Assembly (NCBI GenBank): GCA_044222185.1
Contig: JBGANV010000012.1
Coordinates: forward strand, 1 to 64,000
Reading direction: 5' to 3'
DNA from: Planctomycetota bacterium
Lineage (GTDB): Bacteria > Planctomycetota > GCA-002687715 > CAIWVZ01
Length of the DNA: 64,000 nucleotides
Part shown: one piece after another, positions 1-64,000 of the stretch
Position numbering within the stretch: position 1 is the stretch's first letter
Layout of the letters: every line of letters starts with the position of its first letter
Notes under the pieces: model-generated
The model's database searches: none
What the model saw: only the letters and a program-made list of their open reading frames with translations
Told to the model about the DNA's origin: nothing
Program-made: the position numbers and the translations under genes

Positions 1-1114
1 AGAGCAGGTACGGCGAGCAGCCCGGCGCGGCGCGCATGGCGTCGCGAACGACGCCGCTTCGCGACTTCATCATCTGCTGGGCACGGGCGAAGAGCGCCGG
101 CGGCACCAGCGGCTCGTGCGTGCCCTCCGTGACGATCCAGTCCTCCTCGCGGTTCCGCTTCACCTTGCCGAGGTCGAACTTCGCGCGCGCCGTCGCGACC
201 CGCTTCTCGACCCTGTGGAACTTCGCGTAGCTGATCCGATTCCAGGCCGTGGCCCCCCGGTAGGCCGGGTTGCGGAGGATCTCGCGGACCGTTCCCTGGC
301 TCCACGTGCCCTTCCAGCGGCTGCCCTCGCGGGCACCGACGGCGGTCGGGATCTGGTCACGGTTGAGGCGCGCCGCGATCGAGGCGTAGCCGGCCTCCTG
401 CAGCACGTACTCCTCGAAGATGCGGCGGACGACACCGACGCGCACGGGGTCGCCGGGGATCAGGTGCGCCGCGTCCTTCTTCGTGACCGGCAGGGGAGAG
501 CCGCGCGGCACGACCCGGATGAGCGTGCCGTCGATCGCGCGCTGCTCGCGGTCCCCGGATTCGAGGAACCGAACCGTCTGGTAGGGCACCCCGATCTGGT
601 CGACGTACTGGAGGTCGAACCCATACGGCGGCCGTCCACCGCACCAGCGGCCCTTCTCGACGCGCGAGACCTGTCCGCGGATCGTGACCTTCGAGAGGTC
701 GACGACGGTCTGGTGCGCCACGAACTGTTTGACGCCCAGGAGAAGATCGTCGGTCTGGTCGCCCCTGAGCCCCTCGGCGACGTAGACGACCTCGACGCCG
801 GCCTGCGCGAGCGTGTGGCGGTAGTACCCCGCCTCGTCCGCGCCGACGCGACCGAAGCGTGAGACGTCGTAGACGAGGATCTTGTCGAACGCGCGGGTCT
901 GCTGCTTCGCGTCCGCGACCATCCGGAGGAATGCCTTTCGGGCCTCGGTCTCGGCGCCTGAGATCGCGTCGTCCGTGTACGTCGCGACGATCGCCAACCC
1001 GCGTTCCCCCGCGAACCGCTCGATGGTCCGGCGTTGGTCGTCGATGGGCTGTTCCTGCCGGTCCGTACTTCGGCGCAGGTACATGGCTGCGCCGGTGATC
1101 GTGTTCTTCAGCAT
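1..1114 (-). CDS. Large serine recombinase (resolvase + recombinase domain), 3' end beyond the window
   Basis: Not in the ORF track because it has no stop in the window. Hand translation from ATG 1114 (RBS AGGAG upstream) gives MLKNTITGAAMYLRRSTDRQEQPIDDQ...YTDDAISG...KILVYDVSRFGR...GGRPPYG...IAARLN...WSQGTVREILRNPAYRG...THEPLV. These are the catalytic YxRxS, the DxSRxxR motif and LSR recombinase-domain motifs. Confidence 0.93.
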   Translation of the reverse strand, partial: MLKNTITGAAMYLRRSTDRQEQPIDDQRRTIERFAGERGLAIVATYTDDAISGAETEARKAFLRMVADAKQQTRAFDKILVYDVSRFGRVGADEAGYYRHTLAQAGVEVVYVAEGLRGDQTDDLLLGVKQFVAHQTVVDLSKVTIRGQVSRVEKGRWCGGRPPYGFDLQYVDQIGVPYQTVRFLESGDREQRAIDGTLIRVVPRGSPLPVTKKDAAHLIPGDPVRVGVVRRIFEEYVLQEAGYASIAARLNRDQIPTAVGAREGSRWKGTWSQGTVREILRNPAYRGATAWNRISYAKFHRVEKRVATARAKFDLGKVKRNREEDWIVTEGTHEPLVPPALFARAQQMMKSRSGVVRDAMRAAPGCSPYLL

Positions 1115-1468
1115 GCGGTGTTCTCCTCGTGCGTGTCGACCGACACACTGAGCCTCGAGGTTGCGGATTGATCCGGTCGGATCCGGGATTCCAGCGCCGC
1201 GCGGCCCGCGAGCCGCGCGAACATGCGCAGCGCGTCAACGGCCGAGAGATGCGGGATCTGGACGGGCGTGCCCCGATCTCGGTTCAGCCGTCCGGTCACT
1301 ACACTCATGAGGATCCGAGGTCCACGCACGTGGCCTCGCGTCCACGGCGTCGAGGCCAGTCGGCGGCTCCGTTCATCGCTCGCGCTGGACTTGCGTGTCC
1401 CCGCACGGGACAATCTCCCCACACTCGGCTCCTCAACGCGCCGGTGGCATCTCCGCTGGAGTCGCCAG

Positions 1469-1704
1469 TTGCCAAGCCTCGGGAAGTTTGGACCCTACCG
1501 CATCTTCTTCTTCTCCAACGAGAACGCTGAGCCTCCACACGTTCACGTCGATCGCGAGAATGCTGCGGCCAAGTTTTGGCTGGACCCAGTCGACCTCGCT
1601 GAGGCAGATGGCTTTCGTCCGCACGAACTGAGTAAGACCGAATCTTGGTCCTCAACAACCGCGATCGCTTCCTAAAGGCATGGAATGAGTTCTTCAATCG
1701 ATAG
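1469..1704 (+). pseudogene. DUF4160 family protein (putative toxin), frameshifted
   Basis: Starts LPSLGKFGPYRIFFFSNENAEPPHVHV...AKFWLDPV..GF.PHELSK and continues in another frame as ILVLNNRDRFLKAWNEFFNR*. One base appears missing near 1637-1638. Confidence 0.85.
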
Positions 1705-2053
1705 ATCAAGAGCGCGCGCACAAGATGTACGCTGCACGAAGGACGAGCTCGTTGTCGATCTCACCGACGGAAGAACCGTGACGGTCCCCCTGGTATGGTT
1801 CCCCCGCTTGGTGAATGCCTCGAAGGCCGTGCGGGCGAACTGGCACCTCGTCGGTCAGGGAATCGGTATCTCCTGGCCTGGCGCCGATGAAGACATCAGC
1901 GTCGAGGGGCTCCTGGCAGGTCGGCCCTCGCAGGAATCGCTGCAGTCGCTCGCAACTGCGGGAGTGCCCCCAAGCTCTGCGCAGACGATTCGAAGCCGTC
2001 GCCGCCGCCATCCTCGATCGGCGCGAGGCGCCCGCGCACACCTCCGGGATTGA
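1685..2053 (+). CDS. DUF2442 family protein (putative antitoxin partner); C-terminal tail probably altered
   Basis: LVVDLTDGRTVTVPLVWFPRL...GIGISWPGADEDISVEGLLAG is the DUF2442 signature, and the gene overlaps the DUF4160 3' end. Confidence 0.85.
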   Translation: MSSSIDRSRARAQDVRCTKDELVVDLTDGRTVTVPLVWFPRLVNASKAVRANWHLVGQGIGISWPGADEDISVEGLLAGRPSQESLQSLATAGVPPSSAQTIRSRRRRHPRSARGARAHLRD

Positions 2054-2255
2054 ACGCTCGCATAGCGAATTCTCATCCACTCTCGCAAAGAGCTCCAATG
2101 CGAGCCGTGCTGAGTGCCACAGCAATCTGCACTTTCTGTTCGAGAAACCGACACGGGCGAGGTGGTCGGGACGTGGGAACGGGTTGGCGCCGCCCGGCCG
2201 CGTCGGCGGTCGAAGCCGGGTACTCGGTCGTGCCGCTCGTGGAATGGTTGGCCCG

Positions 2256-2429
2256 TCAGGCCGCATCGGGCTCGGCTCCCGCCTGGGGACTCCTACAGAT
2301 CTCACAGCGCGCGGCTCGGTTCGCAGCCAGGCGCGCGGTTCGAGCTACCGCGCGCTGCGTGCTCAGGCTCCTCTCGACGTCGCCCGCGGTGCCGAGGTAC
2401 ATCTCGTCGGGCGTCGCGCCTCTGAACGC
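2256..2429 (-). pseudogene. 3' fragment of a DDE integrase-core transposase
   Basis: AFRGATPDEMYLG...ARTARLAANRAARCEIC resembles the C-terminus of rve-type IS transposases. It is cut off exactly at the IS21 left end (2430). Confidence 0.6.
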
Positions 2430-3095
2430 TGTCAGTGAGCAGTCAAAAGCAGCCAGGCGTGAGCGAATCAAAAAGCAGCCAGATTGAGCGGGTGCGAGAG
2501 GCGCCTGACGATGGCCGTTTCCCGTGGGGGCGGCCGTGGCAAACAAGCTCAAGATGGCGGACATCGAGAAGATCGAAGGGTTGTTGCGGCTTGGGTGGTC
2601 GCGGCGGCGGATCGCCTGTGAACTCGGGTTGGACCGAGGGGCGGTTCGCCGCTACGCGGACCGAGCGGAGTCAAAAGCAGCCATTCCGCTCGCCGGCACC
2701 GTTGCGAGTGCAGGAGTGGGTTCGGAGGCACGCCCGCCGGACGGCGAAGCAAGAGCGGACATTCCGCTCACCGGCGTTTCTGCTGAGCGAGCGGTCGAGA
2801 CGACCAACGTGTCGGCGCCGACGAAGGCCCACCGCGCCGCAGGTCGGCAGAGCAAGTGCGCAGCCTTCGCTGAGGCGATCCCAGAGGGGCTCGCCGCCGG
2901 GCTGACGGCGCAGCGGATTTTCCAGGACCTGCGCGCCGACCACGGTTTTGCCGGGGGCTACTACAGCGTGCAGCGGTTCGTGCGGCGATTATCGGCGTCA
3001 ACTCCGCTGCCGTTTCGACGCGTCGAGACCGCAGCCGGCGAAGAGGCGCAAATTGACTTCGGGCAAGGAGCGCCGACAATGGGCCCCGGATCGAC
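2430..3095 (+). mobile_element. IS21-family element, left end only (truncated)
   Basis: Terminal TGTCAGTGAGCAGTCAAAAGCAGCCA, with the CAAAA(A)GCAGCCA motif repeated at 2461-2481 and 2663-2683, followed by the istA 5' half. Confidence 0.85.
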
Positions 3096-3159
3096 GTCAT
3101 TGGCTGACGAAGACACCCCTCTGAACGCTTCCATCCGCTCGCGGCTTGCTATTGGCTGA
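2536..3159 (+). pseudogene. istA: IS21 transposase IstA, N-terminal fragment
   Basis: HTH GWSRRRIACELGLDRGAVRRY, then GLTAQRIFQDL..HGFAGGYYSVQRFV and ETAAGEEAQIDFG. Homology ends near 3090, so the DDE core is incomplete and istB is absent. Confidence 0.88.
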
Positions 3160-4714
3160 CGATCGCGACCTGTTCGAGTTGAAGCGAGACGGTCGAGCGC
3201 AGGTCATTTCCCTGGTAAGCGAAGTCGTCAGACACGAACCGCACGCCGACGTAGGGTCGATCCACGGCCCCATCCGGGATGGCCTCACGGATGCGGATCG
3301 GTTCGTTCGCACGCAATTCGAGAGTTGCCACCGGAAACTCGTCGATCAAGATCTGCACGTGAGCGCCATCGATCTCCGACCGCGGGAGACATCGCCCCCG
3401 GATGGACAGGATCCGCCCGGTCCCTCGCTTGAGCACCAACGCGGCGTAGGGGGATACAAACCCCAATTTGTCAATGCCCCCATGAATCTGTGCACAAGTG
3501 ACCGGGTTCAAATCGGGCCACGTGATCTCGGATTGAAGTGGCTTCCCAAGCACCTTGGTCTCCGTCGTCCAGTCCGCAGTTGCCTCAGCAAGGCCGGCAA
3601 TGTGCACCGATTTCACTTCGTCGTCGGCTTCCTTCCAGGGCTGGAGGCTGACACGGGGGAGAAGGTGCCTCTCGACGATCACGCCATAAAGCAGCTTCGA
3701 GATACGCACGTTGCCGATGCGACTCCAGTGGTTGTCCGAGGCGGATATGCGATTCTCCGCTGTCTCCTGGAACGCTTTGGACACATGGACGATCTGATCT
3801 TCTCGCAGTCGACTGGCGAAATAATGCCGCGGCAGCTGTTCGTGCCCCCGCCAATTCAAGAGCAAGAGGTAGGCGCCTCCCCGCGCTGCGACAGCCTTGC
3901 TTGCGCGAAGGATGGCGTCACCCGCTGCCCGGTATCTCTCACGACTCTCGAAGTCCAAACCTTCATGTAACACGCCCGGTTCGGGTCCACCGAGGACCTC
4001 CATGGCATGTAATTGGAAGATGAGGCTTCCAGCTCGTTCGCGGTGCTGATCCGTGAATGTCGACGGCACGCCGAAGCCTCGGACAGACTGGGAGTCGTCG
4101 ATGTCGTTGTGGACCACGACATGGACCACCAGATCAGGCTGCAACAGTCCAAGTTGGCGCCGTAGGTACGCGCATTCGGCGAGGATGTTCCAACTAGGGA
4201 TTCCGATCTGGAGGACCTCGATCACACCCGGGGGCGCGATTGCGCGCGCGCGCAAAGACTCTTCGAGAAAGCGCCCGCAGCGGTCATCCAAGGCAACTCC
4301 AAGGCCGAACACGAATGAATCGCCTAACATCACGATCCGGACGACCCCTGGCGGTTTGGGAAGCTCATACTGCCGTTCACGAATCCCATAGGAGTTGGTC
4401 GAGACCACGACGTCATTGCCGCGGCCAACCTTGCCGTTGTAGTTCGGAGAGAGCACTCGCCCGACCTCGGGATCCGGATGGGAGTCCATCGAGCCACCCG
4501 CTCGTGTCACCAGTTCGCGAACCGCCTTTTCTTTCAGTTCAGGGTCGATAGTCGCTAATTGAACGAGCCGGTTGGCGTCCGGGCTGCCCGAAACGCACAA
4601 GTAGATCACGGCAATGAGCAAGGTGAGGACGATGGCCATGAGAACAGCGATCAGTCTGAAGGCTGTCCGAAGGCGAGGGTCTTGACCGGAATCAGGTGGG
4701 TTGATTGGCGGCAT
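3149..4714 (-). CDS. Membrane-anchored SGNH/GDSL hydrolase family protein
   Basis: N-terminal TM helix, TNSYGIRE, RIVMLGDSFVFG (block I), PDLVVHVVVHND (block III) and DNHWS (DxH). Confidence 0.88.
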   Translation of the reverse strand: MPPINPPDSGQDPRLRTAFRLIAVLMAIVLTLLIAVIYLCVSGSPDANRLVQLATIDPELKEKAVRELVTRAGGSMDSHPDPEVGRVLSPNYNGKVGRGNDVVVSTNSYGIRERQYELPKPPGVVRIVMLGDSFVFGLGVALDDRCGRFLEESLRARAIAPPGVIEVLQIGIPSWNILAECAYLRRQLGLLQPDLVVHVVVHNDIDDSQSVRGFGVPSTFTDQHRERAGSLIFQLHAMEVLGGPEPGVLHEGLDFESRERYRAAGDAILRASKAVAARGGAYLLLLNWRGHEQLPRHYFASRLREDQIVHVSKAFQETAENRISASDNHWSRIGNVRISKLLYGVIVERHLLPRVSLQPWKEADDEVKSVHIAGLAEATADWTTETKVLGKPLQSEITWPDLNPVTCAQIHGGIDKLGFVSPYAALVLKRGTGRILSIRGRCLPRSEIDGAHVQILIDEFPVATLELRANEPIRIREAIPDGAVDRPYVGVRFVSDDFAYQGNDLRSTVSLQLEQVAIVSQ

Positions 4715-5537
4715 TTGGATCCTGTTCGATTATGTTCGTTCGTTTGAAGCTCGTCGCCGGATTCATGCACTCCCGGAAGCGACTCCGGTATTGGACTGCG
4801 ATTCTCCGAAGACGGGCGGCGCCGGCTTCACTCCGGTCGCACCGACCGTCGCACCGGGCCGAGAACGGCTCCCTGAGATGCGCCACTTGCGCCGAGGGTC
4901 GAGTTCCTCCCCGCAGGTGGGCGCCTGTCGCGTGCGGCACAGGCCGCGGCGTGTGCCCGGAGTGAATCGCCCAAACAACGAGAACCCGTCGTGGATTCGC
5001 AGAGCTTCCATGCTGCCAGTCGTTCGGTCGCGAACGGCGCGGCGTTCGTGCCTGAGTGTCCTGTTGGGATGCTCGCAGCCACCCGAATCGACCGTCGCGA
5101 CTGGCGTGGGGAAGTTGTCACAGTCCATCGAGCCACCTCCATCGGAGGCGCGGAACCTACAGCCCAAGTCGAAAATTCTAGAGCGGGAGCGTTCACAGGG
5201 GTGGGGATCGAACGAGGCCATGACTCGGGTCGGTCGTATCTTATCGGCCAGCCGGGATGACGCGGCCCCTTCGACACGGTCGGAATTCGAGACCCCATCG
5301 CAGTGGACCCGTGCTGCGCCGACGCCGCGAAAGCCTGCGACCTCGTGGTGAGCGAACTCGGCCGAAGCCATGCACGGACTCAGCACCGAATGGGGTGCGG
5401 CTGCCACCGCGGAGCGGGGCAACTCGACAGTTCGTGGCACGCGCTGTAGACTCCCGGTCGCTGCTCTCCGAGCGGCTCCGGCGGTGGACGTTCCCCTCGT
5501 CAGCACGCCAGAATCGGGCGAGATACCCTCCTCTACC

Positions 5538-7364
5538 TTGAACATCCTCGGAATCTCCGCCTTCTACCATGACAGCGCGGCCTGCCTCGTCCGCGATGGC
5601 GACATCATTGCTGCTGCCCAAGAGGAGCGATTCACCCGCAAGAAACACGATCAGAGTTTCCCCTCCCACGCGGTCGACTACTGCTTGAAAGCTGGCGGGA
5701 TCGGCCCAGCGGACCTGGATCACGTCGCGTTTTACGACAAGCCGCTCCTGAAGTTCGAGCGCCTGGTCGAGACGTGGGTCGCGTTCGCGCCGCGCGGATT
5801 CTTCCTCTTCGCGAAGGGCCTGCCGGCTTGGGTTCGGCAGAAGCTGCACACACCCCGCGCGTTAGATCGGGGCCTGAACGGCGCATTCAAGGGACGCTAC
5901 ATCTTCACGGAGCACCACGAGTCGCACGCCGCGAGCGCGTTCTTCCCGTGTCCATTCGATGAGGCGGCAATCGTCACGATGGACGGCGTCGGCGAGTGGG
6001 CAACAGGGAGCATAGGCAGGGGACGCGGAAATCGGATCGATATCCTTCAGGAACTCCGCTTCCCTCATTCGCTCGGGCTCCTCTACAGCGCCTTCACCTA
6101 CTTCTGCGGATTCAAGGTCAACAGCGGCGAGTACAAGCTGATGGGGCTTGCGCCATACGGCGAACCGAGGTTCAAGAACGCCATCCTGGAGAAACTCATC
6201 GACCTGAAGGAGGACGGCTCCTTCCGGATGGACATGAGCTACTTCGCCTATTGCTGGAAGCAGGTGATGACGTCGTCGAAATTCGACGGTGTCTTTGGTG
6301 GCCCGCCGCGCGCTCGCGAGTCGAGGCTCACGCAGCGGGAGATGGACCTCGCGGCATCCATTCAGGCGGTGACCGAGGAAATCATGATGCGCGTGGCACG
6401 TCATGCGCATCGCATCACTGGGGCAAAGAGCCTTGTGCTGGCCGGGGGCGTCGCACTCAATTGCGTCGCGAACGGGAAGATCCTCCGTGAGGGCCCGTTT
6501 CAGAGCGTCTGGATTCAGCCCGCGGCCGGAGACGCCGGTGGGGCCCTCGGCGCGGCCATGTTCGTCTGGCATCAGCTCCTGGGTAAGCCTCGGACGGCTT
6601 CCGGGGCCGACGCCCAGAAGGGTTCGTTGCTGGGACCCGAGTTCAGCGACGCCGAAACGCAGGCGTTTCTCGACTCAGTCGGCGCGAAATTTCGGCGCTT
6701 CGCGAACGAGGAATCGCTCCACGACGCGGTCGCGGAGCTACTCGCGACGGAGCACGTGGTGGGTCGCGTTTCGGGGCGGATGGAATTCGGCCCGCGCGCT
6801 CTGGGCAGCCGATCGATCATCGGGGACGCGCGGTCGACGAAGATGCAGTCGGTGATGAACCTGAAAATAAAGTTTCGGGAATCGTTCCGGCCGTTCGCGC
6901 CAAGCGTATTGCGCGAGCATGTCCAGGACTGGTTCGAGACGCGTCCCATGGAGGACAGTCCCTACATGTTGATCGTGGCTCCTGTGCGCGCCGAAAAACG
7001 AACGATCTGCAACGGCGACGCGTCGGGGCTGGACAAATTGAAGCAGCTTCGATCGGTCGTGCCGGCGATCACCCACGTGGACCATTCGGCGCGCATCCAG
7101 ACCGTCGATGTCGAGCGACACGGCTCCTATTACCGGCTGATCCGTCGCTTCAACGAAAAGTCTGGGTGCCCTGTGATCATCAACACGTCGTTCAACGTCC
7201 GTGGCGAGCCGATCGTGTGCACTCCGCAGGATGCTTACCGCTGCTTCATGGCCACGAACATGGACGCGTTGATTCTCGGGAATCTCCTTCTATTGAAGAA
7301 TGAACAACCGCAGGCGCGCGACATCAAGATCGACGAGTACCTCAAGGAATTCGAACTCGACTAG
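5538..7364 (+). CDS. O-carbamoyltransferase (NodU/CmcH/SxtI family)
   Basis: TTG start, then NILGISAFYHDSAA, EERFTRKKH, EHHESHAASAF, GEYKLMGLAPYG, GGVALNCVANG, GRMEFGPRALG, KFRESFRPFAP and NTSFNVRGEPIV. Confidence 0.96.
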   Translation: MNILGISAFYHDSAACLVRDGDIIAAAQEERFTRKKHDQSFPSHAVDYCLKAGGIGPADLDHVAFYDKPLLKFERLVETWVAFAPRGFFLFAKGLPAWVRQKLHTPRALDRGLNGAFKGRYIFTEHHESHAASAFFPCPFDEAAIVTMDGVGEWATGSIGRGRGNRIDILQELRFPHSLGLLYSAFTYFCGFKVNSGEYKLMGLAPYGEPRFKNAILEKLIDLKEDGSFRMDMSYFAYCWKQVMTSSKFDGVFGGPPRARESRLTQREMDLAASIQAVTEEIMMRVARHAHRITGAKSLVLAGGVALNCVANGKILREGPFQSVWIQPAAGDAGGALGAAMFVWHQLLGKPRTASGADAQKGSLLGPEFSDAETQAFLDSVGAKFRRFANEESLHDAVAELLATEHVVGRVSGRMEFGPRALGSRSIIGDARSTKMQSVMNLKIKFRESFRPFAPSVLREHVQDWFETRPMEDSPYMLIVAPVRAEKRTICNGDASGLDKLKQLRSVVPAITHVDHSARIQTVDVERHGSYYRLIRRFNEKSGCPVIINTSFNVRGEPIVCTPQDAYRCFMATNMDALILGNLLLLKNEQPQARDIKIDEYLKEFELD

Positions 7365-7366
7365 CC

Positions 7367-7810
7367 ATGTCTCTCATCGAAGTTGATTTGAATCCACCGA
7401 AGGCGAAACTTCGGGTCTTCGGAGTCGCAGGGTTCGTCGTTCTCGCCGGCCTCGGGCTGCTGGTCTATTTCACTGGCGGATTGCCCTTCTGGAAGTTCCA
7501 ATCCGTCGCGGCGGTCGTTGCGGTCGTACTTTTGGTCGCGGCCGTGCTCTCAGGCCTGTTCGCGCTCATCGCGCCGTCATTGAACCGACCGTTGTGGGTC
7601 GCCCTGGTCCTGTTGAGCCTCCCGATCGGATTCATAGTGTCCTACGCAGTCCTCGTTGTCGTCTTCTTCGGCCTCATTACTCCGATCGGTCTCGGCTTTC
7701 GCCTGGTGGGGCGCGACGCCCTCAAACGCAGGTTCGAACCCGGCGCCCGGACCTACTGGGAGCCCCATAATGCGCCCGCGCAAACCGCGCAGTATTTCAG
7801 CCAGTTCTAG
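7367..7810 (+). CDS. SxtJ family membrane protein
   Basis: Hydrophobic 147 aa protein with LRVFG, FFGLITPIG...GRDAL.R, TYW and Y.SQF end, 2 bp downstream of the carbamoyltransferase. Confidence 0.85.
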   Translation: MSLIEVDLNPPKAKLRVFGVAGFVVLAGLGLLVYFTGGLPFWKFQSVAAVVAVVLLVAAVLSGLFALIAPSLNRPLWVALVLLSLPIGFIVSYAVLVVVFFGLITPIGLGFRLVGRDALKRRFEPGARTYWEPHNAPAQTAQYFSQF

Positions 7811-7879
7811 TGCGTTGGACCGGGGGATTCATTTCCGCCCGGCGAGATGAACGCTCGACCTGATGAGATGATGTTCACG

Positions 7880-8089
7880 ATGTCGACCAACGAAGTCAAA
7901 GAGCCCGCGTCCGAATTCGAATCCGAGGCAGCCAAGAGGCGCCGTGGCTTTGTGGAGGAGCTCTGGGCGTTCCTGAAGCACAACAAGAAATGGTGGTTGA
8001 TCCCGATCATCGTGATGATCGTCGTCCTCGGCGTCCTCGTCGTCCTGTCAGCGACCGGACTCGCCCCCTTCATCTACACGATGTTCTAA
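7880..8089 (+). CDS. DUF5989 family small membrane protein (SxtK-like)
   Basis: ELWAFLKHNKKWWLIPII...LAPFIYTMF signature; the start codon is uncertain. Confidence 0.88.
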   Translation: MSTNEVKEPASEFESEAAKRRRGFVEELWAFLKHNKKWWLIPIIVMIVVLGVLVVLSATGLAPFIYTMF

Positions 8090-8481
8090 TTGCCGTCGAC
8101 CACTCAGCGTTCGAGCGACCGGAATTGTCGAGGAGCGGAGTGTGACGACGCCCCGACCACCAGGAGTGCCGCGAGTTCAGTGAGGCGGTCGGGGAGCCGA
8201 GAGTCAGCAATGGATGGAGTGCTCGTGCTCGCCGACAAGACTCGTGAAATGCAAACATGGATTGTGCCGAAGAAGACCCCGAATTCGGCATCGGAAACCA
8301 CTGCCGTGCTGCCCATCACAGCCTCCTGGACTCTTTGTCCCAGAACTCGTCATCGCGACTACCCTGGTCCTCCATGAGACGACCGCCCTCCACGGCCGCT
8401 CGCAACCCGGACGACCACGCGAGGCTCCGTCGGAGGTCCCAAGCTTGACCGCGACGGATGGATGCTCGTTGGAGCGGTTCG

Positions 8482-8582
8482 GTGTTCTCTCCGACCCCTC
8501 AAGGCGAGGTCCGCGCCGCACCACCGAGAATACTCCGCGGCCCTCTGTGTTCTCTCCGGGCCCTCATTGCGAGGTCCGCGCC
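8482..8582. repeat. Two 36-bp imperfect direct repeats separated by 29 bp
   Basis: GTGTTCTCTCCGACCCCTCAAGGCGAGGTCCGCGCC (8482-8517) vs GTGTTCTCTCCGGGCCCTCATTGCGAGGTCCGCGCC (8547-8582), 32/36 identical. Confidence 0.75.
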
Positions 8583-9397
8583 ACCCAAATCAGAACAATC
8601 GTCATCCATCCCCGCCTCCGGCAGGCTGGTTTTGTTTTCTGCGAGCGTGACGAGCGGGCCCCCGCCATCGAGTACTGAGAGCACGGGTCGCAATGACCCG
8701 TGCTCTTTCCATTTCCGGGCACCACATCTCGGCCCTCCGAGGTCGCGCCGCCGTCTTCTGCGGGGCTGCAAGGCGTCCTCGGCACCTCGAAGAACGTGAT
8801 CGTCGCGGCGCCGCTCGCGGGGGCGGGGACGACTCGTTGGATCCGCCCGTGCGGAATCTCGTGTCGCATGGCGAGCGATCCGCGGCGAAAGACTTTCAAC
8901 ACCGCCACGAGATTACCGACGAGCCATCGCCACAAGAGGCTTGCCAACGCTGGAGGCGACCCGCCGCGCGCACGCGTCCTCGATCTCCGAACTGAATTCG
9001 TCGCCTTCGGTCCGCAGCGTCAAGACCTCCGGCTAAAGCGCCGCGGCGAGTGACGAAGTGAAGGAGGTGTTCATCTCGTCGAGCTACGTCTCCCGGGTGC
9101 GCAGCGACTCGCGACGCGCGTGCTTGTGTGCGGGCTCCGGCGTGTGGCCTCTGGCGCAAGCCTGAACGTGGCCGCTGTCGCCGCCGCGAGTCGGGGAGGG
9201 TTGGGCGCGCGAACCTGTACGCGCGCGGGTGCGAGTGGAGACCGTGGGGGAACGACCCGTCTCAACGGCTCGAAAGCGGACGATTTTTTCTTTCGCGAAA
9301 CGCGCTCGACGGGCCGTCGCCTCTCGTTTCAGACTGGACGAAATGCTGCCCGCACGTCGCGGGTGGGAGTTTCGCCGTCGGACCAAGGAGTCCCGAC

Positions 9398-9760
9398 ATG
9401 ACCACGATCCGCTTCATCTTCGCGCTTTCGCTACTCACGATCCTCACGGAGTTCTCGGCCGCCCAGACCGGCACGGCGTCGGCGACGACGGCTCACGGCC
9501 AAACGAACTTCGCCGTCCAGATCACCAACATCGGTTGGCGAAGAGGCGACAGCGTGGAGATCACCGTCACGTTCCCCGACGGCAGCCACCTCTACTTCAA
9601 CGGAACTGTCCTCGGAAACGGCACGAGCACCGGAGTGAACGTTCAGGATATCGTGGCGGGCAACGAGTCGAACTACGACGGACAGAACGTGACGATCACG
9701 GCGGACAATACCTCGAACCCGTCGGTCCCTGACGTCGTCGTGACGGCAACCGTGCAATGA
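9398..9760 (+). CDS. Small secreted beta-rich hypothetical protein
   Basis: AAGGAG RBS, signal peptide MTTIRFIFALSLLTILTEFSAA|Q and a Thr/Asn/Val-rich mature part with high-GC codon usage. Confidence 0.8.
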   Translation: MTTIRFIFALSLLTILTEFSAAQTGTASATTAHGQTNFAVQITNIGWRRGDSVEITVTFPDGSHLYFNGTVLGNGTSTGVNVQDIVAGNESNYDGQNVTITADNTSNPSVPDVVVTATVQ

Positions 9761-10170
9761 CGAAGCGTCGCGTTCGCGTCGGTTCGCGAACGCGCCGCAT
9801 GTCGTACGTGCCGGCGGGCGCGCTGCAGCGGCCTCTGCAGCGCGTCGACCCGCGATGCCAAGGCCTCGATGCGACCTCGGGCACGTCGTGGCAACGCCGG
9901 TCACCAGCCGTGACGCCTGCGTTCGAACTCGGGCGATCGCGGTGCGCCTGCCGCCCGACGAACAGGTGCCGCATGATGATGAGCTCGAACTCCGAGGCTG
10001 AGGCCTCGAGCGTTCAAGGAAACGCCGTGGCCGTCGCGCTTGCGGCCGTCTCCCAAGTGATGGACCGCGGCGCTTTCCGCTCACGACGCGCGCTCCCGGC
10101 GCGGCGCGCGCAGTCCATTCAGGGATCGATGAACCTGCACTCAGCGTGGCGTCATCCTCGGTGCGCCGCG

Positions 10171-12429
10171 TCACAGCGAATCGGGATAGCGGGCCCACGT
10201 CAGCCGGAAGCCCGTCGGCGACGCCGGGTCGAGATAGACGGCCTGAACCGTGATGTCGATTCCCAGAGGCGGCGACGGAGCGACGAAGCCCGCGAACGTC
10301 AGCGTGCTCGTGCCACCGGTGGTCGTCGGCGTCGATGGGAACGCGAAGTTGGCTGCGGGCCCAAAGATGCCGAGACCATCGAGGATCGGGATGAGCGTGG
10401 CGACGTCCAGGCTCAGCACCATGGGCGCGGCGGGCGATGGCCACGGTGTTTGCACGCTCGGAGCGCCGAGACTGAGCGACATCGTGACGGGCGACCCCGG
10501 CGTTCCGCCTTCGAGCCGCACCGCATAGGGCGCACCCGGCGGTGGCGCGAGGGGAACACGGATGATCGTGCCACGGTTCGTCCCGCTGCCGACCACCAGC
10601 GCCATCGTGTTGGACAGGTGCGGCCCTGGGTTCTGAACGTCGATGGCGACGCCGCCGAGGAAGAGCGTGCCCGCGATCTGAGGACTGATGACGCAGTTCA
10701 TGAGCGTGGATCCGAGCCACGTCGACCCGATGAGTTGACCGTCGGCGAAGACTTGCGCGCCCGCGGCAAAGTCATGCCCGTGGATCTGCACCAACACCGG
10801 CGCGGACGACGGCGTCAACGGCGCCATCGACGGCGGCGTGAGACTCGTGATGACGGGAGTCGCGAGGAGGAACGTCGACGGCGCCGTCGTGCCGCCGCCT
10901 GGCGTAGGATTCGTCACGGTGACGGCGATCGGACCCTCGGCTTCCGTGAGAGTTGCCGGGACTTGCGCGGTGAGGTGCGTGGCGTCGACGAGCGTGGACG
11001 GCACGACCGTCCCGTTCCAGCGCACGGTCGACTGCTGAACGAATCCCGTTCCGGTGATCGCGACCGCGAGCGGACCGGACCCCGATAGCGCCTGCGACGG
11101 ACTGAGGCTCGCGAGCGTGGGCGTGGGAAACGCGACTTGCGAGACGCCGACGCCGAACGAGCCGTAGGTCTGCAGCGGTTCACCGTGCGTCAGCACGACG
11201 AACGCATGCACACCGGGGTTCATGGCCACGGGAAAACTGGTCGAGATTCCGAGCGCATTCGGCGACCACCGTGCCAGCGCCTGCTGCGGCCCCATCCACT
11301 CGCCGTCCGACGACGGCCCGAACACCACCACCTCGATCGACGACGTCCCGCCGTTGTACGGAATGAAGTCCGTGCTCAGCGTGTAGAGGCCCGCCTGCGT
11401 CACCTGGAACTCGAGCACCTCGACCGGATCCGTGGGCGTCGCTCCGAGTTGTGCCATGGCACCTCCGAACGGCACGTTGAGGAGTCCGACGCGGTGCCTT
11501 GCGCGAACGGTCGTCGCCGGTCCGCCGCCGTTCGTCGCGAGCCCGGTCACCGTCGACGGCGCGCCGTGACGCCCGTCCGATGCGACGATCGCGGGCAGGC
11601 TGCCGGACGTCGATCCCGCAGCGCTTCCCATGGCGAGATTCCAGTTCGCCGTCGATCCCAGTGCCACGACGTTCCAACGGTTCGCCACTGGCGTGACCGC
11701 GAACGGGAAGCATGTCGTCGTCAGCGTCGACGCGTTGGACGAAGACACCGGAACCGGCGCACCCCCGCAGCTCACGGTGATCGAGAGCGCGGCCGCGGCA
11801 CCGGCCGACGTCGGCTTGCGGAAGACGGCGATCGCGTGCGTTCCGACTCCGAGGTTGTAAGTCCCGGCAACGCCGACGGGGAACTCGCCCGCACTGGCCG
11901 CCCGCGGTCTCCACGTCGCATTCGATCCCGCCTCGAATACGCAGTAGCGCAGCGTGGAATCCTGCGCGTCGACGCGGATCCCGAAGTTGTATCCCGCCGT
12001 CACGGTGAACTGGAACAGCGCCATCGGCACGGCCGCTGGCAGTTGCTGCGTGTAAGTCGACCCGATGGCGAACGCGGGAAGCTGGATCGCCGACGTGCGT
12101 GCGAAGATGGCGTTCGCCGTGCCGCCGGCTCGCGTGATCGAGCCGGTGAGCAGCGGGGCCGCACCGAGCGTCCCGTTGGAGACGAGGCACGCGCCGCCAT
12201 CGGGCTGATTGAGCGAGAGCGCGGTGCCGGCCCCCAGGTCCCAGTTGGACGAGGAGAAGAGCCCATAGGCGTTCCACACTCCGGGCGTCGTCGCCGTCTG
12301 GAACGAATTCGTCGCGCACGACACGATGACTGGCGCCGAACCCAGCGTCCCGAGCGGGCACTGCCCATCGAGGGTCCCGCTCCCGAGGAGCGCCGACAGG
12401 AACGCGAGCGATTGCGTGGTGAGTTTCAC
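10171..12429 (-). CDS. Secreted protein with two IPT/TIG-like domains and the shared C-terminal domain
   Basis: GTG start with GGGAGG RBS and a signal peptide. PTLASLSPS...ITGTGF...VRWNG...VTNPTPGGG and PVITSLTP...IHGHDF are IPT/TIG-like. Confidence 0.82.
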   Translation of the reverse strand: MKLTTQSLAFLSALLGSGTLDGQCPLGTLGSAPVIVSCATNSFQTATTPGVWNAYGLFSSSNWDLGAGTALSLNQPDGGACLVSNGTLGAAPLLTGSITRAGGTANAIFARTSAIQLPAFAIGSTYTQQLPAAVPMALFQFTVTAGYNFGIRVDAQDSTLRYCVFEAGSNATWRPRAASAGEFPVGVAGTYNLGVGTHAIAVFRKPTSAGAAAALSITVSCGGAPVPVSSSNASTLTTTCFPFAVTPVANRWNVVALGSTANWNLAMGSAAGSTSGSLPAIVASDGRHGAPSTVTGLATNGGGPATTVRARHRVGLLNVPFGGAMAQLGATPTDPVEVLEFQVTQAGLYTLSTDFIPYNGGTSSIEVVVFGPSSDGEWMGPQQALARWSPNALGISTSFPVAMNPGVHAFVVLTHGEPLQTYGSFGVGVSQVAFPTPTLASLSPSQALSGSGPLAVAITGTGFVQQSTVRWNGTVVPSTLVDATHLTAQVPATLTEAEGPIAVTVTNPTPGGGTTAPSTFLLATPVITSLTPPSMAPLTPSSAPVLVQIHGHDFAAGAQVFADGQLIGSTWLGSTLMNCVISPQIAGTLFLGGVAIDVQNPGPHLSNTMALVVGSGTNRGTIIRVPLAPPPGAPYAVRLEGGTPGSPVTMSLSLGAPSVQTPWPSPAAPMVLSLDVATLIPILDGLGIFGPAANFAFPSTPTTTGGTSTLTFAGFVAPSPPLGIDITVQAVYLDPASPTGFRLTWARYPDSL

Positions 12430-12599
12430 GGACTTGACCTCCCGGTGATTCGTCTGAGCGAGCGAGGCGGCCCCGGCGCAGCGCCATCCGTGGCGCGTCC
12501 TGGTGGGGCGATCCCGCATCCAAAGCCCAAGAACGCAGGACGTCCTCGGCGAGCGTCACGGCTGGTAGGCTCTTTTCTCCCAGGAGTCCAAACCCCGGC

Positions 12600-13166
12600 A
12601 TGACAGATGGTTCGGAACACGACATCGAGGCGCTGATCGCCGCCATGAAGCGAGGCGACGGAGCCGCGCGCGAGGCGTTGTTCCGCGCGGTCTACGACCG
12701 CGTGAAGGCGATCGCGGCCGGGGCGCTTCGAGCCCGGAGGCCCGGGGATTCGCTGCAGCCGACCGTCCTCGCCCACGAAGCCCTCGAGAGGTTGCTGCCC
12801 GAGCGCAACCTCGCCGATCGGGCCCACCTGCTGGCCCTCGCCGCGACGGCCACGCAGCAGATCATCGTCGACCATGCCCGCCGGAGGCTGGCCCAAAAGC
12901 GAGGCGGCGCATTCGAGCGGGTGACGCTCGCATCGTTGCCCGGCACGCCCTCGGCTGCGCCGGTCGACGCTCTCGACATCCACGAGGCCATCGAAGAGCT
13001 CTCCCGACTCGACTCCCGCCAGGCCGAGATCGTCCGGTTGCGGTTCTTCGGCGCACTCGAAGGCCAGGAGATCGCCACCGTCCTGGAGATCTCCGAGAGC
13101 ACCGTCGATCGCGAATGGCGGGCCGCGCGTGCGTGGCTCAAGGTCCGACTCGCCGATCGTGGCTGA
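12600..13166 (+). CDS. ECF sigma factor, TIGR02999 (Sig-70_X6)-type
   Basis: SLQPTVLAHEAL, IIVDHARRRLAQKRGG and region 4 IVRLRFFGAL...EIATVLEISESTVDREWRAARAWL. Confidence 0.92.
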   Translation: MTDGSEHDIEALIAAMKRGDGAAREALFRAVYDRVKAIAAGALRARRPGDSLQPTVLAHEALERLLPERNLADRAHLLALAATATQQIIVDHARRRLAQKRGGAFERVTLASLPGTPSAAPVDALDIHEAIEELSRLDSRQAEIVRLRFFGALEGQEIATVLEISESTVDREWRAARAWLKVRLADRG

Positions 13167-13190
13167 ACGCGTGACGTCCGGATGAGCGAG

Positions 13191-15824
13191 TCACGGCGCG
13201 CGCACGAGCGGGCGCACGGGGCGGAATCCCACCAGGTTGTTTCGACTCTCCTGCGGCATCGCCGAGTGGCTGGCACAGCGATGCGCGGCCGATCGATCGA
13301 AGTACGACCCCCCGCGCAAGATGCGGGACGTCTTTCCCTCGACGTGTCGCGCGCCCGTGCCCTCGGCGGCCGGAGTGGTGTAGGGCGTGAGGCGGTCGAG
13401 CGTCCACTCGAAGACGTTGCCGTGGACGTCGAACAGTCCGAACGCGTTCGGCAGGAACGAGCCCACCGGCGCGTGGGTCGCATAGCCGTCCGAGCCGGGC
13501 TCCGTCGCCCAATCCGGTGGCCACGTGCCGCGCGAGGCGTCATCGGCCATGTTGCCGTATCGGGGCAAGTCCTCGCGCCGATCTCCGAAGCTCCAGATCG
13601 TCCCGCTTCCCGCACGCGCGGCCCACTCCCATTGCGCTTCAGTCGGCAAGTCAGCCGCGAGCCGACGACAGAAGTCGCGTACGGCCGTGAACGAGACCTG
13701 CTCCACGGGATGGCGGCGCGTGATCCAGTGCCCGAACAGGTAGGCGCCGGCGGACATGGAGCTGGGGTTCGAGCCAGCCACACGAATCCACTGGGCCTGC
13801 GTGCACTCGAACTTGGAGACGAAGAACGGGTCGAGGCGCACGCTGTTCACGGGGCCTTCATCGGGCTGGGCCTCGGGGTCGTAGTGGGTTTCCGTCGGGT
13901 CTTCGGCCTGCGCGCCGATGACGGCGATCCCGCCGGGGATCAGCACGAAGACGATGCCCGTCGTTTCGGTGAACGGGATCGTCCCATCGGCCTGGCGACG
14001 CGGGATGGGCCCTTCGTGGCTTTGAATGTCGAGGAATTCCTGCAGGCCTGTTTTCGGGTCGGCGCCGAGCGGGGCGAGACCGAGGTGGGGACGCAGCTGG
14101 AGGCCTTTGAAGGACTCATGTGCTGCCACGGCGCGGGCCGCGTCCGCCCAAGCATCCGCGTGTGCGGTGATCGACTTCGCTTCGACGGTCGCGGCCCACT
14201 CGCGTCGCGATTCGACTCCGGCCAGAGTTCCCGTGTCGGCCTGTGTGAATTGCCTCAAATCGCTTACGAGGCTTTCCAGGAGCTCGTGTTCCCAAGCCGT
14301 CTCCATGCTCGGAAACGAGAATCCGCCGTTCGCGTCCCGCTCGAGACCAGCTTCGATCGCCGCCAGCGATTCGATGTGCATCGGCAAGCGCGACTTCACG
14401 TACCGGGCCTCCACGAGCCATGTATCGAGCGCAGCGAGCTTGTCGGGGTGCGCGGGCCACAGGTCGCGCGCCTGCGCGATCAGACGCCGGAGCCGCTCGC
14501 GATCGGCGAGGCGCAGCAATCGGTCGAGAGCCTCGCCCTTGGACTTCGCTTGCCCGGCGGAATCGCTCCGCGCGCGATCGAGTTCGACGTTCTTCAACGC
14601 GATCCATGTCGTTCCCCCCAGCAGCAGGACGGCCGCGAGTGCTATGGCGGTGGATGCCGTCGGGTTGCGACGCAGAAGCTTGACGAATCGGTCGAGGCGC
14701 GTCGGTGGTCGCGCGAGGATCGGCTCTCTCGAAAGCCAGCGGCGAAGATCGGCGGCGAACGCGCCGGCGGTCGCGTATCTCCTGGCGGGATCCTTCGCGA
14801 GCGCCGTGCGGAGGATCGTCTCCACGTCGCCGCGCAGGCCCGGGCGGATGGTCGATGGACGCGTCGGCTCGGTATCGCGGATGCGCTGCATCGCGACCGC
14901 TAGCGATTGACCGGTGAGGTCCAGCGGCCGGACCCCCACGAGGAGCTCGTAGAGGATCACGCCCATGGCGTAGACGTCGGTTCGAGGGCCGACGATTGCC
15001 CCCTGGCTACCCGCCTGTTCCGGACTCATGTAGGACGGAGTCCCCATGAGCTGCCCCGTTCGCGTGCGAAGGGACGCGTCTTCCGCTCCCGCGATGTGCG
15101 CCACGCCGAAGTCGAGGACGACGGGGCGGCCGTCGTCGGTCACGAGGATGTTGGCGGGTTTCAGGTCGCGGTGGATGACGCCTTGTCCATGCGCGTGCTC
15201 GACGGCGTCGGCAACGGCGATCATGAGGCGGACGCGGCTTTCGACGTCGAGGTCTCCGTCGGCCGCGTAGGTCGTGAGCGGCTTTCCACGGACGAGATTC
15301 ATGGCGAAGTAGGGGAGGATCGCGCCGCCGTGCGCGAAGGTCCCGGCCGAAATCACGGATGCGATTCCGGGGTGGTCGAGGCGCGCCAGCACGTTGGCCT
15401 CCCGTGCGAATCGGCGCATCGATTCGTCGTCGGCAAGCGGTTCGCGCAACACCTTCAGGGCCACCATTCGCCGCGGTCGATTCTGCTCGGCGAGGAGGAC
15501 GAGCCCCATGCCGCCCCGGCCGAGCGCCCCACGAAGGGTGAACCCGTCGATCGTGGGCGGAAGGCCCGCGAGGACATCGCCGTCGATGCGCGGCTCCGAA
15601 GTCGACGCCAAGAGGTCCGCCAGATCGAGGTTCGGATCGGGCTCCGTGTCCGCGGCGAGCATGGCCGAAACCAGGCGTTCGAGCGCCGGGTCCCCGTCGC
15701 ATTGCGCCGCGATCGCCGCCGGGCGTGAGGCACTCGGCAGATCCACCATGGCGAGGAAGATCTCCGTCGCGCGCCGATGACGCGCGGCGTCATTCGAGTG
15801 GTCTTCGCCGTGGGTTCCGGTCAT
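13191..15824 (-). CDS. Ser/Thr protein kinase with C-terminal FGE-sulfatase (SUMF1)-like domain
   Basis: [24 protein letters not shown] and GTPSYMSPEQ, then a TM helix, then LPTEAQWEWAARAG, PNAFGLFDVHGNVFEW, RGGS and VGFRP. Confidence 0.95.
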   Translation of the reverse strand: MTGTHGEDHSNDAARHRRATEIFLAMVDLPSASRPAAIAAQCDGDPALERLVSAMLAADTEPDPNLDLADLLASTSEPRIDGDVLAGLPPTIDGFTLRGALGRGGMGLVLLAEQNRPRRMVALKVLREPLADDESMRRFAREANVLARLDHPGIASVISAGTFAHGGAILPYFAMNLVRGKPLTTYAADGDLDVESRVRLMIAVADAVEHAHGQGVIHRDLKPANILVTDDGRPVVLDFGVAHIAGAEDASLRTRTGQLMGTPSYMSPEQAGSQGAIVGPRTDVYAMGVILYELLVGVRPLDLTGQSLAVAMQRIRDTEPTRPSTIRPGLRGDVETILRTALAKDPARRYATAGAFAADLRRWLSREPILARPPTRLDRFVKLLRRNPTASTAIALAAVLLLGGTTWIALKNVELDRARSDSAGQAKSKGEALDRLLRLADRERLRRLIAQARDLWPAHPDKLAALDTWLVEARYVKSRLPMHIESLAAIEAGLERDANGGFSFPSMETAWEHELLESLVSDLRQFTQADTGTLAGVESRREWAATVEAKSITAHADAWADAARAVAAHESFKGLQLRPHLGLAPLGADPKTGLQEFLDIQSHEGPIPRRQADGTIPFTETTGIVFVLIPGGIAVIGAQAEDPTETHYDPEAQPDEGPVNSVRLDPFFVSKFECTQAQWIRVAGSNPSSMSAGAYLFGHWITRRHPVEQVSFTAVRDFCRRLAADLPTEAQWEWAARAGSGTIWSFGDRREDLPRYGNMADDASRGTWPPDWATEPGSDGYATHAPVGSFLPNAFGLFDVHGNVFEWTLDRLTPYTTPAAEGTGARHVEGKTSRILRGGSYFDRSAAHRCASHSAMPQESRNNLVGFRPVRPLVRAP

Positions 15825-15945
15825 CGCAACTGTCGGTCGCGTGCTCGCGAGATGGGACTCATCAGGTTTGGCGTGCGTGATGGACGGATGACGCGGCGCC
15901 GGCATCGGACGCGGCTCGCGCGGCGCGGGATCCTACCGCGAGTTA

Positions 15946-16208
15946 GCGCCGGGCTCCGCCCGGCCAAGCGTGTCGGGATGCGATCGGAATCGGTCGTGAG
16001 TTCAGGCGGGGCAGAGCCCTCGCGTCGAGCCAGCCAAGAAGGCCTACGCTCGGCGGCTCGCGGCAGAAGTTCCACGCACGTGATCGCGTGGAGCGCCGGG
16101 TTCCGCCCGGCCGGACGGCAGGGCTCCGCCCTGCCAAGAGCGTCGGGATGCGATCGGAATCGGACGTGAGTTCAGGCGGGGCAGAGCCCTCGCGTCAAGC
16201 CAGCCAGA
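15946..16208. repeat. REP-like cluster: ~88-bp direct repeat (period 170) containing a GGAG double-hairpin unit
   Basis: 15951-16039 is nearly identical to 16121-16208. The unit GGAGC-GCCGGGT-TCC-GCCCGGC-CGGAC-GGCAGGGC-TCC-GCCCTGCC lies at 16090-16135. Confidence 0.8.
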
Positions 16209-16252
16209 ACGCGCGGCGCCCCGCGAGCCGCCCGCGAACTCGACGCGGCGAC

Positions 16253-16392
16253 TCAACGCGGGGCGACGACGGCCATTCGCTCGAGCACGCGATTCCACGA
16301 ATGCGGATCAAGCGCGGCCGGCGCCGCATAGCCCCAGGTCATCTTCACGTACCTGATTCCCGCGACGCGAGCGGCCGCTGCGGCATGCGCCG
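16253..16392 (-). pseudogene. Degenerate 3' fragment of a HAD hydrolase gene (paralogous to 17624-18259)
   Basis: AAARVAGIRYVKMTWGYAAPAALDPHSWNRVLERM vs the intact gene AARAAGIAVGAVTWGYAAPAALRRLSPDLVFERM. Confidence 0.7.
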
Positions 16393-16474
16393 GGAAACAT
16401 GTTCCCTCCCGCGGATCGCCCCCAGCAGCCGGCAGAGCATGGTCTCCCAAAGCTCGGGTCACGAGCCGTGTGCG

Positions 16475-16700
16475 GTTGGCTACGTTTGGCCGCGATCCGC
16501 TCCTGGCTGATGTAGGCCAGCGTCCCGAGGATGTCACCCGACACCGTGAGCGCTGCCTGCGCGCTGTCGACGTCGTGCGCGAGTTCAAAGTCCGGGACGA
16601 CGGGATTCCCGTCGGGCGTCACCATCATGGTTCCAGGCTTCAGCCCCGATGAATCACACCGTGTTCGTGCGCGCCGTGTCCTGCGCACGCGACCGACTCC
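16475..16700 (-). pseudogene. Ser/Thr kinase gene fragment
   Basis: HAHEHGVIHR-like segment, a frameshift, then LKPGTMMVTPDGNPVVPDFELA...SGDILGTLAYISQE. These are degenerate kinase subdomains VI-VIII. Confidence 0.75.
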
Positions 16701-17623
16701 ACGAGCTTCCCAACACGTTGGGTCCGTTCCGGTGACACGCGCGTGTCGCCACTCAAGTGGGTCTCCGCGGTGCTCCGCGCTTCCGAATCAGCGCCGCAGC
16801 CTGAGCCACGGAGCCGGCGATATCGCCTTCGTCCAGGTCTGATAGACCCTGCGGCATCCCTGTGGTCGGTTTCACACCGCGGTTGCACTCTTGGTGGTGA
16901 TGGCCCATTACGCCGGTTCCCTCGCTACTGGGCCGCGATTGACTTGGACACTTCGTCCGCTCGCGTTGTCGCTGCCGTTGTGGATATTGCGTCGGCGGAC
17001 CGTGAGGTGTGCAACATTCGATCGAGTCGATGACGTCATCGTTGGCACGGAGTTGACGTGCCGTGGCGACCCTGCGGCAGCGAAGCTCGCGTGTCGCCGC
17101 TGCTGCTGTCACGCGCGTGGATGCCGGCCAGGCGTCGGCCTCCAGCATCACGATGGGATCCGGGCGGTGTCGGCTCCGGCGGGCACGCGGGCAGCGAGCC
17201 GGCACAACCCCGCATCGGTGCGCACCGTTTCGGGCTGCAACCCCGCGTGCCAACCTGCTGATGGACGCGGTGGAACGTGCGCAGGTTGGTTCGATTGGAG
17301 CGGCGCCTGATTCTGTCCGCGAGTCGTGCCTTGCGATGAGCTTCGGTCCCAGGGCAGCGTGCGCACCGGCGCGCTTGGGGGATCGCGCACTTGGAGAGAC
17401 CGGCATCCGGCGTCGATTTGCGCGCGAGAGAGGATCTCCGTGCACCTGAGGGGAATTGCGGCAATGGGCGCTCGTGATGGCATCCGTCGATCGATGGCTG
17501 CGGCGAGGGCCGCCGCGATCCGTCGGCATGCCGAGCAGGCCGCGCGGCTTCCGCGACCTCGTCGAGTCGATTCCGACGCGCACGCGGTGAACGCCGTTGC
17601 CTGGATCGTCTCGCCACCCGACT

Positions 17624-18259
17624 TCACGCACGGGGGAGGATGGCCAGCGGAATCTCGTCCATTCGCTCGAACACCAGGTCCGGCGACAGACGCCGCAACG
17701 CGGCGGGCGCTGCATATCCCCACGTCACCGCGCCGACGGCGATTCCCGCGGCGCGCGCCGCGTCGACGTCGCGGACCTCGTCGCCGATCGCGATCGCATC
17801 CGAGGCCGCGATGCCTGCGCGCCGAAGGACGCGCTTGAACCGCATGGCCTTGCCAAGAAGCGAGGCGCCGCAGGCGAAGTCGGCGAAGAGTGCGACATTG
17901 GCATCCCCGAGTTGCTTCCGAACGTTCGCTTCGTGATCGGAGCTGACGAGCGCGAGACGCACGCCACCATCCGCGAGCGCTCGCAGCATGGCGTCCGCGC
18001 CCGGGAAGAGGCGGATCTCGGAGAGTTGCGCGGACTTCAATCGTCGCACGTGACGCGTGATCTGCGGCAGCCTCCAGAGCGGAACGCCGAGGCCCTCGAG
18101 GATCTCCCGCGGACCCGCATGACGCAGCGCTTGGAGATCCAGCTCCGCGATCTTCGTGAACCTGAACCGCTCCGCGATGGCGTCCAGATTCCGCAGGAGC
18201 CACGGGAGGCTGTCCACGAGCGTTCCGTCGAGATCGAAGATGACCAGGCGGTAGGGCAT
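17624..18259 (-). CDS. HAD-family hydrolase (phosphoglycolate phosphatase-like)
   Basis: LVIFDLDGTLVDS (motif I), LVSS, K, IGDEVRD and VTWGY. Confidence 0.93.
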   Translation of the reverse strand: MPYRLVIFDLDGTLVDSLPWLLRNLDAIAERFRFTKIAELDLQALRHAGPREILEGLGVPLWRLPQITRHVRRLKSAQLSEIRLFPGADAMLRALADGGVRLALVSSDHEANVRKQLGDANVALFADFACGASLLGKAMRFKRVLRRAGIAASDAIAIGDEVRDVDAARAAGIAVGAVTWGYAAPAALRRLSPDLVFERMDEIPLAILPRA

Positions 18260-18527
18260 GCGCACGTCTCCGCCGCGTCGTGCATGTGGACCTGGCGGAT
18301 CGGTGCGGGAACGTATCAGGCCGAGCTCCTGCGAGCGCACCGTTGCGGCAAGTCGTGTCCCATGCGGCATCTGCGCCGAGTGGCGCGAGCCTCGATACTC
18401 AGGTCGCGCGGATCGGTCTCATTCCGCCGATTCCTCGGAATCGAGCTAGAACTCGCGAACGTTGCCTAAGTTCTCCTGGAAGCCTCATTCACCACGGCCT
18501 GCGGGCCGTCCAACCGAGATGAATCCC

Positions 18528-19349
18528 ATGAACAAGACGCAGTCGACTTTCGCCCGTACCAACTCCGTGCCGAGATTCGCCGCGGGCGCGGCGCTTCTTT
18601 GTGCTTCTCTCCTCGCTCAGGACCTCTCAGTCACCGTGTCGCCGAACCCCGCGCCGCTCGGCGCGACGATCACGGTGACGGCTCAGGATGCGTCTGGCCT
18701 CGGGCTCTACACCCCGTTCGGATGCCTGATCTCTTCGATCCGGTCAGGGACGCCGGGCGGGCCGACCGTCCGCGTCTTTCCGTGCACGTTCCTCGGGGTC
18801 GCGATTCCGCCTTGCCCGGGCGCCGCTGTCCGCACGGGCACATGGAATCAGTCCGTGACCGGAGGCACCGCAGCGCCGGGACTGTATTGGATCGAGATCC
18901 AGAAGTCCGTGGGCCCGTTCGGCGCCATCACGACGGAATGGCACAGCGTCACGATCGATACGGCCGTGCCGTCGGTGCCCGTGCTCTCCGCGGTCAACAC
19001 CCCGACGTGGGGAAACGTGTTCCAGATGGCCGTGAACGCTCCGTCGCACCCGTCGGAGACGTACGTCGTTGCGATGTCGCTCACGACGAACACCGGCCTC
19101 CTCGTCTCGCCCGGCGTCTTCCTCAGCCTCGACCTCGATGCGTTGTTCTTCCTCTCGTTCCCGACGCCGGATCCGATCCTCTTTGCAAACTTCCAGGGCG
19201 TGCTCGATTCCAACGGCGCCGCGACGGGGATCGGGATCAACTTCCCGAACGTCCCGCTCGGCTGCATACCGCTTCACGCGCAGGTCGCGACGGTCGACAG
19301 CTTCGCCAACGTGGCGCTGAGCAATGACCTCCACTTCACCGTTCGGTGA
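18528..19349 (+). CDS. Secreted hypothetical protein (Ig-like N-domain) with the shared C-terminal domain
   Basis: Signal peptide ...ASLLA|QD, VTVSPNPAPLG, and C-terminus FQGVLDSNG...FPNVPLG..LHAQV...LSNDLHFTVR. Confidence 0.8.
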   Translation: MNKTQSTFARTNSVPRFAAGAALLCASLLAQDLSVTVSPNPAPLGATITVTAQDASGLGLYTPFGCLISSIRSGTPGGPTVRVFPCTFLGVAIPPCPGAAVRTGTWNQSVTGGTAAPGLYWIEIQKSVGPFGAITTEWHSVTIDTAVPSVPVLSAVNTPTWGNVFQMAVNAPSHPSETYVVAMSLTTNTGLLVSPGVFLSLDLDALFFLSFPTPDPILFANFQGVLDSNGAATGIGINFPNVPLGCIPLHAQVATVDSFANVALSNDLHFTVR

Positions 19350-19415
19350 GGAGCGCGCGCGACGGGCTCCGCGATCGTCGTTCACCGGCGAGCGCGGCGT
19401 CGCAGCCGGCCCGCG

Positions 19416-19844
19416 TCAGTGCGGCACGTCGAAGACGATCTCGTACTTGATGCCGTCCGGGTCCTTGAAGAAGACGGCGTAGTAGTGCGGGCTGTACTCG
19501 GGGTAGGTCTTGGGAGGCCGCACGATCGTCGCTCCGATCGCGACCAACTCGGCATGCATCCGGTCGACCTCCGCCGGCGACGCGGCTCGGAACGCGAGGT
19601 GGTGCAGCGACCCGGGCTTGCGGCGGTTGACCACGTCGTCTTTGAATGCCGACCGCGGCGACGTGATGGTGAAGTTCAACCGCGGATGCCCGTAGTCGAC
19701 GACGCGGAAGTCGTGCGCTGCGATCGTTGCGTCGACCCGCCGCCGCAGGTCGAATCCGAGCAATGGCATGAGCTTGTCGTAGAAGGGGATGGCCCGGGCC
19801 ATGTCCTTCACGGTCACCTGGATGTGATCGATGATGGGTTCCAT
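19416..19844 (-). CDS. VOC (glyoxalase/bleomycin resistance) family protein
   Basis: IDHIQVTVKD...FYD, GSLHHLAFRA and YYAVFFKDPDGIKYEIV. Confidence 0.92.
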   Translation of the reverse strand: MEPIIDHIQVTVKDMARAIPFYDKLMPLLGFDLRRRVDATIAAHDFRVVDYGHPRLNFTITSPRSAFKDDVVNRRKPGSLHHLAFRAASPAEVDRMHAELVAIGATIVRPPKTYPEYSPHYYAVFFKDPDGIKYEIVFDVPH

Positions 19845-20112
19845 CGGCGCTCCGACGCGGGAATCACGGTGTGGGATTGTTGCGCGGGCGCGATGGTATC
19901 CGCCAGAACCGTGATCGCATGAGGGAACCGGCCCGTTCAGGCCGGCCTTCACGCAGCGCGTGAGAGAGCCGTTGGTACCATCAGGCCCAAATCACGGCGC
20001 CCACCGCATCGCGGATGGCGGCGCCGGCTCCGGATGTTCGACAGGGCGCGCTGCGTCCGGTACAGGTCCGAGGCCGCGAGATCTGGATCCTCCTCGAGAC
20101 TTGAACCTGCCC

Positions 20113-21885
20113 ATGGCTGACACAGAACCTGTCGCCGCCTCCGGAGGCGACGGCACCGCTCCTTCACCGCTGGTTGGATTCGCCGCCCTCGGCGTCGCGC
20201 CCGAGATCCTCTCCGTTCTCACGGCCCTCGGATACGAAGAGCCCACTCCCATCCAACGCGAAGCGATCCCGCCGCTCCTCGCCGGGCGCGACCTCCTGGG
20301 CCAGGCCGCGACGGGCACCGGCAAGACGGCCGCGTTCGCGCTGCCGCTGCTTCAGTCGACGACGGTCGAGGAGCCCAAGCCCAACCGCCCTCGCGCACTC
20401 GTCTTGGTGCCGACGCGTGAGCTCGCCATGCAGGTCGCTGAGGCGATTCACAAGTACGGGAAGGAACGTCGGGCCACCGTCCTGCCGATCTACGGAGGGC
20501 AATCCATCGGGCAACAGCTGCGTGGACTCGATCGCGGCGTCTCCAGCATCGTTGCCACTCCCGGTCGCGCGCTCGATCACCTCGAGCGGGGGTCGATCAG
20601 CTTCGAAGACCTTCGGATGGTCGTGCTCGACGAGGCGGATGAGATGCTCAACATGGGCTTCGCCGAGGATCTGGATGCGATCCTGAAGCGCGCTCCGGCC
20701 AGCCGACAGACCGCGCTGTTCTCGGCGACGCTTCCGCCCCGGATTCTCGCGATTGCCGGGCGGCATCTGAAAGACCCCGTGCGGATCACGATCGCGCGTG
20801 AGCGACCCGTCGCGGGCGAACTGCCCCGCGTCCGCCAGACGGCATACATCGTGGCGCGCCCCCACAAGGCAGCCGCGCTCGGGCGGGTGCTCGACATGGA
20901 GACGCCCACGCTGGCGATCGTCTTCTGCCGCACGCGTCTCGAGGTCGAGGAGCTTCAGGAGGCGATGAGCGCGCATGGCTACCGCGCCGAAGCGCTTCAC
21001 GGCGGGCTCGCGCAGGAGCAACGGGACCGCGTCATGAAACGATTCCGTGGTGGCAAGGCGGACCTGCTGATCGCGACGGACGTAGCCGCGCGGGGCCTCG
21101 ACATCGACAGCCTGTCGCACGTCGTGAATTACGACTGCCCTTCCGAGCCCGAGGCCTACGTGCATCGCATCGGTCGCACGGGACGCGCCGGCCGCGAGGG
21201 TGTCGCCATCACGCTCGTCGAGCCGCGCGAGCATCGCCTGCTGCGCAACATCGAGTTCCTCACGCGACAGAAGATCACGATCGCAGCCATCCCGACGGTT
21301 GCCGATCTCCGGCACCGCCGGCTGGAGCTCACGCGGGCCCAGGTGAAAGAGGCCATGGTGGCAGGCGATCTGGAGATCTACCGCAGCCTCGTCGAGGCGC
21401 TCGCGTCCGACGCCGACATCATGGATGTGGCTGCGGCGGCGATGAAGCTTGCGCATCTCGCCGGGCGAGAGGAGTCCGGTGCGCCCGAGGACGAGATGGA
21501 CGTGCCGGCGCCCATGCCACCGCGCCCGGGTCCACGAGATCGTGGTCCGCGCGCGGATCGCCCACCTCGATCGGATGACGGATCGGATGGCGCCGCGTCA
21601 GACACGCCACCCCGACTCCCCACGGACGGCCCGCCCCAAGGGTTCGAGTCCACACGCTTGTTCATCGGTGCTGGCCGATTCGGGAACATCCGTCCCGGCG
21701 ACCTCGTCGGTGCGATCGCGGGGGAGACAGGCCTTCGTCGTGATGTGGTCGGAAGCATCCACATCGCCGATCGCTTCTCGATCGTCGAAGTGCGCGCCGA
21801 CTGCGCCGATCAGATCATTGCCGCACTGCGTGCCACGAAGCTGCGCGGCAAGCGGGTTCCCGTCCGCCGCGACCGCGAAGTCTGA
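20113..21885 (+). CDS. deaD: DEAD-box RNA helicase, DeaD/CsdA-like with C-terminal DbpA RNA-binding domain
   Basis: Q motif PTPIQ, ATGTGKT, PTRELA, TPGR, DEAD, SAT, ARGLD and HRIGRTGR, plus C-terminal RLFIGAG...IRPGDLVGAI. Confidence 0.92.
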   Translation: MADTEPVAASGGDGTAPSPLVGFAALGVAPEILSVLTALGYEEPTPIQREAIPPLLAGRDLLGQAATGTGKTAAFALPLLQSTTVEEPKPNRPRALVLVPTRELAMQVAEAIHKYGKERRATVLPIYGGQSIGQQLRGLDRGVSSIVATPGRALDHLERGSISFEDLRMVVLDEADEMLNMGFAEDLDAILKRAPASRQTALFSATLPPRILAIAGRHLKDPVRITIARERPVAGELPRVRQTAYIVARPHKAAALGRVLDMETPTLAIVFCRTRLEVEELQEAMSAHGYRAEALHGGLAQEQRDRVMKRFRGGKADLLIATDVAARGLDIDSLSHVVNYDCPSEPEAYVHRIGRTGRAGREGVAITLVEPREHRLLRNIEFLTRQKITIAAIPTVADLRHRRLELTRAQVKEAMVAGDLEIYRSLVEALASDADIMDVAAAAMKLAHLAGREESGAPEDEMDVPAPMPPRPGPRDRGPRADRPPRSDDGSDGAASDTPPRLPTDGPPQGFESTRLFIGAGRFGNIRPGDLVGAIAGETGLRRDVVGSIHIADRFSIVEVRADCADQIIAALRATKLRGKRVPVRRDREV

Positions 21886-21892
21886 TCGCCGC

Positions 21893-22573
21893 TGCGCGGA
21901 GCGCCAGGCTTCGAGCCTGGCCGGACCGGGCGGGCTCTGCCCGCCCGCGGGTCCCGCAGGGTGCGTGGTTCGCTGCAACGGCAGCGGACTGCACGTCCGC
22001 GATCGACATGTCGGACGCCGCGTCGAGGGAACGATGTCGGTCGCCGAACCGGCAGGGCTGGAGCCCTGCCAACCGGCCGCGTGGAACGCGGCGCTCCGCC
22101 GAATGCGACCGCACGGTGAAAACGAGTTTGCGCGGAGCGCCAGGCTTCGAGCCTGGCCGGACCGGGCGGGCTCTGCCCGCCCGCGGGTCCCGCGGAGTGC
22201 GTGGTTCGCTGCAACGTCAGCGGACCGCACGTCCGCGATCGACATGTCGGACGCCGCGTCGAGGGAACGGTGTCGGTCGCCGAACCGGCAGGGCTGGAGC
22301 CCTGCCAACCGGCCGCGCGGAACGCGGCGCTGCGTCGAATGCGACCGCGCGGCGTAAACGAGTTTGCGCGGAGCGCCAGGCTTCGAGCCTGGCCGGACCG
22401 GGCGGGCTCTGCCCGCCCGCGGGTTCCGCAGGGTGCGTGGTTCGCTGCAACGTCAGCGGACCGCACGTCCGCGATCGAGGCGCCGGACACCTGCGCGAGG
22501 GAACGGTGTCGGTCGCCGAACCGGCAGGGCTGGAGCCCTGCCAACCGGCCGCGCGGAACGCGGCGCTCCGCCG
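21893..22573. repeat. Three tandem 236-bp REPIN/BIME-like units
   Basis: Units start at 21893, 22129 and 22365. Each is bracketed by inverted GGAGCGCC...GGCGCT(C/G)C and holds several hairpins. The array lies between convergent genes. Confidence 0.92.
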
Positions 22574-22590
22574 GCGCGGCGCGAGTTGGG

Positions 22591-25395
22591 TCAGGGTTGG
22601 ATCGTGATCTTCAGCGCTGGCGTCGCGGCGAGGCCCTGCGAGCCGCAGGCGTCGGCGAAGAACGCCTGGCACCAGAAGTTGACACCGACCAGCGATGCCA
22701 CGTTCGGGATGCCGCCCCCGACGACGCCGCGGCCCGCGGAGTCCGCCGCGAGGTCGAGCGTCACGAACGGTCCCGGTCCGAGGTTGATGAGCACGTTCAC
22801 ACCGAACACGGAGAAGTTGGACGGACCCAGGCCGAATGCCAGCAGGCCACCGGCTCCCGGTTGCACGTTCTCCATCACGAGCGCGAACTCGGTGTTGTTG
22901 ACTTTCGGCTCCGAGTTGCCGGTGAGCGTCAGGTTGCCGTAGCAGCCGGCCGAAGACGCGCCCGAGTTCGTGAGTCCCTCGTCACCGTTGCGCGTGCCGT
23001 CGAGGTCGCGGTCGATCCCGATGCGGATGCCAGATCCGGGTGGAACGGCCATGAGCGTGAGCCACGCGGCGCCAGATGCCACCTGCGCCCGCAGGTTCGT
23101 CCAGGTGATGTTCGTCTCGGCGGACCGATCGGATCGGAACGACTGCGTTGCCGGGTCCCAGTACCAGCTGCGCGGCGCGGAGTTCAGCGTGCCCTCGGCG
23201 ACGAGGTCACAGTTGCCCAGCGTGACCTGCGCCGTCAGCAGGGTGAAGTCCGTCGCGACGGCCGTCGATGCTGCGTTGAGGCTGGTGACCGTTCGCGAAT
23301 ACCCGACTATGGGCTTCGATCCGGTCTCCATGCAGAGCAGGAACGATCCGACGTTCAGTCGGTTCGTGAGCTGCCCCGCGCCCGCCAGAGTGCCGAAGAA
23401 CCCCGCCGAGTGCACGTTGTTGAGCGTGTCACCAGATCCCTCGTGGTTGAAGCCGAATCCCGCCGTCGACGGTGCGCCGCGCTGGAATCCGAGTTTCTCG
23501 TACGTGAACCGGAGCTGCGGCACCTTCATGTTCTGGGGTTGGAGCGTCTGGGCCGTGGTGAGGATCGATCGGTTCGTCGTCGCCGTTCCGGCGTGGCAAT
23601 CCACACACCGTAGGCCGTTCACGCCACCGCCGGACAAGACGTTCGTCGTGAAGAACGTCTGCCCTGCCGCCGGGCTGCCCTGTTGGAGCGTTGCGGGCAG
23701 GGAATTGTCGAGCCCGCGGTTGGGGTTCGGCGGGAATTGGATCGTCCCGACGTAGCCGCTGAAGTCGATCAGGTCCGGCGGCGTGAGCTGGTTGCCGCCG
23801 AGGAGGCCCTGGAATGCGACGTTGAATGCGTTCATGTCCAGCCGATCCCCGCGCCAGTGAAGAGGAGTCGCGCCGGTGATGCCCTTCAGCGGCTGAGTCG
23901 TCATCGGTCCCTTCATGGGATGCATCTGGTAGCTGCTCGGCTGCCCGGCCGCTGGAAACGGGTTCGCGACGGTGAGCATGTTCCCGCCCGGATCTCCCAG
24001 GTCCCATGCGATGTGGTCCCAGTTCGCATCCACGTGGCAGGAGGCGCAAGACATCGTGCCGTTCGCCGACAGCTTGGCGTCGTAGAGGAATCCGCGGCCC
24101 TCGCGCGTCTGCAGAGTCTCGGGGCTCCCCACGGCGAGCTTGCGCTCGGACAGCACGGTGTTGTTGCCCGTGTCGATGGTCTGGACCGTCTGGCTCAGTC
24201 GGTTCAGCACGTAAAGCCGTGCCTCGATCGGGTGCAGGGCGAGCCCGCGCGGGCCCTTCTTGGTGCGCGGGTTGGTCGTCGGACCAGCCGGGCCGAGATC
24301 GATGCGAGCCGTGACCGCCCCGTTCGGCGCGACGATCCCGATTCGGTCCGTGCCGAGCGCTGCGACGTAGAGCTGTGTACCGGCCGCGTTCCAGATGACG
24401 TCCGTCGGCGACGCGAGCGCCGAGCTGAGCGACGCGTTGTCCGGGAAGAGCGTGTAGTTCGTGGACGGGTTCAGGTCGAACGGCGTGACGGTGGCAGGTG
24501 CGCTTCCGACGGCCACGCGCGTGACGCGGTTGTCGACCACGTGCCCCTTCAGCACCGGCTCGAAGAACGTCAGGTTTCGCGCCTCGGTGTTCGCGACCCA
24601 AAGGTTCCCCGTCCCCGGTTGGACGGCGATTCCGAAGTTCATCGTCCCGACGCCGCTGTAGTTCGTCGTGACCACGTACTGGTTCGCGTCGATCTGGACG
24701 ACGTCGTTGTCGGGGAGCGTGAAGTTGATCTGCGCCGCGAACGCGGGGTTCGTGATGGAGACGACACGGCCGACGACGGGAGGCGTCGGCAGGGCCGTGT
24801 TCGTCGGCGGCGACTGGGGCGGCGCCGTCCCGAACGGGATGGTCGTCGTTCCGTTACCCGATTCCGTGACGACGACGTAGACGGCCGAGCCGTCGGGCTT
24901 CACCGCGAGGGCCCGCGGATCCTCACCGAAGATTGGGATGCTCGCGACGAGTCCGTGCGTGCTGAGGTCGTAGACGTTCACGAGGTTGGACTGAGACACG
25001 CTGACGAAGGCCCGAAGCGGCGAGCCCGCGAACACCACGTCGGCGGGCTCGTCCTTGACGTAGATCGTGTCCGTCACGACGCCGAGCGCGAGCGAGATGA
25101 TGCTCACGCTGTCGCTCAGGTGGTTGACCACCCAGATCTCGTCCGAGCTCCAAGCCGCCACGGAGACGGGCTCCATGCCGACGGCGATCTCCTTCAGGAG
25201 CACCGGGGACGACGGGTTGGCGAGCGAGAAGACCGAGAGCCGGTTGTCGGGCGTGTTCACCGCGAGCAGCGTCATCCCGTCGGGCGTGACGGCGATGGGG
25301 TGCGTCTGCGGGCTCTCATAGTTGACGTAGGACTGACCGAGGACGCAGCTCGCGAGGACCGCGAGGAACACGATCGTTGTTTGAGACCGTCGCAT
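22591..25395 (-). CDS. Secreted YncE-like beta-propeller fused to a di-heme cytochrome c (CCP/MauG-like) domain, with the shared C-terminal domain
   Basis: Signal peptide, YVTN-like repeats (IAVGMEPVSV, WVVNHLSDSVSII), heme motifs CASCH and CVDCH, LHWRGDR and KVPQLR. Confidence 0.87.
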   Translation of the reverse strand: MRRSQTTIVFLAVLASCVLGQSYVNYESPQTHPIAVTPDGMTLLAVNTPDNRLSVFSLANPSSPVLLKEIAVGMEPVSVAAWSSDEIWVVNHLSDSVSIISLALGVVTDTIYVKDEPADVVFAGSPLRAFVSVSQSNLVNVYDLSTHGLVASIPIFGEDPRALAVKPDGSAVYVVVTESGNGTTTIPFGTAPPQSPPTNTALPTPPVVGRVVSITNPAFAAQINFTLPDNDVVQIDANQYVVTTNYSGVGTMNFGIAVQPGTGNLWVANTEARNLTFFEPVLKGHVVDNRVTRVAVGSAPATVTPFDLNPSTNYTLFPDNASLSSALASPTDVIWNAAGTQLYVAALGTDRIGIVAPNGAVTARIDLGPAGPTTNPRTKKGPRGLALHPIEARLYVLNRLSQTVQTIDTGNNTVLSERKLAVGSPETLQTREGRGFLYDAKLSANGTMSCASCHVDANWDHIAWDLGDPGGNMLTVANPFPAAGQPSSYQMHPMKGPMTTQPLKGITGATPLHWRGDRLDMNAFNVAFQGLLGGNQLTPPDLIDFSGYVGTIQFPPNPNRGLDNSLPATLQQGSPAAGQTFFTTNVLSGGGVNGLRCVDCHAGTATTNRSILTTAQTLQPQNMKVPQLRFTYEKLGFQRGAPSTAGFGFNHEGSGDTLNNVHSAGFFGTLAGAGQLTNRLNVGSFLLCMETGSKPIVGYSRTVTSLNAASTAVATDFTLLTAQVTLGNCDLVAEGTLNSAPRSWYWDPATQSFRSDRSAETNITWTNLRAQVASGAAWLTLMAVPPGSGIRIGIDRDLDGTRNGDEGLTNSGASSAGCYGNLTLTGNSEPKVNNTEFALVMENVQPGAGGLLAFGLGPSNFSVFGVNVLINLGPGPFVTLDLAADSAGRGVVGGGIPNVASLVGVNFWCQAFFADACGSQGLAATPALKITIQP

Positions 25396-25967
25396 GTGAT
25401 GTCGACTCCACTCCGCCCGCCCCTGACCGGCCAGCACGACGCCGCACACGGCAGGCATCCGGGGCCGGCCGACCGCATCAGTCGGGGCGATCATAGTGGA
25501 TGGTCCCGGCGTCGGCGTAATGTTTCCTGTCGGGTTCTTTCACCTGGAAGGCGAGGTCTGGGATGCCGCGGCGGCGCGGCTCCTGAGACCCCGGGGGGCG
25601 AGGCGACGCGCGCCGCTGAGATCGGTTGCGCCGTCGGGGACTGGCAGGTGCGCGGTCGCACGCCGTTGCGCGGTGCGTGATGGTCGCGAGCCGTGCTCGC
25701 GCTGGGCATTCCGGCAGATCGCCGCGCCGTCGAGCGGATCCGCTCGGCACGGGTGCAGTGATCGCGCGTTCGCCACGAGCGGCCGGCGGAGGATTCGCCC
25801 GAGGCGATCGCCGCGCCGGGTCCCGCCGACGGTCGCCGAGCCATGGGCCCGTGCCGCCGCGCTCCCGAGTAACGCGGCGCCACCGAATCCGCCACCGCTG
25901 GTCGGTCGGGAATGCGGCGAGGCGCACCTGCGTCGCGCGCGTTCCCGACCCCCACACGGAGGTCTCG

Positions 25968-28796
25968 ATGTCTCACCGAGTTTCAGCCCCATGCGCCCGC
26001 GTGGCGCAGGCCGCCTGCATCTTCTCGCTCGCATGCCTCGTCGCGAGCGCCCAGTGCCAGTTCGCAGACGACCCACTGTGCGCGCATCTCTTCCCGCGGG
26101 GATCGCAAGCCGCCGGCACGACGAGCCTGACGTTCATCCCCGCATTGAGCCCGCCGCCCGGGGGGTTCTCGGGGACGTACGTTTTCGCGTTCACGGACAC
26201 GGCGGGTGGCGGCGACGACCTCGCCTACACACTCGACCTGTCTGACCCGGCGATCACCGGGGGCCGCATCAAGATCACGGAAGCCAGCCTGAACGTGCAG
26301 CCGTTGACGGAAGCGCGTGTGCTCTTTCGCGACCAGGCCGGTGCCGTTCTGTCGGCCGCCCAGCAGGCCGCCTACCTCACGACGACGCTCGTGAACGTGG
26401 TTGCGGACTTCAACGCTCCCTCCGTCACGCTGACCTACACGGACGCGACGTCCGGGAGCCCGCCTGTCGTGCGGACGCGGACCACCGAGATCGCCCTCGT
26501 GAAGAAGGCTCTGAAGATCCGGTGCCGCGCGACGAGCACCACGACGGCGGCGTTCGACAACTACGCCGGCTTCGAAGTCGGGGCACTGAAGGGGAACGAC
26601 CCGAAAGACCTCAAGATCCCCTTCGCCGTCTCCACTCCGATCGCGCGCGTTTCCAGTCTCACGAGCGGTGGGCCTCGCGGCTTCATCACCACACAGGTCG
26701 ATTGGGCCGCATCGAACGCGTCGAACTCCAGCCAGCCCGAGGTGGAGGTCGTTCCACCCGGTCCGTCCGACCCGACTCTCCTGCGAAACTCCTACCGCCT
26801 CGACTATGACGTGAACTCGGTCTCTGGGATCAACGCGCCGTTGGACGAGACCATCTGGGCGGAGGTGACACGAAACCTCTGGGACGCGTTCTGGGAGACG
26901 ACCGCCGCCCCTTCGCCCTATCGCGAGATCCTGCGCACCCGCCTCGTGACGTTGGAGCGAGATCCGCAGGCCGGGTCAGGCGGTGGGGGATTCCCCTCGT
27001 CGTGGGGCGGGTTCGCCCAGCACTATGCCCAGCACTACGCCGCCTGGGGCATGGACCATCTGGCCATCTGGCACAACCATGACTGGAGCGTGACGCAGGT
27101 CCCCACGAGCCCGTGCTCGGGGCCGTGCTCGCAGGTTCCGGTACAGGCGTGGTTCCCCGCGGTCAGTGCTCACGGCGTCCCGCCGATGGTCAGCACCGCC
27201 ACGTCGCTCGGATTCCTCTACGGGCTGTACACGCTGTACGACGTGAATCCGTCCCTGCCCGGTTTCGATCGCACCAGCATCCTGTGGAACGCGCCGCTTG
27301 CTTGGACCGCGACCCCGCCGTGCATCGGACCGTCGCCGTTGCCGTCCCCCGTTCCGAGCGCCATGTCGCCCACGGCGATGATCGGGTACGCGGCCTCGGA
27401 TGAAGCCACGATTCACGCGGCATACGGGACGACGCTGTCCTACGGCGACGTGATGGGATACCAGCATCCGGGGAGGTGGGTCGACCTCGACATGTGCAAT
27501 CCCTCGAAGGCCAAGACGACCCGTGACGCCCTGCGCGACATCCGCGCACTGTTCAACGCGCGCCAGGACATTCACTCCGGCCCGGCCCTGTCCGAGGGCG
27601 CCGTGGGACGGACCTCCGACAACTACGAGATCCTCTACGCGGGGCTCGTGGATGCCGCCGAGGGCACCATCGATACGTGCTGTTTCTGCGATCCCGGATC
27701 GAGCCTCCGGGCGACGCACTCCCAGTCGCCCCGCAACTGGTGGGTGGTGCCCGACTACTCGCTGCTCGTGCGCAATCGCGCCCAGGTCAGCTGGGGACTC
27801 GGCACGTTCGACCGGTTCTTCCCCACGTCGATCTCGCAGACGCTGCCGCTCTCAGCCTCGGACCTGCGCACCTACCGTGCCTACGAAGTGACGTACGGTA
27901 CGACGGGGTACTGGCAATCGCTTGGACCGATCGACGGCGACAACTACGCGGGATCCCCGACCTATCCAAACGACCTGCGTTATGCCGACATGGTTCGCGA
28001 GTACTACATGATGCAGGCACTTCAGGAGGAGTACCTCGGATCCACGCCGACGGCCGTCGAGTACGAGACGGGAACGGTGGGCTCGGGCCAGTTCAGCACT
28101 GCCTCGGCGCGAGTGCTCGCATCGTCGAGCGCGAATCCACTGGACGACTTCCGCAATCCGCGCCTGCGGATCACCTATCAGAATGGCCTCACGATCTGGG
28201 TGAACCACGGTTCGACGCGGTGGGACGTCGGTCCCATCGGCGGGGTCACGTACGGACTGTTCGAGGACGGGTTCATCGCCCATGACCCGGCGACCGGCTT
28301 GCGGGTGTTCTCGGCCCGACCCTCCGACCTGCGGCCGAGCGAGCCGCAAGTGCCCTTCGATTACGCCGACGTCCCGAACCGCTGGACGATGCTCGACGGC
28401 CGTGGTCAGGTGAGCCACTACGACGGCCTCGACGCGACGGCCAACGGCATCGTGGTGGAGAACGTGCTCAAGAACGTGAAGATCACGGAGGATGCGAGTC
28501 ACGTGCTCAGCACCGCCACGCTCTCCAGCTCGCCGCCCAGCGTCGCGTCGCTGACGCTTTCAGCGCCGGCAACGATGCAGGTGGGGCGCACGGCACTCGC
28601 CAAGCCGATCGCAAACTACGACAACGGGGCCCACGTGGAGTTCCCCTACCTCCAGGGGACGTTCTCGTCCGACGACCCGACGAAGGTGAGAGTGAACTCC
28701 GCCGGCGTGCTGAGGGCGATCGCACCCGGAAGTCCGCTCATCACGTTCGTGGCTCCCGGATTCACGGCATCGTGGCGAGTGACCGTCGTGCCGTGA
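25968..28796 (+). CDS. Large secreted protein, putative glycoside hydrolase-like catalytic barrel with C-terminal Big_2 Ig-like domain
   Basis: GGAGG RBS and signal peptide. Central GFLYGLYTLYD / SYGDVM / LSEG motifs; C-terminal FSSDDPTKVRVNSAGVLRAIAPG is Big_2-like. Confidence 0.65.
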   Translation: MSHRVSAPCARVAQAACIFSLACLVASAQCQFADDPLCAHLFPRGSQAAGTTSLTFIPALSPPPGGFSGTYVFAFTDTAGGGDDLAYTLDLSDPAITGGRIKITEASLNVQPLTEARVLFRDQAGAVLSAAQQAAYLTTTLVNVVADFNAPSVTLTYTDATSGSPPVVRTRTTEIALVKKALKIRCRATSTTTAAFDNYAGFEVGALKGNDPKDLKIPFAVSTPIARVSSLTSGGPRGFITTQVDWAASNASNSSQPEVEVVPPGPSDPTLLRNSYRLDYDVNSVSGINAPLDETIWAEVTRNLWDAFWETTAAPSPYREILRTRLVTLERDPQAGSGGGGFPSSWGGFAQHYAQHYAAWGMDHLAIWHNHDWSVTQVPTSPCSGPCSQVPVQAWFPAVSAHGVPPMVSTATSLGFLYGLYTLYDVNPSLPGFDRTSILWNAPLAWTATPPCIGPSPLPSPVPSAMSPTAMIGYAASDEATIHAAYGTTLSYGDVMGYQHPGRWVDLDMCNPSKAKTTRDALRDIRALFNARQDIHSGPALSEGAVGRTSDNYEILYAGLVDAAEGTIDTCCFCDPGSSLRATHSQSPRNWWVVPDYSLLVRNRAQVSWGLGTFDRFFPTSISQTLPLSASDLRTYRAYEVTYGTTGYWQSLGPIDGDNYAGSPTYPNDLRYADMVREYYMMQALQEEYLGSTPTAVEYETGTVGSGQFSTASARVLASSSANPLDDFRNPRLRITYQNGLTIWVNHGSTRWDVGPIGGVTYGLFEDGFIAHDPATGLRVFSARPSDLRPSEPQVPFDYADVPNRWTMLDGRGQVSHYDGLDATANGIVVENVLKNVKITEDASHVLSTATLSSSPPSVASLTLSAPATMQVGRTALAKPIANYDNGAHVEFPYLQGTFSSDDPTKVRVNSAGVLRAIAPGSPLITFVAPGFTASWRVTVVP

Positions 28797-28807
28797 ACCG
28801 CGCCGGG

Positions 28808-30088
28808 TCAACGGTCCGCGGCGTTGTTGGCGATCTGCACGCTGCCCTTGCTGCGGTTCGTGATGCGCGCAGCACCCGTGAACACGTTGTCCGTCACGAC
28901 CGCGCGGCGCACGGCCTCGCCCAGTTCGACCTGGGCGAGATCGCGGCGGAATTCGCACCCGCGGATGAGCGCGGTTCCTCCGCCGACCTGGATCGCGTGG
29001 CGTCCTTCGTGCCGCGCGTCCCAATCCGCGAACGTGCAATCGGAAAACCCGACGGTGCCGCTGCCGCCGATCCGTGCGATCTGGCGGCACGGGCCCCAGA
29101 ACGCGCAGTTGACGAATCGCACGCTGCCCGTGTGCGACGCCGCGACCTCGACCATCGTGGGATCGGCGCCGTGGAAGGACACGAACTGGCCGTTGGTGAT
29201 CAAGAGACCATAGGGCGCGCTCTGCTCCACGACGACGGCGGTCTCGCAGTCGTCGGCGCCGAGTCCGAGGAAGTTCCCGTTGCAGACTCCGGCCCGGCTG
29301 GCGCGGAATCGGTATCCGACGTGGTAGCCGAAGCAGAACGTGTCGAGTACGTACTGCCAGTCGGTGCGTGCGAACACGAATGCCTCCCCGTTCGCCATCT
29401 GCCAGGCGAGAAGCTTGGGCTTGAGGCTCCACCACGGGTTGAAGTGCACGTTCTCGATCCTGCCGACGTCGTAGATCTCGTCCACCGAGATTCCCCGGTG
29501 GAGCGGCTGCCCATGAACGTCGCGGATCAGATGCCGCTCGTTGCGCGTCGCGTCGATTCCGTCGAACGGATTGAGCATCTCGACGGCGATGACCGCGGGG
29601 TTCTTGCCGCGCATGGCGATCGCCCAGGGATAGGGTAGGGGCGCGTCATCCTCCTTCTGCTTGGGCCAGTAGAGCACCACCCCACGCAACGTGCTGTTGG
29701 TGTCGAGCGTGATGAACGCATCGCCGCCCTCCCGGCCGGCACCTTCGGTGACGAGGAACGTCGTCCCGTCGTCGGTGGGCCTGGGGAGTCCCGCGTCCCG
29801 CAGGCCGTTGTGGGCCGGGACGGACTCCCAGACGCCCTTCAACGTGACTGCAGACGGCACGCGCAGGTGGCCGGCGAAGAAGTAGTTCCCGCGCGGTGCG
29901 ACCACGACACCGCCGCCGGCCTTGCCCGCGGCGTCGAGCGCACGCTGGAAGGCCTCCGTATCGTCCGTCGCCCCGTCGGCCTTCGCGCCGAAGCTGCGGA
30001 CGTCGAGGGTGGTCGGGCGGTCTTGCGCTGCTGCCGGTGACGAGGCGAGCGCGCATGTGAACACGAGCGCGGTCCAGCGTGGGCTCAT
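28808..30088 (-). CDS. Right-handed beta-helix protein (pectate lyase superfamily 3 / GH28-related)
   Basis: Signal peptide, DVRSFGAKADGATDDTEAFQRALD...GGVVVAPRGNY and beta-helix repeats. Confidence 0.88.
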   Translation of the reverse strand: MSPRWTALVFTCALASSPAAAQDRPTTLDVRSFGAKADGATDDTEAFQRALDAAGKAGGGVVVAPRGNYFFAGHLRVPSAVTLKGVWESVPAHNGLRDAGLPRPTDDGTTFLVTEGAGREGGDAFITLDTNSTLRGVVLYWPKQKEDDAPLPYPWAIAMRGKNPAVIAVEMLNPFDGIDATRNERHLIRDVHGQPLHRGISVDEIYDVGRIENVHFNPWWSLKPKLLAWQMANGEAFVFARTDWQYVLDTFCFGYHVGYRFRASRAGVCNGNFLGLGADDCETAVVVEQSAPYGLLITNGQFVSFHGADPTMVEVAASHTGSVRFVNCAFWGPCRQIARIGGSGTVGFSDCTFADWDARHEGRHAIQVGGGTALIRGCEFRRDLAQVELGEAVRRAVVTDNVFTGAARITNRSKGSVQIANNAADR

Positions 30089-30202
30089 GGTCGCATTCCG
30101 TCTCCCTCGAACGACCGCCGCGCGGTCGGGGGGGCGTTCGCCCTCGGGCGCAGTGGCCGGGCGCCGGCGTGCGCCGGCACCCACGTCACGCCATTCGATC
30201 GA

Positions 30203-31249
30203 TCACGGGATCGTGTACGTCACGGCCGGTGTCGCGCCGATCGGCACGGTCGAGCCCGCCGGTGCCGCCACGACGACGGAGTAGAGCGTTAGGCCGGGGG
30301 GGAGTCCACCGAATGGGCCGAGCTGGAATCCGCCGCAGCCGTCGAGCGGGCCGACGAACGGGAAACCGGCGTTGATCTCCGCCGCGAGGTCGTTGATGCC
30401 GATGCTGAGGCCGTAGAACCAGCCGTTGGGGAACGAACCCGCGTTGAAGGTGATCGCGAGGAAGTAGAGCCCGCCGGAAGGCCCGCCGGCGATGTTCGCC
30501 TGGAGCGATCCGCTACCGAGCGGCGACGTCCACGTATGCGTGAACGCCGTGCCGCCGATGCTGAGGGTCGTGCCGTCCGAGACGGAGGGAGTGTTGTAGC
30601 TCCATCCGGCGCTGACGAGACCGTTGCCCGGCGCGCCATTGATGTACCCGATGGTCGCACTCGCTCCACCGGTGACGCCCGTGCCGCTCACTTCGAACGT
30701 GGCATCGGGGTAGAGAATCTGGATCGCCGGGCTGCCGCATCCCGGATTGGAGAAGACCTGGATCTCGAACGTGATCAGACCGTACGTCGGGCTCGGGTAA
30801 AAGTGGTCGATGTCCTTCCACATGATGTAGAGGACGCCACTCAGCTCTTGCCACCAGATCGTCGTGTTCGGGTTGGCGATCGGGGTGTAGAGATCGTCCC
30901 AGAATGCGCAGACCGCCGCAGTGCACGCCGGAAGTCCGACTGACGCCGGGGTCGTGGCCGAGGTGATCGGGCCGCCGTTGCCGAACGTGACGTAGGCCCC
31001 CGCGCTCGCACCCGAAAGCGCGACGCCGTTGCTCGAGACCGCGATCGCGCCCGCCGGGAACAGACTGTTACCGATGGTGCTCGTGAACGTGTGCATCGTG
31101 TCGTCACCGGCGCCGATGAACGCGGTCCCGCCCGTCAGCGAGATGTCGACGAACGAGCCAGGCAATGCACTGTTGAACGACTGCGCGCTCGCCGCGGAGG
31201 CGAGGACGGTGAGGAAGAACGCCACGAGATGCATGGATGTTCGGGTCAC
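30203..31249 (-). CDS. Secreted nidogen/NIDO-like protein with the shared C-terminal domain
   Basis: Signal peptide ...AASA|Q, then GDD...VSSNG...AFWDDL...TFEIQVF...SATIG. Confidence 0.78.
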   Translation of the reverse strand: MTRTSMHLVAFFLTVLASAASAQSFNSALPGSFVDISLTGGTAFIGAGDDTMHTFTSTIGNSLFPAGAIAVSSNGVALSGASAGAYVTFGNGGPITSATTPASVGLPACTAAVCAFWDDLYTPIANPNTTIWWQELSGVLYIMWKDIDHFYPSPTYGLITFEIQVFSNPGCGSPAIQILYPDATFEVSGTGVTGGASATIGYINGAPGNGLVSAGWSYNTPSVSDGTTLSIGGTAFTHTWTSPLGSGSLQANIAGGPSGGLYFLAITFNAGSFPNGWFYGLSIGINDLAAEINAGFPFVGPLDGCGGFQLGPFGGLPPGLTLYSVVVAAPAGSTVPIGATPAVTYTIP

Positions 31250-31553
31250 GAATAAACTCCTTGACTACGGCGTTGACGAGCCAGCCTCCTCGAACGACCG
31301 GCAACGCGGCTGGCGCGGCGAGCATAGGCCCGTTCCTGACCGCGTGCAACGCCGATGAGCGAGTGATCACGGCCGGCCGTTCTCGCGGACGCAGCTCGTC
31401 CCATCCTCCGAAATACCGTGGTGCGCCGTTCGTCGAAGTTCTCGCGGACATCGGCGCCGGTTGGGACCCCTGGGGAGCAGCATCTACGATGCGCCGCAAG
31501 CGTCGGCTACGCGTGAGAAGTCTCGCGCCGTGGCAGCAATCTCGAGTCGAAAC

Positions 31554-32822
31554 ATGCTGAAGTGCGTCTCCTGTCTGGTGGTCGTCACCGTTCTTGCGGG
31601 TCCGGCGGTCGAAACTCCGGAAGCCGGTCCATTTGAACGAACGCCTGAGCGCCCGCTGAATCGGGTGGAGACGTGGCGGCCCGAGGTCGATGCGCAGGAC
31701 GCGGGCCGCGCCGACCCCGCCGAGGTCGCTGCACTCGTGAAGGCCGCGACGACGAAGTTCAAGAAGCCCGAGGTCTTGGACCTCATCGGCCAACTCCAGG
31801 CTGCTGTGCGGGAGCAGGTGCCGGAGTATGTGGGTGACGTCGGCTGGATCGCGACGACGCGCACGCTCGCCGCGCGCCTCGCGACGCCGGTGGAGTCGAT
31901 CCCGAACGAATTCGGCCCGACGCGCACCGCGAGCCCCAAGAACGGCAAGCCGCCGCCCGCGTCCGCAGGCGAGCTGTTCCGCCCCCGCACGGTGCTGTAT
32001 CGGTTCGGCAACCGCGACTTTCAGTTCCTCCCGGACGAGTATCGCAAGGCAAAGGTCCTCGCGGTGAAGGACATTCCACCGGCGGATCAACTGACCTGGC
32101 TTCTATCGGGGCACACGCCGGAGATGGAACTCGCCGCCGCCGCGATCTCGCGCGAGCTCGACGTGGATCGCAGCCGTGACAAGCTCTCGCGGTTCCTCGA
32201 GTATTGGCGCAACGGCCCCGAGTCGTTCTATCAAGCGCTCGACCGGACGGCCGGCAGCGACGAACGGGTCTTCTACTACGACGCCATGCTCGGTGAGTTC
32301 GTGGCGCGCGTCGCACCCGAACTCGGCAAGGCGAGCTCGTTGAAGGAGAAGCACGATCGGTTGCACACGGCGTTCCTGACGCTGCGCGACTATCGCGCCT
32401 TCATCGAGGCCATGTCGATCGCGCTCGTGTCGACGGAGCCGCTGCCCGTGCGGCTGTCAGACTACGAGTACTCGGTAGACCCCTCGTCGGCGCGCGTTCG
32501 GGACGTCGTCGAGCTGATCGTCGCGTCGAACCGAGGGGATCTCGTCGAATCGATCCGTGAACTGCGGGAGTTTCTCTCGGCGCATCCCATGCCGGAGCAA
32601 TTGTGGGGCAAGTTCGCTCCCTCGACGTTTCTCGTCGGTTGGTGCCAGGAGAACGCGGCCAAGCTCAAGGCCCGCCTGCGCACCGCCGAGCCGCGGATCC
32701 CCGACCTGCCCATCCACGAGGTGACACTTCGCTGCCGAAAGCTCCGTCAGGAGACGCAGGCGAAGATCCGATCCGTGGCACGGGAGTTCCTCAAGGAGCG
32801 GGGAGTGGCGCTGAAGAAATGA
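31554..32822 (+). CDS. Hypothetical exported alpha-helical protein
   Basis: Long ORF with typical codon usage and a hydrophobic N-terminus; its stop overlaps the next ATG (ATGA). Confidence 0.72.
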   Translation: MLKCVSCLVVVTVLAGPAVETPEAGPFERTPERPLNRVETWRPEVDAQDAGRADPAEVAALVKAATTKFKKPEVLDLIGQLQAAVREQVPEYVGDVGWIATTRTLAARLATPVESIPNEFGPTRTASPKNGKPPPASAGELFRPRTVLYRFGNRDFQFLPDEYRKAKVLAVKDIPPADQLTWLLSGHTPEMELAAAAISRELDVDRSRDKLSRFLEYWRNGPESFYQALDRTAGSDERVFYYDAMLGEFVARVAPELGKASSLKEKHDRLHTAFLTLRDYRAFIEAMSIALVSTEPLPVRLSDYEYSVDPSSARVRDVVELIVASNRGDLVESIRELREFLSAHPMPEQLWGKFAPSTFLVGWCQENAAKLKARLRTAEPRIPDLPIHEVTLRCRKLRQETQAKIRSVAREFLKERGVALKK

Positions 32823-34333
32823 CGCGGTCGATGCGCACCGCCCTTCTTGCGTGGGTCGCGCCATGCCGTCGCGGGCGGCGAGTATCGCCACTCAGGATCG
32901 GGTGCGTGGTGCTCCTCGCGATGCAGGCTATGGGCCAGTCGAACGATCGAGCCCCCGAAAGTCGTGCCGACTCCGCGATCACATTCGCCGCGCTGAGCCT
33001 GTCCGCGCGGGGACACCCATCGCGGCCGTCCCTGGCGTGCTCGCTCGATGCGCAGGGACGTGCCACGTTCCGTGAATCGGGCGACTGGGCCTGGAGCGTG
33101 GAGTGGTTTCCTGACTCCGCATCGGTGCGAGTGCTGCGCGATCGGCTGACCGACAGCCTGCGCGCGACACGCGTCCTCGACGCAGGCCCCTCCGCCGCGT
33201 CTCGGGAGGCGGATGCCGGGGACCGCCTCGAAGTTCGGGATTTGGCGGGAACGATCACGCGGCTTGAATCGCTCGCTCGAGGCCGCGAAGACGTCGATCT
33301 TGCCGAGTCGATCCTCGTACCACGCGACTGGGTGAACGCCGGAACTCCGATCGCCTGGCTCGCGCGACACCAGCGGCCGGACGGGCGCTGGCCTACCAGT
33401 CCCGAGGAACTCGGCTGTGACTCTCGCATGACCACGGGTTGCCGTGCCTCGTTCGGCGCACGCGTCGCACCGGGAGACGGAGCCCTGGCGGTCGACGCGA
33501 TGGTCGCGGGGACTCGCGGGGTCGACGGCGTCCGGTATTCGCCAGCCGTCCTGCGAGGACTGCAGACGCTTGCAGCGGGCGTCGGCCGCCCGACGACCGC
33601 GACGCGGCCCGATCGCGATGATGCTCTCGACGCCGTGCTGACGGCGCTCGCTCTCCGGCGCGGCGTCACCGTTCCGGGCGCGGGGCAGAGTGCGATCGAG
33701 AGGCGTGCTCGTGACGCGCTGGCGATCGTGCTGGATCCTGCCTGGCGCAGATCGCACGTCGATGCGTCGACCGATGACGCAAACGTCCGTCTCCAGCTGC
33801 AGGGCTTCCTGATCGTCGCATGCCTCGTCGAGCCGAGACTCGAATGGACGGATGACGCGCCGGCACTGCGTGCCCTCCGCGAAGACGTGCTCTCGAGCCT
33901 CGCACCTTCCGGAGCGTCGAGCCGGGGCACGCCCTCCGACCCATCCTCGCGCGCGCTGCGTGCCGCCGTCGAATTGCTGGCGATCGATCCGACGACGTCG
34001 GGGCCTCCCGACCTGCGGGTCCACGCGCTGCGGCGGGAACTCGTCGACGGCCTGCCGGCTCTCCTCGCCGACGAAGGTCGTCCTGACCTGGAGGCGCTGC
34101 TCCTCGCGACGCTCGCCATCAATCCCGGCGGCGGGCCTCATCCCGTCGACGCCGAGTCGCAGACCGTTCAGTGGAACAGGGCTGTGACGGGGTTCGTCCG
34201 CGACTCCCGCACGCGCGTGGGTTGTCCGAGCGGGTCGTTCGATCGAACGCGCATCCGCCTGGGCGGCGGCACGCTCGTGCGCACCACGGCCCTGGGGATT
34301 CTCATCGAGGCGGCGGCGCGGCGTGGGATGTGA
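32819..34333 (+). CDS. Hypothetical protein with a degenerate prenyltransferase/squalene cyclase-like alpha-barrel
   Basis: WLARHQRPDGRW (QW-like motif) and C-terminal GSFD....GGGTLVRTTALGILIE; translationally coupled to the upstream gene. Confidence 0.62.
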   Translation: MTRSMRTALLAWVAPCRRGRRVSPLRIGCVVLLAMQAMGQSNDRAPESRADSAITFAALSLSARGHPSRPSLACSLDAQGRATFRESGDWAWSVEWFPDSASVRVLRDRLTDSLRATRVLDAGPSAASREADAGDRLEVRDLAGTITRLESLARGREDVDLAESILVPRDWVNAGTPIAWLARHQRPDGRWPTSPEELGCDSRMTTGCRASFGARVAPGDGALAVDAMVAGTRGVDGVRYSPAVLRGLQTLAAGVGRPTTATRPDRDDALDAVLTALALRRGVTVPGAGQSAIERRARDALAIVLDPAWRRSHVDASTDDANVRLQLQGFLIVACLVEPRLEWTDDAPALRALREDVLSSLAPSGASSRGTPSDPSSRALRAAVELLAIDPTTSGPPDLRVHALRRELVDGLPALLADEGRPDLEALLLATLAINPGGGPHPVDAESQTVQWNRAVTGFVRDSRTRVGCPSGSFDRTRIRLGGGTLVRTTALGILIEAAARRGM

Positions 34334-34361
34334 CTCTCGGGATGACGTACGACGTGACCGC

Positions 34362-35189
34362 ATGACCGCATCCCAACCCATCCCCACGCCCGAGGAAGTC
34401 TGGCGAGACTACGACGAAGCGGAACGACGACTCACGGCGCCGCTGAGTGATCGCATGATCGCGCTGGCCGGATTGCGACCGGGCATGCGTGTCCTCGACG
34501 TCGCGACGGGACGCGGCGAGCCGGCGATTCGCGCCGCGCGGGCGGTCGCGCCGTCGGGGGGAGTCGTGGGCATAGACATCGCCGCGAGCATGCTCGACAT
34601 GGCTCGCGACCGCGCCAACCGTGAGGGGATCACGAACCTCGACCTGCGCGTCGCCGATGCTGAAACGCTCGAGGGCGTCCCGGACGCGGCCTTCGACGTG
34701 TCGCTGGCGCGCTGGGGGCTCATGTACTTCGCATCGCCGGTTCGGGCGCTCGCGGCGATCCGCCGCAAGCTCACGGCCCAGGGCGTGCTCGTGATGGCCG
34801 TCTGGGCCGAGCCAGAATGCGTCGACTACTTCACGCTTCCGCGACGGATCCTCGCCAGACACGCGCCCGTGCCCGTGATCGACTTCTCCGTGCCGGGGAC
34901 GTTTCACTACGCGAACGAGGGGCGCCTTCGGCGGGACCTGGAGATCGCGGGCTTTCGGTGTGACTCCGTGGAGGAGCGGTACACGGAGGTGATGGAGACA
35001 CGAACCGGCGCCGGCCTCGTCGCCTGGACGCGGGCGTTCGGTCTCACCAAACTGCTGAACGCCCTCGCGACGGACGTACAGGCCGCCTGGGAGCAGGACC
35101 TCATCGCAGAGGGGGAGCGGCGGCGGCGCGACGGGTTCATCCGGCTCGGCGGTGTGTCCCGGATCGCGGTGGCCCGTCCAGCCCCCTGA
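34362..35189 (+). CDS. Class I SAM-dependent methyltransferase (UbiE-like)
   Basis: GMRVLDVATGRGEP, GIDIA..ML, ADAETL, FD....RWGLMY. Confidence 0.92.
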   Translation: MTASQPIPTPEEVWRDYDEAERRLTAPLSDRMIALAGLRPGMRVLDVATGRGEPAIRAARAVAPSGGVVGIDIAASMLDMARDRANREGITNLDLRVADAETLEGVPDAAFDVSLARWGLMYFASPVRALAAIRRKLTAQGVLVMAVWAEPECVDYFTLPRRILARHAPVPVIDFSVPGTFHYANEGRLRRDLEIAGFRCDSVEERYTEVMETRTGAGLVAWTRAFGLTKLLNALATDVQAAWEQDLIAEGERRRRDGFIRLGGVSRIAVARPAP

Positions 35190-35399
35190 TGTCGCCATGA
35201 CACCTGCGGGTCCTGCAAATGTGCACCGTTGTTGCGGAATTCTCCCGATTCCGTCCAGGCGGAACCCGCACGCACCCAGCGGCGAATGCGGATCGTGGAA
35301 GTTCGCCTGACGCAATGCTTGCGCGGCCACCCACCGAGGGTGTAGGTTCGCCGCCCTCACCCAATGACTGGCACCTCTCACCTCCTCGAGGGTTTTTGA

Positions 35400-36728
35400 A
35401 TGAGTTCAGCACGCACCCACCTGACGATTTCGGCGGCTCTGGTCTCTCTGACGTTCCTCGCGACGGTCGGGACTGCACAGCAGACGGTCGTCATTCCGAA
35501 CGGCATGGCTGCTGCCGAGGGGAACTCGAGCAACGCGTTCCCGTGGGGGCGCGGTGGCGCGGGTCTGCGCATCCAGACGGTCTACGACAGCACGAACTTC
35601 ACTGCACAGAACGTCACGTTCCCGGTGATCATCTCCCGGCTGCGCTACCGCCCGAATGCCGCCACCGCGACGACGTGGGTGAACACCTCGTACCAGACAT
35701 CCACGGTGCGCCTGTCGACGTCGCCCAACGATCAAGCGGCGCTGAGCACCGCGTCGTTCGCCGCGAACACCGGCGCGGACGTGCAGGTCGTGTTCTCGGG
35801 ACCCATGACGTGGGCCGCCGGTTCGTCGGTTGCGCCCGGTCCGGCGCCCTTCCTCATCGACGTCCCGTTCTCGACCCCGTTCTTCTATGACCCGAACCTC
35901 GGTGACCTCAACATCGACACCGACCTCCCGATCCAGACGTTCAGTGGGACGAATCTCCAACTCGACGTGCAAACGACGGGGTCCCTCAGCGCACGCGCAT
36001 ACGTCAGCACGGGATACCCGAATCCGCCGTTGACGATCAACGCCAATCACGGCGTCGTGGTCGAGGTCACCTACGTTCCAGCGGCGGGCATTCACGCTGC
36101 GTTCAGCGCGACTCCGACGTCTGGCCCGGCTGCGCTCAACGTGCAGTTCACGGACACGACCTACACCGACGCGCTCGGCGGCGTCACCGGATGGGCCTGG
36201 GACCTCGATGGCGACAACGTCATCGACTCGACCGCCCAGAACCCGAGCTTCACCTACCTCGTGCCGGGTCTGTACTCGGTCACGCTCACGGCGTCGGATC
36301 CGATCAACGGCTCCAGCACGCTCACGCGGACGAACTTCATCAACGTGGCCCAGTACGTGTTCGATGCGCAGACGTCCGGAGGCGGCGTCGGCGACCTCGT
36401 CATCCACGGCGTTCCGAAGGTCGGTGTCCCCACCGCTGCGACGGGATTCATGTTCCTCTCGTTCACGCCGGCTGCGACCGTCGGCGGCGGCCCGTTCCTC
36501 GGCATCCTTCCTGACGGGACGACTTTCGGGATCCTCGCGACGCCAGCGGCCGTCGGCGACATCCTGCACTGGGTGAACACGCCCGGGCTGTTCCCGAATG
36601 TGCCGTTTGCCGTCCCCGCCGGCACGTTGGCGTTCCTCGCGGGCCAGACCGTCGACTTCGTTCAGGCCGACCTGACGCCGGGGATGCTGCTCGCGAACGT
36701 GTCGAACGTCGACCGCGTGACGTTCTGA
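35400..36728 (+). CDS. Secreted PKD-domain protein with the shared C-terminal domain
   Basis: Signal peptide ...VGTA|Q and PKD motif FSATPTSGPAALNVQFTD...WAWDLDGD...QNPSFTY..PGLYSVTLT. Confidence 0.87.
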   Translation: MSSARTHLTISAALVSLTFLATVGTAQQTVVIPNGMAAAEGNSSNAFPWGRGGAGLRIQTVYDSTNFTAQNVTFPVIISRLRYRPNAATATTWVNTSYQTSTVRLSTSPNDQAALSTASFAANTGADVQVVFSGPMTWAAGSSVAPGPAPFLIDVPFSTPFFYDPNLGDLNIDTDLPIQTFSGTNLQLDVQTTGSLSARAYVSTGYPNPPLTINANHGVVVEVTYVPAAGIHAAFSATPTSGPAALNVQFTDTTYTDALGGVTGWAWDLDGDNVIDSTAQNPSFTYLVPGLYSVTLTASDPINGSSTLTRTNFINVAQYVFDAQTSGGGVGDLVIHGVPKVGVPTAATGFMFLSFTPAATVGGGPFLGILPDGTTFGILATPAAVGDILHWVNTPGLFPNVPFAVPAGTLAFLAGQTVDFVQADLTPGMLLANVSNVDRVTF

Positions 36729-36737
36729 TCGCCGGCC

Positions 36738-37030
36738 GCGCGGAGCGCCAGGCTTCGCCTGGCCGGACCGCGAGGCCTCCCGGCCTCGCGTGAACGTGGC
36801 CGAGCATTCCGCACCGGACAGCCCCAGCGCGCAGCCGCGGCGGTGCGTGACGGCCATCGAGGCAGGGCCGGAGCCCTGCCATCCGGCCGGGTTGGGGAGC
36901 GCCAGGCTTCGCCTGGCCGGACCGCGAGGCCTCCCGGCCTCGCGCGAACGTGGCCGAGCATTCCACCCCGGACAACCCCAGCGCACAGCCGCGGCGATGC
37001 GTGACGGCCATCGAGGCAGGGCCGGAGCCC
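36738..37030. repeat. Two tandem 154-bp REP-like units
   Basis: GGAGCGCCAGGCTTCGCCTGGCCGGACCGCGAGGCCTCCCGGCCTCGCG at 36742 and 36896, each followed by a GGCAGGGCCGGAGCCC hairpin (complete in unit 1, truncated in unit 2). Confidence 0.9.
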
Positions 37031-37129
37031 GGCGCTGCGGGCACGGATCCAGCGGCGGCGGCATTTACACTCGCCGCGACGCGCGCCACAGGGCCCTCCC
37101 GGCGGTTCGCCCACGAACGGATTCCCACC

Positions 37130-40057
37130 ATGGTCAAAACTCTCTCGGCAGCTTGGCCGCTCCTGCGGGTGCTCGTCCTCGTCGCACTCGGGTGCGTCGA
37201 CCTCTACGGTCAATGCGGGCAGAACTGGACGACACGCGTCGGGTCGATCGGGCTCCTGAACCGTCCCGCGTACGTGGCGGCGACGTGGTCGAACGGCGGC
37301 ACGCCGGACCTCTACATCGCCGGCGAGTTCTCGGCGGCCGGCACGGTCGGCTCTCGCGGGCTGGTTCGGTTCAACGGTACGTCGTTCTCGCCGGTGGGGC
37401 CGAGCGGCGTTTCGGGCGTCGCAGCGCTCGTCAGCCACGATGACGGCTCCGGTTCCTCCCTGTTCATCGGCGGCACGTTCGCGACCGCCGGCGGAGTCGC
37501 CGCAGAGAACGTGGCTCGGTGGAACGGGACGAGCTTTGCACCGCTGGGCACCGGCATGGTCGGCGCGGGAGTGCAGAGCCTCGCCGTCTTCGACGACGGC
37601 ACGGGCCCTGCGCTGTACGCCGGCGGCTCGTTCTTCCTGGCTGGTGGCGTGGCGTGCAACTCCCTTGCGCGTTGGAACGGCAGCAGCTGGTCCTCCGTGG
37701 GAGGCGGAGTGACGCTGCAGGGTGTCACCGGAAGCGTCTCCGCGATGGCCGCGTTCGATGATGGCTCCGGCCCTGCGCTCTACGTCGCGGGGGCATTCGA
37801 CCAGGCGGGCGGGACGACCGTCGCGAACATCGCGCGGTGGAACGGATCGGCGTGGAGCCCCGCAGGAGCTGGGGTCAACGGACAGATCCTGACCATGACC
37901 CCGCACGACGACGGGAGTGGGGCCGCGCTTTACGTCGGGGGCCTCTTCAGCACTGCGGGCGCGGTTGCAGTATCGAGCCTCGCGCAGTGGCGGTCGACCG
38001 GATGGAGTGCCGTCGGCACCCAGGTGACGTCCGGGACCGTGATCGTCAGAAGTCTGCTTTCGTTCAACGACGGGACCACGACGAAGCTCTACGCCGGCGG
38101 GGATCTCTACCCCCTCGCTGGGCGGAACCTTGCCGTGTGGAACGGGACGGCTTGGTCCGCACCCCCGGGCGCCAGCACTCTGGACCACTTCCCGTCCGCG
38201 CTCGCGGCTTTCAACGACGGCCGCGGACCGGCGTTCTATTCCGTCGGTGGGACGCCGAGCCTTTCGGGCCTTCCGTGGCCCTGTCGGCTGTTTCGATTCC
38301 ACGCAGGCGCGTTGCTGCCCGTGATTGGCGGCATCGACGGTGTGGTGAACGCCCTGTGCGTCGCCAACTTCGGGGCGGGACCACGTCTTTACGCTGGCGG
38401 TACATTCAACCTTGCTGGCGACTCGGCGTGTCACGGGATCGCGATCTGGAATGGGAGCGCATGGGGCGCGCTCGGTGGTGGCGTCGGTCCGTTCAGCCAG
38501 ACGAACGTGGCCGGGGTGAATTGCCTCCTGGCGTTCGATGATGGCTCGGGCATCGCGCTGTATGCGGGCGGTTCGTTCACGTCCATGGGTGGAGCCCCGG
38601 CCGCGAACGTCGCGCGCTGGAACGGGACCGCCTGGTCGCCCGTCGGCACCGGATTCGACGGTCCCGTATTTGCGCTCGCCGTCTACGACTCGGGGACGGG
38701 GCCACGGCTGTACGCAGCGGGTCAGTTCACCGCGGCGGGGGCCGCCCCGGCTGCCCGGCTCGCCAGCTGGAACGGAGTGAGCTGGCAGGCCGTGGGCTCC
38801 GGCCTGTCGGGCGGACTCCTCGTTCCGACCGTGTACGCAATGCAGGTCTTCGACGACGGTGGGGGACCACGTCTCTACGTCGGAGGGTCGTTCACTTCCG
38901 CAGGCGGGATTCCAGCGCAGAACATCGCGCGATGGGATGGATCGACTTTCAGTCCGGTCGGCGCGGGGGTCAACGGGTTCACGTTGTCGCCGTGCGTGAG
39001 GGCCATGACGGTCTTCGACGACGGTGGGGGACCGGCGCTTTTCGTTGGCGGAGCGATCGAGCAGGCTGGCGGGAGCCCGGCGAGTCGGATCGCCCGGTGG
39101 AGGAACGGGGCCTGGCAGTCCGTCGGTGACGGCTGGTTCAACGCCCCGCCCGCGCAGCCGAACGGCGTGATCTACGCGCTCGCCGTCTACGACGACGGCC
39201 GCGGCCCCGCGCTCTACGCCGGTGGGATCGCCTCCACGAGCAACAATCGCCGCTTGAACCACGTGGCGCGCCTCACGGGGAATTCGTGGGAGCCGCTGGC
39301 CGCTGGCGTCCAAACGCCATCCGGGTGCGACGTCCGATCCCTCCTGCCGTTCGACGACGGATCCGGTCCCGGGCTCTTCGTCGGCGGCACGTTTCTCGAT
39401 GCGTCGGGAGCGGAAGCGCATTCGATTGCGCGTTGGACCGCGCCGGGGGCCCCAGCGATCCTTCAAGGGCCAGCGACGACGGCGTGGATCCACAATCAGC
39501 CGGCGAGCCTGCGCGTCGACGCGGCGGGTGCGCCCCCATTGACGTACCAGTGGCGGAAGAACGCGTCGCCGATCCCCGGTGCGACGACCGCGAGTTTCTC
39601 GATTCCGTCGGCCGCACCCGGGGATGCGGCCTCCTACGACGTCATCGTTGCCAATGCGTGCGGATCCGTCGTGTCGAACTCGGTCGCCGTCGACGTCCTG
39701 GCGTGCACGCTCGCACTCACGCAGCCAACGGGTTCCGGATCCCTTCGCGTCGCGAACGCGTTCGGCAAACCGGGCACGCCGTATTTCACGGCGCTGACGA
39801 TCGGGGCGGAGTTCCCCACGATCTCCTGGAGTGCGTTGGCCGTCGGCCCCAACGAGCTCCTCGCGGAGTTCGTCACCCAGGCGCCCCCGTTCGTCGGCGT
39901 CTTCGACAATCTCGGGCAGTCGAACTTCGTCCTCGGTGCCGGCGCCATCCCGCCACAGTTCCTGCTGATTCCGCTCCGCGGCGTGACCGTGACCTACGAT
40001 CCGGCCACGCTGCAGGTCACGGGCCACTCGGCGACGGCCATTCGATTCCTGCAGTGA
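37130..40057 (+). CDS. Secreted double beta-propeller repeat protein with Ig domain and the shared C-terminal domain
   Basis: About 14 repeats of xDDGxGPALYxGGxF...ARWNGxxWxxxG, then Ig-like PPLTYQWRKN...DAASYDVIVANACGSV. Confidence 0.88.
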   Translation: MVKTLSAAWPLLRVLVLVALGCVDLYGQCGQNWTTRVGSIGLLNRPAYVAATWSNGGTPDLYIAGEFSAAGTVGSRGLVRFNGTSFSPVGPSGVSGVAALVSHDDGSGSSLFIGGTFATAGGVAAENVARWNGTSFAPLGTGMVGAGVQSLAVFDDGTGPALYAGGSFFLAGGVACNSLARWNGSSWSSVGGGVTLQGVTGSVSAMAAFDDGSGPALYVAGAFDQAGGTTVANIARWNGSAWSPAGAGVNGQILTMTPHDDGSGAALYVGGLFSTAGAVAVSSLAQWRSTGWSAVGTQVTSGTVIVRSLLSFNDGTTTKLYAGGDLYPLAGRNLAVWNGTAWSAPPGASTLDHFPSALAAFNDGRGPAFYSVGGTPSLSGLPWPCRLFRFHAGALLPVIGGIDGVVNALCVANFGAGPRLYAGGTFNLAGDSACHGIAIWNGSAWGALGGGVGPFSQTNVAGVNCLLAFDDGSGIALYAGGSFTSMGGAPAANVARWNGTAWSPVGTGFDGPVFALAVYDSGTGPRLYAAGQFTAAGAAPAARLASWNGVSWQAVGSGLSGGLLVPTVYAMQVFDDGGGPRLYVGGSFTSAGGIPAQNIARWDGSTFSPVGAGVNGFTLSPCVRAMTVFDDGGGPALFVGGAIEQAGGSPASRIARWRNGAWQSVGDGWFNAPPAQPNGVIYALAVYDDGRGPALYAGGIASTSNNRRLNHVARLTGNSWEPLAAGVQTPSGCDVRSLLPFDDGSGPGLFVGGTFLDASGAEAHSIARWTAPGAPAILQGPATTAWIHNQPASLRVDAAGAPPLTYQWRKNASPIPGATTASFSIPSAAPGDAASYDVIVANACGSVVSNSVAVDVLACTLALTQPTGSGSLRVANAFGKPGTPYFTALTIGAEFPTISWSALAVGPNELLAEFVTQAPPFVGVFDNLGQSNFVLGAGAIPPQFLLIPLRGVTVTYDPATLQVTGHSATAIRFLQ

Positions 40058-40192
40058 CGTCCGCGGTGCGCCGGCGTCGGCGACGTGTCGCTTGCGGCGC
40101 CGCAACGCGGCCACGCCAGATCCGTCCTGCTCACGCGCCGGCGTCGCGGGCGACCGGTCAGTTGACGCGATCGGGCCTCCGCCTTGGCGACG

Positions 40193-42226
40193 TCAGTCGA
40201 TGCGGAACCGCAGCGTATCCACCTGCTGGCGGATCACGCCCGTCGCGACGTCGGCGTCGATCAGGCGGACGCGGAACCACACCGACCGCGTGCCGTCCGA
40301 GTGTTCGTCGACGGCGTGGCCACCGACGAGTCCGAGCGGCGCCGGCGGCGGCTTCAGCGGGACGACCGCGGTCACGCGTCTGCGCGTTCTGACCTCGGCG
40401 GTGAAGATGAGGTCGTCGCGGTTTCGTTTGTGGGCGGCGTCCCAGCTGGATTCGACGCCCACGCCCGCGCCCCGCCAGCTGTAGATCGACGGCGACGCGT
40501 CGTACTTCCAGTCCGGCGGGATGAACTCCTCGCCGCGCCACCACTGGGCCGGAGCGTGGACGGTGACCTCACGTTCGTCGACCTCGACGCGTGCCGGTGC
40601 GACTTTCGGCGCCGCAGGCAGGCGGAGGACCATGGCCGGATCGCCGTAGTACGCCTCGTTGTAGAGCTCGTAGCGGTGAAGCCCGTGCTCTGCTTCACCA
40701 TTCACGAGGACTGACACCACCATCCGGTTCTGCGCGTACCGGTTGGCTTGCCCCAGACTCCTGCCCGCCAGCACGGCGTTCCAGAACTCGGTACGGAAGA
40801 TCTCCTGCTGCGCCACGGCGCGCCGCACGTTGCCGACGAATCCCACGGCGCCATTGCGCAGCAGGCGCAGCGCAACCGAGCGGTGCTCCGGGTCCTGATC
40901 GAGCGACGCCGGACTGCAGCCGGCGGATTCCACGAGGCATGGCGCCATCAGCACCTCGGAGTCGTGGAAGTAGGTCTTGCCGAGTTGGAGCCACGAGGAG
41001 TGCGCGTTGTGGATGAGCGCCCCGACGGACGTGAGCGGCGAGTCGTGCGCGACGGGCTTCTCCCCGTCGTGGAGGCTCGGCGCGGCGAAGCCCACGTTCG
41101 CGAGCGGCAAGGCGCCGACGCGTTCCCATTCCGCCGTCGCACACCGCCCGACGAATTCCGGAGCGACGAGGTCGTCGTAGACGAGGCTGCGCGCGGCGAG
41201 CAACGTGCCTGCAGCGGCGCTCTCCGCGACGAAGCGGCCCACGGACAGCTCCGTGAACAGGTCGGAATCCGTGTTGCCGTAGGAGAGATCCGACGGTGGA
41301 TCCTTGTCGATGCCCTCGCCCGACGGGATCGCCGGCATGGGGATCGCCTCCGGCATTCCCGCGAGGCAGAGGAACTCGGGGGTCGCGCCGAGGGCCTTGC
41401 GGAACTCTGCCAGCGTCGCTTGAGCCGCGGCGGCATCGGCCGCGGGCGCATCGCGCGTTCCGAGCGTGACGAGCGCACCGCGGCGTCCGGCTGCGAGGGC
41501 TGCACCCGCCAGCGAGAGTTTGCGGACGTGGCCAGCGGTCCGATCGCTGGGTGCCACGGCGGCGATGTAGGTTGGCGTCGTCCCCTGCCGACGCAGCCAG
41601 CGCGCCATGTCCTGGCAATCGCGCAGGCGCGCGATCGAGACTTTCACGTCGCCCGGTTTGAGGGCGTCGACATCTCCGACGGCGATGAGGGTGGCGGGGC
41701 CGAGCCGGTCGATGACACGTCGCGCGCTTGCCGACAGCCCGCCCGGTCCGCAGACGAGCAGTGGCGCCCGCAGGCGTGACGCGATCGGTACCGCTGCCAG
41801 CGCCGCCGCGTAGTCATCGTCGCGCACGATCACGACGTGGCGACTGCGCGCGGAGAACTCCGATGCGACCTCGCATGCCGCCTCGTCCGCCGAGAGGGCT
41901 TCGATTCGGATCGACGCGGCCCCGTCGACCGCAGGCAGTGGGCCGGCGCCACCGAGCCAGGTGACGCGCTGGGGATGCCATCGGCGGAGGAAGTCTCGGA
42001 CCGGCGGCGAGAGGGCACCGTCTTCACCCACGGCGAGCACGACGGGCTTCCCCCCGTTCGCTTCGGCCGCGGCCGGGATGGCGGCGAGGAAGGCGATCTC
42101 CTGCCACGAGGCCTCCCGAGGCATGGGAACGAGGAACGCGCTGCGGGTCGCGGGCGCCTGAGCCCACGAATCGAGCCCGGCCAGTGAGACGAGAGCGAGT
42201 GCCGTGAGGAGAGTCCAGCGGCGCAT
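40193..42226 (-). CDS. Secreted C25-family (gingipain-like) cysteine peptidase domain protein
   Basis: Signal peptide and CWB2-like N-region, then EFLCLAG..IP, SDLSYGNTD...ELSVGR, HNAHS (His), ESAGCS (Cys), GAVGFVG, LGQA and YYGDP. Confidence 0.72.
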   Translation of the reverse strand: MRRWTLLTALALVSLAGLDSWAQAPATRSAFLVPMPREASWQEIAFLAAIPAAAEANGGKPVVLAVGEDGALSPPVRDFLRRWHPQRVTWLGGAGPLPAVDGAASIRIEALSADEAACEVASEFSARSRHVVIVRDDDYAAALAAVPIASRLRAPLLVCGPGGLSASARRVIDRLGPATLIAVGDVDALKPGDVKVSIARLRDCQDMARWLRRQGTTPTYIAAVAPSDRTAGHVRKLSLAGAALAAGRRGALVTLGTRDAPAADAAAAQATLAEFRKALGATPEFLCLAGMPEAIPMPAIPSGEGIDKDPPSDLSYGNTDSDLFTELSVGRFVAESAAAGTLLAARSLVYDDLVAPEFVGRCATAEWERVGALPLANVGFAAPSLHDGEKPVAHDSPLTSVGALIHNAHSSWLQLGKTYFHDSEVLMAPCLVESAGCSPASLDQDPEHRSVALRLLRNGAVGFVGNVRRAVAQQEIFRTEFWNAVLAGRSLGQANRYAQNRMVVSVLVNGEAEHGLHRYELYNEAYYGDPAMVLRLPAAPKVAPARVEVDEREVTVHAPAQWWRGEEFIPPDWKYDASPSIYSWRGAGVGVESSWDAAHKRNRDDLIFTAEVRTRRRVTAVVPLKPPPAPLGLVGGHAVDEHSDGTRSVWFRVRLIDADVATGVIRQQVDTLRFRID

Positions 42227-42314
42227 GAGTGCTGCGAGCCTACCACGCCGACGGTAGGATCGGCCCGCGGATCTCGGTGGGACGGTCGGCGCGGCTCCGC
42301 TCGAGGAGGAAGGC

Positions 42315-45137
42315 ATGACTGACGTGAGGCGAGTCGTGCTCGGTGTGTGTGTGATCGCTCTTGCATGCGGGCCGGTTTCGATGCTCGCACAATCGCAGCC
42401 CTCCGAGACGAGGGCCGTCCGCCGCCAGCTCACCGGCAAGGTCGTCGACGTCGATGGCCGAGCGGTCTCGCAGGCCCGCGTGATGGTCGGCAACTGGGAG
42501 CGCCTCCGGCGCGTGACCGTGGAGGGAAACACGCTCGCCGGTGATCCCGTGCGGATCGAGACGACGAGGGACGGGCGGTTCGCGATCGACACGACGGGGC
42601 TTTCGACGCGTGGCGTGGTCGTCGCGATCGCGCCGTCGGGTGCCTGGGCCGTCGTCGACCCCGTTCTCACCGGCGACGTCAATCTCGTCGTCACCATCGG
42701 GAGTGCCGTCAAGCTCGAGGGCCGCGTGACGGACTCCAGGCGGCAACCTGTCGCCGGTGCGACCGTGCGTCTCGCCGCGCACGTCGGCGGCGCATGGTTG
42801 TCGCGGGCGGTCGTGACCGGCGGCGATGGCGTCTACCGCATGGGCGGCTTGCCGTACGACCCCAACCAACTCGAGTACGACGGGGCCGCCGTCGTCGTCA
42901 CTGCCCCGGGATTCGCGATGCAGCGCTGGTCGCTCGCCTGGTCGGACGAGAAGGTTGGCAAGGGCGGGGGCGATCGAACCTGGACGCTCGACGTGCCCCT
43001 GTCACGCGGCGGAGGTCTCACGGGAACCGTGCGCGATCAGTCGGGCGAAGCCATCGCGGGCGCCCGCGTGGTTGCTTGGGGGTCGACGCACGACATCCAC
43101 CTCAGCGAGATCGACCTCACGGCAACCTGCCCCGACCGCGTGATCGTCGGGTCGGCGACGACGACGGCCGAGGGCACCTACGAGATCCGCAACGTTCCGC
43201 TTCTGCGCCAGCTCGGCTGGATCTCCGGCGAGCACGATTGGACCGGAACGCTGCGCTCCGGCGCCCAGAAGCGATTCCACGGCGGGCTCGTCGTCGTGGC
43301 GAAGGGGTACGACCCTGCGATGCTCGAGCTACCCCGCGCGAGTCGTGAGGGTGGCGTGCTGACGCAGCCCATCGTGCTCAGACCTTCGACGCGCGTCCTG
43401 GGCCGCGTCGTCGACTCATCCGGTGCGGGTGTGAGCGGCCTTCGCGTCGTCGCCCGATTCGAGCACGGCGATCGGATGGTCGATCAACTGCTGTTCGATC
43501 GGGGACCGGGCGACCGGATCTGCGAGCAGGTCACGGGATCCGCCGGCGACTTCGCGTTCGACGGGCTGCCCGAGAGCACGGTGCCGGGAAGGCTCGAACT
43601 GTGGGCGATGGACAAAGCCGGCGTTGCCCAGGGAGCGTCCGCCGAGGTCGTCAAGCCCGGATCGGAGACGACGGTCAAGGACATCGTGCTCGACGGCCGT
43701 GCGACGTAGCGGTCGCTGACGGGCATCGTCGAGACGGAGACGGGGCGATGCGTGCCGGGCGTCGAGGTGAGATTGCAGGAGCGCCCCGAGCGCGGCGGAT
43801 ACGAGTATGCGAACGTCTCGGACGTCGACGGCAGGTTCCCGGTCCTCGAAGGGACCGAGAGCTGGTCGCTGCGCGCGTCAGCCCCCGGATTCGCTCCGAC
43901 GACGTTGCGCGACCCGATGACCACCATCGGTGCGGACGGCAATCTCCACGTCAAGCTCGGAGCGCCCGTTCCGCGCGGAGGAACGGTGGTCGATGCCGCC
44001 GGGCGACCCGTGGAAGCAGCGCGGATCGCATTCATGCCGAAGTCAAAGGAGGACGGCTATGCGTGGACCGTCAGCGACGCGAAGGGCAGATTCCGCTTCG
44101 ACGACCTCCCGGCGGATGCGGTCGGATCCGTGGACGTCGCGCCACCATTGCCCGTGGGAAGCCCGTCGGAGGCGAATCGCACGCAAACGGATTACGCCTT
44201 CAAGACGGAGCCTCGTCCCTTGGAACTCCTCTCGAAGCACGCGACCTACAAGCTCGATTGGCTGCCCGTGCCGCCAGGCATCACGCTCAACGTGAAGGTG
44301 CTGGACGAGAAGGATGGAGCGCTCGTCCCTGGACCGATCCGAGCGATGTTGTTCGCCAACGCGCGCTCGGCGAGGAAGCCCGAGCGTCGGGTCGACCCCT
44401 CGGGGGAGCCCCATGCCGAGGTGTTCACGCTCCATCAGTCGGATCCCGGGGTCGTGCGGGCGCGCGGCATTCCGGCCGGGGACCACAGCCTTTCGATCGA
44501 TGCGCCGGGGTTCGCGCTGCCCAAGCGCCTGGCGATCACCGTGGCCGAGTCCCCGGCGGCCCAGGAGGTGGTCGTTCGGATGGCGCGCGGCATGGTGCTC
44601 GCAGGCAAGGTCATCGTGAGCGGCAACCGGCCCGGACGCGGGCTCCTCCTGGTGAGTGCGGTCAGTTCCGAGATTACGAGCCAGACGTTCGAGTGCAGTC
44701 CCGAGGCGGACGGTTCGTTCCGGCTGCCGGTTCCGTGGTTCGGCTACACCGTGCAGGCGTTCGTGCGCGACCCCGACGGCAACCACCTGATGCAGTCCTT
44801 GATCGTCGAACTCGCCGAAGGCGCGGCCGAGTGCGGCAAGCTGACGCTGGAGGTCAAGCCGGCGGTCGTCTTGCGGTTGCGCATCGCGAAGGAGTTGCGC
44901 GAGGCCGGCACGTGCGTCCTCGTGCGCGTCGTCGACGGGGCAGAGCGCGTGTGGTTCGAACGATCGAGCCTCGACGCCAACCCTTACGTCGAAGGGGGGA
45001 AGGAAGGCGAGCTCGTGGCGAACGTTCCGGAGGGCCGTTACGTCGTCCAGCTGCTCGCTGGCTACGGACGCGACCGCGAGGTCGTGAAGACCATGAACGT
45101 CATCGCGCCGGCGATCGTGCAGATCACGCCGCCGTGA
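42315..45137 (+). pseudogene. Secreted multi-carboxypeptidase-regulatory-like-domain protein interrupted by one in-frame TAG at 43707-43709
   Basis: ORFs 42315-43709 and 43752-45137 are in the same frame. Reading through gives RAT*RSLTGIVETETGRCVPGVEV, another GxVxxxxGxxxxGxxV repeat start. Confidence 0.78.
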
Positions 45138-45188
45138 GGCCCGCGGCTCCCGGCGCGCGTGCGACGACGGCGCGCGTCGTGGGACCGT

Positions 45189-48074
45189 TCATCGACGTTC
45201 AATGGTCGCGTGGAACGTCGTGACCCCGGCGGGCACGACCACGCGTTGTCGGTAGACCTCGGATTCGCTGGCGCGTGCCTCGAGTCGGTACATCCCCGGA
45301 GAGAGGCGGAGATGGGGTTCGGCCGTTCCGTCGATCCCCACGATCGCGAGCAGTGCGCCCGCCTCGTTGAGTGCGACGACGGCCGCGGTTCGCGGTGGCA
45401 CCGCGATTTGCACGTCGACTCCCGCGGCGCGCCGGAGAGTCACCGGGATCGTGGTCTCGCTTCGGATCTCGATCTCCTGCAATGCGGGCGCGCGGGAGGA
45501 GTCGCCGCTCACGACGACCCAATACCGGCCGGGCGCCGCCTCGAACACGAACTCGGACGCGCTCGACGTCATGGCGCAAGGCCCGAGCGGAGTCCCGTCT
45601 TGAAGGAAGACGCCGATCGGACGCGACGGCTCGTCGGCACCAGCTTCGGACTGGACGCGGACGGCCGCGCGTCCGACGACGGGGACGCGAATCTCGCCCA
45701 GGTCCCAAGTCTCGTGGGCCTGGAGCTCGCGCGACCCGAGTGGGATGGGGATGCGCGCGTCGCCCCATTCGAAGACGAGGGTGTAGCGGCCCGGCGGGAG
45801 AGCACCACCCGCCTCGAATCGTCCGGTCTGGGGGTCGGGGCGAAGCGCGCGCGAGGCGTCGCACGCTCCCGCGAACATCTGCACGTATCCGTCCGTCGCC
45901 GGCTTCCCGTCACTCGCCAGGAGCAGGCCGCGGATGTGTGCCGACGGCACGAGTTCGTCGGCGACGACGATCGTGTACTCGGTGTCGCCCGGCGCGACGT
46001 CCTCGAGTGGCGCGAGAGTGCGGCCCGACTCGGGGTCGCGAACGTCGATGCAGAGCGCGGCGGGTGCGGGTGTGGGCACGGCGAAGGAGAATCGGCCCTG
46101 GCCATCCACGGGTCGCGCAGCCAGATCGACGAGCCTCGATTCGACGCGCCGGTAGAGGTGAACGGACGCGTGGACGACGTGCTCGTGCCGATCGACCACG
46201 CGGCCGTGGACACGCAGGTTCTCGTTCCGTGGTGGATCCCACCGCAGTTCGCCGCCCTCCGGAAATTCGAGCGTGGTCGTCGCGTGCTGTTGGGCCGAGT
46301 CGCGCGCGCGGACGAGGCGGCGGCCCGGCAGGATCCCGTCGAGGGAGTAGGTTCCATCGGGCGCGGCGGTCGTCGCACGGGCGCTGAACGGCCCGCTGCC
46401 CGCGACCTGGATGCGAAGTCGATCGGGCGAGAGTCCGCGCGCCGTTCCCACGAGTCGACTCTCCCGGAACAGGGTGATCGACGCGGTGGCGGCCTGCCCG
46501 ACTTCAGCATCGACGCGCGCTTCACCGATCGCGAAGCCCGCGAGGTACGCGACCACGTTGCACGGACCCGCCGGGAGCGAATCCACCCGGAACTGGCCGG
46601 AGTCGTTCGTTCGCGTCTCGACGGCGAGGTCGAAGCTGGCGGCGCCGCTCGCCGCCATCGCGGTCGTTTCCGGCGAGGCGAAGACGCGTACTCCCGCGAG
46701 CGCAGTCCCGTTCGATGAACGGACCGTGCCGGTCACGGACGCGCCGTCGGTCGTGATGCGGAAGTTGCGCTCGACCGGGCGCCCCGTGCCGCCGCCGACG
46801 CGTTGAGGTGCCGCTGGCGCCCGTCCGCGGACGTGGGCGAAGAGGGAGAGCTCGGCGTGGACGTCGCGCGCGGCGTAGCTCCCGTCAGACGTCGTGCGTG
46901 CGACGACCTGGGGCACGCGTCCGTCGCCGCTCACGAGGATCTCCGCGTCGGAGATCGGGCGATCGTCGCCGTCCAGAACCTGGCCCGAGACCGCCGTGCC
47001 CGGATCGAGCCGGTAATCGACGATGCGTTCGTGTCCCGGTTCGATCGTTGCGGCGACCCAGCGCTGCCCACGATCGACGCGAAGCGAGAACGTCGCCGGC
47101 GTGTCGACGATCGGTCCGGTCAAACCCATCGCATCGGTCGTGCGACTCTGTGGCTGGCCGCCCCAGCGCCCCGGGTGAAGGAACCCGACGGTCACGCCCG
47201 CCGCCGCCGTTCCGTCCGGCCACGAGACCCGCGCGCGCAGGCTTCCGACGACGGGGCCGCTGGCCGCGGGCCCGTCCCGATCGGTGAAGGGAATGGCCAC
47301 CGTCACGGCCGGTGTGGCCTGCGAACCGTTGCCCGCATTCGAGCGCCGCGCGAGTTCGTCGTCCGCGGCCATCGGTTGCGCGGTGGCCTGCGGCGACGAG
47401 CTCGGGCCGACGTCGCGCATCCACCACCAGCTCCCGACTCCCGCGAGCACGACGACACACGCCGCGACCGCGACCTTGGTCTGCATCGCCACGAGAACTC
47501 CTTCCATGACCGTCGTCGCCGCGCTGCCGCGCGCGAGGCCGGATCCACCGAGCGCGAGCGCCACGCTGGCCCAGGGATTCGTGCCGCCGTAACGGTCGTC
47601 GAGGTGGTTTCGGAGCCGTGCATGCGCGCGCTTCAGTCGCGTGCGGAAGGTCTCCACGGGTACCCCGACGTGCGCCGCCGCGTCCCGCGCGGACATTCCC
47701 TCGTACCACCGCAACAGGACCGCCTCGCGGAGATCCGGAGCGAGCGCGAGGACCGCATCGGCAACCGCCCGACGCATTGCTTCGCGGTCGGCGAGTTGCT
47801 CCGGCGTCGGAAGCGGCGCTCGTGGCGTCGCGGCTTCCTCGCGTCGCACGCGGCGGGCCGTCTCCCGCTTCAGCTTGCCCGCCAGGTTGCGCGCGACGGT
47901 CGCCAGCCACGCTCGCAGACGCCCCGGCCGACGCGGGCCGCCCTGCGCCGTCGCGAGCCAGGTCCGCTGCACGAGGTCGTCCACGTCGTCCCGCGCCACG
48001 AGCCGCGCGGCCACTGCCCGCAGGAATCGCTCGTGTGCCAGGAGTTCATCGAGTGTCACGCCGTGTGCGGTCAT
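45189..48074 (-). CDS. ECF sigma factor fused via a TM helix to carboxypeptidase-regulatory-like repeats
   Basis: DDLVQRTWL, RAWLATVARN and REAVLLRWYEG...VPVETFRTRLKRA, then a TM helix and repeats VSGQVLDGDDRPISDAEI / VTGTVRSSNGTALAGV. Confidence 0.9.
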   Translation of the reverse strand: MTAHGVTLDELLAHERFLRAVAARLVARDDVDDLVQRTWLATAQGGPRRPGRLRAWLATVARNLAGKLKRETARRVRREEAATPRAPLPTPEQLADREAMRRAVADAVLALAPDLREAVLLRWYEGMSARDAAAHVGVPVETFRTRLKRAHARLRNHLDDRYGGTNPWASVALALGGSGLARGSAATTVMEGVLVAMQTKVAVAACVVVLAGVGSWWWMRDVGPSSSPQATAQPMAADDELARRSNAGNGSQATPAVTVAIPFTDRDGPAASGPVVGSLRARVSWPDGTAAAGVTVGFLHPGRWGGQPQSRTTDAMGLTGPIVDTPATFSLRVDRGQRWVAATIEPGHERIVDYRLDPGTAVSGQVLDGDDRPISDAEILVSGDGRVPQVVARTTSDGSYAARDVHAELSLFAHVRGRAPAAPQRVGGGTGRPVERNFRITTDGASVTGTVRSSNGTALAGVRVFASPETTAMAASGAASFDLAVETRTNDSGQFRVDSLPAGPCNVVAYLAGFAIGEARVDAEVGQAATASITLFRESRLVGTARGLSPDRLRIQVAGSGPFSARATTAAPDGTYSLDGILPGRRLVRARDSAQQHATTTLEFPEGGELRWDPPRNENLRVHGRVVDRHEHVVHASVHLYRRVESRLVDLAARPVDGQGRFSFAVPTPAPAALCIDVRDPESGRTLAPLEDVAPGDTEYTIVVADELVPSAHIRGLLLASDGKPATDGYVQMFAGACDASRALRPDPQTGRFEAGGALPPGRYTLVFEWGDARIPIPLGSRELQAHETWDLGEIRVPVVGRAAVRVQSEAGADEPSRPIGVFLQDGTPLGPCAMTSSASEFVFEAAPGRYWVVVSGDSSRAPALQEIEIRSETTIPVTLRRAAGVDVQIAVPPRTAAVVALNEAGALLAIVGIDGTAEPHLRLSPGMYRLEARASESEVYRQRVVVPAGVTTFHATIERR

Positions 48075-48430
48075 CACGGGTTGAATCCCCGCGAACGCCG
48101 TCGGTGGTTCAACACCGGTCCGGGGGGCGATCGTCACCGATGTCCCGGGGCATCAGTGATCCGTAGAAACCTCTGCGCCGCGACGAATCCGCAGACGAGA
48201 GCGAACGTCACACGCGCATGAACGGGCCTGGGCGTCGGCACGGTCCACTCCTTCCCGGCCAGGTCGGACCGAGCTGCGAGCGTAGTTCCTCGCGATTCGA
48301 AACGCAACGCCCATCCCGGTCGGGAACCACTGACCGTCGAGTCGCGCGTTCGACATCGCGCCGCGACGTGAGCATCACCGCCGCCGTGATAGCCTCCGCA
48401 TCGGCTCATGCGCCGGTGCAGGAGGTTCCC

Positions 48431-48970
48431 ATGTCGATGCTTCTCGAGCGTCCGATGGCGGACGAGTGCGCGCCATTCTATGCGGGGTACGTCGCCAAGG
48501 TGCCGTCGGGCGCGGACGTCCGCGTGGTGCTGCGCGATCAGGCGCGGCGTCTCCCGGCGGCGTTCGCCGAGGTGACGGAGGCGCGCGCCGCATTCCGGTA
48601 CGCGGCGGGGAAGTGGAGCATCAAGGAAGTCGTCGGTCATCTGTCCGACGCCGAGCGCGTGTTCAGCTACCGCCTCCTGCGCATCGCGCGCGGCGACACG
48701 ACGCCTCTCGCGGGATTCGACGAGGACGAGTACGTGCGCATGGCCGACTTCGACCGGCGAACGTGGAGCGACCTCGTCGCCGAGTGGGTTGCGGTCCGAC
48801 AGTCGACACTCACGTTGGTCGGCGGACTGGATGATTCGTGCTGGTTGCGACGCGGCCTGGCGAGTGAGCGCGTGGTGACCGCGCGCGCACTTGCTTTCAT
48901 CCTCGTCGGGCACACGGAACACCACGCCGGCGTACTTCGCGACCGCTACGGCGTCGCCATGAGCGCGTGA
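48431..48970 (+). CDS. DinB family protein
   Basis: GGAGG RBS, YAAGKWSIKEVVGHLSDAERVF, GFDED and GHTEHH. Confidence 0.92.
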   Translation: MSMLLERPMADECAPFYAGYVAKVPSGADVRVVLRDQARRLPAAFAEVTEARAAFRYAAGKWSIKEVVGHLSDAERVFSYRLLRIARGDTTPLAGFDEDEYVRMADFDRRTWSDLVAEWVAVRQSTLTLVGGLDDSCWLRRGLASERVVTARALAFILVGHTEHHAGVLRDRYGVAMSA

Positions 48971-49012
48971 CCGTCGGCGACCGCGCGCGACGCGGTCGTC
49001 ATCGGGTCGCTT

Positions 49013-50416
49013 TCACTCGACGCCCTTGAACCCGATCCGCATGCAGCAGAGCGACGAGATCGCGGGGATCGACGCGTCCAGCGCCTGGGCGTAGAGCAGC
49101 GAGCCGTTCAGGGCGGCCGGCATTGGCGAGCCCAGGTTCAACTGAATGGGAGATCCGGCGGACGCGAAGGTGACGGCCCCCGGTGCATACGGGTGGAGGA
49201 GCAGCATCACACCGGGTGCGACGAGCACCCCGGGGATGTCGACGGGGCTGACATAGACGGTCAAGATGTTCGCCGTCGGCGGCGTGAGGTCCCAGCGCAA
49301 GACGCTGTCGTTGTTGTCGGCGTAGACGTTGGGGTTGAGTGAGAGCCTCCCGAGCGTCGTTGCGCCAGCCACGTCGAACGTGCGCTCGTACGTTTCCGTG
49401 AGCCACGTCACCGCCTGGGCGTCGGGGATCGGCGCGACCGCGATCGGCGTTCCCGTCGTGTTGTTGGCCGCGTTCGCATAGGCCGTGATCGCGCCGTCGC
49501 TACGCAGCACGTAGTAGTCGCCGTGGTTGTCCGCGGTCACGGAGATCGGCAGCGTCGCGAGCCCGCCACGCAGGTCGACGCTGAACCAGGAACCCGTCGC
49601 ATTCATCCGCAGCACGAATGTCGCTCCGGGAGGCATGCCGCTGAGCTGCAGGTACGGGTTGAACCCGCACACGACGAGGTCGAACCCGCCGAGACACCCC
49701 GCGGCCGTGCATGGATTCCAGCTCAGGTCGGTGATGAAGGACGGGCCGACGGCGGAGAACGGGTCGGCAAGCGCTCCGGTCACCGCGAAGCTCGACGAGA
49801 GCATCACGATCGGGCCGTTCGTCGTCGCGACGAAGATGGTCCCGTCCGTCTGGCGGATCGCCATCGCCGACATGTCGCCCACGCCGGTGACCGAGACCCA
49901 CCCTCCGGCGGGCACGAACGTGCCGGGCGTGTATCGGCGGAATGCGGCCTGCGGTGGGGTGAGGAGCGAGTCGAAGGCGGCCGCGACGATCTGGCCACCG
50001 CTGATCGTGCGATCGAACGCGACGTCGCGGATGAGTCGGCCCCCCCCAAGCTGAATGGCGCACGGGCCGAGGCACGCGCCGACGCGGGGGATCACGAAGG
50101 GGCTGGTGAACTGGTCGATCTGCGTCTGCACGACGCCGCCCGCGAGGCTGGCACGAACGGCGTACACCTCGCCGTGGAGGGAGTTCTGGCACGACTTCAC
50201 CGTCGCGCCGCCCGGCTGGTTCCCAGGTCCGAAGACGACCCAGGTTCCTGGCATGGGGCCCGTTCCGCGGAGGGTGTAGTAGTCCGTGCTCCCGCCGGCG
50301 CCGAGGGCCGCGACCGAGAGATCGATGGTCTGCGAGTGGACGGCTCCCCCGAAGGCGACGACGAGCGCGAGGACGAGCCGGATTGATGCGTGACGACGTG
50401 CGGATTGCAGTCTCAT
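49013..50416 (-). CDS. Secreted beta-propeller-like hypothetical protein with the shared C-terminal domain
   Basis: AAGGAG RBS, signal peptide ...AVHS|Q and C-terminus MPAALNGSLLYAQALD...SS. Confidence 0.78.
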   Translation of the reverse strand: MRLQSARRHASIRLVLALVVAFGGAVHSQTIDLSVAALGAGGSTDYYTLRGTGPMPGTWVVFGPGNQPGGATVKSCQNSLHGEVYAVRASLAGGVVQTQIDQFTSPFVIPRVGACLGPCAIQLGGGRLIRDVAFDRTISGGQIVAAAFDSLLTPPQAAFRRYTPGTFVPAGGWVSVTGVGDMSAMAIRQTDGTIFVATTNGPIVMLSSSFAVTGALADPFSAVGPSFITDLSWNPCTAAGCLGGFDLVVCGFNPYLQLSGMPPGATFVLRMNATGSWFSVDLRGGLATLPISVTADNHGDYYVLRSDGAITAYANAANNTTGTPIAVAPIPDAQAVTWLTETYERTFDVAGATTLGRLSLNPNVYADNNDSVLRWDLTPPTANILTVYVSPVDIPGVLVAPGVMLLLHPYAPGAVTFASAGSPIQLNLGSPMPAALNGSLLYAQALDASIPAISSLCCMRIGFKGVE

Positions 50417-50707
50417 GGCGAGGGTCTCCTTGCCGTTGGGTCGGGGTGTCCGGCGCCGGCCGTTGAGCGCCGTCAGCAGCGAGAGGCCCATCGCTCCGCG
50501 GTCGTCACGCTCGGCCGCGCGCGATTTCGAATGCGTGTGCGGCGGCGCATCATCCGGAGTTCGGGGCCGGTCCCAGGAGGCTCGGCCATCGCGACGGATC
50601 CGCTTGAAGCCCGTCCTCATCACGCCGAGACTTGCGTCGTTCGACGTGTCGCCGTTTCATCTCGTGGAAGAAGCCGGCCGCGGCGGAGAGTCCCACGGAA
50701 CGCAACG

Positions 50708-51097
50708 ATGTCCCAGAAGCACCGAATCCGCACCGAGTCGTTCACGCAAGACGCCATCCGATTCGTCGGGGAGGCGGACGGGGCGCTCGAGCGCGCGTTC
50801 AAGGTTCGAGCGGCGGTCGTGCTCCGCGACGAAGCCGGTGTCGAGCGGGCGTACCTCGTTCGTGCTCTCTACGACTCTGCGTCAGCGGAGGCTCTCATGC
50901 TTTGCCTTCGCTCCGCCACTCCGCCGCGTCCGCTCCTTCGGGAGATCGGGGCCGTCTTCTCCGGGCTCTTCGGCACGGAACGTCACCTGGATCTGTTGAT
51001 CCTCGACGATGTCCAGGAGAAGGACGTGACGGGGGCCTGTCGTCCGTTCTACGACCGAGCGGTGCCCGGGCCCGAGTCAGGCACGCCGCGATCGTAG
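50708..51097 (+). CDS. SseB C-terminal-domain-like protein
   Basis: IRFVGEADG..ER, VERAYLVR..Y, LCL, F...FG...HLDLLIL and CRPFY. Confidence 0.65.
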   Translation: MSQKHRIRTESFTQDAIRFVGEADGALERAFKVRAAVVLRDEAGVERAYLVRALYDSASAEALMLCLRSATPPRPLLREIGAVFSGLFGTERHLDLLILDDVQEKDVTGACRPFYDRAVPGPESGTPRS

Positions 51098-51172
51098 GGA
51101 GGTGTTGCCGCACCGAGTCCGTATCACGTGCGAGCCGAACCGGCCTCGAACGATGGCCGTGGATGGAGACGC

Positions 51173-52198
51173 ATGATCGACGCGCGACGAGTTCTCTGCG
51201 GTGCGAGCGTGCTGGTGATCGGGTGGATCCTCGGTGGCTGTCAAGCTGGCTCGGTGAGCATCGCGGGAGTGATCGAGCCCGTGGTGGCGGACGATGGATA
51301 CGCGCTGACGACATGGCGCCTCGTGCCGCAGGGCGAGGACGACTCACTTCGGACGCCGACGGCGCTCGTCGTCTACGCCACCGGTTCCGAGGACCAGACG
51401 GTGACGCGGGTCATCGGAGAATTCGCCGGGTTTGCGATCCTGGGCGCTCGGGTCGTCCTCCCGGAGCGGCGCGGAGTTCGGGGTGACGAGCCCATCGACG
51501 AGGCGGCGACGCGTCTTGGTGCGACGCGCGGGCGGCGGATCGCCGATCTCGCGGCCGTCGTCCGCGCAGCAAGTCGCGCGGTCGATGAAGGCGTACCCCT
51601 GGTGCTCGTCGGGTCGAGTGAAGGTGCCGACGTGGCCGCCGCGGTCGCCGCCGAGGAGCCCCGCGTCACGCACCTGCTGCTGCTCGGCGGGGGTGGCGGG
51701 TGGACGCAGGCCGATGAGCTGCGCCATTTCGTGCGCTCTCGACCGGGGTATCTCGGCATCCACAGCGAGGCGGAACTCGACGATCGCCTGATGGACATCC
51801 GCCTCCGTCCGAATGCTGCGGAGGATTGGCTCGGGCATCCCTACCGACGGTGGAACTCTTATCTGTGGAATCGGCCTGCGGACGACCTCGTGAAAGTGAA
51901 GCGGCCGATCTTCATCGCCCACGGCGATCGGGACGAAAGCGTGCCCGTCGAGAGCGCCAGAGCTCTGCGCGATGCCTTGTCCGCCGCGTCCTCGGACTTC
52001 GAGTATCGCGAGTATGCCGGTGCCGATCACGCCTTCCTTCTTGCCGACGGAGTGACGTCCGCGTTCCCGCTCGTGGAGGTGGACGTGATCACGTGGCTGT
52101 CGGCGCACGGCGTACTTTCGCCAGCCGACGCCGCGTCCTTCACCGCTCGGGTGCGCGCCGCTCACCCGCGTTCGTTCCGAACGCCCGGCTCCGCCTGA
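51173..52198 (+). CDS. Alpha/beta hydrolase lipoprotein
   Basis: Lipobox LGGC, nucleophile elbow GSSEG, HGDRDESVP (Asp) and GADHAF (His). Confidence 0.87.
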   Translation: MIDARRVLCGASVLVIGWILGGCQAGSVSIAGVIEPVVADDGYALTTWRLVPQGEDDSLRTPTALVVYATGSEDQTVTRVIGEFAGFAILGARVVLPERRGVRGDEPIDEAATRLGATRGRRIADLAAVVRAASRAVDEGVPLVLVGSSEGADVAAAVAAEEPRVTHLLLLGGGGGWTQADELRHFVRSRPGYLGIHSEAELDDRLMDIRLRPNAAEDWLGHPYRRWNSYLWNRPADDLVKVKRPIFIAHGDRDESVPVESARALRDALSAASSDFEYREYAGADHAFLLADGVTSAFPLVEVDVITWLSAHGVLSPADAASFTARVRAAHPRSFRTPGSA

Positions 52199-52204
52199 CC
52201 GGCC

Positions 52205-52625
52205 CGCGCCGGAGCGCCAGGCTTCGCCTGGCCGGACCGCGAGGCCTCCCGGCCTCGCGTGAACGTCGACGGCTCATCCTCACCAACCACCCCCGCATTC
52301 AATCGCGCACGGACCGACCGGACATGCGGCGCGTCGACGTCCGGTCGCCACTTCCGGCAGGGCGAAGCCCTGCCATCCGGCCGCGCTGGAGCGCGGCGCT
52401 CCTCCGATCGCGAAGCCGGAGCGCCAGGCTTTGCCTGGCCGGACCGATTCGAGGCGAGATCATCCCCCGATTCCGTGACGCTGTCACGAGAGTGAGCGGG
52501 ATGCGCGGCCAGCAATGGAACGTTCTCGGCGACCCGTAGCCGGCGCCACCGATGTCGGGCTGGACCGCCATCCGGAGCGCCAGACGCTTTGCCCGGCTGG
52601 ATCGCGAGGCCTCCGGACTTGCCCG
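52205..52625. repeat. REP-like cluster (forward units at 52211, 52418 and degenerate 52574; inverted unit ~52356-52403)
   Basis: Same GGAGCGCCAGGC-loop-GCCTGGCCGGACC and GGCAGGGC-loop-GCCCTGCC hairpins as the other clusters; lies between convergent genes. Confidence 0.85.
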
Positions 52626-52715
52626 AGCCGTCGTCATGCGCCCCAAAAAAGGACGGCGGAGAGGCCAATGGCCACTCCGCCGTTCAGCACAAGACACTGA
52701 AGTCAGGCGCGGTGA

Positions 52716-53942
52716 TCAGTTCCCGGATTGCCCGGTCACACCGCCGACGATCGGTTTGACGTTCGACTTGGGTTTGCTGGTCATTCCACCGAAGAGCGAA
52801 CGCGAGTGCTCGAGGTTGACTTCAAGTTTCTTGTTCTGTGGTACACGCCCGGTGTACTCCTTGAAGCCGCCCCCTCAACAGCCTCCGAATCGGCCCTCGA
52901 CGACGACCGCCTTGGTCTCGGCGTCGTAGACGATGATCTTCGGAGACTTCGCATCGGGCTTGAACTCGTAGTACTCCTCGCCGCCCCGGCCCATGAATTT
53001 CACGGTCGGGGGCACGGTGAGCTTGTCCTTGTCGATCGAGAACTCGAAGTCCATGTCGAGAGGACCGCCCCACGCCATCGAGGTCGACTTGCCCGCTTCG
53101 ACGGTGAGCGGCTTGCAGTTGGTGCCACGGACCTTGGCGGTTTCGCCGCCCTTCCGCACGAAGCCCCAAAGCAGCTTGTACTCACCGGCTGGAACGGTCA
53201 GTCCGTTCTTGAGCGCCGAAAGCTCGAACGAGATGTCGCCTGCTGCGTTCGCGATCACGGCTGACTGCAGCTCTCCGCCTTCGGACTTGAAGCCCGATGC
53301 GAGATTCACCGTCCCCGTCGGCGTCGTGCACGGCTCGACCTTCACCGAGTCGCCGCCAGGCGTCACGGAAAGTGAGTAGAGCTGGCCGCTGATCGAAATC
53401 GTGCGTGACAGCAGCGACGCCGCCTTGCCCGATCCGACGATCATCGCGTCCGTTCCAAACTCGTCGAACCGCCCGTTGCCGTTCAGGTCGATGAGCTTGA
53501 TGTCACAGCCGGCGACCTTGCCACCCATTGCGCAGGTGCTCAGGTACTTCCACGCCGTGCCTTCGTTGATGATCCGGACCGCATACGAGAAGGCCCGTCC
53601 CTCGCTGGACTTGCCTTTCAACACGACCGAACCACCGACGCCCTTGACCCGCTCATCGACCTTGCCGTCGCCGTTGGTGTCGACGCCAAGCGAGATCCCG
53701 TCGCTCTCCACGAAGAAGCCGCGTCCGCCGGCATGGGGAACCGGGATGATCTGTCGACCATCCGGTTCCGCGCCGAGCGGTAGCGGGACTTCATTGGGAA
53801 CGAGGAACTCCCATTTCGGCGGGACGAAGAGCCTCATTTGAGACTCGGCGCCTCCGCTGCCATCTCCCCCGCGGCACCACCCCGATGAGGCGATGATGCA
53901 CGCGAGGAAGCTGGCCAGGAGCACACGTTGCTCTTTGACCAT
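52716..53942 (-). CDS. Secreted hypothetical protein, candidate selenoprotein (UGA at 52875-52877 read as Sec; 408 aa)
   Basis: GGAGG RBS, signal peptide and EF-hand-like DTNGDGKVD / DLNGNGRFD. The ORF track stops at FGGC*, but the frame continues GGGFKEYTGRVPQNKKLEVNLEHSRSLFGGMTSKPKSNVKPIVGGVTGQSGN* with a hairpin just downstream of the UGA. Confidence 0.72.
52841..52874 (-). promoter_or_regulatory. Candidate bacterial SECIS element
   Basis: mRNA UGA-GGGGGCGGCUUCAAGGA-GUACAC-CGGGC-GUGUAC: a perfect 6-bp stem starting 18 nt after the UGA with a G-containing apical loop. Confidence 0.6.
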
Positions 53943-54224
53943 GTTGTCCTCCGATAGGAATGACCAGACTGGCCGCACACATGCGCGGCCGGCGGCGATT
54001 CTATCGGCTGAGGCGGAGCTGGTTGGCCGGATTCGCGGAAATGCAGAAACCGTGGATGGGGAACCGGACGGGCCGGCGACTCGCACCGTACAGGCGCGCC
54101 CCGTGACGCTGGCTTCACGCGGCTGGCCGCAATTGGATCTCCGTCTTCTCGGTTGGAGCGACGGTCGACGTGCCCCTGCGGCACGATCACCAGCCTCGAC
54201 TGGCCCGGATCCGGGCCCCGTCGA

Positions 54225-56387
54225 TCACCCAGCGGCAAGGTCGACGGATCGGCCGATCACCTGCTCGAGGATGTCCTCGATGGTGAAGAGGCCGATCGGA
54301 TGACCGGCGTCCTCCACGAGACAAACGGTGGTGCCAGTGCGCTGAAACTCGGCGAGCGTGGAGGTGAGGGCCTCATCTGGACCGATCGTGCGCAAGGGCC
54401 GCACCAATCGGGTCCAGTCGTCAGGCGTCGCAGGTTCGCCGTCCCCGAACAGGTCCTTCACGAGCAGGTAGCCGATCGGCCGGCCATCGGTGTCCTCGAC
54501 CGGCCACCGCGAAAAACGCTCCTTCGCGAGTTGCCGGAGTACTTGGGAGAAATCCGCCGACGTCGACAGCCGGCGCACGCGCGACCACGGAACCATCACG
54601 CTGCGAACCGTGCGATCACCCAGGTTGGCGACGTTCTCGAGGATCAGCCGAAGCTTGACCTCGCGAATCGAGTGCTCGATGCCGTCGCGGCTCACGCCGG
54701 CGTCCTTCAGCACCAGGCGCACGAGTGCCAGCGCCGCCTCGGCCTCCTCGAACACGGCCGCGGATGCACCGGCCTGCTCGAGCGCGGCCCGCTCCGACAG
54801 GTAGCGCGCCCGCACGACGATCTTCGCCGTGGGGTTCATCGTGCGAGCGGCGCTGACGACGGCGAGCCGGTCGGCAGCGTGCGGCAGCGTGAGGATCACG
54901 TGAGACGCTCGCGCGACGCCGGCCTCACCGAGGATCAGTGATCGAGACGCGTCGCCGAAGATGGCGAGACGCTGGCGCGCATGGAGCTCGCGCACCGTCT
55001 CGAGATTCAGATCCACGACGACGGTCTCGAGCCCCGCCTCGCGAAGCAGGTGATCGACGGATTGCCCCACAGGCCCGAACCCGACGACCACGGCCAGCGG
55101 CTTCTGTTTCATGGCCGGTTCGGCCACGGCCCGGATCGTGGCGATGTTGCCCGCTCGCACGGCGCCGCGTGCGCCCCGATTCAGGGCGCTCCACAACCTC
55201 GGCCGCCGTCGGATCCAACCGTCGAGCGCGGGCAACGCCGCGAAGAGAAGCGGGTTGAGGGTGATCGCGACGATCGCCGCACCCACCAGCGCGTTGTGGC
55301 CGGCCTCGGGCATCAGCCCCTGCCTGCGCCCCACGTCCGAGAGGATGAACGAGAACTCGCCGATCTGGGCGAGCCCGACCGCGACGGTCAGCGCCGTCTT
55401 CGACGAGTGTCGGAAGGCCATCACGAGGGCGAACGCCACGAGCGGCTTCAGCACGAGGATGACGGCGAGGGCACCGAAGAGCGTCCCCGGGTTCTCGACG
55501 ACCGATTTCGGATCGAAGAGCATTCCGACCGAGACGAAGAACACGACGGCGAAGGCATCTCGCAGGGGAAGTGCGTCCGCGGCGGCCTGATGGCTCGATG
55601 GCGACTGAGCGACCATCATGCCGGCGAGGAACGCTCCGAGCGCCATGGATGCTCCGAACGCCGCGTAGGCCCCGACCGCCAGTGCGATCGACACCACGAG
55701 CACCGTGAGCGTGAAGAGCTCGCGTGAGCGGAGTCGTGCGACGCGCGCGAGCAGCCACGGGATCGCACGGGCGCCGACGACCATGAGGATCGCCACGAAG
55801 GCGCCGAGCTTGAGCAAGGCCACGCCCAGGGTCGTCGCGATCTGCCATCCGGACGCCGCCGGATCGCCCGGGCCTCCGAACGCCGGGATCAACACCAGCA
55901 CGACGACCGTGAGGATGTCCTCGACGACGAGCCATCCGATGGCGATGTGACCCTCGGGCGTATCGAGGGCCTGGCGGTCGTCGAGCATGCGAATCAACAC
56001 GACCGTGCTGGCGACCGCGAGCGCCAGCCCGAAGACGATGCCCGAGCCCATGGGAAAGCCGAGCACCGCGAAGGCCGCGGCACTAACGACGGTGGCGGCG
56101 AGACTCTGCCCCAGCGCGCCCGTGATGGCGGTGCGCTTCACCGCGAGCAGGTCCTTCAGATCGAAATGGAGCCCGACCCCGAACATCAGCAGGATCACCC
56201 CGACTTCCGAAAGCTGCTGCGCGATGTGGACGTCGCCGGTGAATCCGGGAGTGTGTGGCCCGATCGCGATGCCGGCGAGGAGATAGCCCACGATCGGCGA
56301 CAAGCGGAGACGCTGGGTCAGGAGGCCCAGCAGCCAGGCAGCGGTGAACGCCGCGGCGATCGTCGTGACCAGGGGGATATCGTGCAC
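54225..56387 (-). CDS. CPA2 cation:proton antiporter (YbaL/KefC-like) with TrkA-N and C-terminal CBS pair
   Basis: SPIVGYLLAG, EVGVILLMFGVGL, ASTVV, GWLVVED, LGAFLAG, QIGEFSFIL, VVGFGPVG, and CBS-like VRSVMVP...FSRWPV...IGLFTIEDILEQVIG. Confidence 0.93.
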   Translation of the reverse strand: MHDIPLVTTIAAAFTAAWLLGLLTQRLRLSPIVGYLLAGIAIGPHTPGFTGDVHIAQQLSEVGVILLMFGVGLHFDLKDLLAVKRTAITGALGQSLAATVVSAAAFAVLGFPMGSGIVFGLALAVASTVVLIRMLDDRQALDTPEGHIAIGWLVVEDILTVVVLVLIPAFGGPGDPAASGWQIATTLGVALLKLGAFVAILMVVGARAIPWLLARVARLRSRELFTLTVLVVSIALAVGAYAAFGASMALGAFLAGMMVAQSPSSHQAAADALPLRDAFAVVFFVSVGMLFDPKSVVENPGTLFGALAVILVLKPLVAFALVMAFRHSSKTALTVAVGLAQIGEFSFILSDVGRRQGLMPEAGHNALVGAAIVAITLNPLLFAALPALDGWIRRRPRLWSALNRGARGAVRAGNIATIRAVAEPAMKQKPLAVVVGFGPVGQSVDHLLREAGLETVVVDLNLETVRELHARQRLAIFGDASRSLILGEAGVARASHVILTLPHAADRLAVVSAARTMNPTAKIVVRARYLSERAALEQAGASAAVFEEAEAALALVRLVLKDAGVSRDGIEHSIREVKLRLILENVANLGDRTVRSVMVPWSRVRRLSTSADFSQVLRQLAKERFSRWPVEDTDGRPIGYLLVKDLFGDGEPATPDDWTRLVRPLRTIGPDEALTSTLAEFQRTGTTVCLVEDAGHPIGLFTIEDILEQVIGRSVDLAAG

Positions 56388-56651
56388 GCGTGGCACGATA
56401 CACGACGCCGGCATCACGACACGGATGCCGTGTGTCCGGGAGGCTACGAGGGCGCGTCTCGCGGCGCTCGGGGCTCGCTCGTCGACGCCGCGCCCGCGCG
56501 GTCGATCGTGCGGCTGAGCGCGTGCGGAGCGCGCAATTCGCGGAAGGCTCAGGTCTCGGGATCGACCTCCGATAAGGAACCCAGATCCGGGTCACACGGG
56601 CCCGGGAGTGCGACCGCTCGCGCTCGTGCGGTCGGGAGGGTTCACATCGTC

Positions 56652-57206
56652 ATGTCTTCGATCAGCATCAGCGCCGCGCTCTCCAGCCTGTCATCGCACG
56701 CCACGGCACCAACACCCGGCGCCACGGCGCGTTCGCGCGGCGCTTCCGGCGCGACGGAGTCCGGTCCGGTCGCGGACGGAGCTCACGCTGCGCATCGGCA
56801 TCGCTCACGCCCACCCGGGTCGTTCCCGCAGGAGTTGCAGGACGCCGTGATCACCGCGCTCGACGACGCCAGGAGCCAGCCGTCCTCCGATCCGAACAAG
56901 ATCGTCGAGGAGGCCATCGCCAAGGTGCTCGGCAACCGCAAGCCTGGTCGCGGTGCGCACGTCGAGGGGATTCGAGGTGGGGAGCCGGACGGCGACGCCC
57001 ACTTCGCCTTCGCCGCCGGTGTCGAAGCCCAGAACGCGGCGCAGCAGGCGTTCTTCCGCAAGCTCCAGGAGTTCGGCATCGACCCGGAGCAGTTTCGGCG
57101 CGACTTCGAGTCGGCCGTGAGGAACACGCTCAGCGGTCAGGAGCCCGATCCGTCGAGCGCGTTCAAGGCGTTCCCGCCGGGGTTGACGGTCGACACGCCG
57201 GCCTGA
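56652..57206 (+). CDS. Hypothetical protein
   Basis: GGGAGG RBS, low-complexity Ser/Ala N-terminus, helical core and C-terminal GLTVDTPA. Confidence 0.75.
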   Translation: MSSISISAALSSLSSHATAPTPGATARSRGASGATESGPVADGAHAAHRHRSRPPGSFPQELQDAVITALDDARSQPSSDPNKIVEEAIAKVLGNRKPGRGAHVEGIRGGEPDGDAHFAFAAGVEAQNAAQQAFFRKLQEFGIDPEQFRRDFESAVRNTLSGQEPDPSSAFKAFPPGLTVDTPA

Positions 57207-57231
57207 GGCCGAGCGGCCGGGCTGCGGCCTC
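57205..57231. terminator. Possible bidirectional hairpin between convergent genes
   Basis: GAGGCCG...CGGCCTC stem directly after the stop codon; no U-tract. Confidence 0.3.
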
Positions 57232-57263
57232 GGTGCATCGTGCGGCCGTTCGTCGACTCGCCG

Positions 57264-59546
57264 TCACATGATGCGGATGACGGCCGTGTCCGAGACGCGG
57301 AACTGGCACGCCGCGCCCGAGAAGTCGGCACCCTGGATTGCGAAGTCCACACCGACGAGCGCCCCGTCGGCGGGGATCGTTCCGCTGAGAGTCGCGCCGT
57401 TGATCACGATGGGCGAGTTCACGATGTCCACGCCGAGCAGGCAGCTGCCGCAGAGTGGCGTCGGAGCGATCGGCGCACCGATCACGATGAGCGGATTGAC
57501 GCCGGCGTTCGGCATCGAAATCGTCAACTGCTGGCCGATGATCAACTGCCCGGACATCGCAAGCCCCAGGCTTCCGCAACCCGTCGCCAGGCTCGCAAGG
57601 CCGCCGCTCGCGGCGCGCGCCAGGTATCGCGCCGAGCCGACGCCTCGCGGGTTCGAGCCCCAGTCGAACACGATTTCCGTCTCGACGCCGCGTTCACCGC
57701 CATCGAACTTCGACGCGATCGCAGGGGCGGCTTCGATGGAGAACGACGTGGAGACGTCCGCGTTCGCCTCGCTCACCCCGAAGACGGTTCCTCCGATGAC
57801 GTTCAACGTCGTGGCGTGGAGGTCGTAGTCGGGCGAGCCTGGCGTCCACAGCTCGGAGTATGCGATCGTGTACGTCGCACCGGTGCAGGTCGCCGTCGGC
57901 CTGTGACGGTCGTAGTCGAGCGAACCCTCGATCAACGCGAGGTTGTTGGACCCGGTCACGAACGACTGTCCCTGCATCAGCTGATAGCCCACGTGGGACA
58001 CGGCCCCGACCACTTCATAGGTCACGAGCCACTGCGACGCCCCGAGCGTCGGATCGGAGAGGGTCGTCACGCTGGGTTCGATGCTGTCGATGGGAGTCGT
58101 GTTGACGGGGAATGGCGATGTGACGACCGTGGCGTCCCAGGAGAGCCGCGCGCCGACGAGATCGTGCTGCGCGCCGAGCTGACGCTGCCAGACGAGCTGC
58201 CAGAACTGCGAGTAGGAACCACCGATCCCGTCGGACTTGGAGATCGCCGGATGCTGGTCGCGGTCGCTGCCGAGGTTCGAGATCGCCAGGACTCCCGTGA
58301 ACGATGCACCCGTCGAGGTGACGAGACGGGCATGGATGTCCTCGTCCGTCGCGGTGTAGTCCCGCTGCCACGCCACGCAGTAGTAGGTCGGCGAGAGCGT
58401 GCTGGGGTCACCACCGACGACGGGCTCGTGCTTGTCGCCACCCTCGGCGCCGCTGATCTGGAACTGCGCACCGCTCGACGGCGGCAGGCCCGACTCGACG
58501 GTGCGTCCCCAGATCTGCCGTGCCGGTGCGGCGCCCCGGGCTCCGACCACGAGGAACTGCGTTGCGACGCGGTTCGCTGCGACGCGGGGGTGCGTCCAAT
58601 CGAGCACGGACGAATCGATGATCGTGAACGATCCCGACTGAACGACGCCGGTATAGCCGAGGAAGTAGGCGTACACGTCGTGGTCGACGGCCGAATACGT
58701 CCGCGTGAAGACGACGAGGAAGTGGTTCATTCCGGTCTCGAATGCCACGTCCGAGTCGTAGGCGTCGTCGCCCGTGGAGTAGACGAGTTGCGTCGCGAGA
58801 CCCGGGTCGACCGTGAGCGGGTAGCGAGCGGATTCGAGGAACGTCTCGGGAACGGTGATGACGAGGCAATCACCCTGGATGCGGGGCGGGAGCGTCGACG
58901 CGCGACCGTCGGCATCGACGACGGTGGCGAGTCCATAATGCATGCCTCCGAAGGGGCCGGTGAACGCGATGCCGTCGTCGGTCTCGACGGCCGCGAGCGT
59001 CGTCGTCGCGCGGATGCGAAGCTCCAACGCACCGGCCGCCAGCGGCTGCGCGAGCGTGAACGACTGCTCGACGCCGTGGAGGTCTACGTCGTAGATCTCC
59101 TGGACGAGGCCGCGGTCGAAGGTCACGCGGTGTCCCGTGCGCCGAGGCTCGACGTCGGCGGCAAAACGGGCCTTGCGCGCTCCGGCGCGGATCGAGTCGA
59201 GGCGGAACGAGACGGGCATGCTCTGCGGCGCTGCCGGGCCGAGCGCGGGGTGAAACGCGGCGCCTGTCGCGTCGAAGGCCATCTTGTAGTCCTGGCCCAC
59301 GGCCCACGTCGTCGACCCGTCGATGTCGAACATGACGTTGGTCTGGATAGGGCCGGGCGATCGTCCGTCGACGTTGGTTTTTGGCGCCCGCGGCTGGGCC
59401 ACGGGGACGGACGGATCGTCGGCGGCGCCGATGCCGCTCGGGAGCGGCGTGCCGGCGGTCTTGGTGTCGAGGGGGGATTGCGCCGCGGTCATTGCGGCAA
59501 GAAGGCAGACGAGGAGGGCGATCGGAATCGAGCGGATCGGTTTCAT
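57264..59546 (-). CDS. Secreted repeat protein (beta-propeller-like WQR/DI/P.I repeats) with the shared C-terminal domain
   Basis: Signal peptide ...MTAA|Q, N-domain EIYDVDLHGVEQSF...YPLTVDP, repeats VAWQRDY..DEDIHARLV, and C-terminus GCG...IPADGALVGVDFAIQG. Confidence 0.82.
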   Translation of the reverse strand: MKPIRSIPIALLVCLLAAMTAAQSPLDTKTAGTPLPSGIGAADDPSVPVAQPRAPKTNVDGRSPGPIQTNVMFDIDGSTTWAVGQDYKMAFDATGAAFHPALGPAAPQSMPVSFRLDSIRAGARKARFAADVEPRRTGHRVTFDRGLVQEIYDVDLHGVEQSFTLAQPLAAGALELRIRATTTLAAVETDDGIAFTGPFGGMHYGLATVVDADGRASTLPPRIQGDCLVITVPETFLESARYPLTVDPGLATQLVYSTGDDAYDSDVAFETGMNHFLVVFTRTYSAVDHDVYAYFLGYTGVVQSGSFTIIDSSVLDWTHPRVAANRVATQFLVVGARGAAPARQIWGRTVESGLPPSSGAQFQISGAEGGDKHEPVVGGDPSTLSPTYYCVAWQRDYTATDEDIHARLVTSTGASFTGVLAISNLGSDRDQHPAISKSDGIGGSYSQFWQLVWQRQLGAQHDLVGARLSWDATVVTSPFPVNTTPIDSIEPSVTTLSDPTLGASQWLVTYEVVGAVSHVGYQLMQGQSFVTGSNNLALIEGSLDYDRHRPTATCTGATYTIAYSELWTPGSPDYDLHATTLNVIGGTVFGVSEANADVSTSFSIEAAPAIASKFDGGERGVETEIVFDWGSNPRGVGSARYLARAASGGLASLATGCGSLGLAMSGQLIIGQQLTISMPNAGVNPLIVIGAPIAPTPLCGSCLLGVDIVNSPIVINGATLSGTIPADGALVGVDFAIQGADFSGAACQFRVSDTAVIRIM

Positions 59547-59704
59547 GATGGGTTCCCTGTGTCGATGGTGTCGCCGCAGCTGCGGCCAGCGATCGCGCGC
59601 TGGTCGACCCGTCGCTGCGGTGCTGTTCAGGGGCTCTTCACGCCGCCCGTCGTTTTCATGAAATCGTTCCCGAATTTCCGCCAGGCTTCAGTTGGCCTCG
59701 GGCG

Positions 59705-60014
59705 AATGCGGAGACGCAGCCGTGGCGCGAACGAACGGGCCGGGTGGGGTGGAATGGTGAGTGCCACTCGCGGCAGGGCAGAGCCCTGCCGATCCAGCCG
59801 CGCTGGAGTGCGGCGCTGCGGGGCGATCGAGAATCGGTCGGAGCGCCAGGCTCCGCCTGGCCGGACCGCGAGGCCTCCCGGCCTCGCGCGAACGTGGAGA
59901 CGCCATCGTGATGCGAACGAACGGGCCGGGTGGGGTGGAATGGCGACTGCCACTCGCGGCAGGGCAGAGCGCTGCCGATCCAGCCGCGCTGGAGTGCGGC
60001 GCTGCGGGGCGATC
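59705..60014. repeat. REP-like cluster: two ~100-bp direct repeats (period 186) flanking a GGAG unit at 59840
   Basis: 59727-59828 is nearly identical to 59913-60014, and both carry the inverted double-hairpin unit. Confidence 0.88.
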
Positions 60015-63000
60015 ACTCGAGCGCGCGGATGCGCGCCCACAACGCGCGCCACGCGTCCGCCTCGGCCGGAGGCAGATGCTCGAGGCTCGCCGGCTCGCGC
60101 ACGGGGGCGAAGTCGGCGGCCCGCAGTGGCACGTCGCGATCGGTCCGGACGTCGGGCATGATGCCGTCCTCGCGGCGCACGGTCTCGGCCCAGACGTCGG
60201 TCTGAGCCGAGAGCCACGTCCGCGACGCATCCCGCCAGTGCGCGCGATCCGTCTCCGAAAGTGCAGCGGTCTCATCGCCGGGTCCGAATGCAGCCCGGAT
60301 CGCCACCATGGACGCGCGTCGATAGAACCGCGCGCCCGAAGTCGGATCAGGTTTCGCCTGGTGCAGCCGCGCCTCCCAAAGCCGCGCCTCGAGCACGGCC
60401 GCATCGCGACTTGCCGCATGGCGCAGGAGCGCATCCCACGCCGCGTCGTCGCTCGGCACGTCGATCCCGAGGAGAACTCGTTGGATCCGCCGCTCCGTCG
60501 CCGCACCTTCTCGGCACGCGAGTTTGAGGTCGCCCCAGGTGCGCCCGGCCTCCGGACACTTCCCTCCGGCGGCCTCGGCGCGATCGATGAGATCGAACGC
60601 TTCGTCGTACCGCCCGCGATGCCGCAACAGCTGAGCCAGGTTCGTGAGCGCCATGGCGTGCGCCGGCGCGAGCGCGAGCACGCGCCGATAGGCCTTCTCG
60701 CCCCCGAGGATGTCGCCACGTGTCACGAGGCGATTTCCATACGCGATGATCACGTTGACGTTGTCAGGCTCGAGTGCGACAGCCTCCTGGGACAAACGCA
60801 GGCCATCGCTCGACCGTCCCAGAGCGTCGAGCACCTGCGCAGCGGCCTCGCGCACCTCGGCATCCTTCGGGCATGCCGCCACGGCTGCCACGGCGCGCGG
60901 CTCGGCCTCGGCCGCGCGCCCCGCGCGCACGAGCAGCCGCAGAGCGTTCGATCGCGACAGCGTGTGCGTGGGAGCGACCCGGGCGCATTCGTCGAACTCC
61001 CGAAGCGCATCGTCGATGCGGCCCTGTGCGCTGAGAAGCGCGCCCAGGTTGTTGTGCGCGACCCCTGAGCGCGGATCGCAGGCGATGCCGCGCCGAAGAG
61101 CCGCCTCCTCGCCAGCTGCGTCCTTCGCCAGGCCGAGGATTTGCGCTCTCACGAACCAGGCGACGGCGATGTCCTGCCGTCGAGTGAGCACGGAGTCGAT
61201 GAGCCTGCGCGCGCGCTCGACGTCGTGCAGCCCGAACGAGACGCTGGCGAGGTTGACCTGGAACACGTCGTTGGACGGAGCCAGTACCACGGCCACCGAG
61301 AGGCAGTCGCGCGCCTCGAGCGCCTCGGCCTCCACCTCGGGATCGAGCCAGGACGACAGCCCCACGTTGGCCCAGACGTCGCCCGGATGATCTCGACGGA
61401 TGATCCGGAACAGGCGAACCGCCTCGGCGCGGCCCACCACCCGTCCGACGGCGTCGGCCAGCAGCTCCGCCGTCGCCGGGGGCAGGTCGACCAGATTCGA
61501 CGGATCGGCCAGCGTCGTCATCGCGACGACGTCGTTGGCGTGAAGAGCCCGGCGGATCGCCTGCCGCTTCGGATCCGGATCGAGGAGCTTGCCGATCTCG
61601 AGGAGCGTGTCGGACGACGGACCCGATGCGGTCTTCGCCCGATGCGCGGCAACGGCCCACCAGTCGAAAGCCGTCGCGATGGGTGCGCCGAGGTGTGGAC
61701 CATCGAGTCGCTTGGCGACCTCGGCCGGAGCCATCGTCGACACGTCGACGCCGAAGGCACGGAACGCCTCGTCGTACTCGTGGGCCTGTCGGGCCGGATC
61801 CTCCACCTGGGCACGAAGTGCGCGCACTTCCTCGAGACGCGCCGCGAGCACTCGTCCCCGCTCGTCACGGCGCGCGGCCTCTTCGGCGGCGGCGAGCGCG
61901 TCCCGAAGCGAGAGGACGGCGGACTGCGCGCGCAACTGGACGTCCTTTGGCGCGGCGGCGGCCGCGCCCACGCGCCCCGCCTCGTCTGCCGCGGCGAGTG
62001 CTTGCGCGAGCGTGGGCGCGCGCTCGGCCTCCGGCAACGAGAGGGCACGGTCCCGCAACCCGTTCGCGCGGCCGAGCGCGTCGAGGACGGCCGCCGCCGT
62101 TTCGCGCTCGCGGTCGGCGCGCGCCGAGGTGACCCACGAGTAGGCGGCCGCGGCGCCGGCGCACACGAGCACGGCCGCGGTGCCGAGCGCGAGCGTGAGC
62201 TTCCGCACGTGGCGCTCATGCCTGGCCGACGCCTCCGACGACGCAGCCTGGACGTGCGCGGCCTGCACCTGCGCTTCCAGCGAGGCGAGGTGATCAGCGA
62301 CTCCCTGGGCGACCATGGAAGCATCGTCCGGCCGCCTCCCGGGATCCTCCGAGAGACAGGCTCGGGTGAGCGCGACGAGTGCCGCGTCGGCCCCGCAAAC
62401 GTCCAGTCGCGCGTGGGCCTGACTCAAGTCGGCGCGCAACGCGAGCGCGTGGACCGTCCGCGGGTCCGTGCCGACGTAGGGGGGCTGACCCGTGAGGATC
62501 TCGCACAGGATCGCGCCGAGCGCGAACACGTCCGATCGGCGGTCCACTCGTTCCGCCTCACCGCGCGCCTGTTCGGGCGACATGTACGCGGGCGTTCCCA
62601 TCACCGTCCCGCCGAGCGAGTCGATGCCACCGTCGGCCCGGCGCACGGTGAAGATGCTCGATTCGTCGGCGGGTCGCGGGGCCAGCTCCCGACCGAGCAC
62701 CTTCGCGAGGCCCCAGTCCATGACGTGAACCTCACCGAACGATCCGACCATCACGTTGGACGGTTTCAGATCGCGGTGGATGACTCCGCGGGCGTGCGCG
62801 TAGGCGAGGGCTTCGCAGATCGACAGGAACGTGCGGAGGAATCGTTCACGACGGTCTTGCAGGGTCTCGCGCGTCGCGAGACGTTCCTTCAGCGTCTCGC
62901 CGCTGACGAGCTTCATCGTGAAGAAGCGAATCTCGTCGCGCGCAGTTTCCAGGTCGTGCACGGGCACGATGCCCGGGTGTTGGAGTTGGCCGGCGATCTG

Positions 63001-63351
63001 CGCCTCTTCGATGAAGCGTTGGATTCGCTCGGGAGTCGCGCGCAGATCGTCGCGCAGGGCCTTCAAGGCGACGGTGCGGCCCAGCCGCAGGTCGCGCGCT
63101 TCGTAGACGACCCCCATGCCTCCGCGGCCCAGCTCGCCCGCGATCTCGTAGCGGCCGTCGGGGCCGACGCGGCGGACCGATGGGTCGGCCGACGGCGGTG
63201 TCGTCGTCGGCGGCGTGGTCGCCGGCCGTCGCGATCGTGCCTCGTCCGGGTCGGTGACTGGCGTCTGCGCGGCATCCCGCCGCGTGAGCGCAGCTTCGAG
63301 GCCGGCGTCGAGCAGGTCGTCGAGCGGATCGCGCGGTTCGTCGGCGTTCAC
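60013..63351 (-). CDS. Ser/Thr protein kinase with TPR repeats
   Basis: [29 protein letters not shown] and [10 protein letters not shown], with TPR motifs AHNNLGALL and ALTNLAQLL. The GTG start overlaps the sigma stop (GTGA). Confidence 0.95.
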
Positions 63352-64000
63352 GCGAGCGCCTCGAGAAGTCTCGCGCACTCCGTGTCCACGTCGGCGCTGG
63401 CGCCCGGTAGGTGGAAGCTCACGACGTCGCGGAGCGCGCGTTTGAATTCACGGCGGGCGGTCGCGTACTCCTGATGCAGTCTTGCGGCGTCCTCGTTCCA
63501 TCGCGCCGCGATCTCGCGAATCGGCAGGCCATCCTCGAATCGCAATCGCAGCAGTCGGGCGCGCTTCGCGGCGCCGGGGTCGGAGGCGGCGAACGTGTGT
63601 TCCTGCAGATCCCAGGCCTGTCTCATGATCGACTGCGCCCAGGCGCGGTCGAAGACGACGGCCAGGTCGCCGGAGTCCGCATCCGCGTGTGCGTCGCCGA
63701 AGGCCGTGTCGATGGCGACCTCTCGCTTGCGTGCCTTGCGCTGCTCGACGCGCGACGCGACGTTGCGCGTCACGCCGAAGAGAAAGGCTCGGAATCCGCC
63801 GGGCCGCCCCGGGTCGGCCTTCCCGAGCGCGCCGCCCTCGCGGAAACACTCCATGAAGACTTCCTGGATCGCGTCGTCGATGTCATGGGCCCGGTCGTTT
63901 CGCTTCCAGCGGGCCTCCAGGTAAGCGCGGACGACCGCGGCGTAACGTCGCACGAAGCGATCGCGCTCCTCGGGGATGCCTTCGGCGGCGCCCCGGATCG
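63348..64000 (-). CDS. ECF sigma-70 factor, 5' end beyond the window
   Basis: [37 protein letters not shown] and [16 protein letters not shown]; coupled to the kinase. Confidence 0.9.

Follow-up and report, generated by a model that had tools for sequence, protein, structure and literature searches.

The described systems closest to the case reported here are T9SS CTDs, the tripartite sorting signals and terminal docking modules such as dockerins and SLH modules. T9SS CTDs are ~70–100 aa long, the type-A model TIGR04183 spanning 72 positions, and they have an Ig-like sandwich fold, as stated in PMC11285876. In T9SS-bearing Bacteroidota the signal peptides mostly expose Gln, according to PMC5837995. 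PEP-CTERM/exosortase, LPXTG/sortase and Cys-containing Gly-rich tails mark many unrelated exported proteins with a short C-terminal motif, after which come a TM helix and a basic tail. The dockerin is a duplicated Ca-binding helical repeat and has cohesin as its partner.

Here we analyse a stretch of 64,000 nucleotides (hereafter the window) from contig JBGANV010000012.1 of a Planctomycetota bacterium. A preliminary description had proposed that eight unrelated secreted proteins encoded in the window share a C-terminal domain, and that this domain is a lineage-specific secretion or anchoring tag. The observation is confirmed in part and the interpretation is partly supported: seven of the eight proteins carry the domain, which we refer to as the tag, and an undescribed terminal domain does sit on exported cargo, whilst its sorting or anchoring role is one that we infer on good grounds.

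The terminal domain and its subfamilies

All eight ORFs are present in the window (Table 1), and a signal-peptide-like N-terminus was found in 8/8. Their passengers are unlike each other, four of the eight being without a Pfam family. When the last 140 aa of the eight proteins were compared pairwise by BLASTP, a single pair, g30203/g37130, was significant (E 6.5e-13). Moreover, G, A, P, L and V abound in the tails. Both observations would fit a domain that is not real, its likeness stemming from the compositional bias of a 68% G+C genome towards Gly, Ala and Pro, yet we regard this as highly improbable. Searches with phmmer of 52,898 six-frame ORFs of the genome returned strong paralogues for seven tails, with alignments in register and running to the stop codon. 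Four HMMs gave 0 matches in reversed ORFs against 44, 218, 70 and 30 real matches, 3,634 representatives among 1.84 billion proteins matched at E<=1e-10, and the two tails modelled with AlphaFold2 gave confident structures (below). The controls thus rule out a composition artefact for seven of the eight genes.

Table 1. Tags and candidate tag in the window, with best paralogue in the genome (phmmer E) and subfamily HMM matches (E). Genes are named by their first coordinate.
Feature	Position	Strand	Gene and passenger	Best paralogue	HMM matches
Subfamily A tag	10174..10548	(-)	C-terminus of gene 10171-12519; TIG/CoaZ_rpt_PGGG repeats, NF058597 and PF01833 upstream of tag	5.6e-29, alignment to stop codon	A 1.3e-44; B 6.2e-13
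Subfamily B tag	18972..19346	(+)	C-terminus of gene 18528-19349; small protein without Pfam family	3.7e-28, on same contig	B 6.6e-21; C 2.4e-7
Subfamily B tag	22594..22968	(-)	C-terminus of gene 22591-25494, start likely ~25395; lactonase-type propeller and di-haem peroxidase-like part	1.6e-14	B 2.2e-25; C 2.7e-5
Subfamily C tag	30206..30580	(-)	C-terminus of gene 30203-31249	4.8e-36	C 3.5e-35
Subfamily D tag	36351..36725	(+)	C-terminus of gene 35400-36728; PKD domain	3.3e-47	D 6.2e-47; C 3.4e-8
Subfamily C tag	39680..40054	(+)	C-terminus of gene 37130-40057; Rax2-type propellers and Ig domain	2.5e-59	C 1.6e-32
Candidate tag, unproven	49016..49390	(-)	C-terminus of orphan gene 49013-50416; motif likeness alone		B 0.021 (best HMM; database of 8 sequences)
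Subfamily B tag with Cys pair	57267..57641	(-)	C-terminus of gene 57264-59546	1.8e-36 and 5.4e-33, two paralogues	B 3.9e-14

Four subfamilies can be told apart among the seven tails: A (g10171), B (g18528, g22591 and g57264), C (g30203 and g37130) and D (g35400). Iterative search joined the tail of g57264 to those of g22591, g18528 and g10171. Profile–profile comparison (hhalign) linked C with D at 98.4% (E 9e-15), A with B at 97.3% (E 2.6e-11), B with C at 75.7–85.4% (E 2.4e-5 to 5.8e-6, 94–107 columns in register) and B with D at 55%; A–C and A–D gave no direct signal. The tie of C and D to B is one of profile comparison at 55–85% probability, and judged by such comparison the seven tails form one superfamily of predicted beta-sandwich domains of ~110–125 aa. 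The motif P...L.G.....Q, earlier thought common to all tails, makes up the conserved core in A and B, whereas C and D lack the Q. Mean column identity within subfamily B is 22%, and 83 of its 198 copies have a Cys pair.

Searches for the tag gave no match in Pfam-A (2025), NCBIfam 20.0 or PDB sequences, the best E in the PDB chain profile search being 0.1 for tag alignments A1 and A3. Likewise, the tails of 26 tagged proteins of the genome had no Pfam or NCBIfam match, and the literature held nothing relevant on the domain. The tag is a genuine, modular domain with no description in these three collections, in keeping with the earlier supposition that no characterised family would match it.

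The eighth protein, g49013, stands apart. Its tail motif PAALNGSLLYAQALD resembles subfamily B, the pattern ...P-x-x-L-x-G-x-x-x-Y-x-Q-A-x-D being the sole likeness, and the hhalign probability is <=1.4%. There is no paralogue among the 52,898 six-frame ORFs of its own genome (phmmer), and searches of a 5.8-billion-protein collection and of 22 genomes from the order gave no homologue. As a tag carrier g49013 is unconfirmed by these comparisons, and it is the one gene of the eight for which composition may account for the likeness.

AlphaFold2 predicted an all-beta sandwich for the tail of g22591 (subfamily B; pLDDT 91, pTM 0.82) and a beta sandwich with one inserted helix for that of g37130 (subfamily C; pLDDT 82, pTM 0.75). 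Both modelled tags are predicted Ig/FN3/MG-like sandwiches, a point in support of the preliminary description. In a fold search the best match was an alpha2-macroglobulin MG domain (Z 9.2), followed by many Ig/FN3 matches (Z 6.5–8) and by adhesin repeats; those listed are generic Ig/FN3/MG matches only, neither a T9SS CTD nor any other specific family standing out among them. The tails end in the beta strands of a folded domain, and show no hydrophobic helix or basic cluster, which agrees with the early remark that a TM segment with a basic tail is missing.

Copies, cargo and distribution

The genome (7.08 Mb, 16 contigs, 93.8% complete) carries the tag in at least 314–324 ORFs, on 16/16 contigs and summing to ~10% of the genome; in 324 the domain lies <=20 aa from the stop. 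With trimmed HMMs it was C-terminal in 314 of the 342 ORFs with a match and elsewhere in 28, and no ORF (0/342) had two copies. Of the 28, ~18 immediately follow the signal peptide and precede the passenger, and a few are internal. The expectation of a strictly C-terminal position fails for these 28 ORFs. By a home-made heuristic 295/324 tagged ORFs have a signal-peptide-like N-terminus, and cleavage of these signal peptides mostly exposes Gln. The picture of a modular domain on signal-peptide proteins with diverse passengers is thus upheld. Separately, among 63 giant non-tagged ORFs (>=1300 aa) we noted further divergent tails below HMM detection.

Passengers are very diverse, both in this genome and in 92 tagged proteins from elsewhere, and include matrixin, trypsin, astacin, LamG, Kelch, RCC1, FG-GAP, beta-helix, Ig and GBD_T9SS_assoc. 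A gingipain-like C25 peptidase with propeptide is also among the cargo. Kelch passengers have the tag at the N-terminus in this genome and at the C-terminus elsewhere. The CoaZ repeats of this genome are followed by the subfamily A tag, and we inspected the C-terminal ends of ten proteins with CoaZ repeats from genomes of this phylum in which the tag is absent. In three (L195, L197 and L202) a Gly/Cys motif precedes a terminal TM helix and basic tail, two (L196 and L198) end in dockerin-like repeats, and five have no recognisable tag, so that the evidence for a swap is partial.

Beyond this genome the tag profile matched 26,318 cluster representatives at E<=1e-3 in 1.84 billion proteins. For the best 150 of these the alignment stops <=5 residues from the C-terminus in 150/150. 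Within the Planctomycetota the tag is present in 60/301 genomes and is all-or-none by family, being found in 3/3, 5/5, 6/6, 7/7 and 6/6 genomes of families f1, f2, f3, f8 and f25, and in 0/15, 0/15, 0/10 and 0/10 of f7, f15, f24 and f28. It is thus lineage-specific, as had been proposed. Tag-positive genomes have from tens to >140 copies, and this pattern of many copies, all-or-none by family, is consistent with reliance on a clade-specific partner. With a tagged protein, g49013 and alignment A1 as queries, word-indexed protein searches returned essentially proteins of this genome alone, and a related-locus search with the helicase of the window returned distant relatives only.

Ig/FN3/MG-type domains are often plain spacers or binders. 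The tag could likewise have no sorting role and be a generic Ig-like spacer, ligand or glycan binder or adhesion domain, expanded in this lineage and shuffled to protein ends. The fold matches (MG, FN3, Ig and adhesin repeats) are what such a module would give, as is the use of either terminus with a few copies internal; the divergence of subfamily B would be expected of a binder under diversifying pressure, and no machinery was found among the candidates tested (below). However, adhesin-type Ig domains are usually tandem and internal, whereas every tagged protein has one copy, nearly always terminal. Moreover, the domain is common to enzymes of unrelated specificity, some homologous passengers of relatives end in anchors, and presence is all-or-none by family, with copies in a genome numbering from tens to hundreds. 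We therefore consider a generic module rather unlikely.

Machinery and function

We searched the genome for components of known sorting systems. The type-A CTD model TIGR04183 had 0 matches in the whole genome, although it found ten CTDs in Daejeonella oryzae as a positive control. Compared by hhalign with these ten, tag alignments A1 and A3 gave a probability of 0.05% (E 0.8), against 85.4% (E 5.8e-6) for A1 versus A3. SprA, PorV and GldM had 0 matches in this 93.8%-complete genome, whereas SprA was found in 4/4 and GldM in 3/4 Bacteroidota-type control genomes, and nothing obviously resembling an SprA-like barrel was seen among the 63 giant non-tagged ORFs. We therefore reject membership of the T9SS, and the earlier statement that the domain is not a T9SS CTD is correct. 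Exosortase (PF09721) had 0 matches in the genome, the positive control matching in one genome. PEP-CTERM (TIGR02595) and DUF1559 (PF07596) also had 0 matches, though control genomes gave none either, and plant-type glutaminyl cyclase (PF05096) had 0 matches.

A gene for a C25-like peptidase (40193-42712; PF01364, E 1e-12) adjoins g37130. The protein is found in 12/301 Planctomycetota genomes and in 0/14 sampled in families f1–f3 of its own order, and PF01364 occurs in 15/20 tag-positive and 12/20 tag-negative genomes. A role for C25 as a PorU-like enzyme that processes the tag is rejected because the two do not co-occur. The preliminary description had anticipated a co-occurring translocon or peptidase; among the candidates tested no partner, receptor, peptidase or translocon tracks the tag.

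These results bear on the proposal that the tag is an outer-membrane export signal analogous to the T9SS CTD, in which a translocon would read the folded tail and take the cargo across the outer membrane, and the tail would then be cleaved or exchanged for an anchor. The prevailing C-terminal position here and in the best 150 representatives elsewhere speaks for it, as does cargo of a secreted type (astacin, trypsin, matrixin and the gingipain-like C25 with propeptide). The predicted Ig-like sandwich and the Gln-exposing signal peptides recall the T9SS features cited above, and the genome lacks exosortase and PEP-CTERM matches, within the limits of the controls given. Against this, ~18 copies lie at the N-terminus of the mature protein, SprA, PorV and GldM were not found here although control genomes gave SprA and GldM, profile likeness to bona fide CTDs is negligible, the C25 peptidases (candidates for a PorU-like role) do not track the tag, and the domain is longer than the type-A model. 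We consider an export signal distinctly unlikely.

A copy at either end of the protein is expected of a docking module and not of a signal for which the C-terminus must be free. Together with the TM-tail and dockerin ends of tag-free relatives, the copies behind the signal peptide make docking or anchoring likelier than an export signal confined strictly to the C-terminus. The explanation to which we give most weight, tentatively and at a little less than even chances, is that the tag is a self-folding Ig-like terminal module that docks or anchors Sec-exported proteins to a common envelope partner. In this scheme Sec would export the protein and the signal peptide would be cut, usually exposing an N-terminal Gln. 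The folded tag would then dock the passenger on the partner, which may act as receptor or scaffold or may be where an export route takes the protein over. In this way proteases, lectins, propellers and adhesin-like repeats would be kept at, or brought to, one location in the cell envelope. The analysis shows the domain, its modularity, terminal position and clade distribution, and that T9SS and exosortase are absent; we infer that it docks or anchors, that it has a partner and that the place is the cell surface or the periplasmic face.

How exported enzymes and adhesin-like proteins are placed in the unusual envelope of Planctomycetes is poorly understood. It is conceivable, albeit with appreciable doubt, that a large part of the phylum has an envelope sorting or display system independent of T9SS and exosortases, with a folded Ig-like end-tag on 5–10% of coding capacity and a Bacteroidota-like Gln 'Q-rule'. 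If true, tag and Q-rule would constitute a new protein-targeting pathway. One unnamed domain is found on >300 proteins in a single genome and has tens of thousands of metagenome relatives, and through it a large block of environmental proteins now labelled 'hypothetical' would gain an annotation. T9SS and exosortases were reached from a handle of this kind, and the tag gives a search key for cargo and a clean phylogenetic profile for tracing machinery. Even as a mere docking module, the tag would show which proteins make up the exported or surface proteome in these bacteria.

Comparison with known sorting systems

The tag resembles the T9SS CTD as a predicted Ig-like beta-sandwich that is C-terminal on many unrelated signal-peptide proteins, forming large paralogous cargo sets. 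C25 peptidases and GBD_T9SS_assoc are among the passenger types of both, and Gln is exposed by the signal peptides of tagged proteins too. It differs in its greater length and in that some copies are N-terminal.

Tripartite signals likewise mark many unrelated exported proteins, and hold the place of the tag on homologous CoaZ-repeat passengers of related genomes. However, they consist of a TM helix and a basic tail, whereas the tag has neither and is a folded domain of 120 aa.

Like dockerins and SLH modules, the tag is a single terminal module, mostly C- and sometimes N-terminal, on varied secreted enzymes, and dockerin-like repeats take its place on two of the homologous CoaZ-repeat proteins. 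No Pfam dockerin or SLH match was found in 26 tagged proteins of the genome. Moreover, the dockerin is helical whereas the tag is predicted to be all-beta, and no counterpart of cohesin is known for it. By analogy, the tag may work in the manner of dockerins and SLH modules, or of the T9SS CTD in its anchoring role, while being homologous to none of them.

A terminal domain family in the source genome

All eight window ORFs for which a preliminary description had claimed a shared C-terminal domain (here the tag, ~110-125 aa; the remainder of each protein is its passenger) were found as described, and every one of the proteins has a signal-peptide-like N-terminal segment. BLASTP among the eight tails gave a single link, g30203 to g37130 (E 6.5e-13; genes are named by start coordinate). 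Because most tail-to-tail pairs were insignificant, we searched all ORFs of the genome (7.08 Mb, 16 contigs, 93.8% complete), taken as 52,898 six-frame ORFs of at least 70 aa. Seven tails have many paralogues with the match reaching the stop codon (best non-self E 1.6e-14 to 2.5e-59). Iterated HMM searches converged on four subfamilies, A to D, with g18528, g22591, g57264 and g10171 joined. Seed matches lay within 5 aa of the stop in 67/68, 47/48 and 71/72 cases for C and D, and in 48-181 of 63-221 for A and B. A match no more than 20 aa from the stop was present in 324 ORFs (A 37, B 198, C 63, D 26).

Profile-profile comparison joins the subfamilies: A-B (97.3%, E 2.6e-11), C-D (98.4%, E 9.3e-15), B-C (75.7%, E 2.4e-5) and B-D (55%, E 1.2e-4). 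The alignment of 50 subfamily B tails (A1) matched that of C and D together (A3) at 85.4% (E 5.8e-6) over 107 columns, end to end. Single-tail cross-matches are concordant, the subfamily C HMM hitting g18528 at 2.4e-7 and g22591 at 2.7e-5. Reversed ORFs yielded 0 matches for all four HMMs, against 44, 218, 70 and 30 in the real set (E<=1e-4), and we regard an artefact as extremely improbable. The claim of one common domain is not confirmed for g49013, which has no paralogue among the 52,898 ORFs, an HMM E of 0.021 in the eight-sequence set, an hhalign probability of at most 1.4% and no homologue in a word-indexed 5.8-billion collection or 22 genomes of the order; its tail has a motif likeness only. 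For the other seven, paralogues, HMMs and profiles uphold the claim.

The conserved core of A1, ...G.GC.G...P.L....P..G....L......S......C.L.......D..G.A....IP..P.L.G.....QA........(S/T)N, contains the loose motif first described. C and D have a signature of their own, QP.G.GS...N..G.PG..YF.A.T....G.G...GL.I....L..Q...G..PF.G.LD..G. At least two Cys occur in the last 125 aa in 83/198 B, 5/37 A, 19/63 C and 1/26 D tails. AlphaFold2 confidently predicts an all-beta sandwich for the g22591 tail (pLDDT 91, pTM 0.82), and a beta sandwich with one inserted helix for that of g37130 (pLDDT 82, pTM 0.75). Fold searches with both models returned generic Ig/FN3/macroglobulin-type entries, headed by 6tav, an MG domain (Z 9.2, rmsd 2.9 over 103 residues), then many at Z 6.5-8; 7s62, 8s3o, 2pn5, 8wm1, 9jtz and 3vh8 were common to the two separate searches. 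A PDB sequence-profile search with the tag gave a best E of 0.1. In the eight window proteins, and in 18 more tagged proteins of the genome, the last ~120 residues are without a match to any Pfam-A or NCBIfam model.

Features of the window and of related ORFs elsewhere in the source genome (G000); passengers by Pfam/NCBIfam scan
Feature	Position	Strand	Description
Serine recombinase	2-1114	-	Resolvase + Recombinase domains; window start
g10171	10171		Passenger TIG / 'choice-of-anchor Z' (CoaZ) repeats
ECF sigma factor	12600-13166	+	Planctomycete-type (PF07638); adjoins next gene
Ser/Thr kinase	13191-15905	-	Fused to FGE-sulfatase domain
g18528	18528		Passenger without Pfam family
Intergenic repeat	21831-22573		
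g22591	22591		Passenger lactonase-type propeller + di-haem peroxidase-like part
ORF	28808-30184	-	Gln-type N-terminus
g30203	30203-31249	-	Passenger without Pfam family; Gln-type N-terminus
g35400	35400		Passenger PKD
Intergenic repeat	36741-37040		
g37130	37130		Passenger Rax2-type propellers + Ig
C25 protein	40193-42712	-	Convergent to g37130; signal peptide; divergent Peptidase_C25 match (E 1e-12)
Three clustered proteins	42315-48137		CarboxypepD_reg-rich
ORF	42315-43709	+	Gln-type N-terminus
CarboxypepD_reg protein	45189-48137	-	Of that cluster; fused to ECF sigma factor N-terminus
g49013	49013		Passenger without Pfam family
Intergenic repeat	52210-52355		
g57264	57264-59546	-	Passenger without Pfam family; Gln-type N-terminus
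Intergenic repeat	59694-60014		
Second kinase	60013-63378	-	Fused to TPR repeats
L206	C1:676846-679446	+	Signal peptide, Propeptide_C25, Peptidase_C25, CarboxypepD_reg, subfamily C tag; gingipain-like
Giant ORF	C15:383487-392564		
Giant ORF	C1:55957-61761		
Giant ORF	C1:1456787-1460995		
Giant ORF	C13:82368-88829		

Position, passengers and signal peptides

Tagged ORFs lie on 16/16 contigs at 1.3-9.2 per 100 kb and sum, stop to stop, to 240,713 aa, or 10% of the genome; they make up 274 of the 3,954 ORFs passing a codon-position G+C filter. These counts are lower bounds, as some giant ORFs have divergent tails that escape the HMMs. Several giants of 1,400-3,000 aa outside the 324 end in tails like ...RF(S/T)NL......P and resemble divergent variants of the tag. 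The part of the contig in which the serine recombinase lies, at the window's start, has 9.2 tagged genes per 100 kb, about twice the genome's ~4.6. The window corresponds to C13:1-64000, and its G+C is 62-71%. A unit of ~236-271 nt stands in three tandem copies between a helicase gene and g22591, and REP-like G+C-rich elements (59-145 nt, 92-98% identity) occur downstream of g35400, near 52.2 kb and upstream of g57264.

The tag had been expected to be strictly C-terminal and always accompanied by a signal peptide; its placement is mostly but not strictly C-terminal, and most tagged ORFs have a signal-peptide-like N-terminus. With HMMs trimmed to 125 aa (i-E<=1e-4), the domain is C-terminal in 314 of 342 ORFs and elsewhere in 28; none of the 342 has two copies. 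A script flagged 19 of the 28 as having the tag directly behind a signal-peptide-like segment; one is actually near-C-terminal (32-aa tail), leaving ~18 proteins ordered signal peptide, tag, passenger, and ~8 in which the tag is internal or its place unclear. Among eight N-terminal-tag proteins scanned, Kelch propellers follow the tag in two and no clear Pfam family in six. By a home-made heuristic, not SignalP, 295/324 tagged ORFs have a signal-peptide-like N-terminus.

Domain scans bore out the diversity of passengers in the window (see table). A profile of A1, searched against 1.84 billion cluster representatives, gave 26,318 matches at E<=1e-3; 3,634 of them reached E<=1e-10, but not one reached 1e-30. 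All of the best 150 match to within 5 residues of the protein end. Passengers of the 92 among these that are ~300 aa or longer include matrixin, trypsin, astacin, LamG, Kelch, RCC1, FG-GAP, beta-helix, Ig, PPC, GEVED, DUF7948 and GBD_T9SS_assoc, all listed best domain stretches being upstream of the tag.

The genome's signal peptides mostly end ...A-x-A|Q. Small-x-small-Q behind the hydrophobic core occurs in 187/248 tagged ORFs (75%; with E 4%, with D 8%); among the other ORFs whose N-terminal segment is hydrophobic, 496/1,708 (29%) have it. Gln is 2.7% of residues overall. It recurs in 51/72 signal-peptide-like tagged proteins among the best 150 of the 26,318 matches, some of them the source genome's own. 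Such signal peptides resemble the 'Q-rule', called Bacteroidetes-specific in a paper (PMC5837995) whose text does not contain the word Planctomycetes. The genome has no match to the plant/Xanthomonas-type glutaminyl cyclase (PF05096).

Distribution and C25 peptidases

The tag is present in 60 of 301 sampled Planctomycetota genomes (E<=1e-5), all-or-none by family: f1 3/3, f2 5/5, f3 6/6, f8 7/7 and f25 6/6; f7 0/15, f15 0/15, f24 0/10 and f28 0/10. The suggestion that it is lineage-specific is borne out by this pattern. Deeper scoring found 10 to 141 matches per single genome. None was found in ten further named genomes, namely one Planctomycetota MAG and nine from Verrucomicrobiota, Cloacimonadota, Bacteroidota, Ignavibacteria, Balneolaceae, Chloroflexota, Nitrospirales, Achromatium and a cyanobacterium.

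A Peptidase_C25 protein adjoins g37130, which raised a likeness to PorU, and it was therefore tested as a partner. Two further C25 proteins are encoded elsewhere in the source genome. One, L206, carries a subfamily C tag and is therefore cargo; its architecture mirrors Porphyromonas T9SS cargo, but with the Planctomycete tag in place. The third is without a tag. The window protein occurs in 12/301 genomes and in 0/14 of families f1-f3 of its own order; its closest relatives (53-60% identity, full length) are in another family, f8, which suggests horizontal transfer. C25 proteins overall occur in 15/20 tag-positive and 12/20 tag-negative genomes. As neither test gave co-occurrence, we rejected a C25 peptidase as the tag's partner; phylogenetic profiling had been proposed for finding a co-occurring peptidase, and C25 proteins do not track the tag.

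Possible role and comparison with known systems

In the source genome, subfamily A tags come after CoaZ repeats. Proteins with such repeats are also present in tag-free genomes of the phylum; we read ten of these ORFs, on which the tag HMMs had no match (E>0.04). Three (L195, L197, L202) have at their C-terminus a motif rich in Gly and containing Cys, with a hydrophobic helix and then a basic tail behind it, two (L196, L198) end in dockerin-like repeats, and five lack a recognisable terminal module. Given these anchor-type ends, the tag occupies the position of an anchoring device. Our leading reading, held tentatively, is that the folded terminal tag would dock exported proteins to a putative shared envelope partner. 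That it serves instead as a generic binder or spacer is rather unlikely: adhesin or spacer repeats fit poorly with a single terminal copy, hundreds of different passengers and all-or-none presence by clade. Less probable still is a true export signal; since mature proteins carry the tag N-terminally as well as C-terminally, a docking module fits better than a signal that requires the C-terminus to be free.

The preliminary description had set the tag apart from known sorting signals, and comparison agrees. Neither a TM helix nor a basic end is present in the tail. The T9SS model TIGR04183 had 0 matches in the genome (10 CTDs in the positive control, Daejeonella oryzae), hhalign of A1 or A3 against the Daejeonella CTDs gave a probability of 0.05%, and SprA, PorV and GldM had 0 matches (SprA in 4/4 and GldM in 3/4 Bacteroidota-type controls); we therefore rejected the tag as a T9SS CTD. 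The PEP-CTERM model had 0 matches, as in its control, and exosortase 0 in the genome. No description of the tag was found in open-access PMC and bioRxiv literature, and it is homologous to no known system tested. The tag belongs among the modular end-tags on exported proteins and could point to a new pathway. In its logic it comes nearest to the T9SS CTD, described as a 3+4 Ig-like sandwich (PMC11285876), and in its behaviour to dockerin and SLH-type modules.

Follow-up and report, generated by a model that had tools for sequence, protein, structure and literature searches.

A predicted exported selenoprotein family of Planctomycetota with an adjacent cysteine–selenocysteine pair in an Ig-like domain

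An in-frame TGA codon in a 64,000-nucleotide stretch of Planctomycetota DNA—the whole of which is here called the window—very probably encodes selenocysteine (Sec) and makes the product of its gene a true selenoprotein. The gene belongs to a new, widespread Planctomycetota selenoprotein family with an ordinary bacterial decoding mechanism. The case for it is made up of a conserved TGA, homologues with Cys at the same site, a coding extension, and a covarying hairpin, along with Sec machinery in the same genome and no counterpart in the current family libraries. Taken as a whole, the locus is very probably best explained by a 408-residue exported selenoprotein, which is decoded by means of SelB and the hairpin and bears an adjacent Cys–Sec pair.

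The gene starts with an ATG at position 53942 of the minus strand, with GGAGG just upstream (Table 1). The TGA follows immediately on the Cys355 codon TGT (52880–52878) in the context ...VVEGRFGGC. An earlier note on this DNA had read 52 open codons behind this apparent stop and a stem beginning 18 nt after it. There are exactly 52 such codons (GGGFKEYTGRVPQNKKLEV...) up to a second TGA, and the stem starts at the 18th nucleotide, with 17 nt intervening. That the extension ends short of the REP cluster, as also claimed, is borne out by the coordinates. In the homologues, which stop at an equivalent point, the true stop is TGA, TAA, or TAG.

Table 1. Features of the selenoprotein gene and its 3' flank, in window coordinates
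Feature	Position	Strand	Description or basis
Complete CDS of the predicted selenoprotein	52719..53942	-	408 codons, codon 356 = Sec; translated with TGA = U
Signal-peptide-like segment, residues 1 to ~30	53853..53942	-	MVKEQR, hydrophobic helix, Gly-rich linker
In-frame TGA, predicted Sec codon 356	52875..52877	-	Conservation and Cys-aligned homologues
SECIS-like hairpin GUACAC-CGGGC-GUGUAC	52841..52857	-	6-bp stem, 5-nt loop
Extension after the Sec codon, residues 357–408 (52 codons)	52719..52874	-	Conserved columns, strands, dN/dS
True stop, likewise TGA	52716..52718	-	Homologues stop at the equivalent point
Intrinsic terminator, 15-bp arms and T-run	52645..52683	-	Inverted repeat and fold energy
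REP-like repeats (~30-nt unit, four copies)	52175–52614		Just past the gene end

On a comparative level, the evidence for a recoded TGA is far beyond chance. Of 94 distinct family members (duplicates removed), 86 retain the codon; it is also kept at 65 of the 76 listed places from 401 sampled genomes of the phylum and, in another order sampled with 151 genomes, at 60 of 63 places. Conservation past the UGA—as the earlier note had proposed—was found in a tblastn-type check of 61 related genomes, where 30 of the 31 best places hold the TGA and the alignments reach approximately residue 400; the single exception is a match ending at a contig edge. The homology spans residues 1 to ~405. Cys-for-UGA homologues, likewise suggested before, do exist as full-length proteins with Cys exactly at the site: the sequence GGC-C-GGG is present in P0036, P0054, P0067, P0074, P0099, P0106, and P0118, and there are six further C-C forms. 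Among 147 transcribed database representatives, 21 run on past the site, including 10 C-C, 2 S-C, and 1 L-C forms. Used as a DNA-locus query, the C-C protein P0036 retrieved one genome and two metagenome loci, all of them Sec forms, and no Cys-form DNA. The TGA does not stem from faulty assembly: contigs from three RNA-library runs (two studies) bridge it with 0 differences—contigs that may contain carried-over DNA and whose coverage leaves out 52560–52751.

The extension behind the TGA is coding sequence, as can be appreciated from its conserved columns, its confident strands, and its dN/dS. V367, P368, F384, and G385 are conserved at at least 90%, 14 of 16 pairs have a dN/dS below 1, and residues 361–390 form three β-strands with a pLDDT of 87–94 in the AlphaFold2 model. 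The extension is hereby confidently predicted to supply three strands of the last, Ig-like sandwich domain.

The model of bacterial SECIS elements (bSECIS) given in Figure 2 of PMC13188914 describes a loop of 3–9 nt, a stem of 4–16 bp, a G in the first two loop positions, a spacing of 16–37 nt, and an MFE of at most −7.5 kcal/mol. The window hairpin is likewise an in-ORF stem-loop just after the UGA and fits this description throughout: its 6-bp stem carries the 5-nt loop CGGGC, in which positions 2 and 3 are both G, 23 nt separate the UGA from the loop, and the isolated stem-loop has −7.6 kcal/mol, which is narrowly inside the published limit. Taken alone, it is no better than chance, with a 48-nt fold of −11.9 kcal/mol at a z of −0.67 and 46 of 200 shuffles as good. 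Most family members differ from the consensus in forming a variant—form B—in which a bulged U separates a 3-bp upper stem from a 4-bp lower stem, and these fail the generic bSECIS test because its criteria were coded here for a contiguous stem. In this coding, 41 of 86 family Sec sites pass, and the criteria were discarded as a discriminator for being too permissive, as 650 of 2150 random codons (30%) pass too. Stronger than these generic criteria is a test of register: a hairpin in the same register is present at 70 of 86 Sec sites versus 404 of 25,576 other codons (1.6%).

The SECIS-like hairpin of the earlier note also covaries within the family, whose loop consensus is CG[U/G]G[A/C]. Compensatory changes occur at three stem pairs—21–37 (G-C 10, C-G 8, U-A 2), 25–33 (A-U 20, G-C 29, U-A 6), and 23–36 (U-A 14, U-G 12, C-G 7)—whereby these counts come from phylogenetically non-independent members. 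In the family alignment, 169 of 183 cells are paired versus 17–134 with the partner slid. Of the eight TGA-free members, three deep C-C forms and two C-P forms have lost the hairpin; the hairpins of the deep C-C clade are decayed to −5.1, −8.1, and −3.4 kcal/mol versus a mean of −10.45. The other three (L076, L113, and L131) keep it in register and are read as recent single-base conversions, L113 sharing its genus with the Sec form L101. As the hairpin is kept in these TGA-free members, its conservation could therefore partly reflect the conserved peptide (PVAV[SR]VP / EY.G[RS]V).

The Sec machinery, which the earlier note had named as a point to check, is encoded in the same genome, with all components above their curated cut-offs: selA (487 bits, cut-off 268), selB (330 bits, cut-off 242), selD (371 bits, cut-off 125), whose gene also has an in-frame TGA, and tRNA-Sec (74.7 bits, cut-off 47). 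This complete pathway, the alternation of the site with Cys—a classical Sec signature—and the hairpin at SelB-expected spacing make it very improbable that the UGA is read without selenium, be it by a near-cognate tRNA (Trp, Cys, Arg) or by UGA reassignment, even if the TGG (Trp) at the Sec site of one relative, L131, indicates that the position tolerates another residue. Reassignment is further contradicted because the same gene and many homologues terminate at TGA. There is scarcely any probability left for the TGA being a real stop, with a protein ending at Cys355 and the downstream conservation belonging to a separate small ORF or a non-coding element. Gene callers do end the protein there in all public records seen, and a role of the hairpin in regulation or attenuation is conceivable. 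However, full-length homologues with Cys at that codon read through, the extension keeps its frame and length across the homologues without a start codon requirement, three strands of the last domain come from it, and a terminator follows only after the second stop. Homologues ending here with TAA or TAG, which the earlier note had regarded as evidence against recoding, did not turn up: the stop-type codon at the site is TGA in 86 of 86 members that have one.

The terminator arms (15 bp, at 52683–52653) and the T-run lie 33 nt past the second TGA and fold with −28.8 kcal/mol at a z of −4.27, equalled by 0 of 200 shuffles; this terminator is absent from the pattern-scan list owing to the loop rule of the scanner and was recognised by its inverted repeat and fold. 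Between the two TGAs, the pattern scan found nothing terminator-like. In the proposed course of decoding, SelB with Sec-tRNA(Sec) would bind the hairpin that starts 17 nt past UGA-356 and insert selenocysteine. Translation would then run 52 codons to the second TGA, which lacks a correctly spaced hairpin and precedes the terminator.

The AlphaFold2 model of the 408-residue protein (pLDDT 89.1, pTM 0.84) is all-β: an N-terminal part with two DxNGDGxxD loops is followed by a middle β-sandwich and a C-terminal Ig/FN3-like sandwich, in which Cys355–Sec356 is placed in a Gly-rich loop (GGCUGGG). The only helix is found at residues 3–17, followed by low confidence up to approximately residue 30. This hydrophobic N-terminal helix, together with homologue N-termini that are hydrophobic and end in AxA-Q type motifs as read by eye, suggests that the protein is exported. 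The earlier note had recognised no thioredoxin fold, in agreement with the all-β model, the lack of a Pfam match to the thioredoxin family, and fold searches giving generic β-sandwiches. Searches of the protein against Pfam and NCBIfam returned nothing significant. In the PDB, Foldseek matched nothing convincingly (TM < 0.3; a match to DUF3823 had an rmsd > 12), and a wide VIA-align search gave generic sandwich matches only, with Z up to 7.0 and of a common type, in a fold comparison that barely took in the N-terminal part (residues ~30–205). As for the Ca-binding-like loops noted before, the DxNGDGxxD motifs are present at residues 88–96 and 152–160, with D88, D92, G93, D152, N154, and G157 invariant or near-invariant, whereas the Pfam EF-hand and Dockerin matches (E 0.17–0.8) stay below the cut-offs.

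What the family conserves is a two-chalcogen site (C-U, U-U, C-x-x-U, U-C, C-C) set in a Gly-rich loop, around which GEEY and WGGP motifs are conserved as well. The pattern is C-U in 62 of the 86 Sec forms, C-x-x-U in 9, U-U in 8, U-C in 3, and C-x-U in 1, while 3 lack a Cys within three residues; Sec almost always keeps a second chalcogen nearby. Mammalian-type thioredoxin reductase carries a Gly-Cys-Sec-Gly centre at its C-terminus, and an adjacent Cys–Sec pair can form a selenenylsulfide. The comparison with this enzyme drawn in the earlier note stands for the local G-C-U-G string, that is, an adjacent, glycine-flanked Cys–Sec pair in a flexible segment, and goes no further. Here, the motif is internal—Cys355–Sec356 occupies a loop of an Ig-like sandwich, with 52 residues still to follow, instead of being penultimate—and the protein bears no flavin/NADPH oxidoreductase domain (no Pfam match, all-β model), appears to be exported, and has a bacterial in-ORF hairpin instead of a 3'-UTR SECIS.

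Vicinal Cys–Sec pairs are also found in known bacterial families listed in Table 1 of PMC13188914, namely SaoL (NF040728), HgcA (NF040863), SaoC (NF040734), SaoB (NF040727), MbdU (NF045648), KCU-star/DUF466 (NF033934), and the 2Fe-2S form Csac_0668. As far as that table describes them, they share with the present family the C-U pair, decoding by SelB and SECIS, and Cys-containing homologues, and differ from it in fold class, size, taxon, and predicted location, without a sequence relationship. The same table lists exported selenoproteins of the thioredoxin fold (DsbA-like, DsbG-like, TlpA-like UGC, thiol:disulfide interchange), which resemble the present family in a predicted extracytoplasmic action and in a Sec paired with a nearby Cys. 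Unlike these UxxC/CxxU proteins, as listed there, the present family lacks a thioredoxin fold, and in most of its members the two residues of the pair are direct neighbours.

For the function of the pair, a redox-active selenenylsulfide is tentatively favoured over binding. Cys355–Sec356 would form this selenenylsulfide and cycle with a selenolate/thiol state outside the cytoplasm; electrons might come from a periplasmic thiol-reductant pathway, with peroxide, disulfide, or sulfur/selenium species as candidate substrates. Against such redox activity speak three Sec members without a nearby Cys and the lack of another conserved Cys, of a cofactor domain, and, in clade 1, of a conserved redox partner gene. 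The main rival, possible if somewhat doubtful, is a noncatalytic Cys–Sec site of high affinity, which would serve either as a ligand for soft metals or metalloids (Hg, Cu(I), As(III), Cd) or as a carrier that passes sulfane sulfur or selenium on to a respiratory enzyme of the periplasm. Such binding would suit a β-sandwich chain with Ca-loop-like motifs, as is typical of extracellular binding proteins, and C-U, U-U, U-C, C-x-x-U, and C-C could all chelate equally well. Also, several C-U families in PMC13188914 are linked to metals by the names given there (MerB-like SaoL, HgcA, and MbdU, the 'metal-binding double selenoprotein'). A further point for binding is a DMSO-reductase-family molybdoenzyme encoded upstream of the gene on the same strand in 4 of 20 wide-flank loci (G006, G011, G017, and G013)—directly upstream in three of them and with a methyltransferase gene between in G017. 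Two of the four loci also contain a TtrB-like FeS/NrfD subunit. However, this linkage is confined to two related genera of one family and absent from the window, and the molybdoenzyme, nearest to PhsA/YnfE/ArrA, is far below every curated cut-off, so that a substrate is not assignable. Metal-resistance or transport genes are missing among the conserved neighbours.

More generally, clade 1 has no conserved operon; its lineage-restricted neighbours are the molybdoenzyme (4 loci), a Tricorn-like protease (3 loci), and a sigma70-CarboxypepD_reg fusion. In the window, the gene neighbours a Na/H-exchanger-TrkA-CBS protein and a dienelactone-hydrolase-like protein. Clade 2 shows an uncharacterised cluster of an 800-aa protein, a 500-aa protein, MoxR, DUF58, and BatA; an assignment of a clade-2 neighbour to Omp28 or 'Omp28-related selenoprotein' was far below the cut-off (E 1e-3 to 7e-6) and left unused. 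A more speculative and rather unlikely reading is that of a 'chalcogen arm' outside the cytoplasm. In it, an Ig-like scaffold would bear a selenenylsulfide, or in the U-U forms a diselenide, and would serve partner complexes by carrying or reducing species of sulfur, selenium, or soft metals. These partners might be the PhsA/Arr-like molybdoenzyme in some clade-1 genomes and the MoxR/DUF58/BatA cluster in clade 2. If true, the eight U-U members would show one bacterial SECIS hairpin directing insertion at two adjacent UGA codons. An adjacent U-U motif is not among the entries of Table 1 of PMC13188914, and a literature search found no such case. Such adjacent UGA-UGA forms offer a way to study the spacing tolerance of SelB/SECIS decoding.

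In the public records, these proteins are "hypothetical proteins" of approximately 350 residues that end at the TGA. The truncated annotation anticipated by the earlier note is seen in 101 of the 147 transcribed database representatives, and models and pipelines could be corrected for this systematic truncation. At E up to 1, 0 families of NCBIfam (release 20.0) match, including the models for SaoL, SaoC, SaoB, HgcA, MbdU, and KCU-star, and the natural Cys homologue P0036 finds only unnamed Planctomycetota clusters in a protein-cluster search. None of the 119 families in the 2026 selenoprotein inventory, as tabulated in Table 1 of PMC13188914, fits, and neither literature searches nor the available portions of the selenoproteome papers PMC13188914, PMC12013277, and PMC4807772 yielded a description of the family; the 'hypothetical' candidates visible in Table S9 of PMC4807772 are ASPIC/UnbV FG-GAP proteins or undescribed. 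The known selenoproteins thus gain a family of considerable size and phylogenetic breadth that is missing from Pfam, NCBIfam, and, as tabulated, the 119-family inventory.

The placement of Sec and an adjacent chalcogen on a non-thioredoxin, Ig-like, and predictedly exported scaffold widens the structural contexts of Sec, and the series of C-U, U-U, U-C, C-x-x-U, and C-C forms represents a natural set for studying the choice of Sec over Cys. Of the genomes sampled, 58 of 401 across the phylum and 48 of 151 in one order carry the family, which comprises 1753 cluster representatives at E ≤ 1e-3. Its holders come from activated-sludge and bioreactor communities—habitats in which selenium and metal chemistry is of practical importance.

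The comparisons made here show a UGA that is predicted to be decoded as selenocysteine (Sec) in a Sec-competent genome, together with a hairpin resembling a SECIS element, an extension that is coding and a chalcogen pair conserved across homologues. The frame described in the earlier note—an in-frame TGA after ...RFGGC and 52 open codons—is found in its entirety on the minus strand, as are the hairpin GUACAC-CGGGC-GUGUAC and the nearby REP cluster. The terminator behind the second TGA folds at -28.8 kcal/mol (z -4.27), equalled by 0 of 200 shuffles, and a scan of the interval between both TGAs for terminators showed none. The gene is solitary, bears its own terminator and is flanked by a Na/H-exchanger-TrkA-CBS gene and a dienelactone-hydrolase-like gene. 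RNA-library contigs of two studies cross the TGA, show 0 differences and cover the first 100-125 nt of the extension, which excludes an assembly error as source of the TGA; with respect to transcription, this match is a weak hint at most, because DNA can occur in such libraries. Sequences matching the gene stem from activated-sludge and bioreactor metagenomes. The REP-like units of ~30 nt are partly palindromic, of the GCCGGAGCGCCAGGCTT.GCCTGGCCGGACCG type, and sit in the stretch that separates the selenoprotein terminator from the adjoining hydrolase gene.

Features of the selenoprotein gene and its surroundings in the window
Feature	Position	Strand	Remarks
Start codon ATG	53942	minus	preceded by GGAGG
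In-frame TGA, codon 356	52877-52875	minus	preceded by ...VVEGRFGGC
Hairpin GUACAC-CGGGC-GUGUAC	52857-52841	minus	17 nt between UGA and stem
Extension, exactly 52 open codons, GGGFKEYTGRVPQNKKLEVNLEHSRSLFGGMTSKPKSNVKPIVGGVTGQSGN	ends at second TGA	minus	frame reading
G-[GP]-x-T-[PG] tail	52719-52760		residues ~395-408
Second TGA	52718-52716	minus	end of 52-codon extension
Terminator	52683-52645	minus	15-bp inverted repeat then T-run; 33 nt past second TGA
REP-like units, n=4	52175-52614		~30 nt each
RNA-library contig X4	52774-53758		spans TGA
RNA-library contig X5	52775-53407		spans TGA
RNA-library contig X19	52752-53031		spans TGA
982-aa protein	45189-48137	minus	sigma-70 regions 2 and 4 fused to CarboxypepD_reg domain

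With the read-through protein as query in a six-frame search of 61 related genomes, the 31 best places (E <= 6e-44) include 30 with one or two in-frame TGA codons, and alignments extend to query residues ~390-406—conservation past the UGA as the earlier note had envisaged. In the lone exception, in genome G002, the contig itself stops exactly at ...GRFGGC. Searching with a Cys homologue placed the family in 58 of the phylum's 401 sampled genomes, with TGA in 65 of 76 places among the matches listed; in another order, the family is found in 48 of 151 genomes and TGA in 60 of 63 places. All listed places were fetched and duplicates removed, giving 109 distinct sequences, 15 of which were left out, being long Sec-free paralogues, sequences with a lost frame or at a contig edge, or distant forms in which no site could be aligned. 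TGA stands at the site in 86 of the 94 retained members; eight are TGA-free. Within the extension, a 31-sequence alignment puts the conservation of V367, P368, F384, and G385 at 90% or more. For the 30 codons after Sec, 14 of 16 pairs give a dN/dS below 1, with 0.03-0.14 for clean close pairs; the two values above 1 belong to a pair with indels and a pair with 8 changes only. AlphaFold2 models residues 361-390 as three beta-strands (pLDDT 87-94), with disorder only at 393-408. Together, alignments and model show the extension to be, in all likelihood, coding sequence. Clade 1, one of two branches of the family, carries the short motif G-[GP]-x-T-[PG] within a few residues of the stop, in a Lys/Pro-rich tail modelled as disordered.

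The site itself (U denoting Sec) is C-U in 62 of the 86 Sec forms, C-x-x-U in nine, U-U—adjacent TGA TGA, in both clades—in eight, U-C in three and C-x-U in one, and three carry Sec without a Cys within three residues (A-U, S-U, T-U). The eight TGA-free forms read C-C (four), C-P (two), S-C (one), and G-W (one). The 31-sequence alignment holds no other conserved Cys, and the conserved feature of the family is, judging from these patterns, a two-chalcogen site. In one genus, a C-C copy and a U-U copy lie side by side in the same genomes. The U-U members (L030, L038, L103, L105, L115, L155, L160, L171) bear the hairpin after both TGAs: in L030 and L038 it keeps the usual register if counting starts at the first TGA, and in L103, L105, L115, L160, and L171 it is shifted outside the fixed register, by +3 nt in the first three of these. 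The member L131 (G134:C747) has TGG (Trp) at the Sec position and an intact hairpin; in L125/L129, Pro takes this position and the hairpin is lost.

Homologues with Cys in place of the UGA, also foreseen in the earlier note, exist: seven full-length database proteins of 384-401 aa read GGC-C-GGGF... uninterrupted through the site. A profile search against 1.84 billion cluster representatives yielded 1753 relatives at E <= 1e-3, of which 246 reach E <= 1e-30; from the best 150 of the 1753, 147 were transcribed. Their own C-terminus falls at profile position 341-350 in 101 of the 147, which marks them as gene calls cut short at the TGA, as expected of standard annotation. Another 21 continue past the site, with C-C (10), S-C (2), L-C (1), C-P (1), or, in seven divergent ones, without the motif. 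All named database records come from Planctomycetota MAGs, bear the title 'hypothetical protein' and have no Pfam domain.

The genome (16 contigs, 7.08 Mb, completeness 93.8%) encodes selB, tRNA-Sec, selA, and selD at 330.4, 74.7, 487.3, and 370.6 bits versus curated cut-offs of 242, 47, 268, and 125, respectively. The Sec machinery on which the proposal depended is present, and the genome is predicted to use selenocysteine. Its selD (G000:C14:427704-428624) is a selenoprotein gene too, with one in-frame TGA, and the tRNA-Sec gene lies ~80 nt downstream of selA (G000:C1:1631186-1632718). Recoding would follow the usual bacterial mechanism.

Taken alone, the hairpin of the window gene is no more than chance: the 48-nt stretch behind the UGA has a folding energy of -11.9 kcal/mol (z -0.67), equalled by 46 of 200 shuffles. 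With a 5-nt loop, a 6-bp stem, a spacing of 23, and -7.6 kcal/mol, it falls narrowly within the bSECIS constraints in the Fig. 2 legend of the May 2026 selenoprotein inventory (PMC13188914)—loop 3-9 nt, stem 4-16 bp, spacing 16-37 nt, G in the first two loop positions, MFE <= -7.5. So do 650 of 2150 in-frame codons picked at random from family genes and, in contiguous-stem coding, only 41 of the 86 family Sec sites; a single-sequence match is hence weak evidence, and the case rests on comparison. With positions numbered from the T of TGA (position 1), pairs 24-34, 25-33, and 26-32 make up the upper stem, and the lower stem takes form A (21-37, 22-36, 23-35) or form B (20-39 to 23-36, with U35 bulged). 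Of 86 Sec sites, 70 retain this register, versus 404 of 25,576 (1.6%) other upstream in-frame codons of the same genes. Most of the remaining 16 sites have an equivalent hairpin, indel-shifted or of different geometry; that of member L121 is weak. The SECIS-like hairpin put forward earlier is supported by its register across the family; the fold of the single gene is thermodynamically ordinary.

Covariation was counted in the first 61 distinct sequences, whose kinship makes counts exceed independent events. Pair 25-33 is A-U in 20, G-C in 29, and U-A in 6; pair 21-37 (form A, n=20) is G-C in 10, C-G in 8, and U-A in 2; and pair 23-36 (form B, n=34) is U-A in 14, U-G in 12, and C-G in 7—compensatory changes, among related sequences, of the covarying kind proposed for the hairpin. 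Upper-stem cells are paired in 169 of 183 cases versus 17-134 with the 3' partner slid by 1-3 nt, and 0 of 10,000 column shuffles reached the observed pairing. Part of the stem is constrained by the conserved peptide. Several covarying positions are wobble bases (e.g., ACC/CGU, UCC/CGA, GCC/CGC), these examples coupling the first base of one codon with the third, synonymous base of the Arg codon that stands two codons further along. The loop reads CG[U/G]G[A/C] in most members, always with a G among its initial two nucleotides. TGA-free members form a mixed control: L076, L113, and L131, each one base from TGA, retain the hairpin, L113 being of the same genus as the Sec form L101; three deep C-C genes are weak (-5.1, -8.1, and -3.4 kcal/mol, where the 86 Sec forms average -10.45); and it is gone from both C-P forms. 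Such a distribution fits a hairpin under selection only while the UGA needs decoding.

The protein gave no significant match in a Pfam search and none in an NCBIfam search that included models of known C-U families. Its AlphaFold2 model (pLDDT 89.1, pTM 0.84) is all-beta past an N-terminal helix (residues 3-17); because of this helix and the hydrophobic, AxA-Q-like ending N-termini of homologues, we infer that the protein is probably exported. Two DxNGDGxxD motifs, at 88-96 and 152-160, vary hardly at all and score below Pfam thresholds. Fold searches returned generic sandwiches only (Z 7.0 for residues ~206-297, Z 5-6 to FN3/Ig-like domains for ~295-392) and barely covered the N-terminal part. 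In the last sandwich, the model places Sec on the Gly-rich loop that joins strands 346-351 and 363-366, where pLDDT falls to 78. Long Sec-free paralogues of 700-900 aa occur in many relatives and in this genome (L022, G000:C1:1554865-1555542); their N-terminal half is helical, residues ~130-340 of the selenoprotein recur in them, and they are without a family match.

Thioredoxin reductase carries a GCUG motif on a mobile arm, which the Cys-Sec site resembles. We tentatively favour a redox role for the pair, because the site accepts every two-chalcogen arrangement and because of this resemblance. Adjacent Cys and Sec in a flexible, Gly-rich surface loop would form a selenenylsulfide cycling with the reduced state, U-U forms a diselenide, and C-C forms a vicinal disulfide. 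The main rival—a pair that tightly binds or carries a soft metal or sulfur/selenium species—is a realistic possibility of lower probability, in keeping with metal-linked C-U families in the inventory (PMC13188914) and with linkage to a DMSO-reductase-family molybdoenzyme at four loci in two genera. A true stop, selenium-free read-through or a pseudogene are, even jointly, very improbable.

The family is absent from the 119 families and subfamilies in the inventory's Table 1 (PMC13188914), is not described in the excerpted text of the deep-Sep paper, and is not evident in the portions at hand of the Planctomycetes genome paper, including Table S9 (PMC4807772); a literature search found no description of it. 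It is, on this comparative basis, a putative new selenoprotein family, distinguished by Sec on an Ig-like scaffold predicted to be exported, by a second chalcogen directly adjacent to Sec and, in some members, by two adjacent UGA codons that one hairpin is predicted to serve.

Gene neighbourhoods, surveyed at 20 wide-flank loci with synteny shared by kinship, might give hints to function. In clade 1, the selenoprotein gene lies downstream of the molybdoenzyme gene on the same strand at the four loci, all from two genera of one taxonomic family (L083-L085 and L090, in genomes G006, G011, G017, and G013)—immediately so in three, with a methyltransferase gene between in L085 (G017). The molybdoenzyme of 944-1151 aa is nearest PhsA/YnfE/ArrA, with scores far below cut-offs, and a TtrB-like FeS/NrfD fusion is also present at two of these loci. 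A Tricorn-like protease is the neighbour at three clade-1 loci. Clade 2 includes a paralogue from the same genome (contig 14, 34% identity, own TGA; L021/L093, G000:C14:158123-159247, motif FPGNCUGFGF). Here, the selenoprotein gene comes first in a cluster conserved in up to 8 genomes, with an ~800-aa protein next in 8 loci, an ~500-aa protein in 5, and a MoxR AAA+ ATPase in 4, followed by DUF58 and then a BatA-like protein; the ~800-aa and ~500-aa proteins have no Pfam or NCBIfam match. At one clade-2 locus, an AhpC/TSA-thioredoxin gene immediately follows the selenoprotein gene. A sigma-70/CarboxypepD_reg fusion similar to the 982-aa protein of the window adjoins the selenoprotein gene in genome G026.
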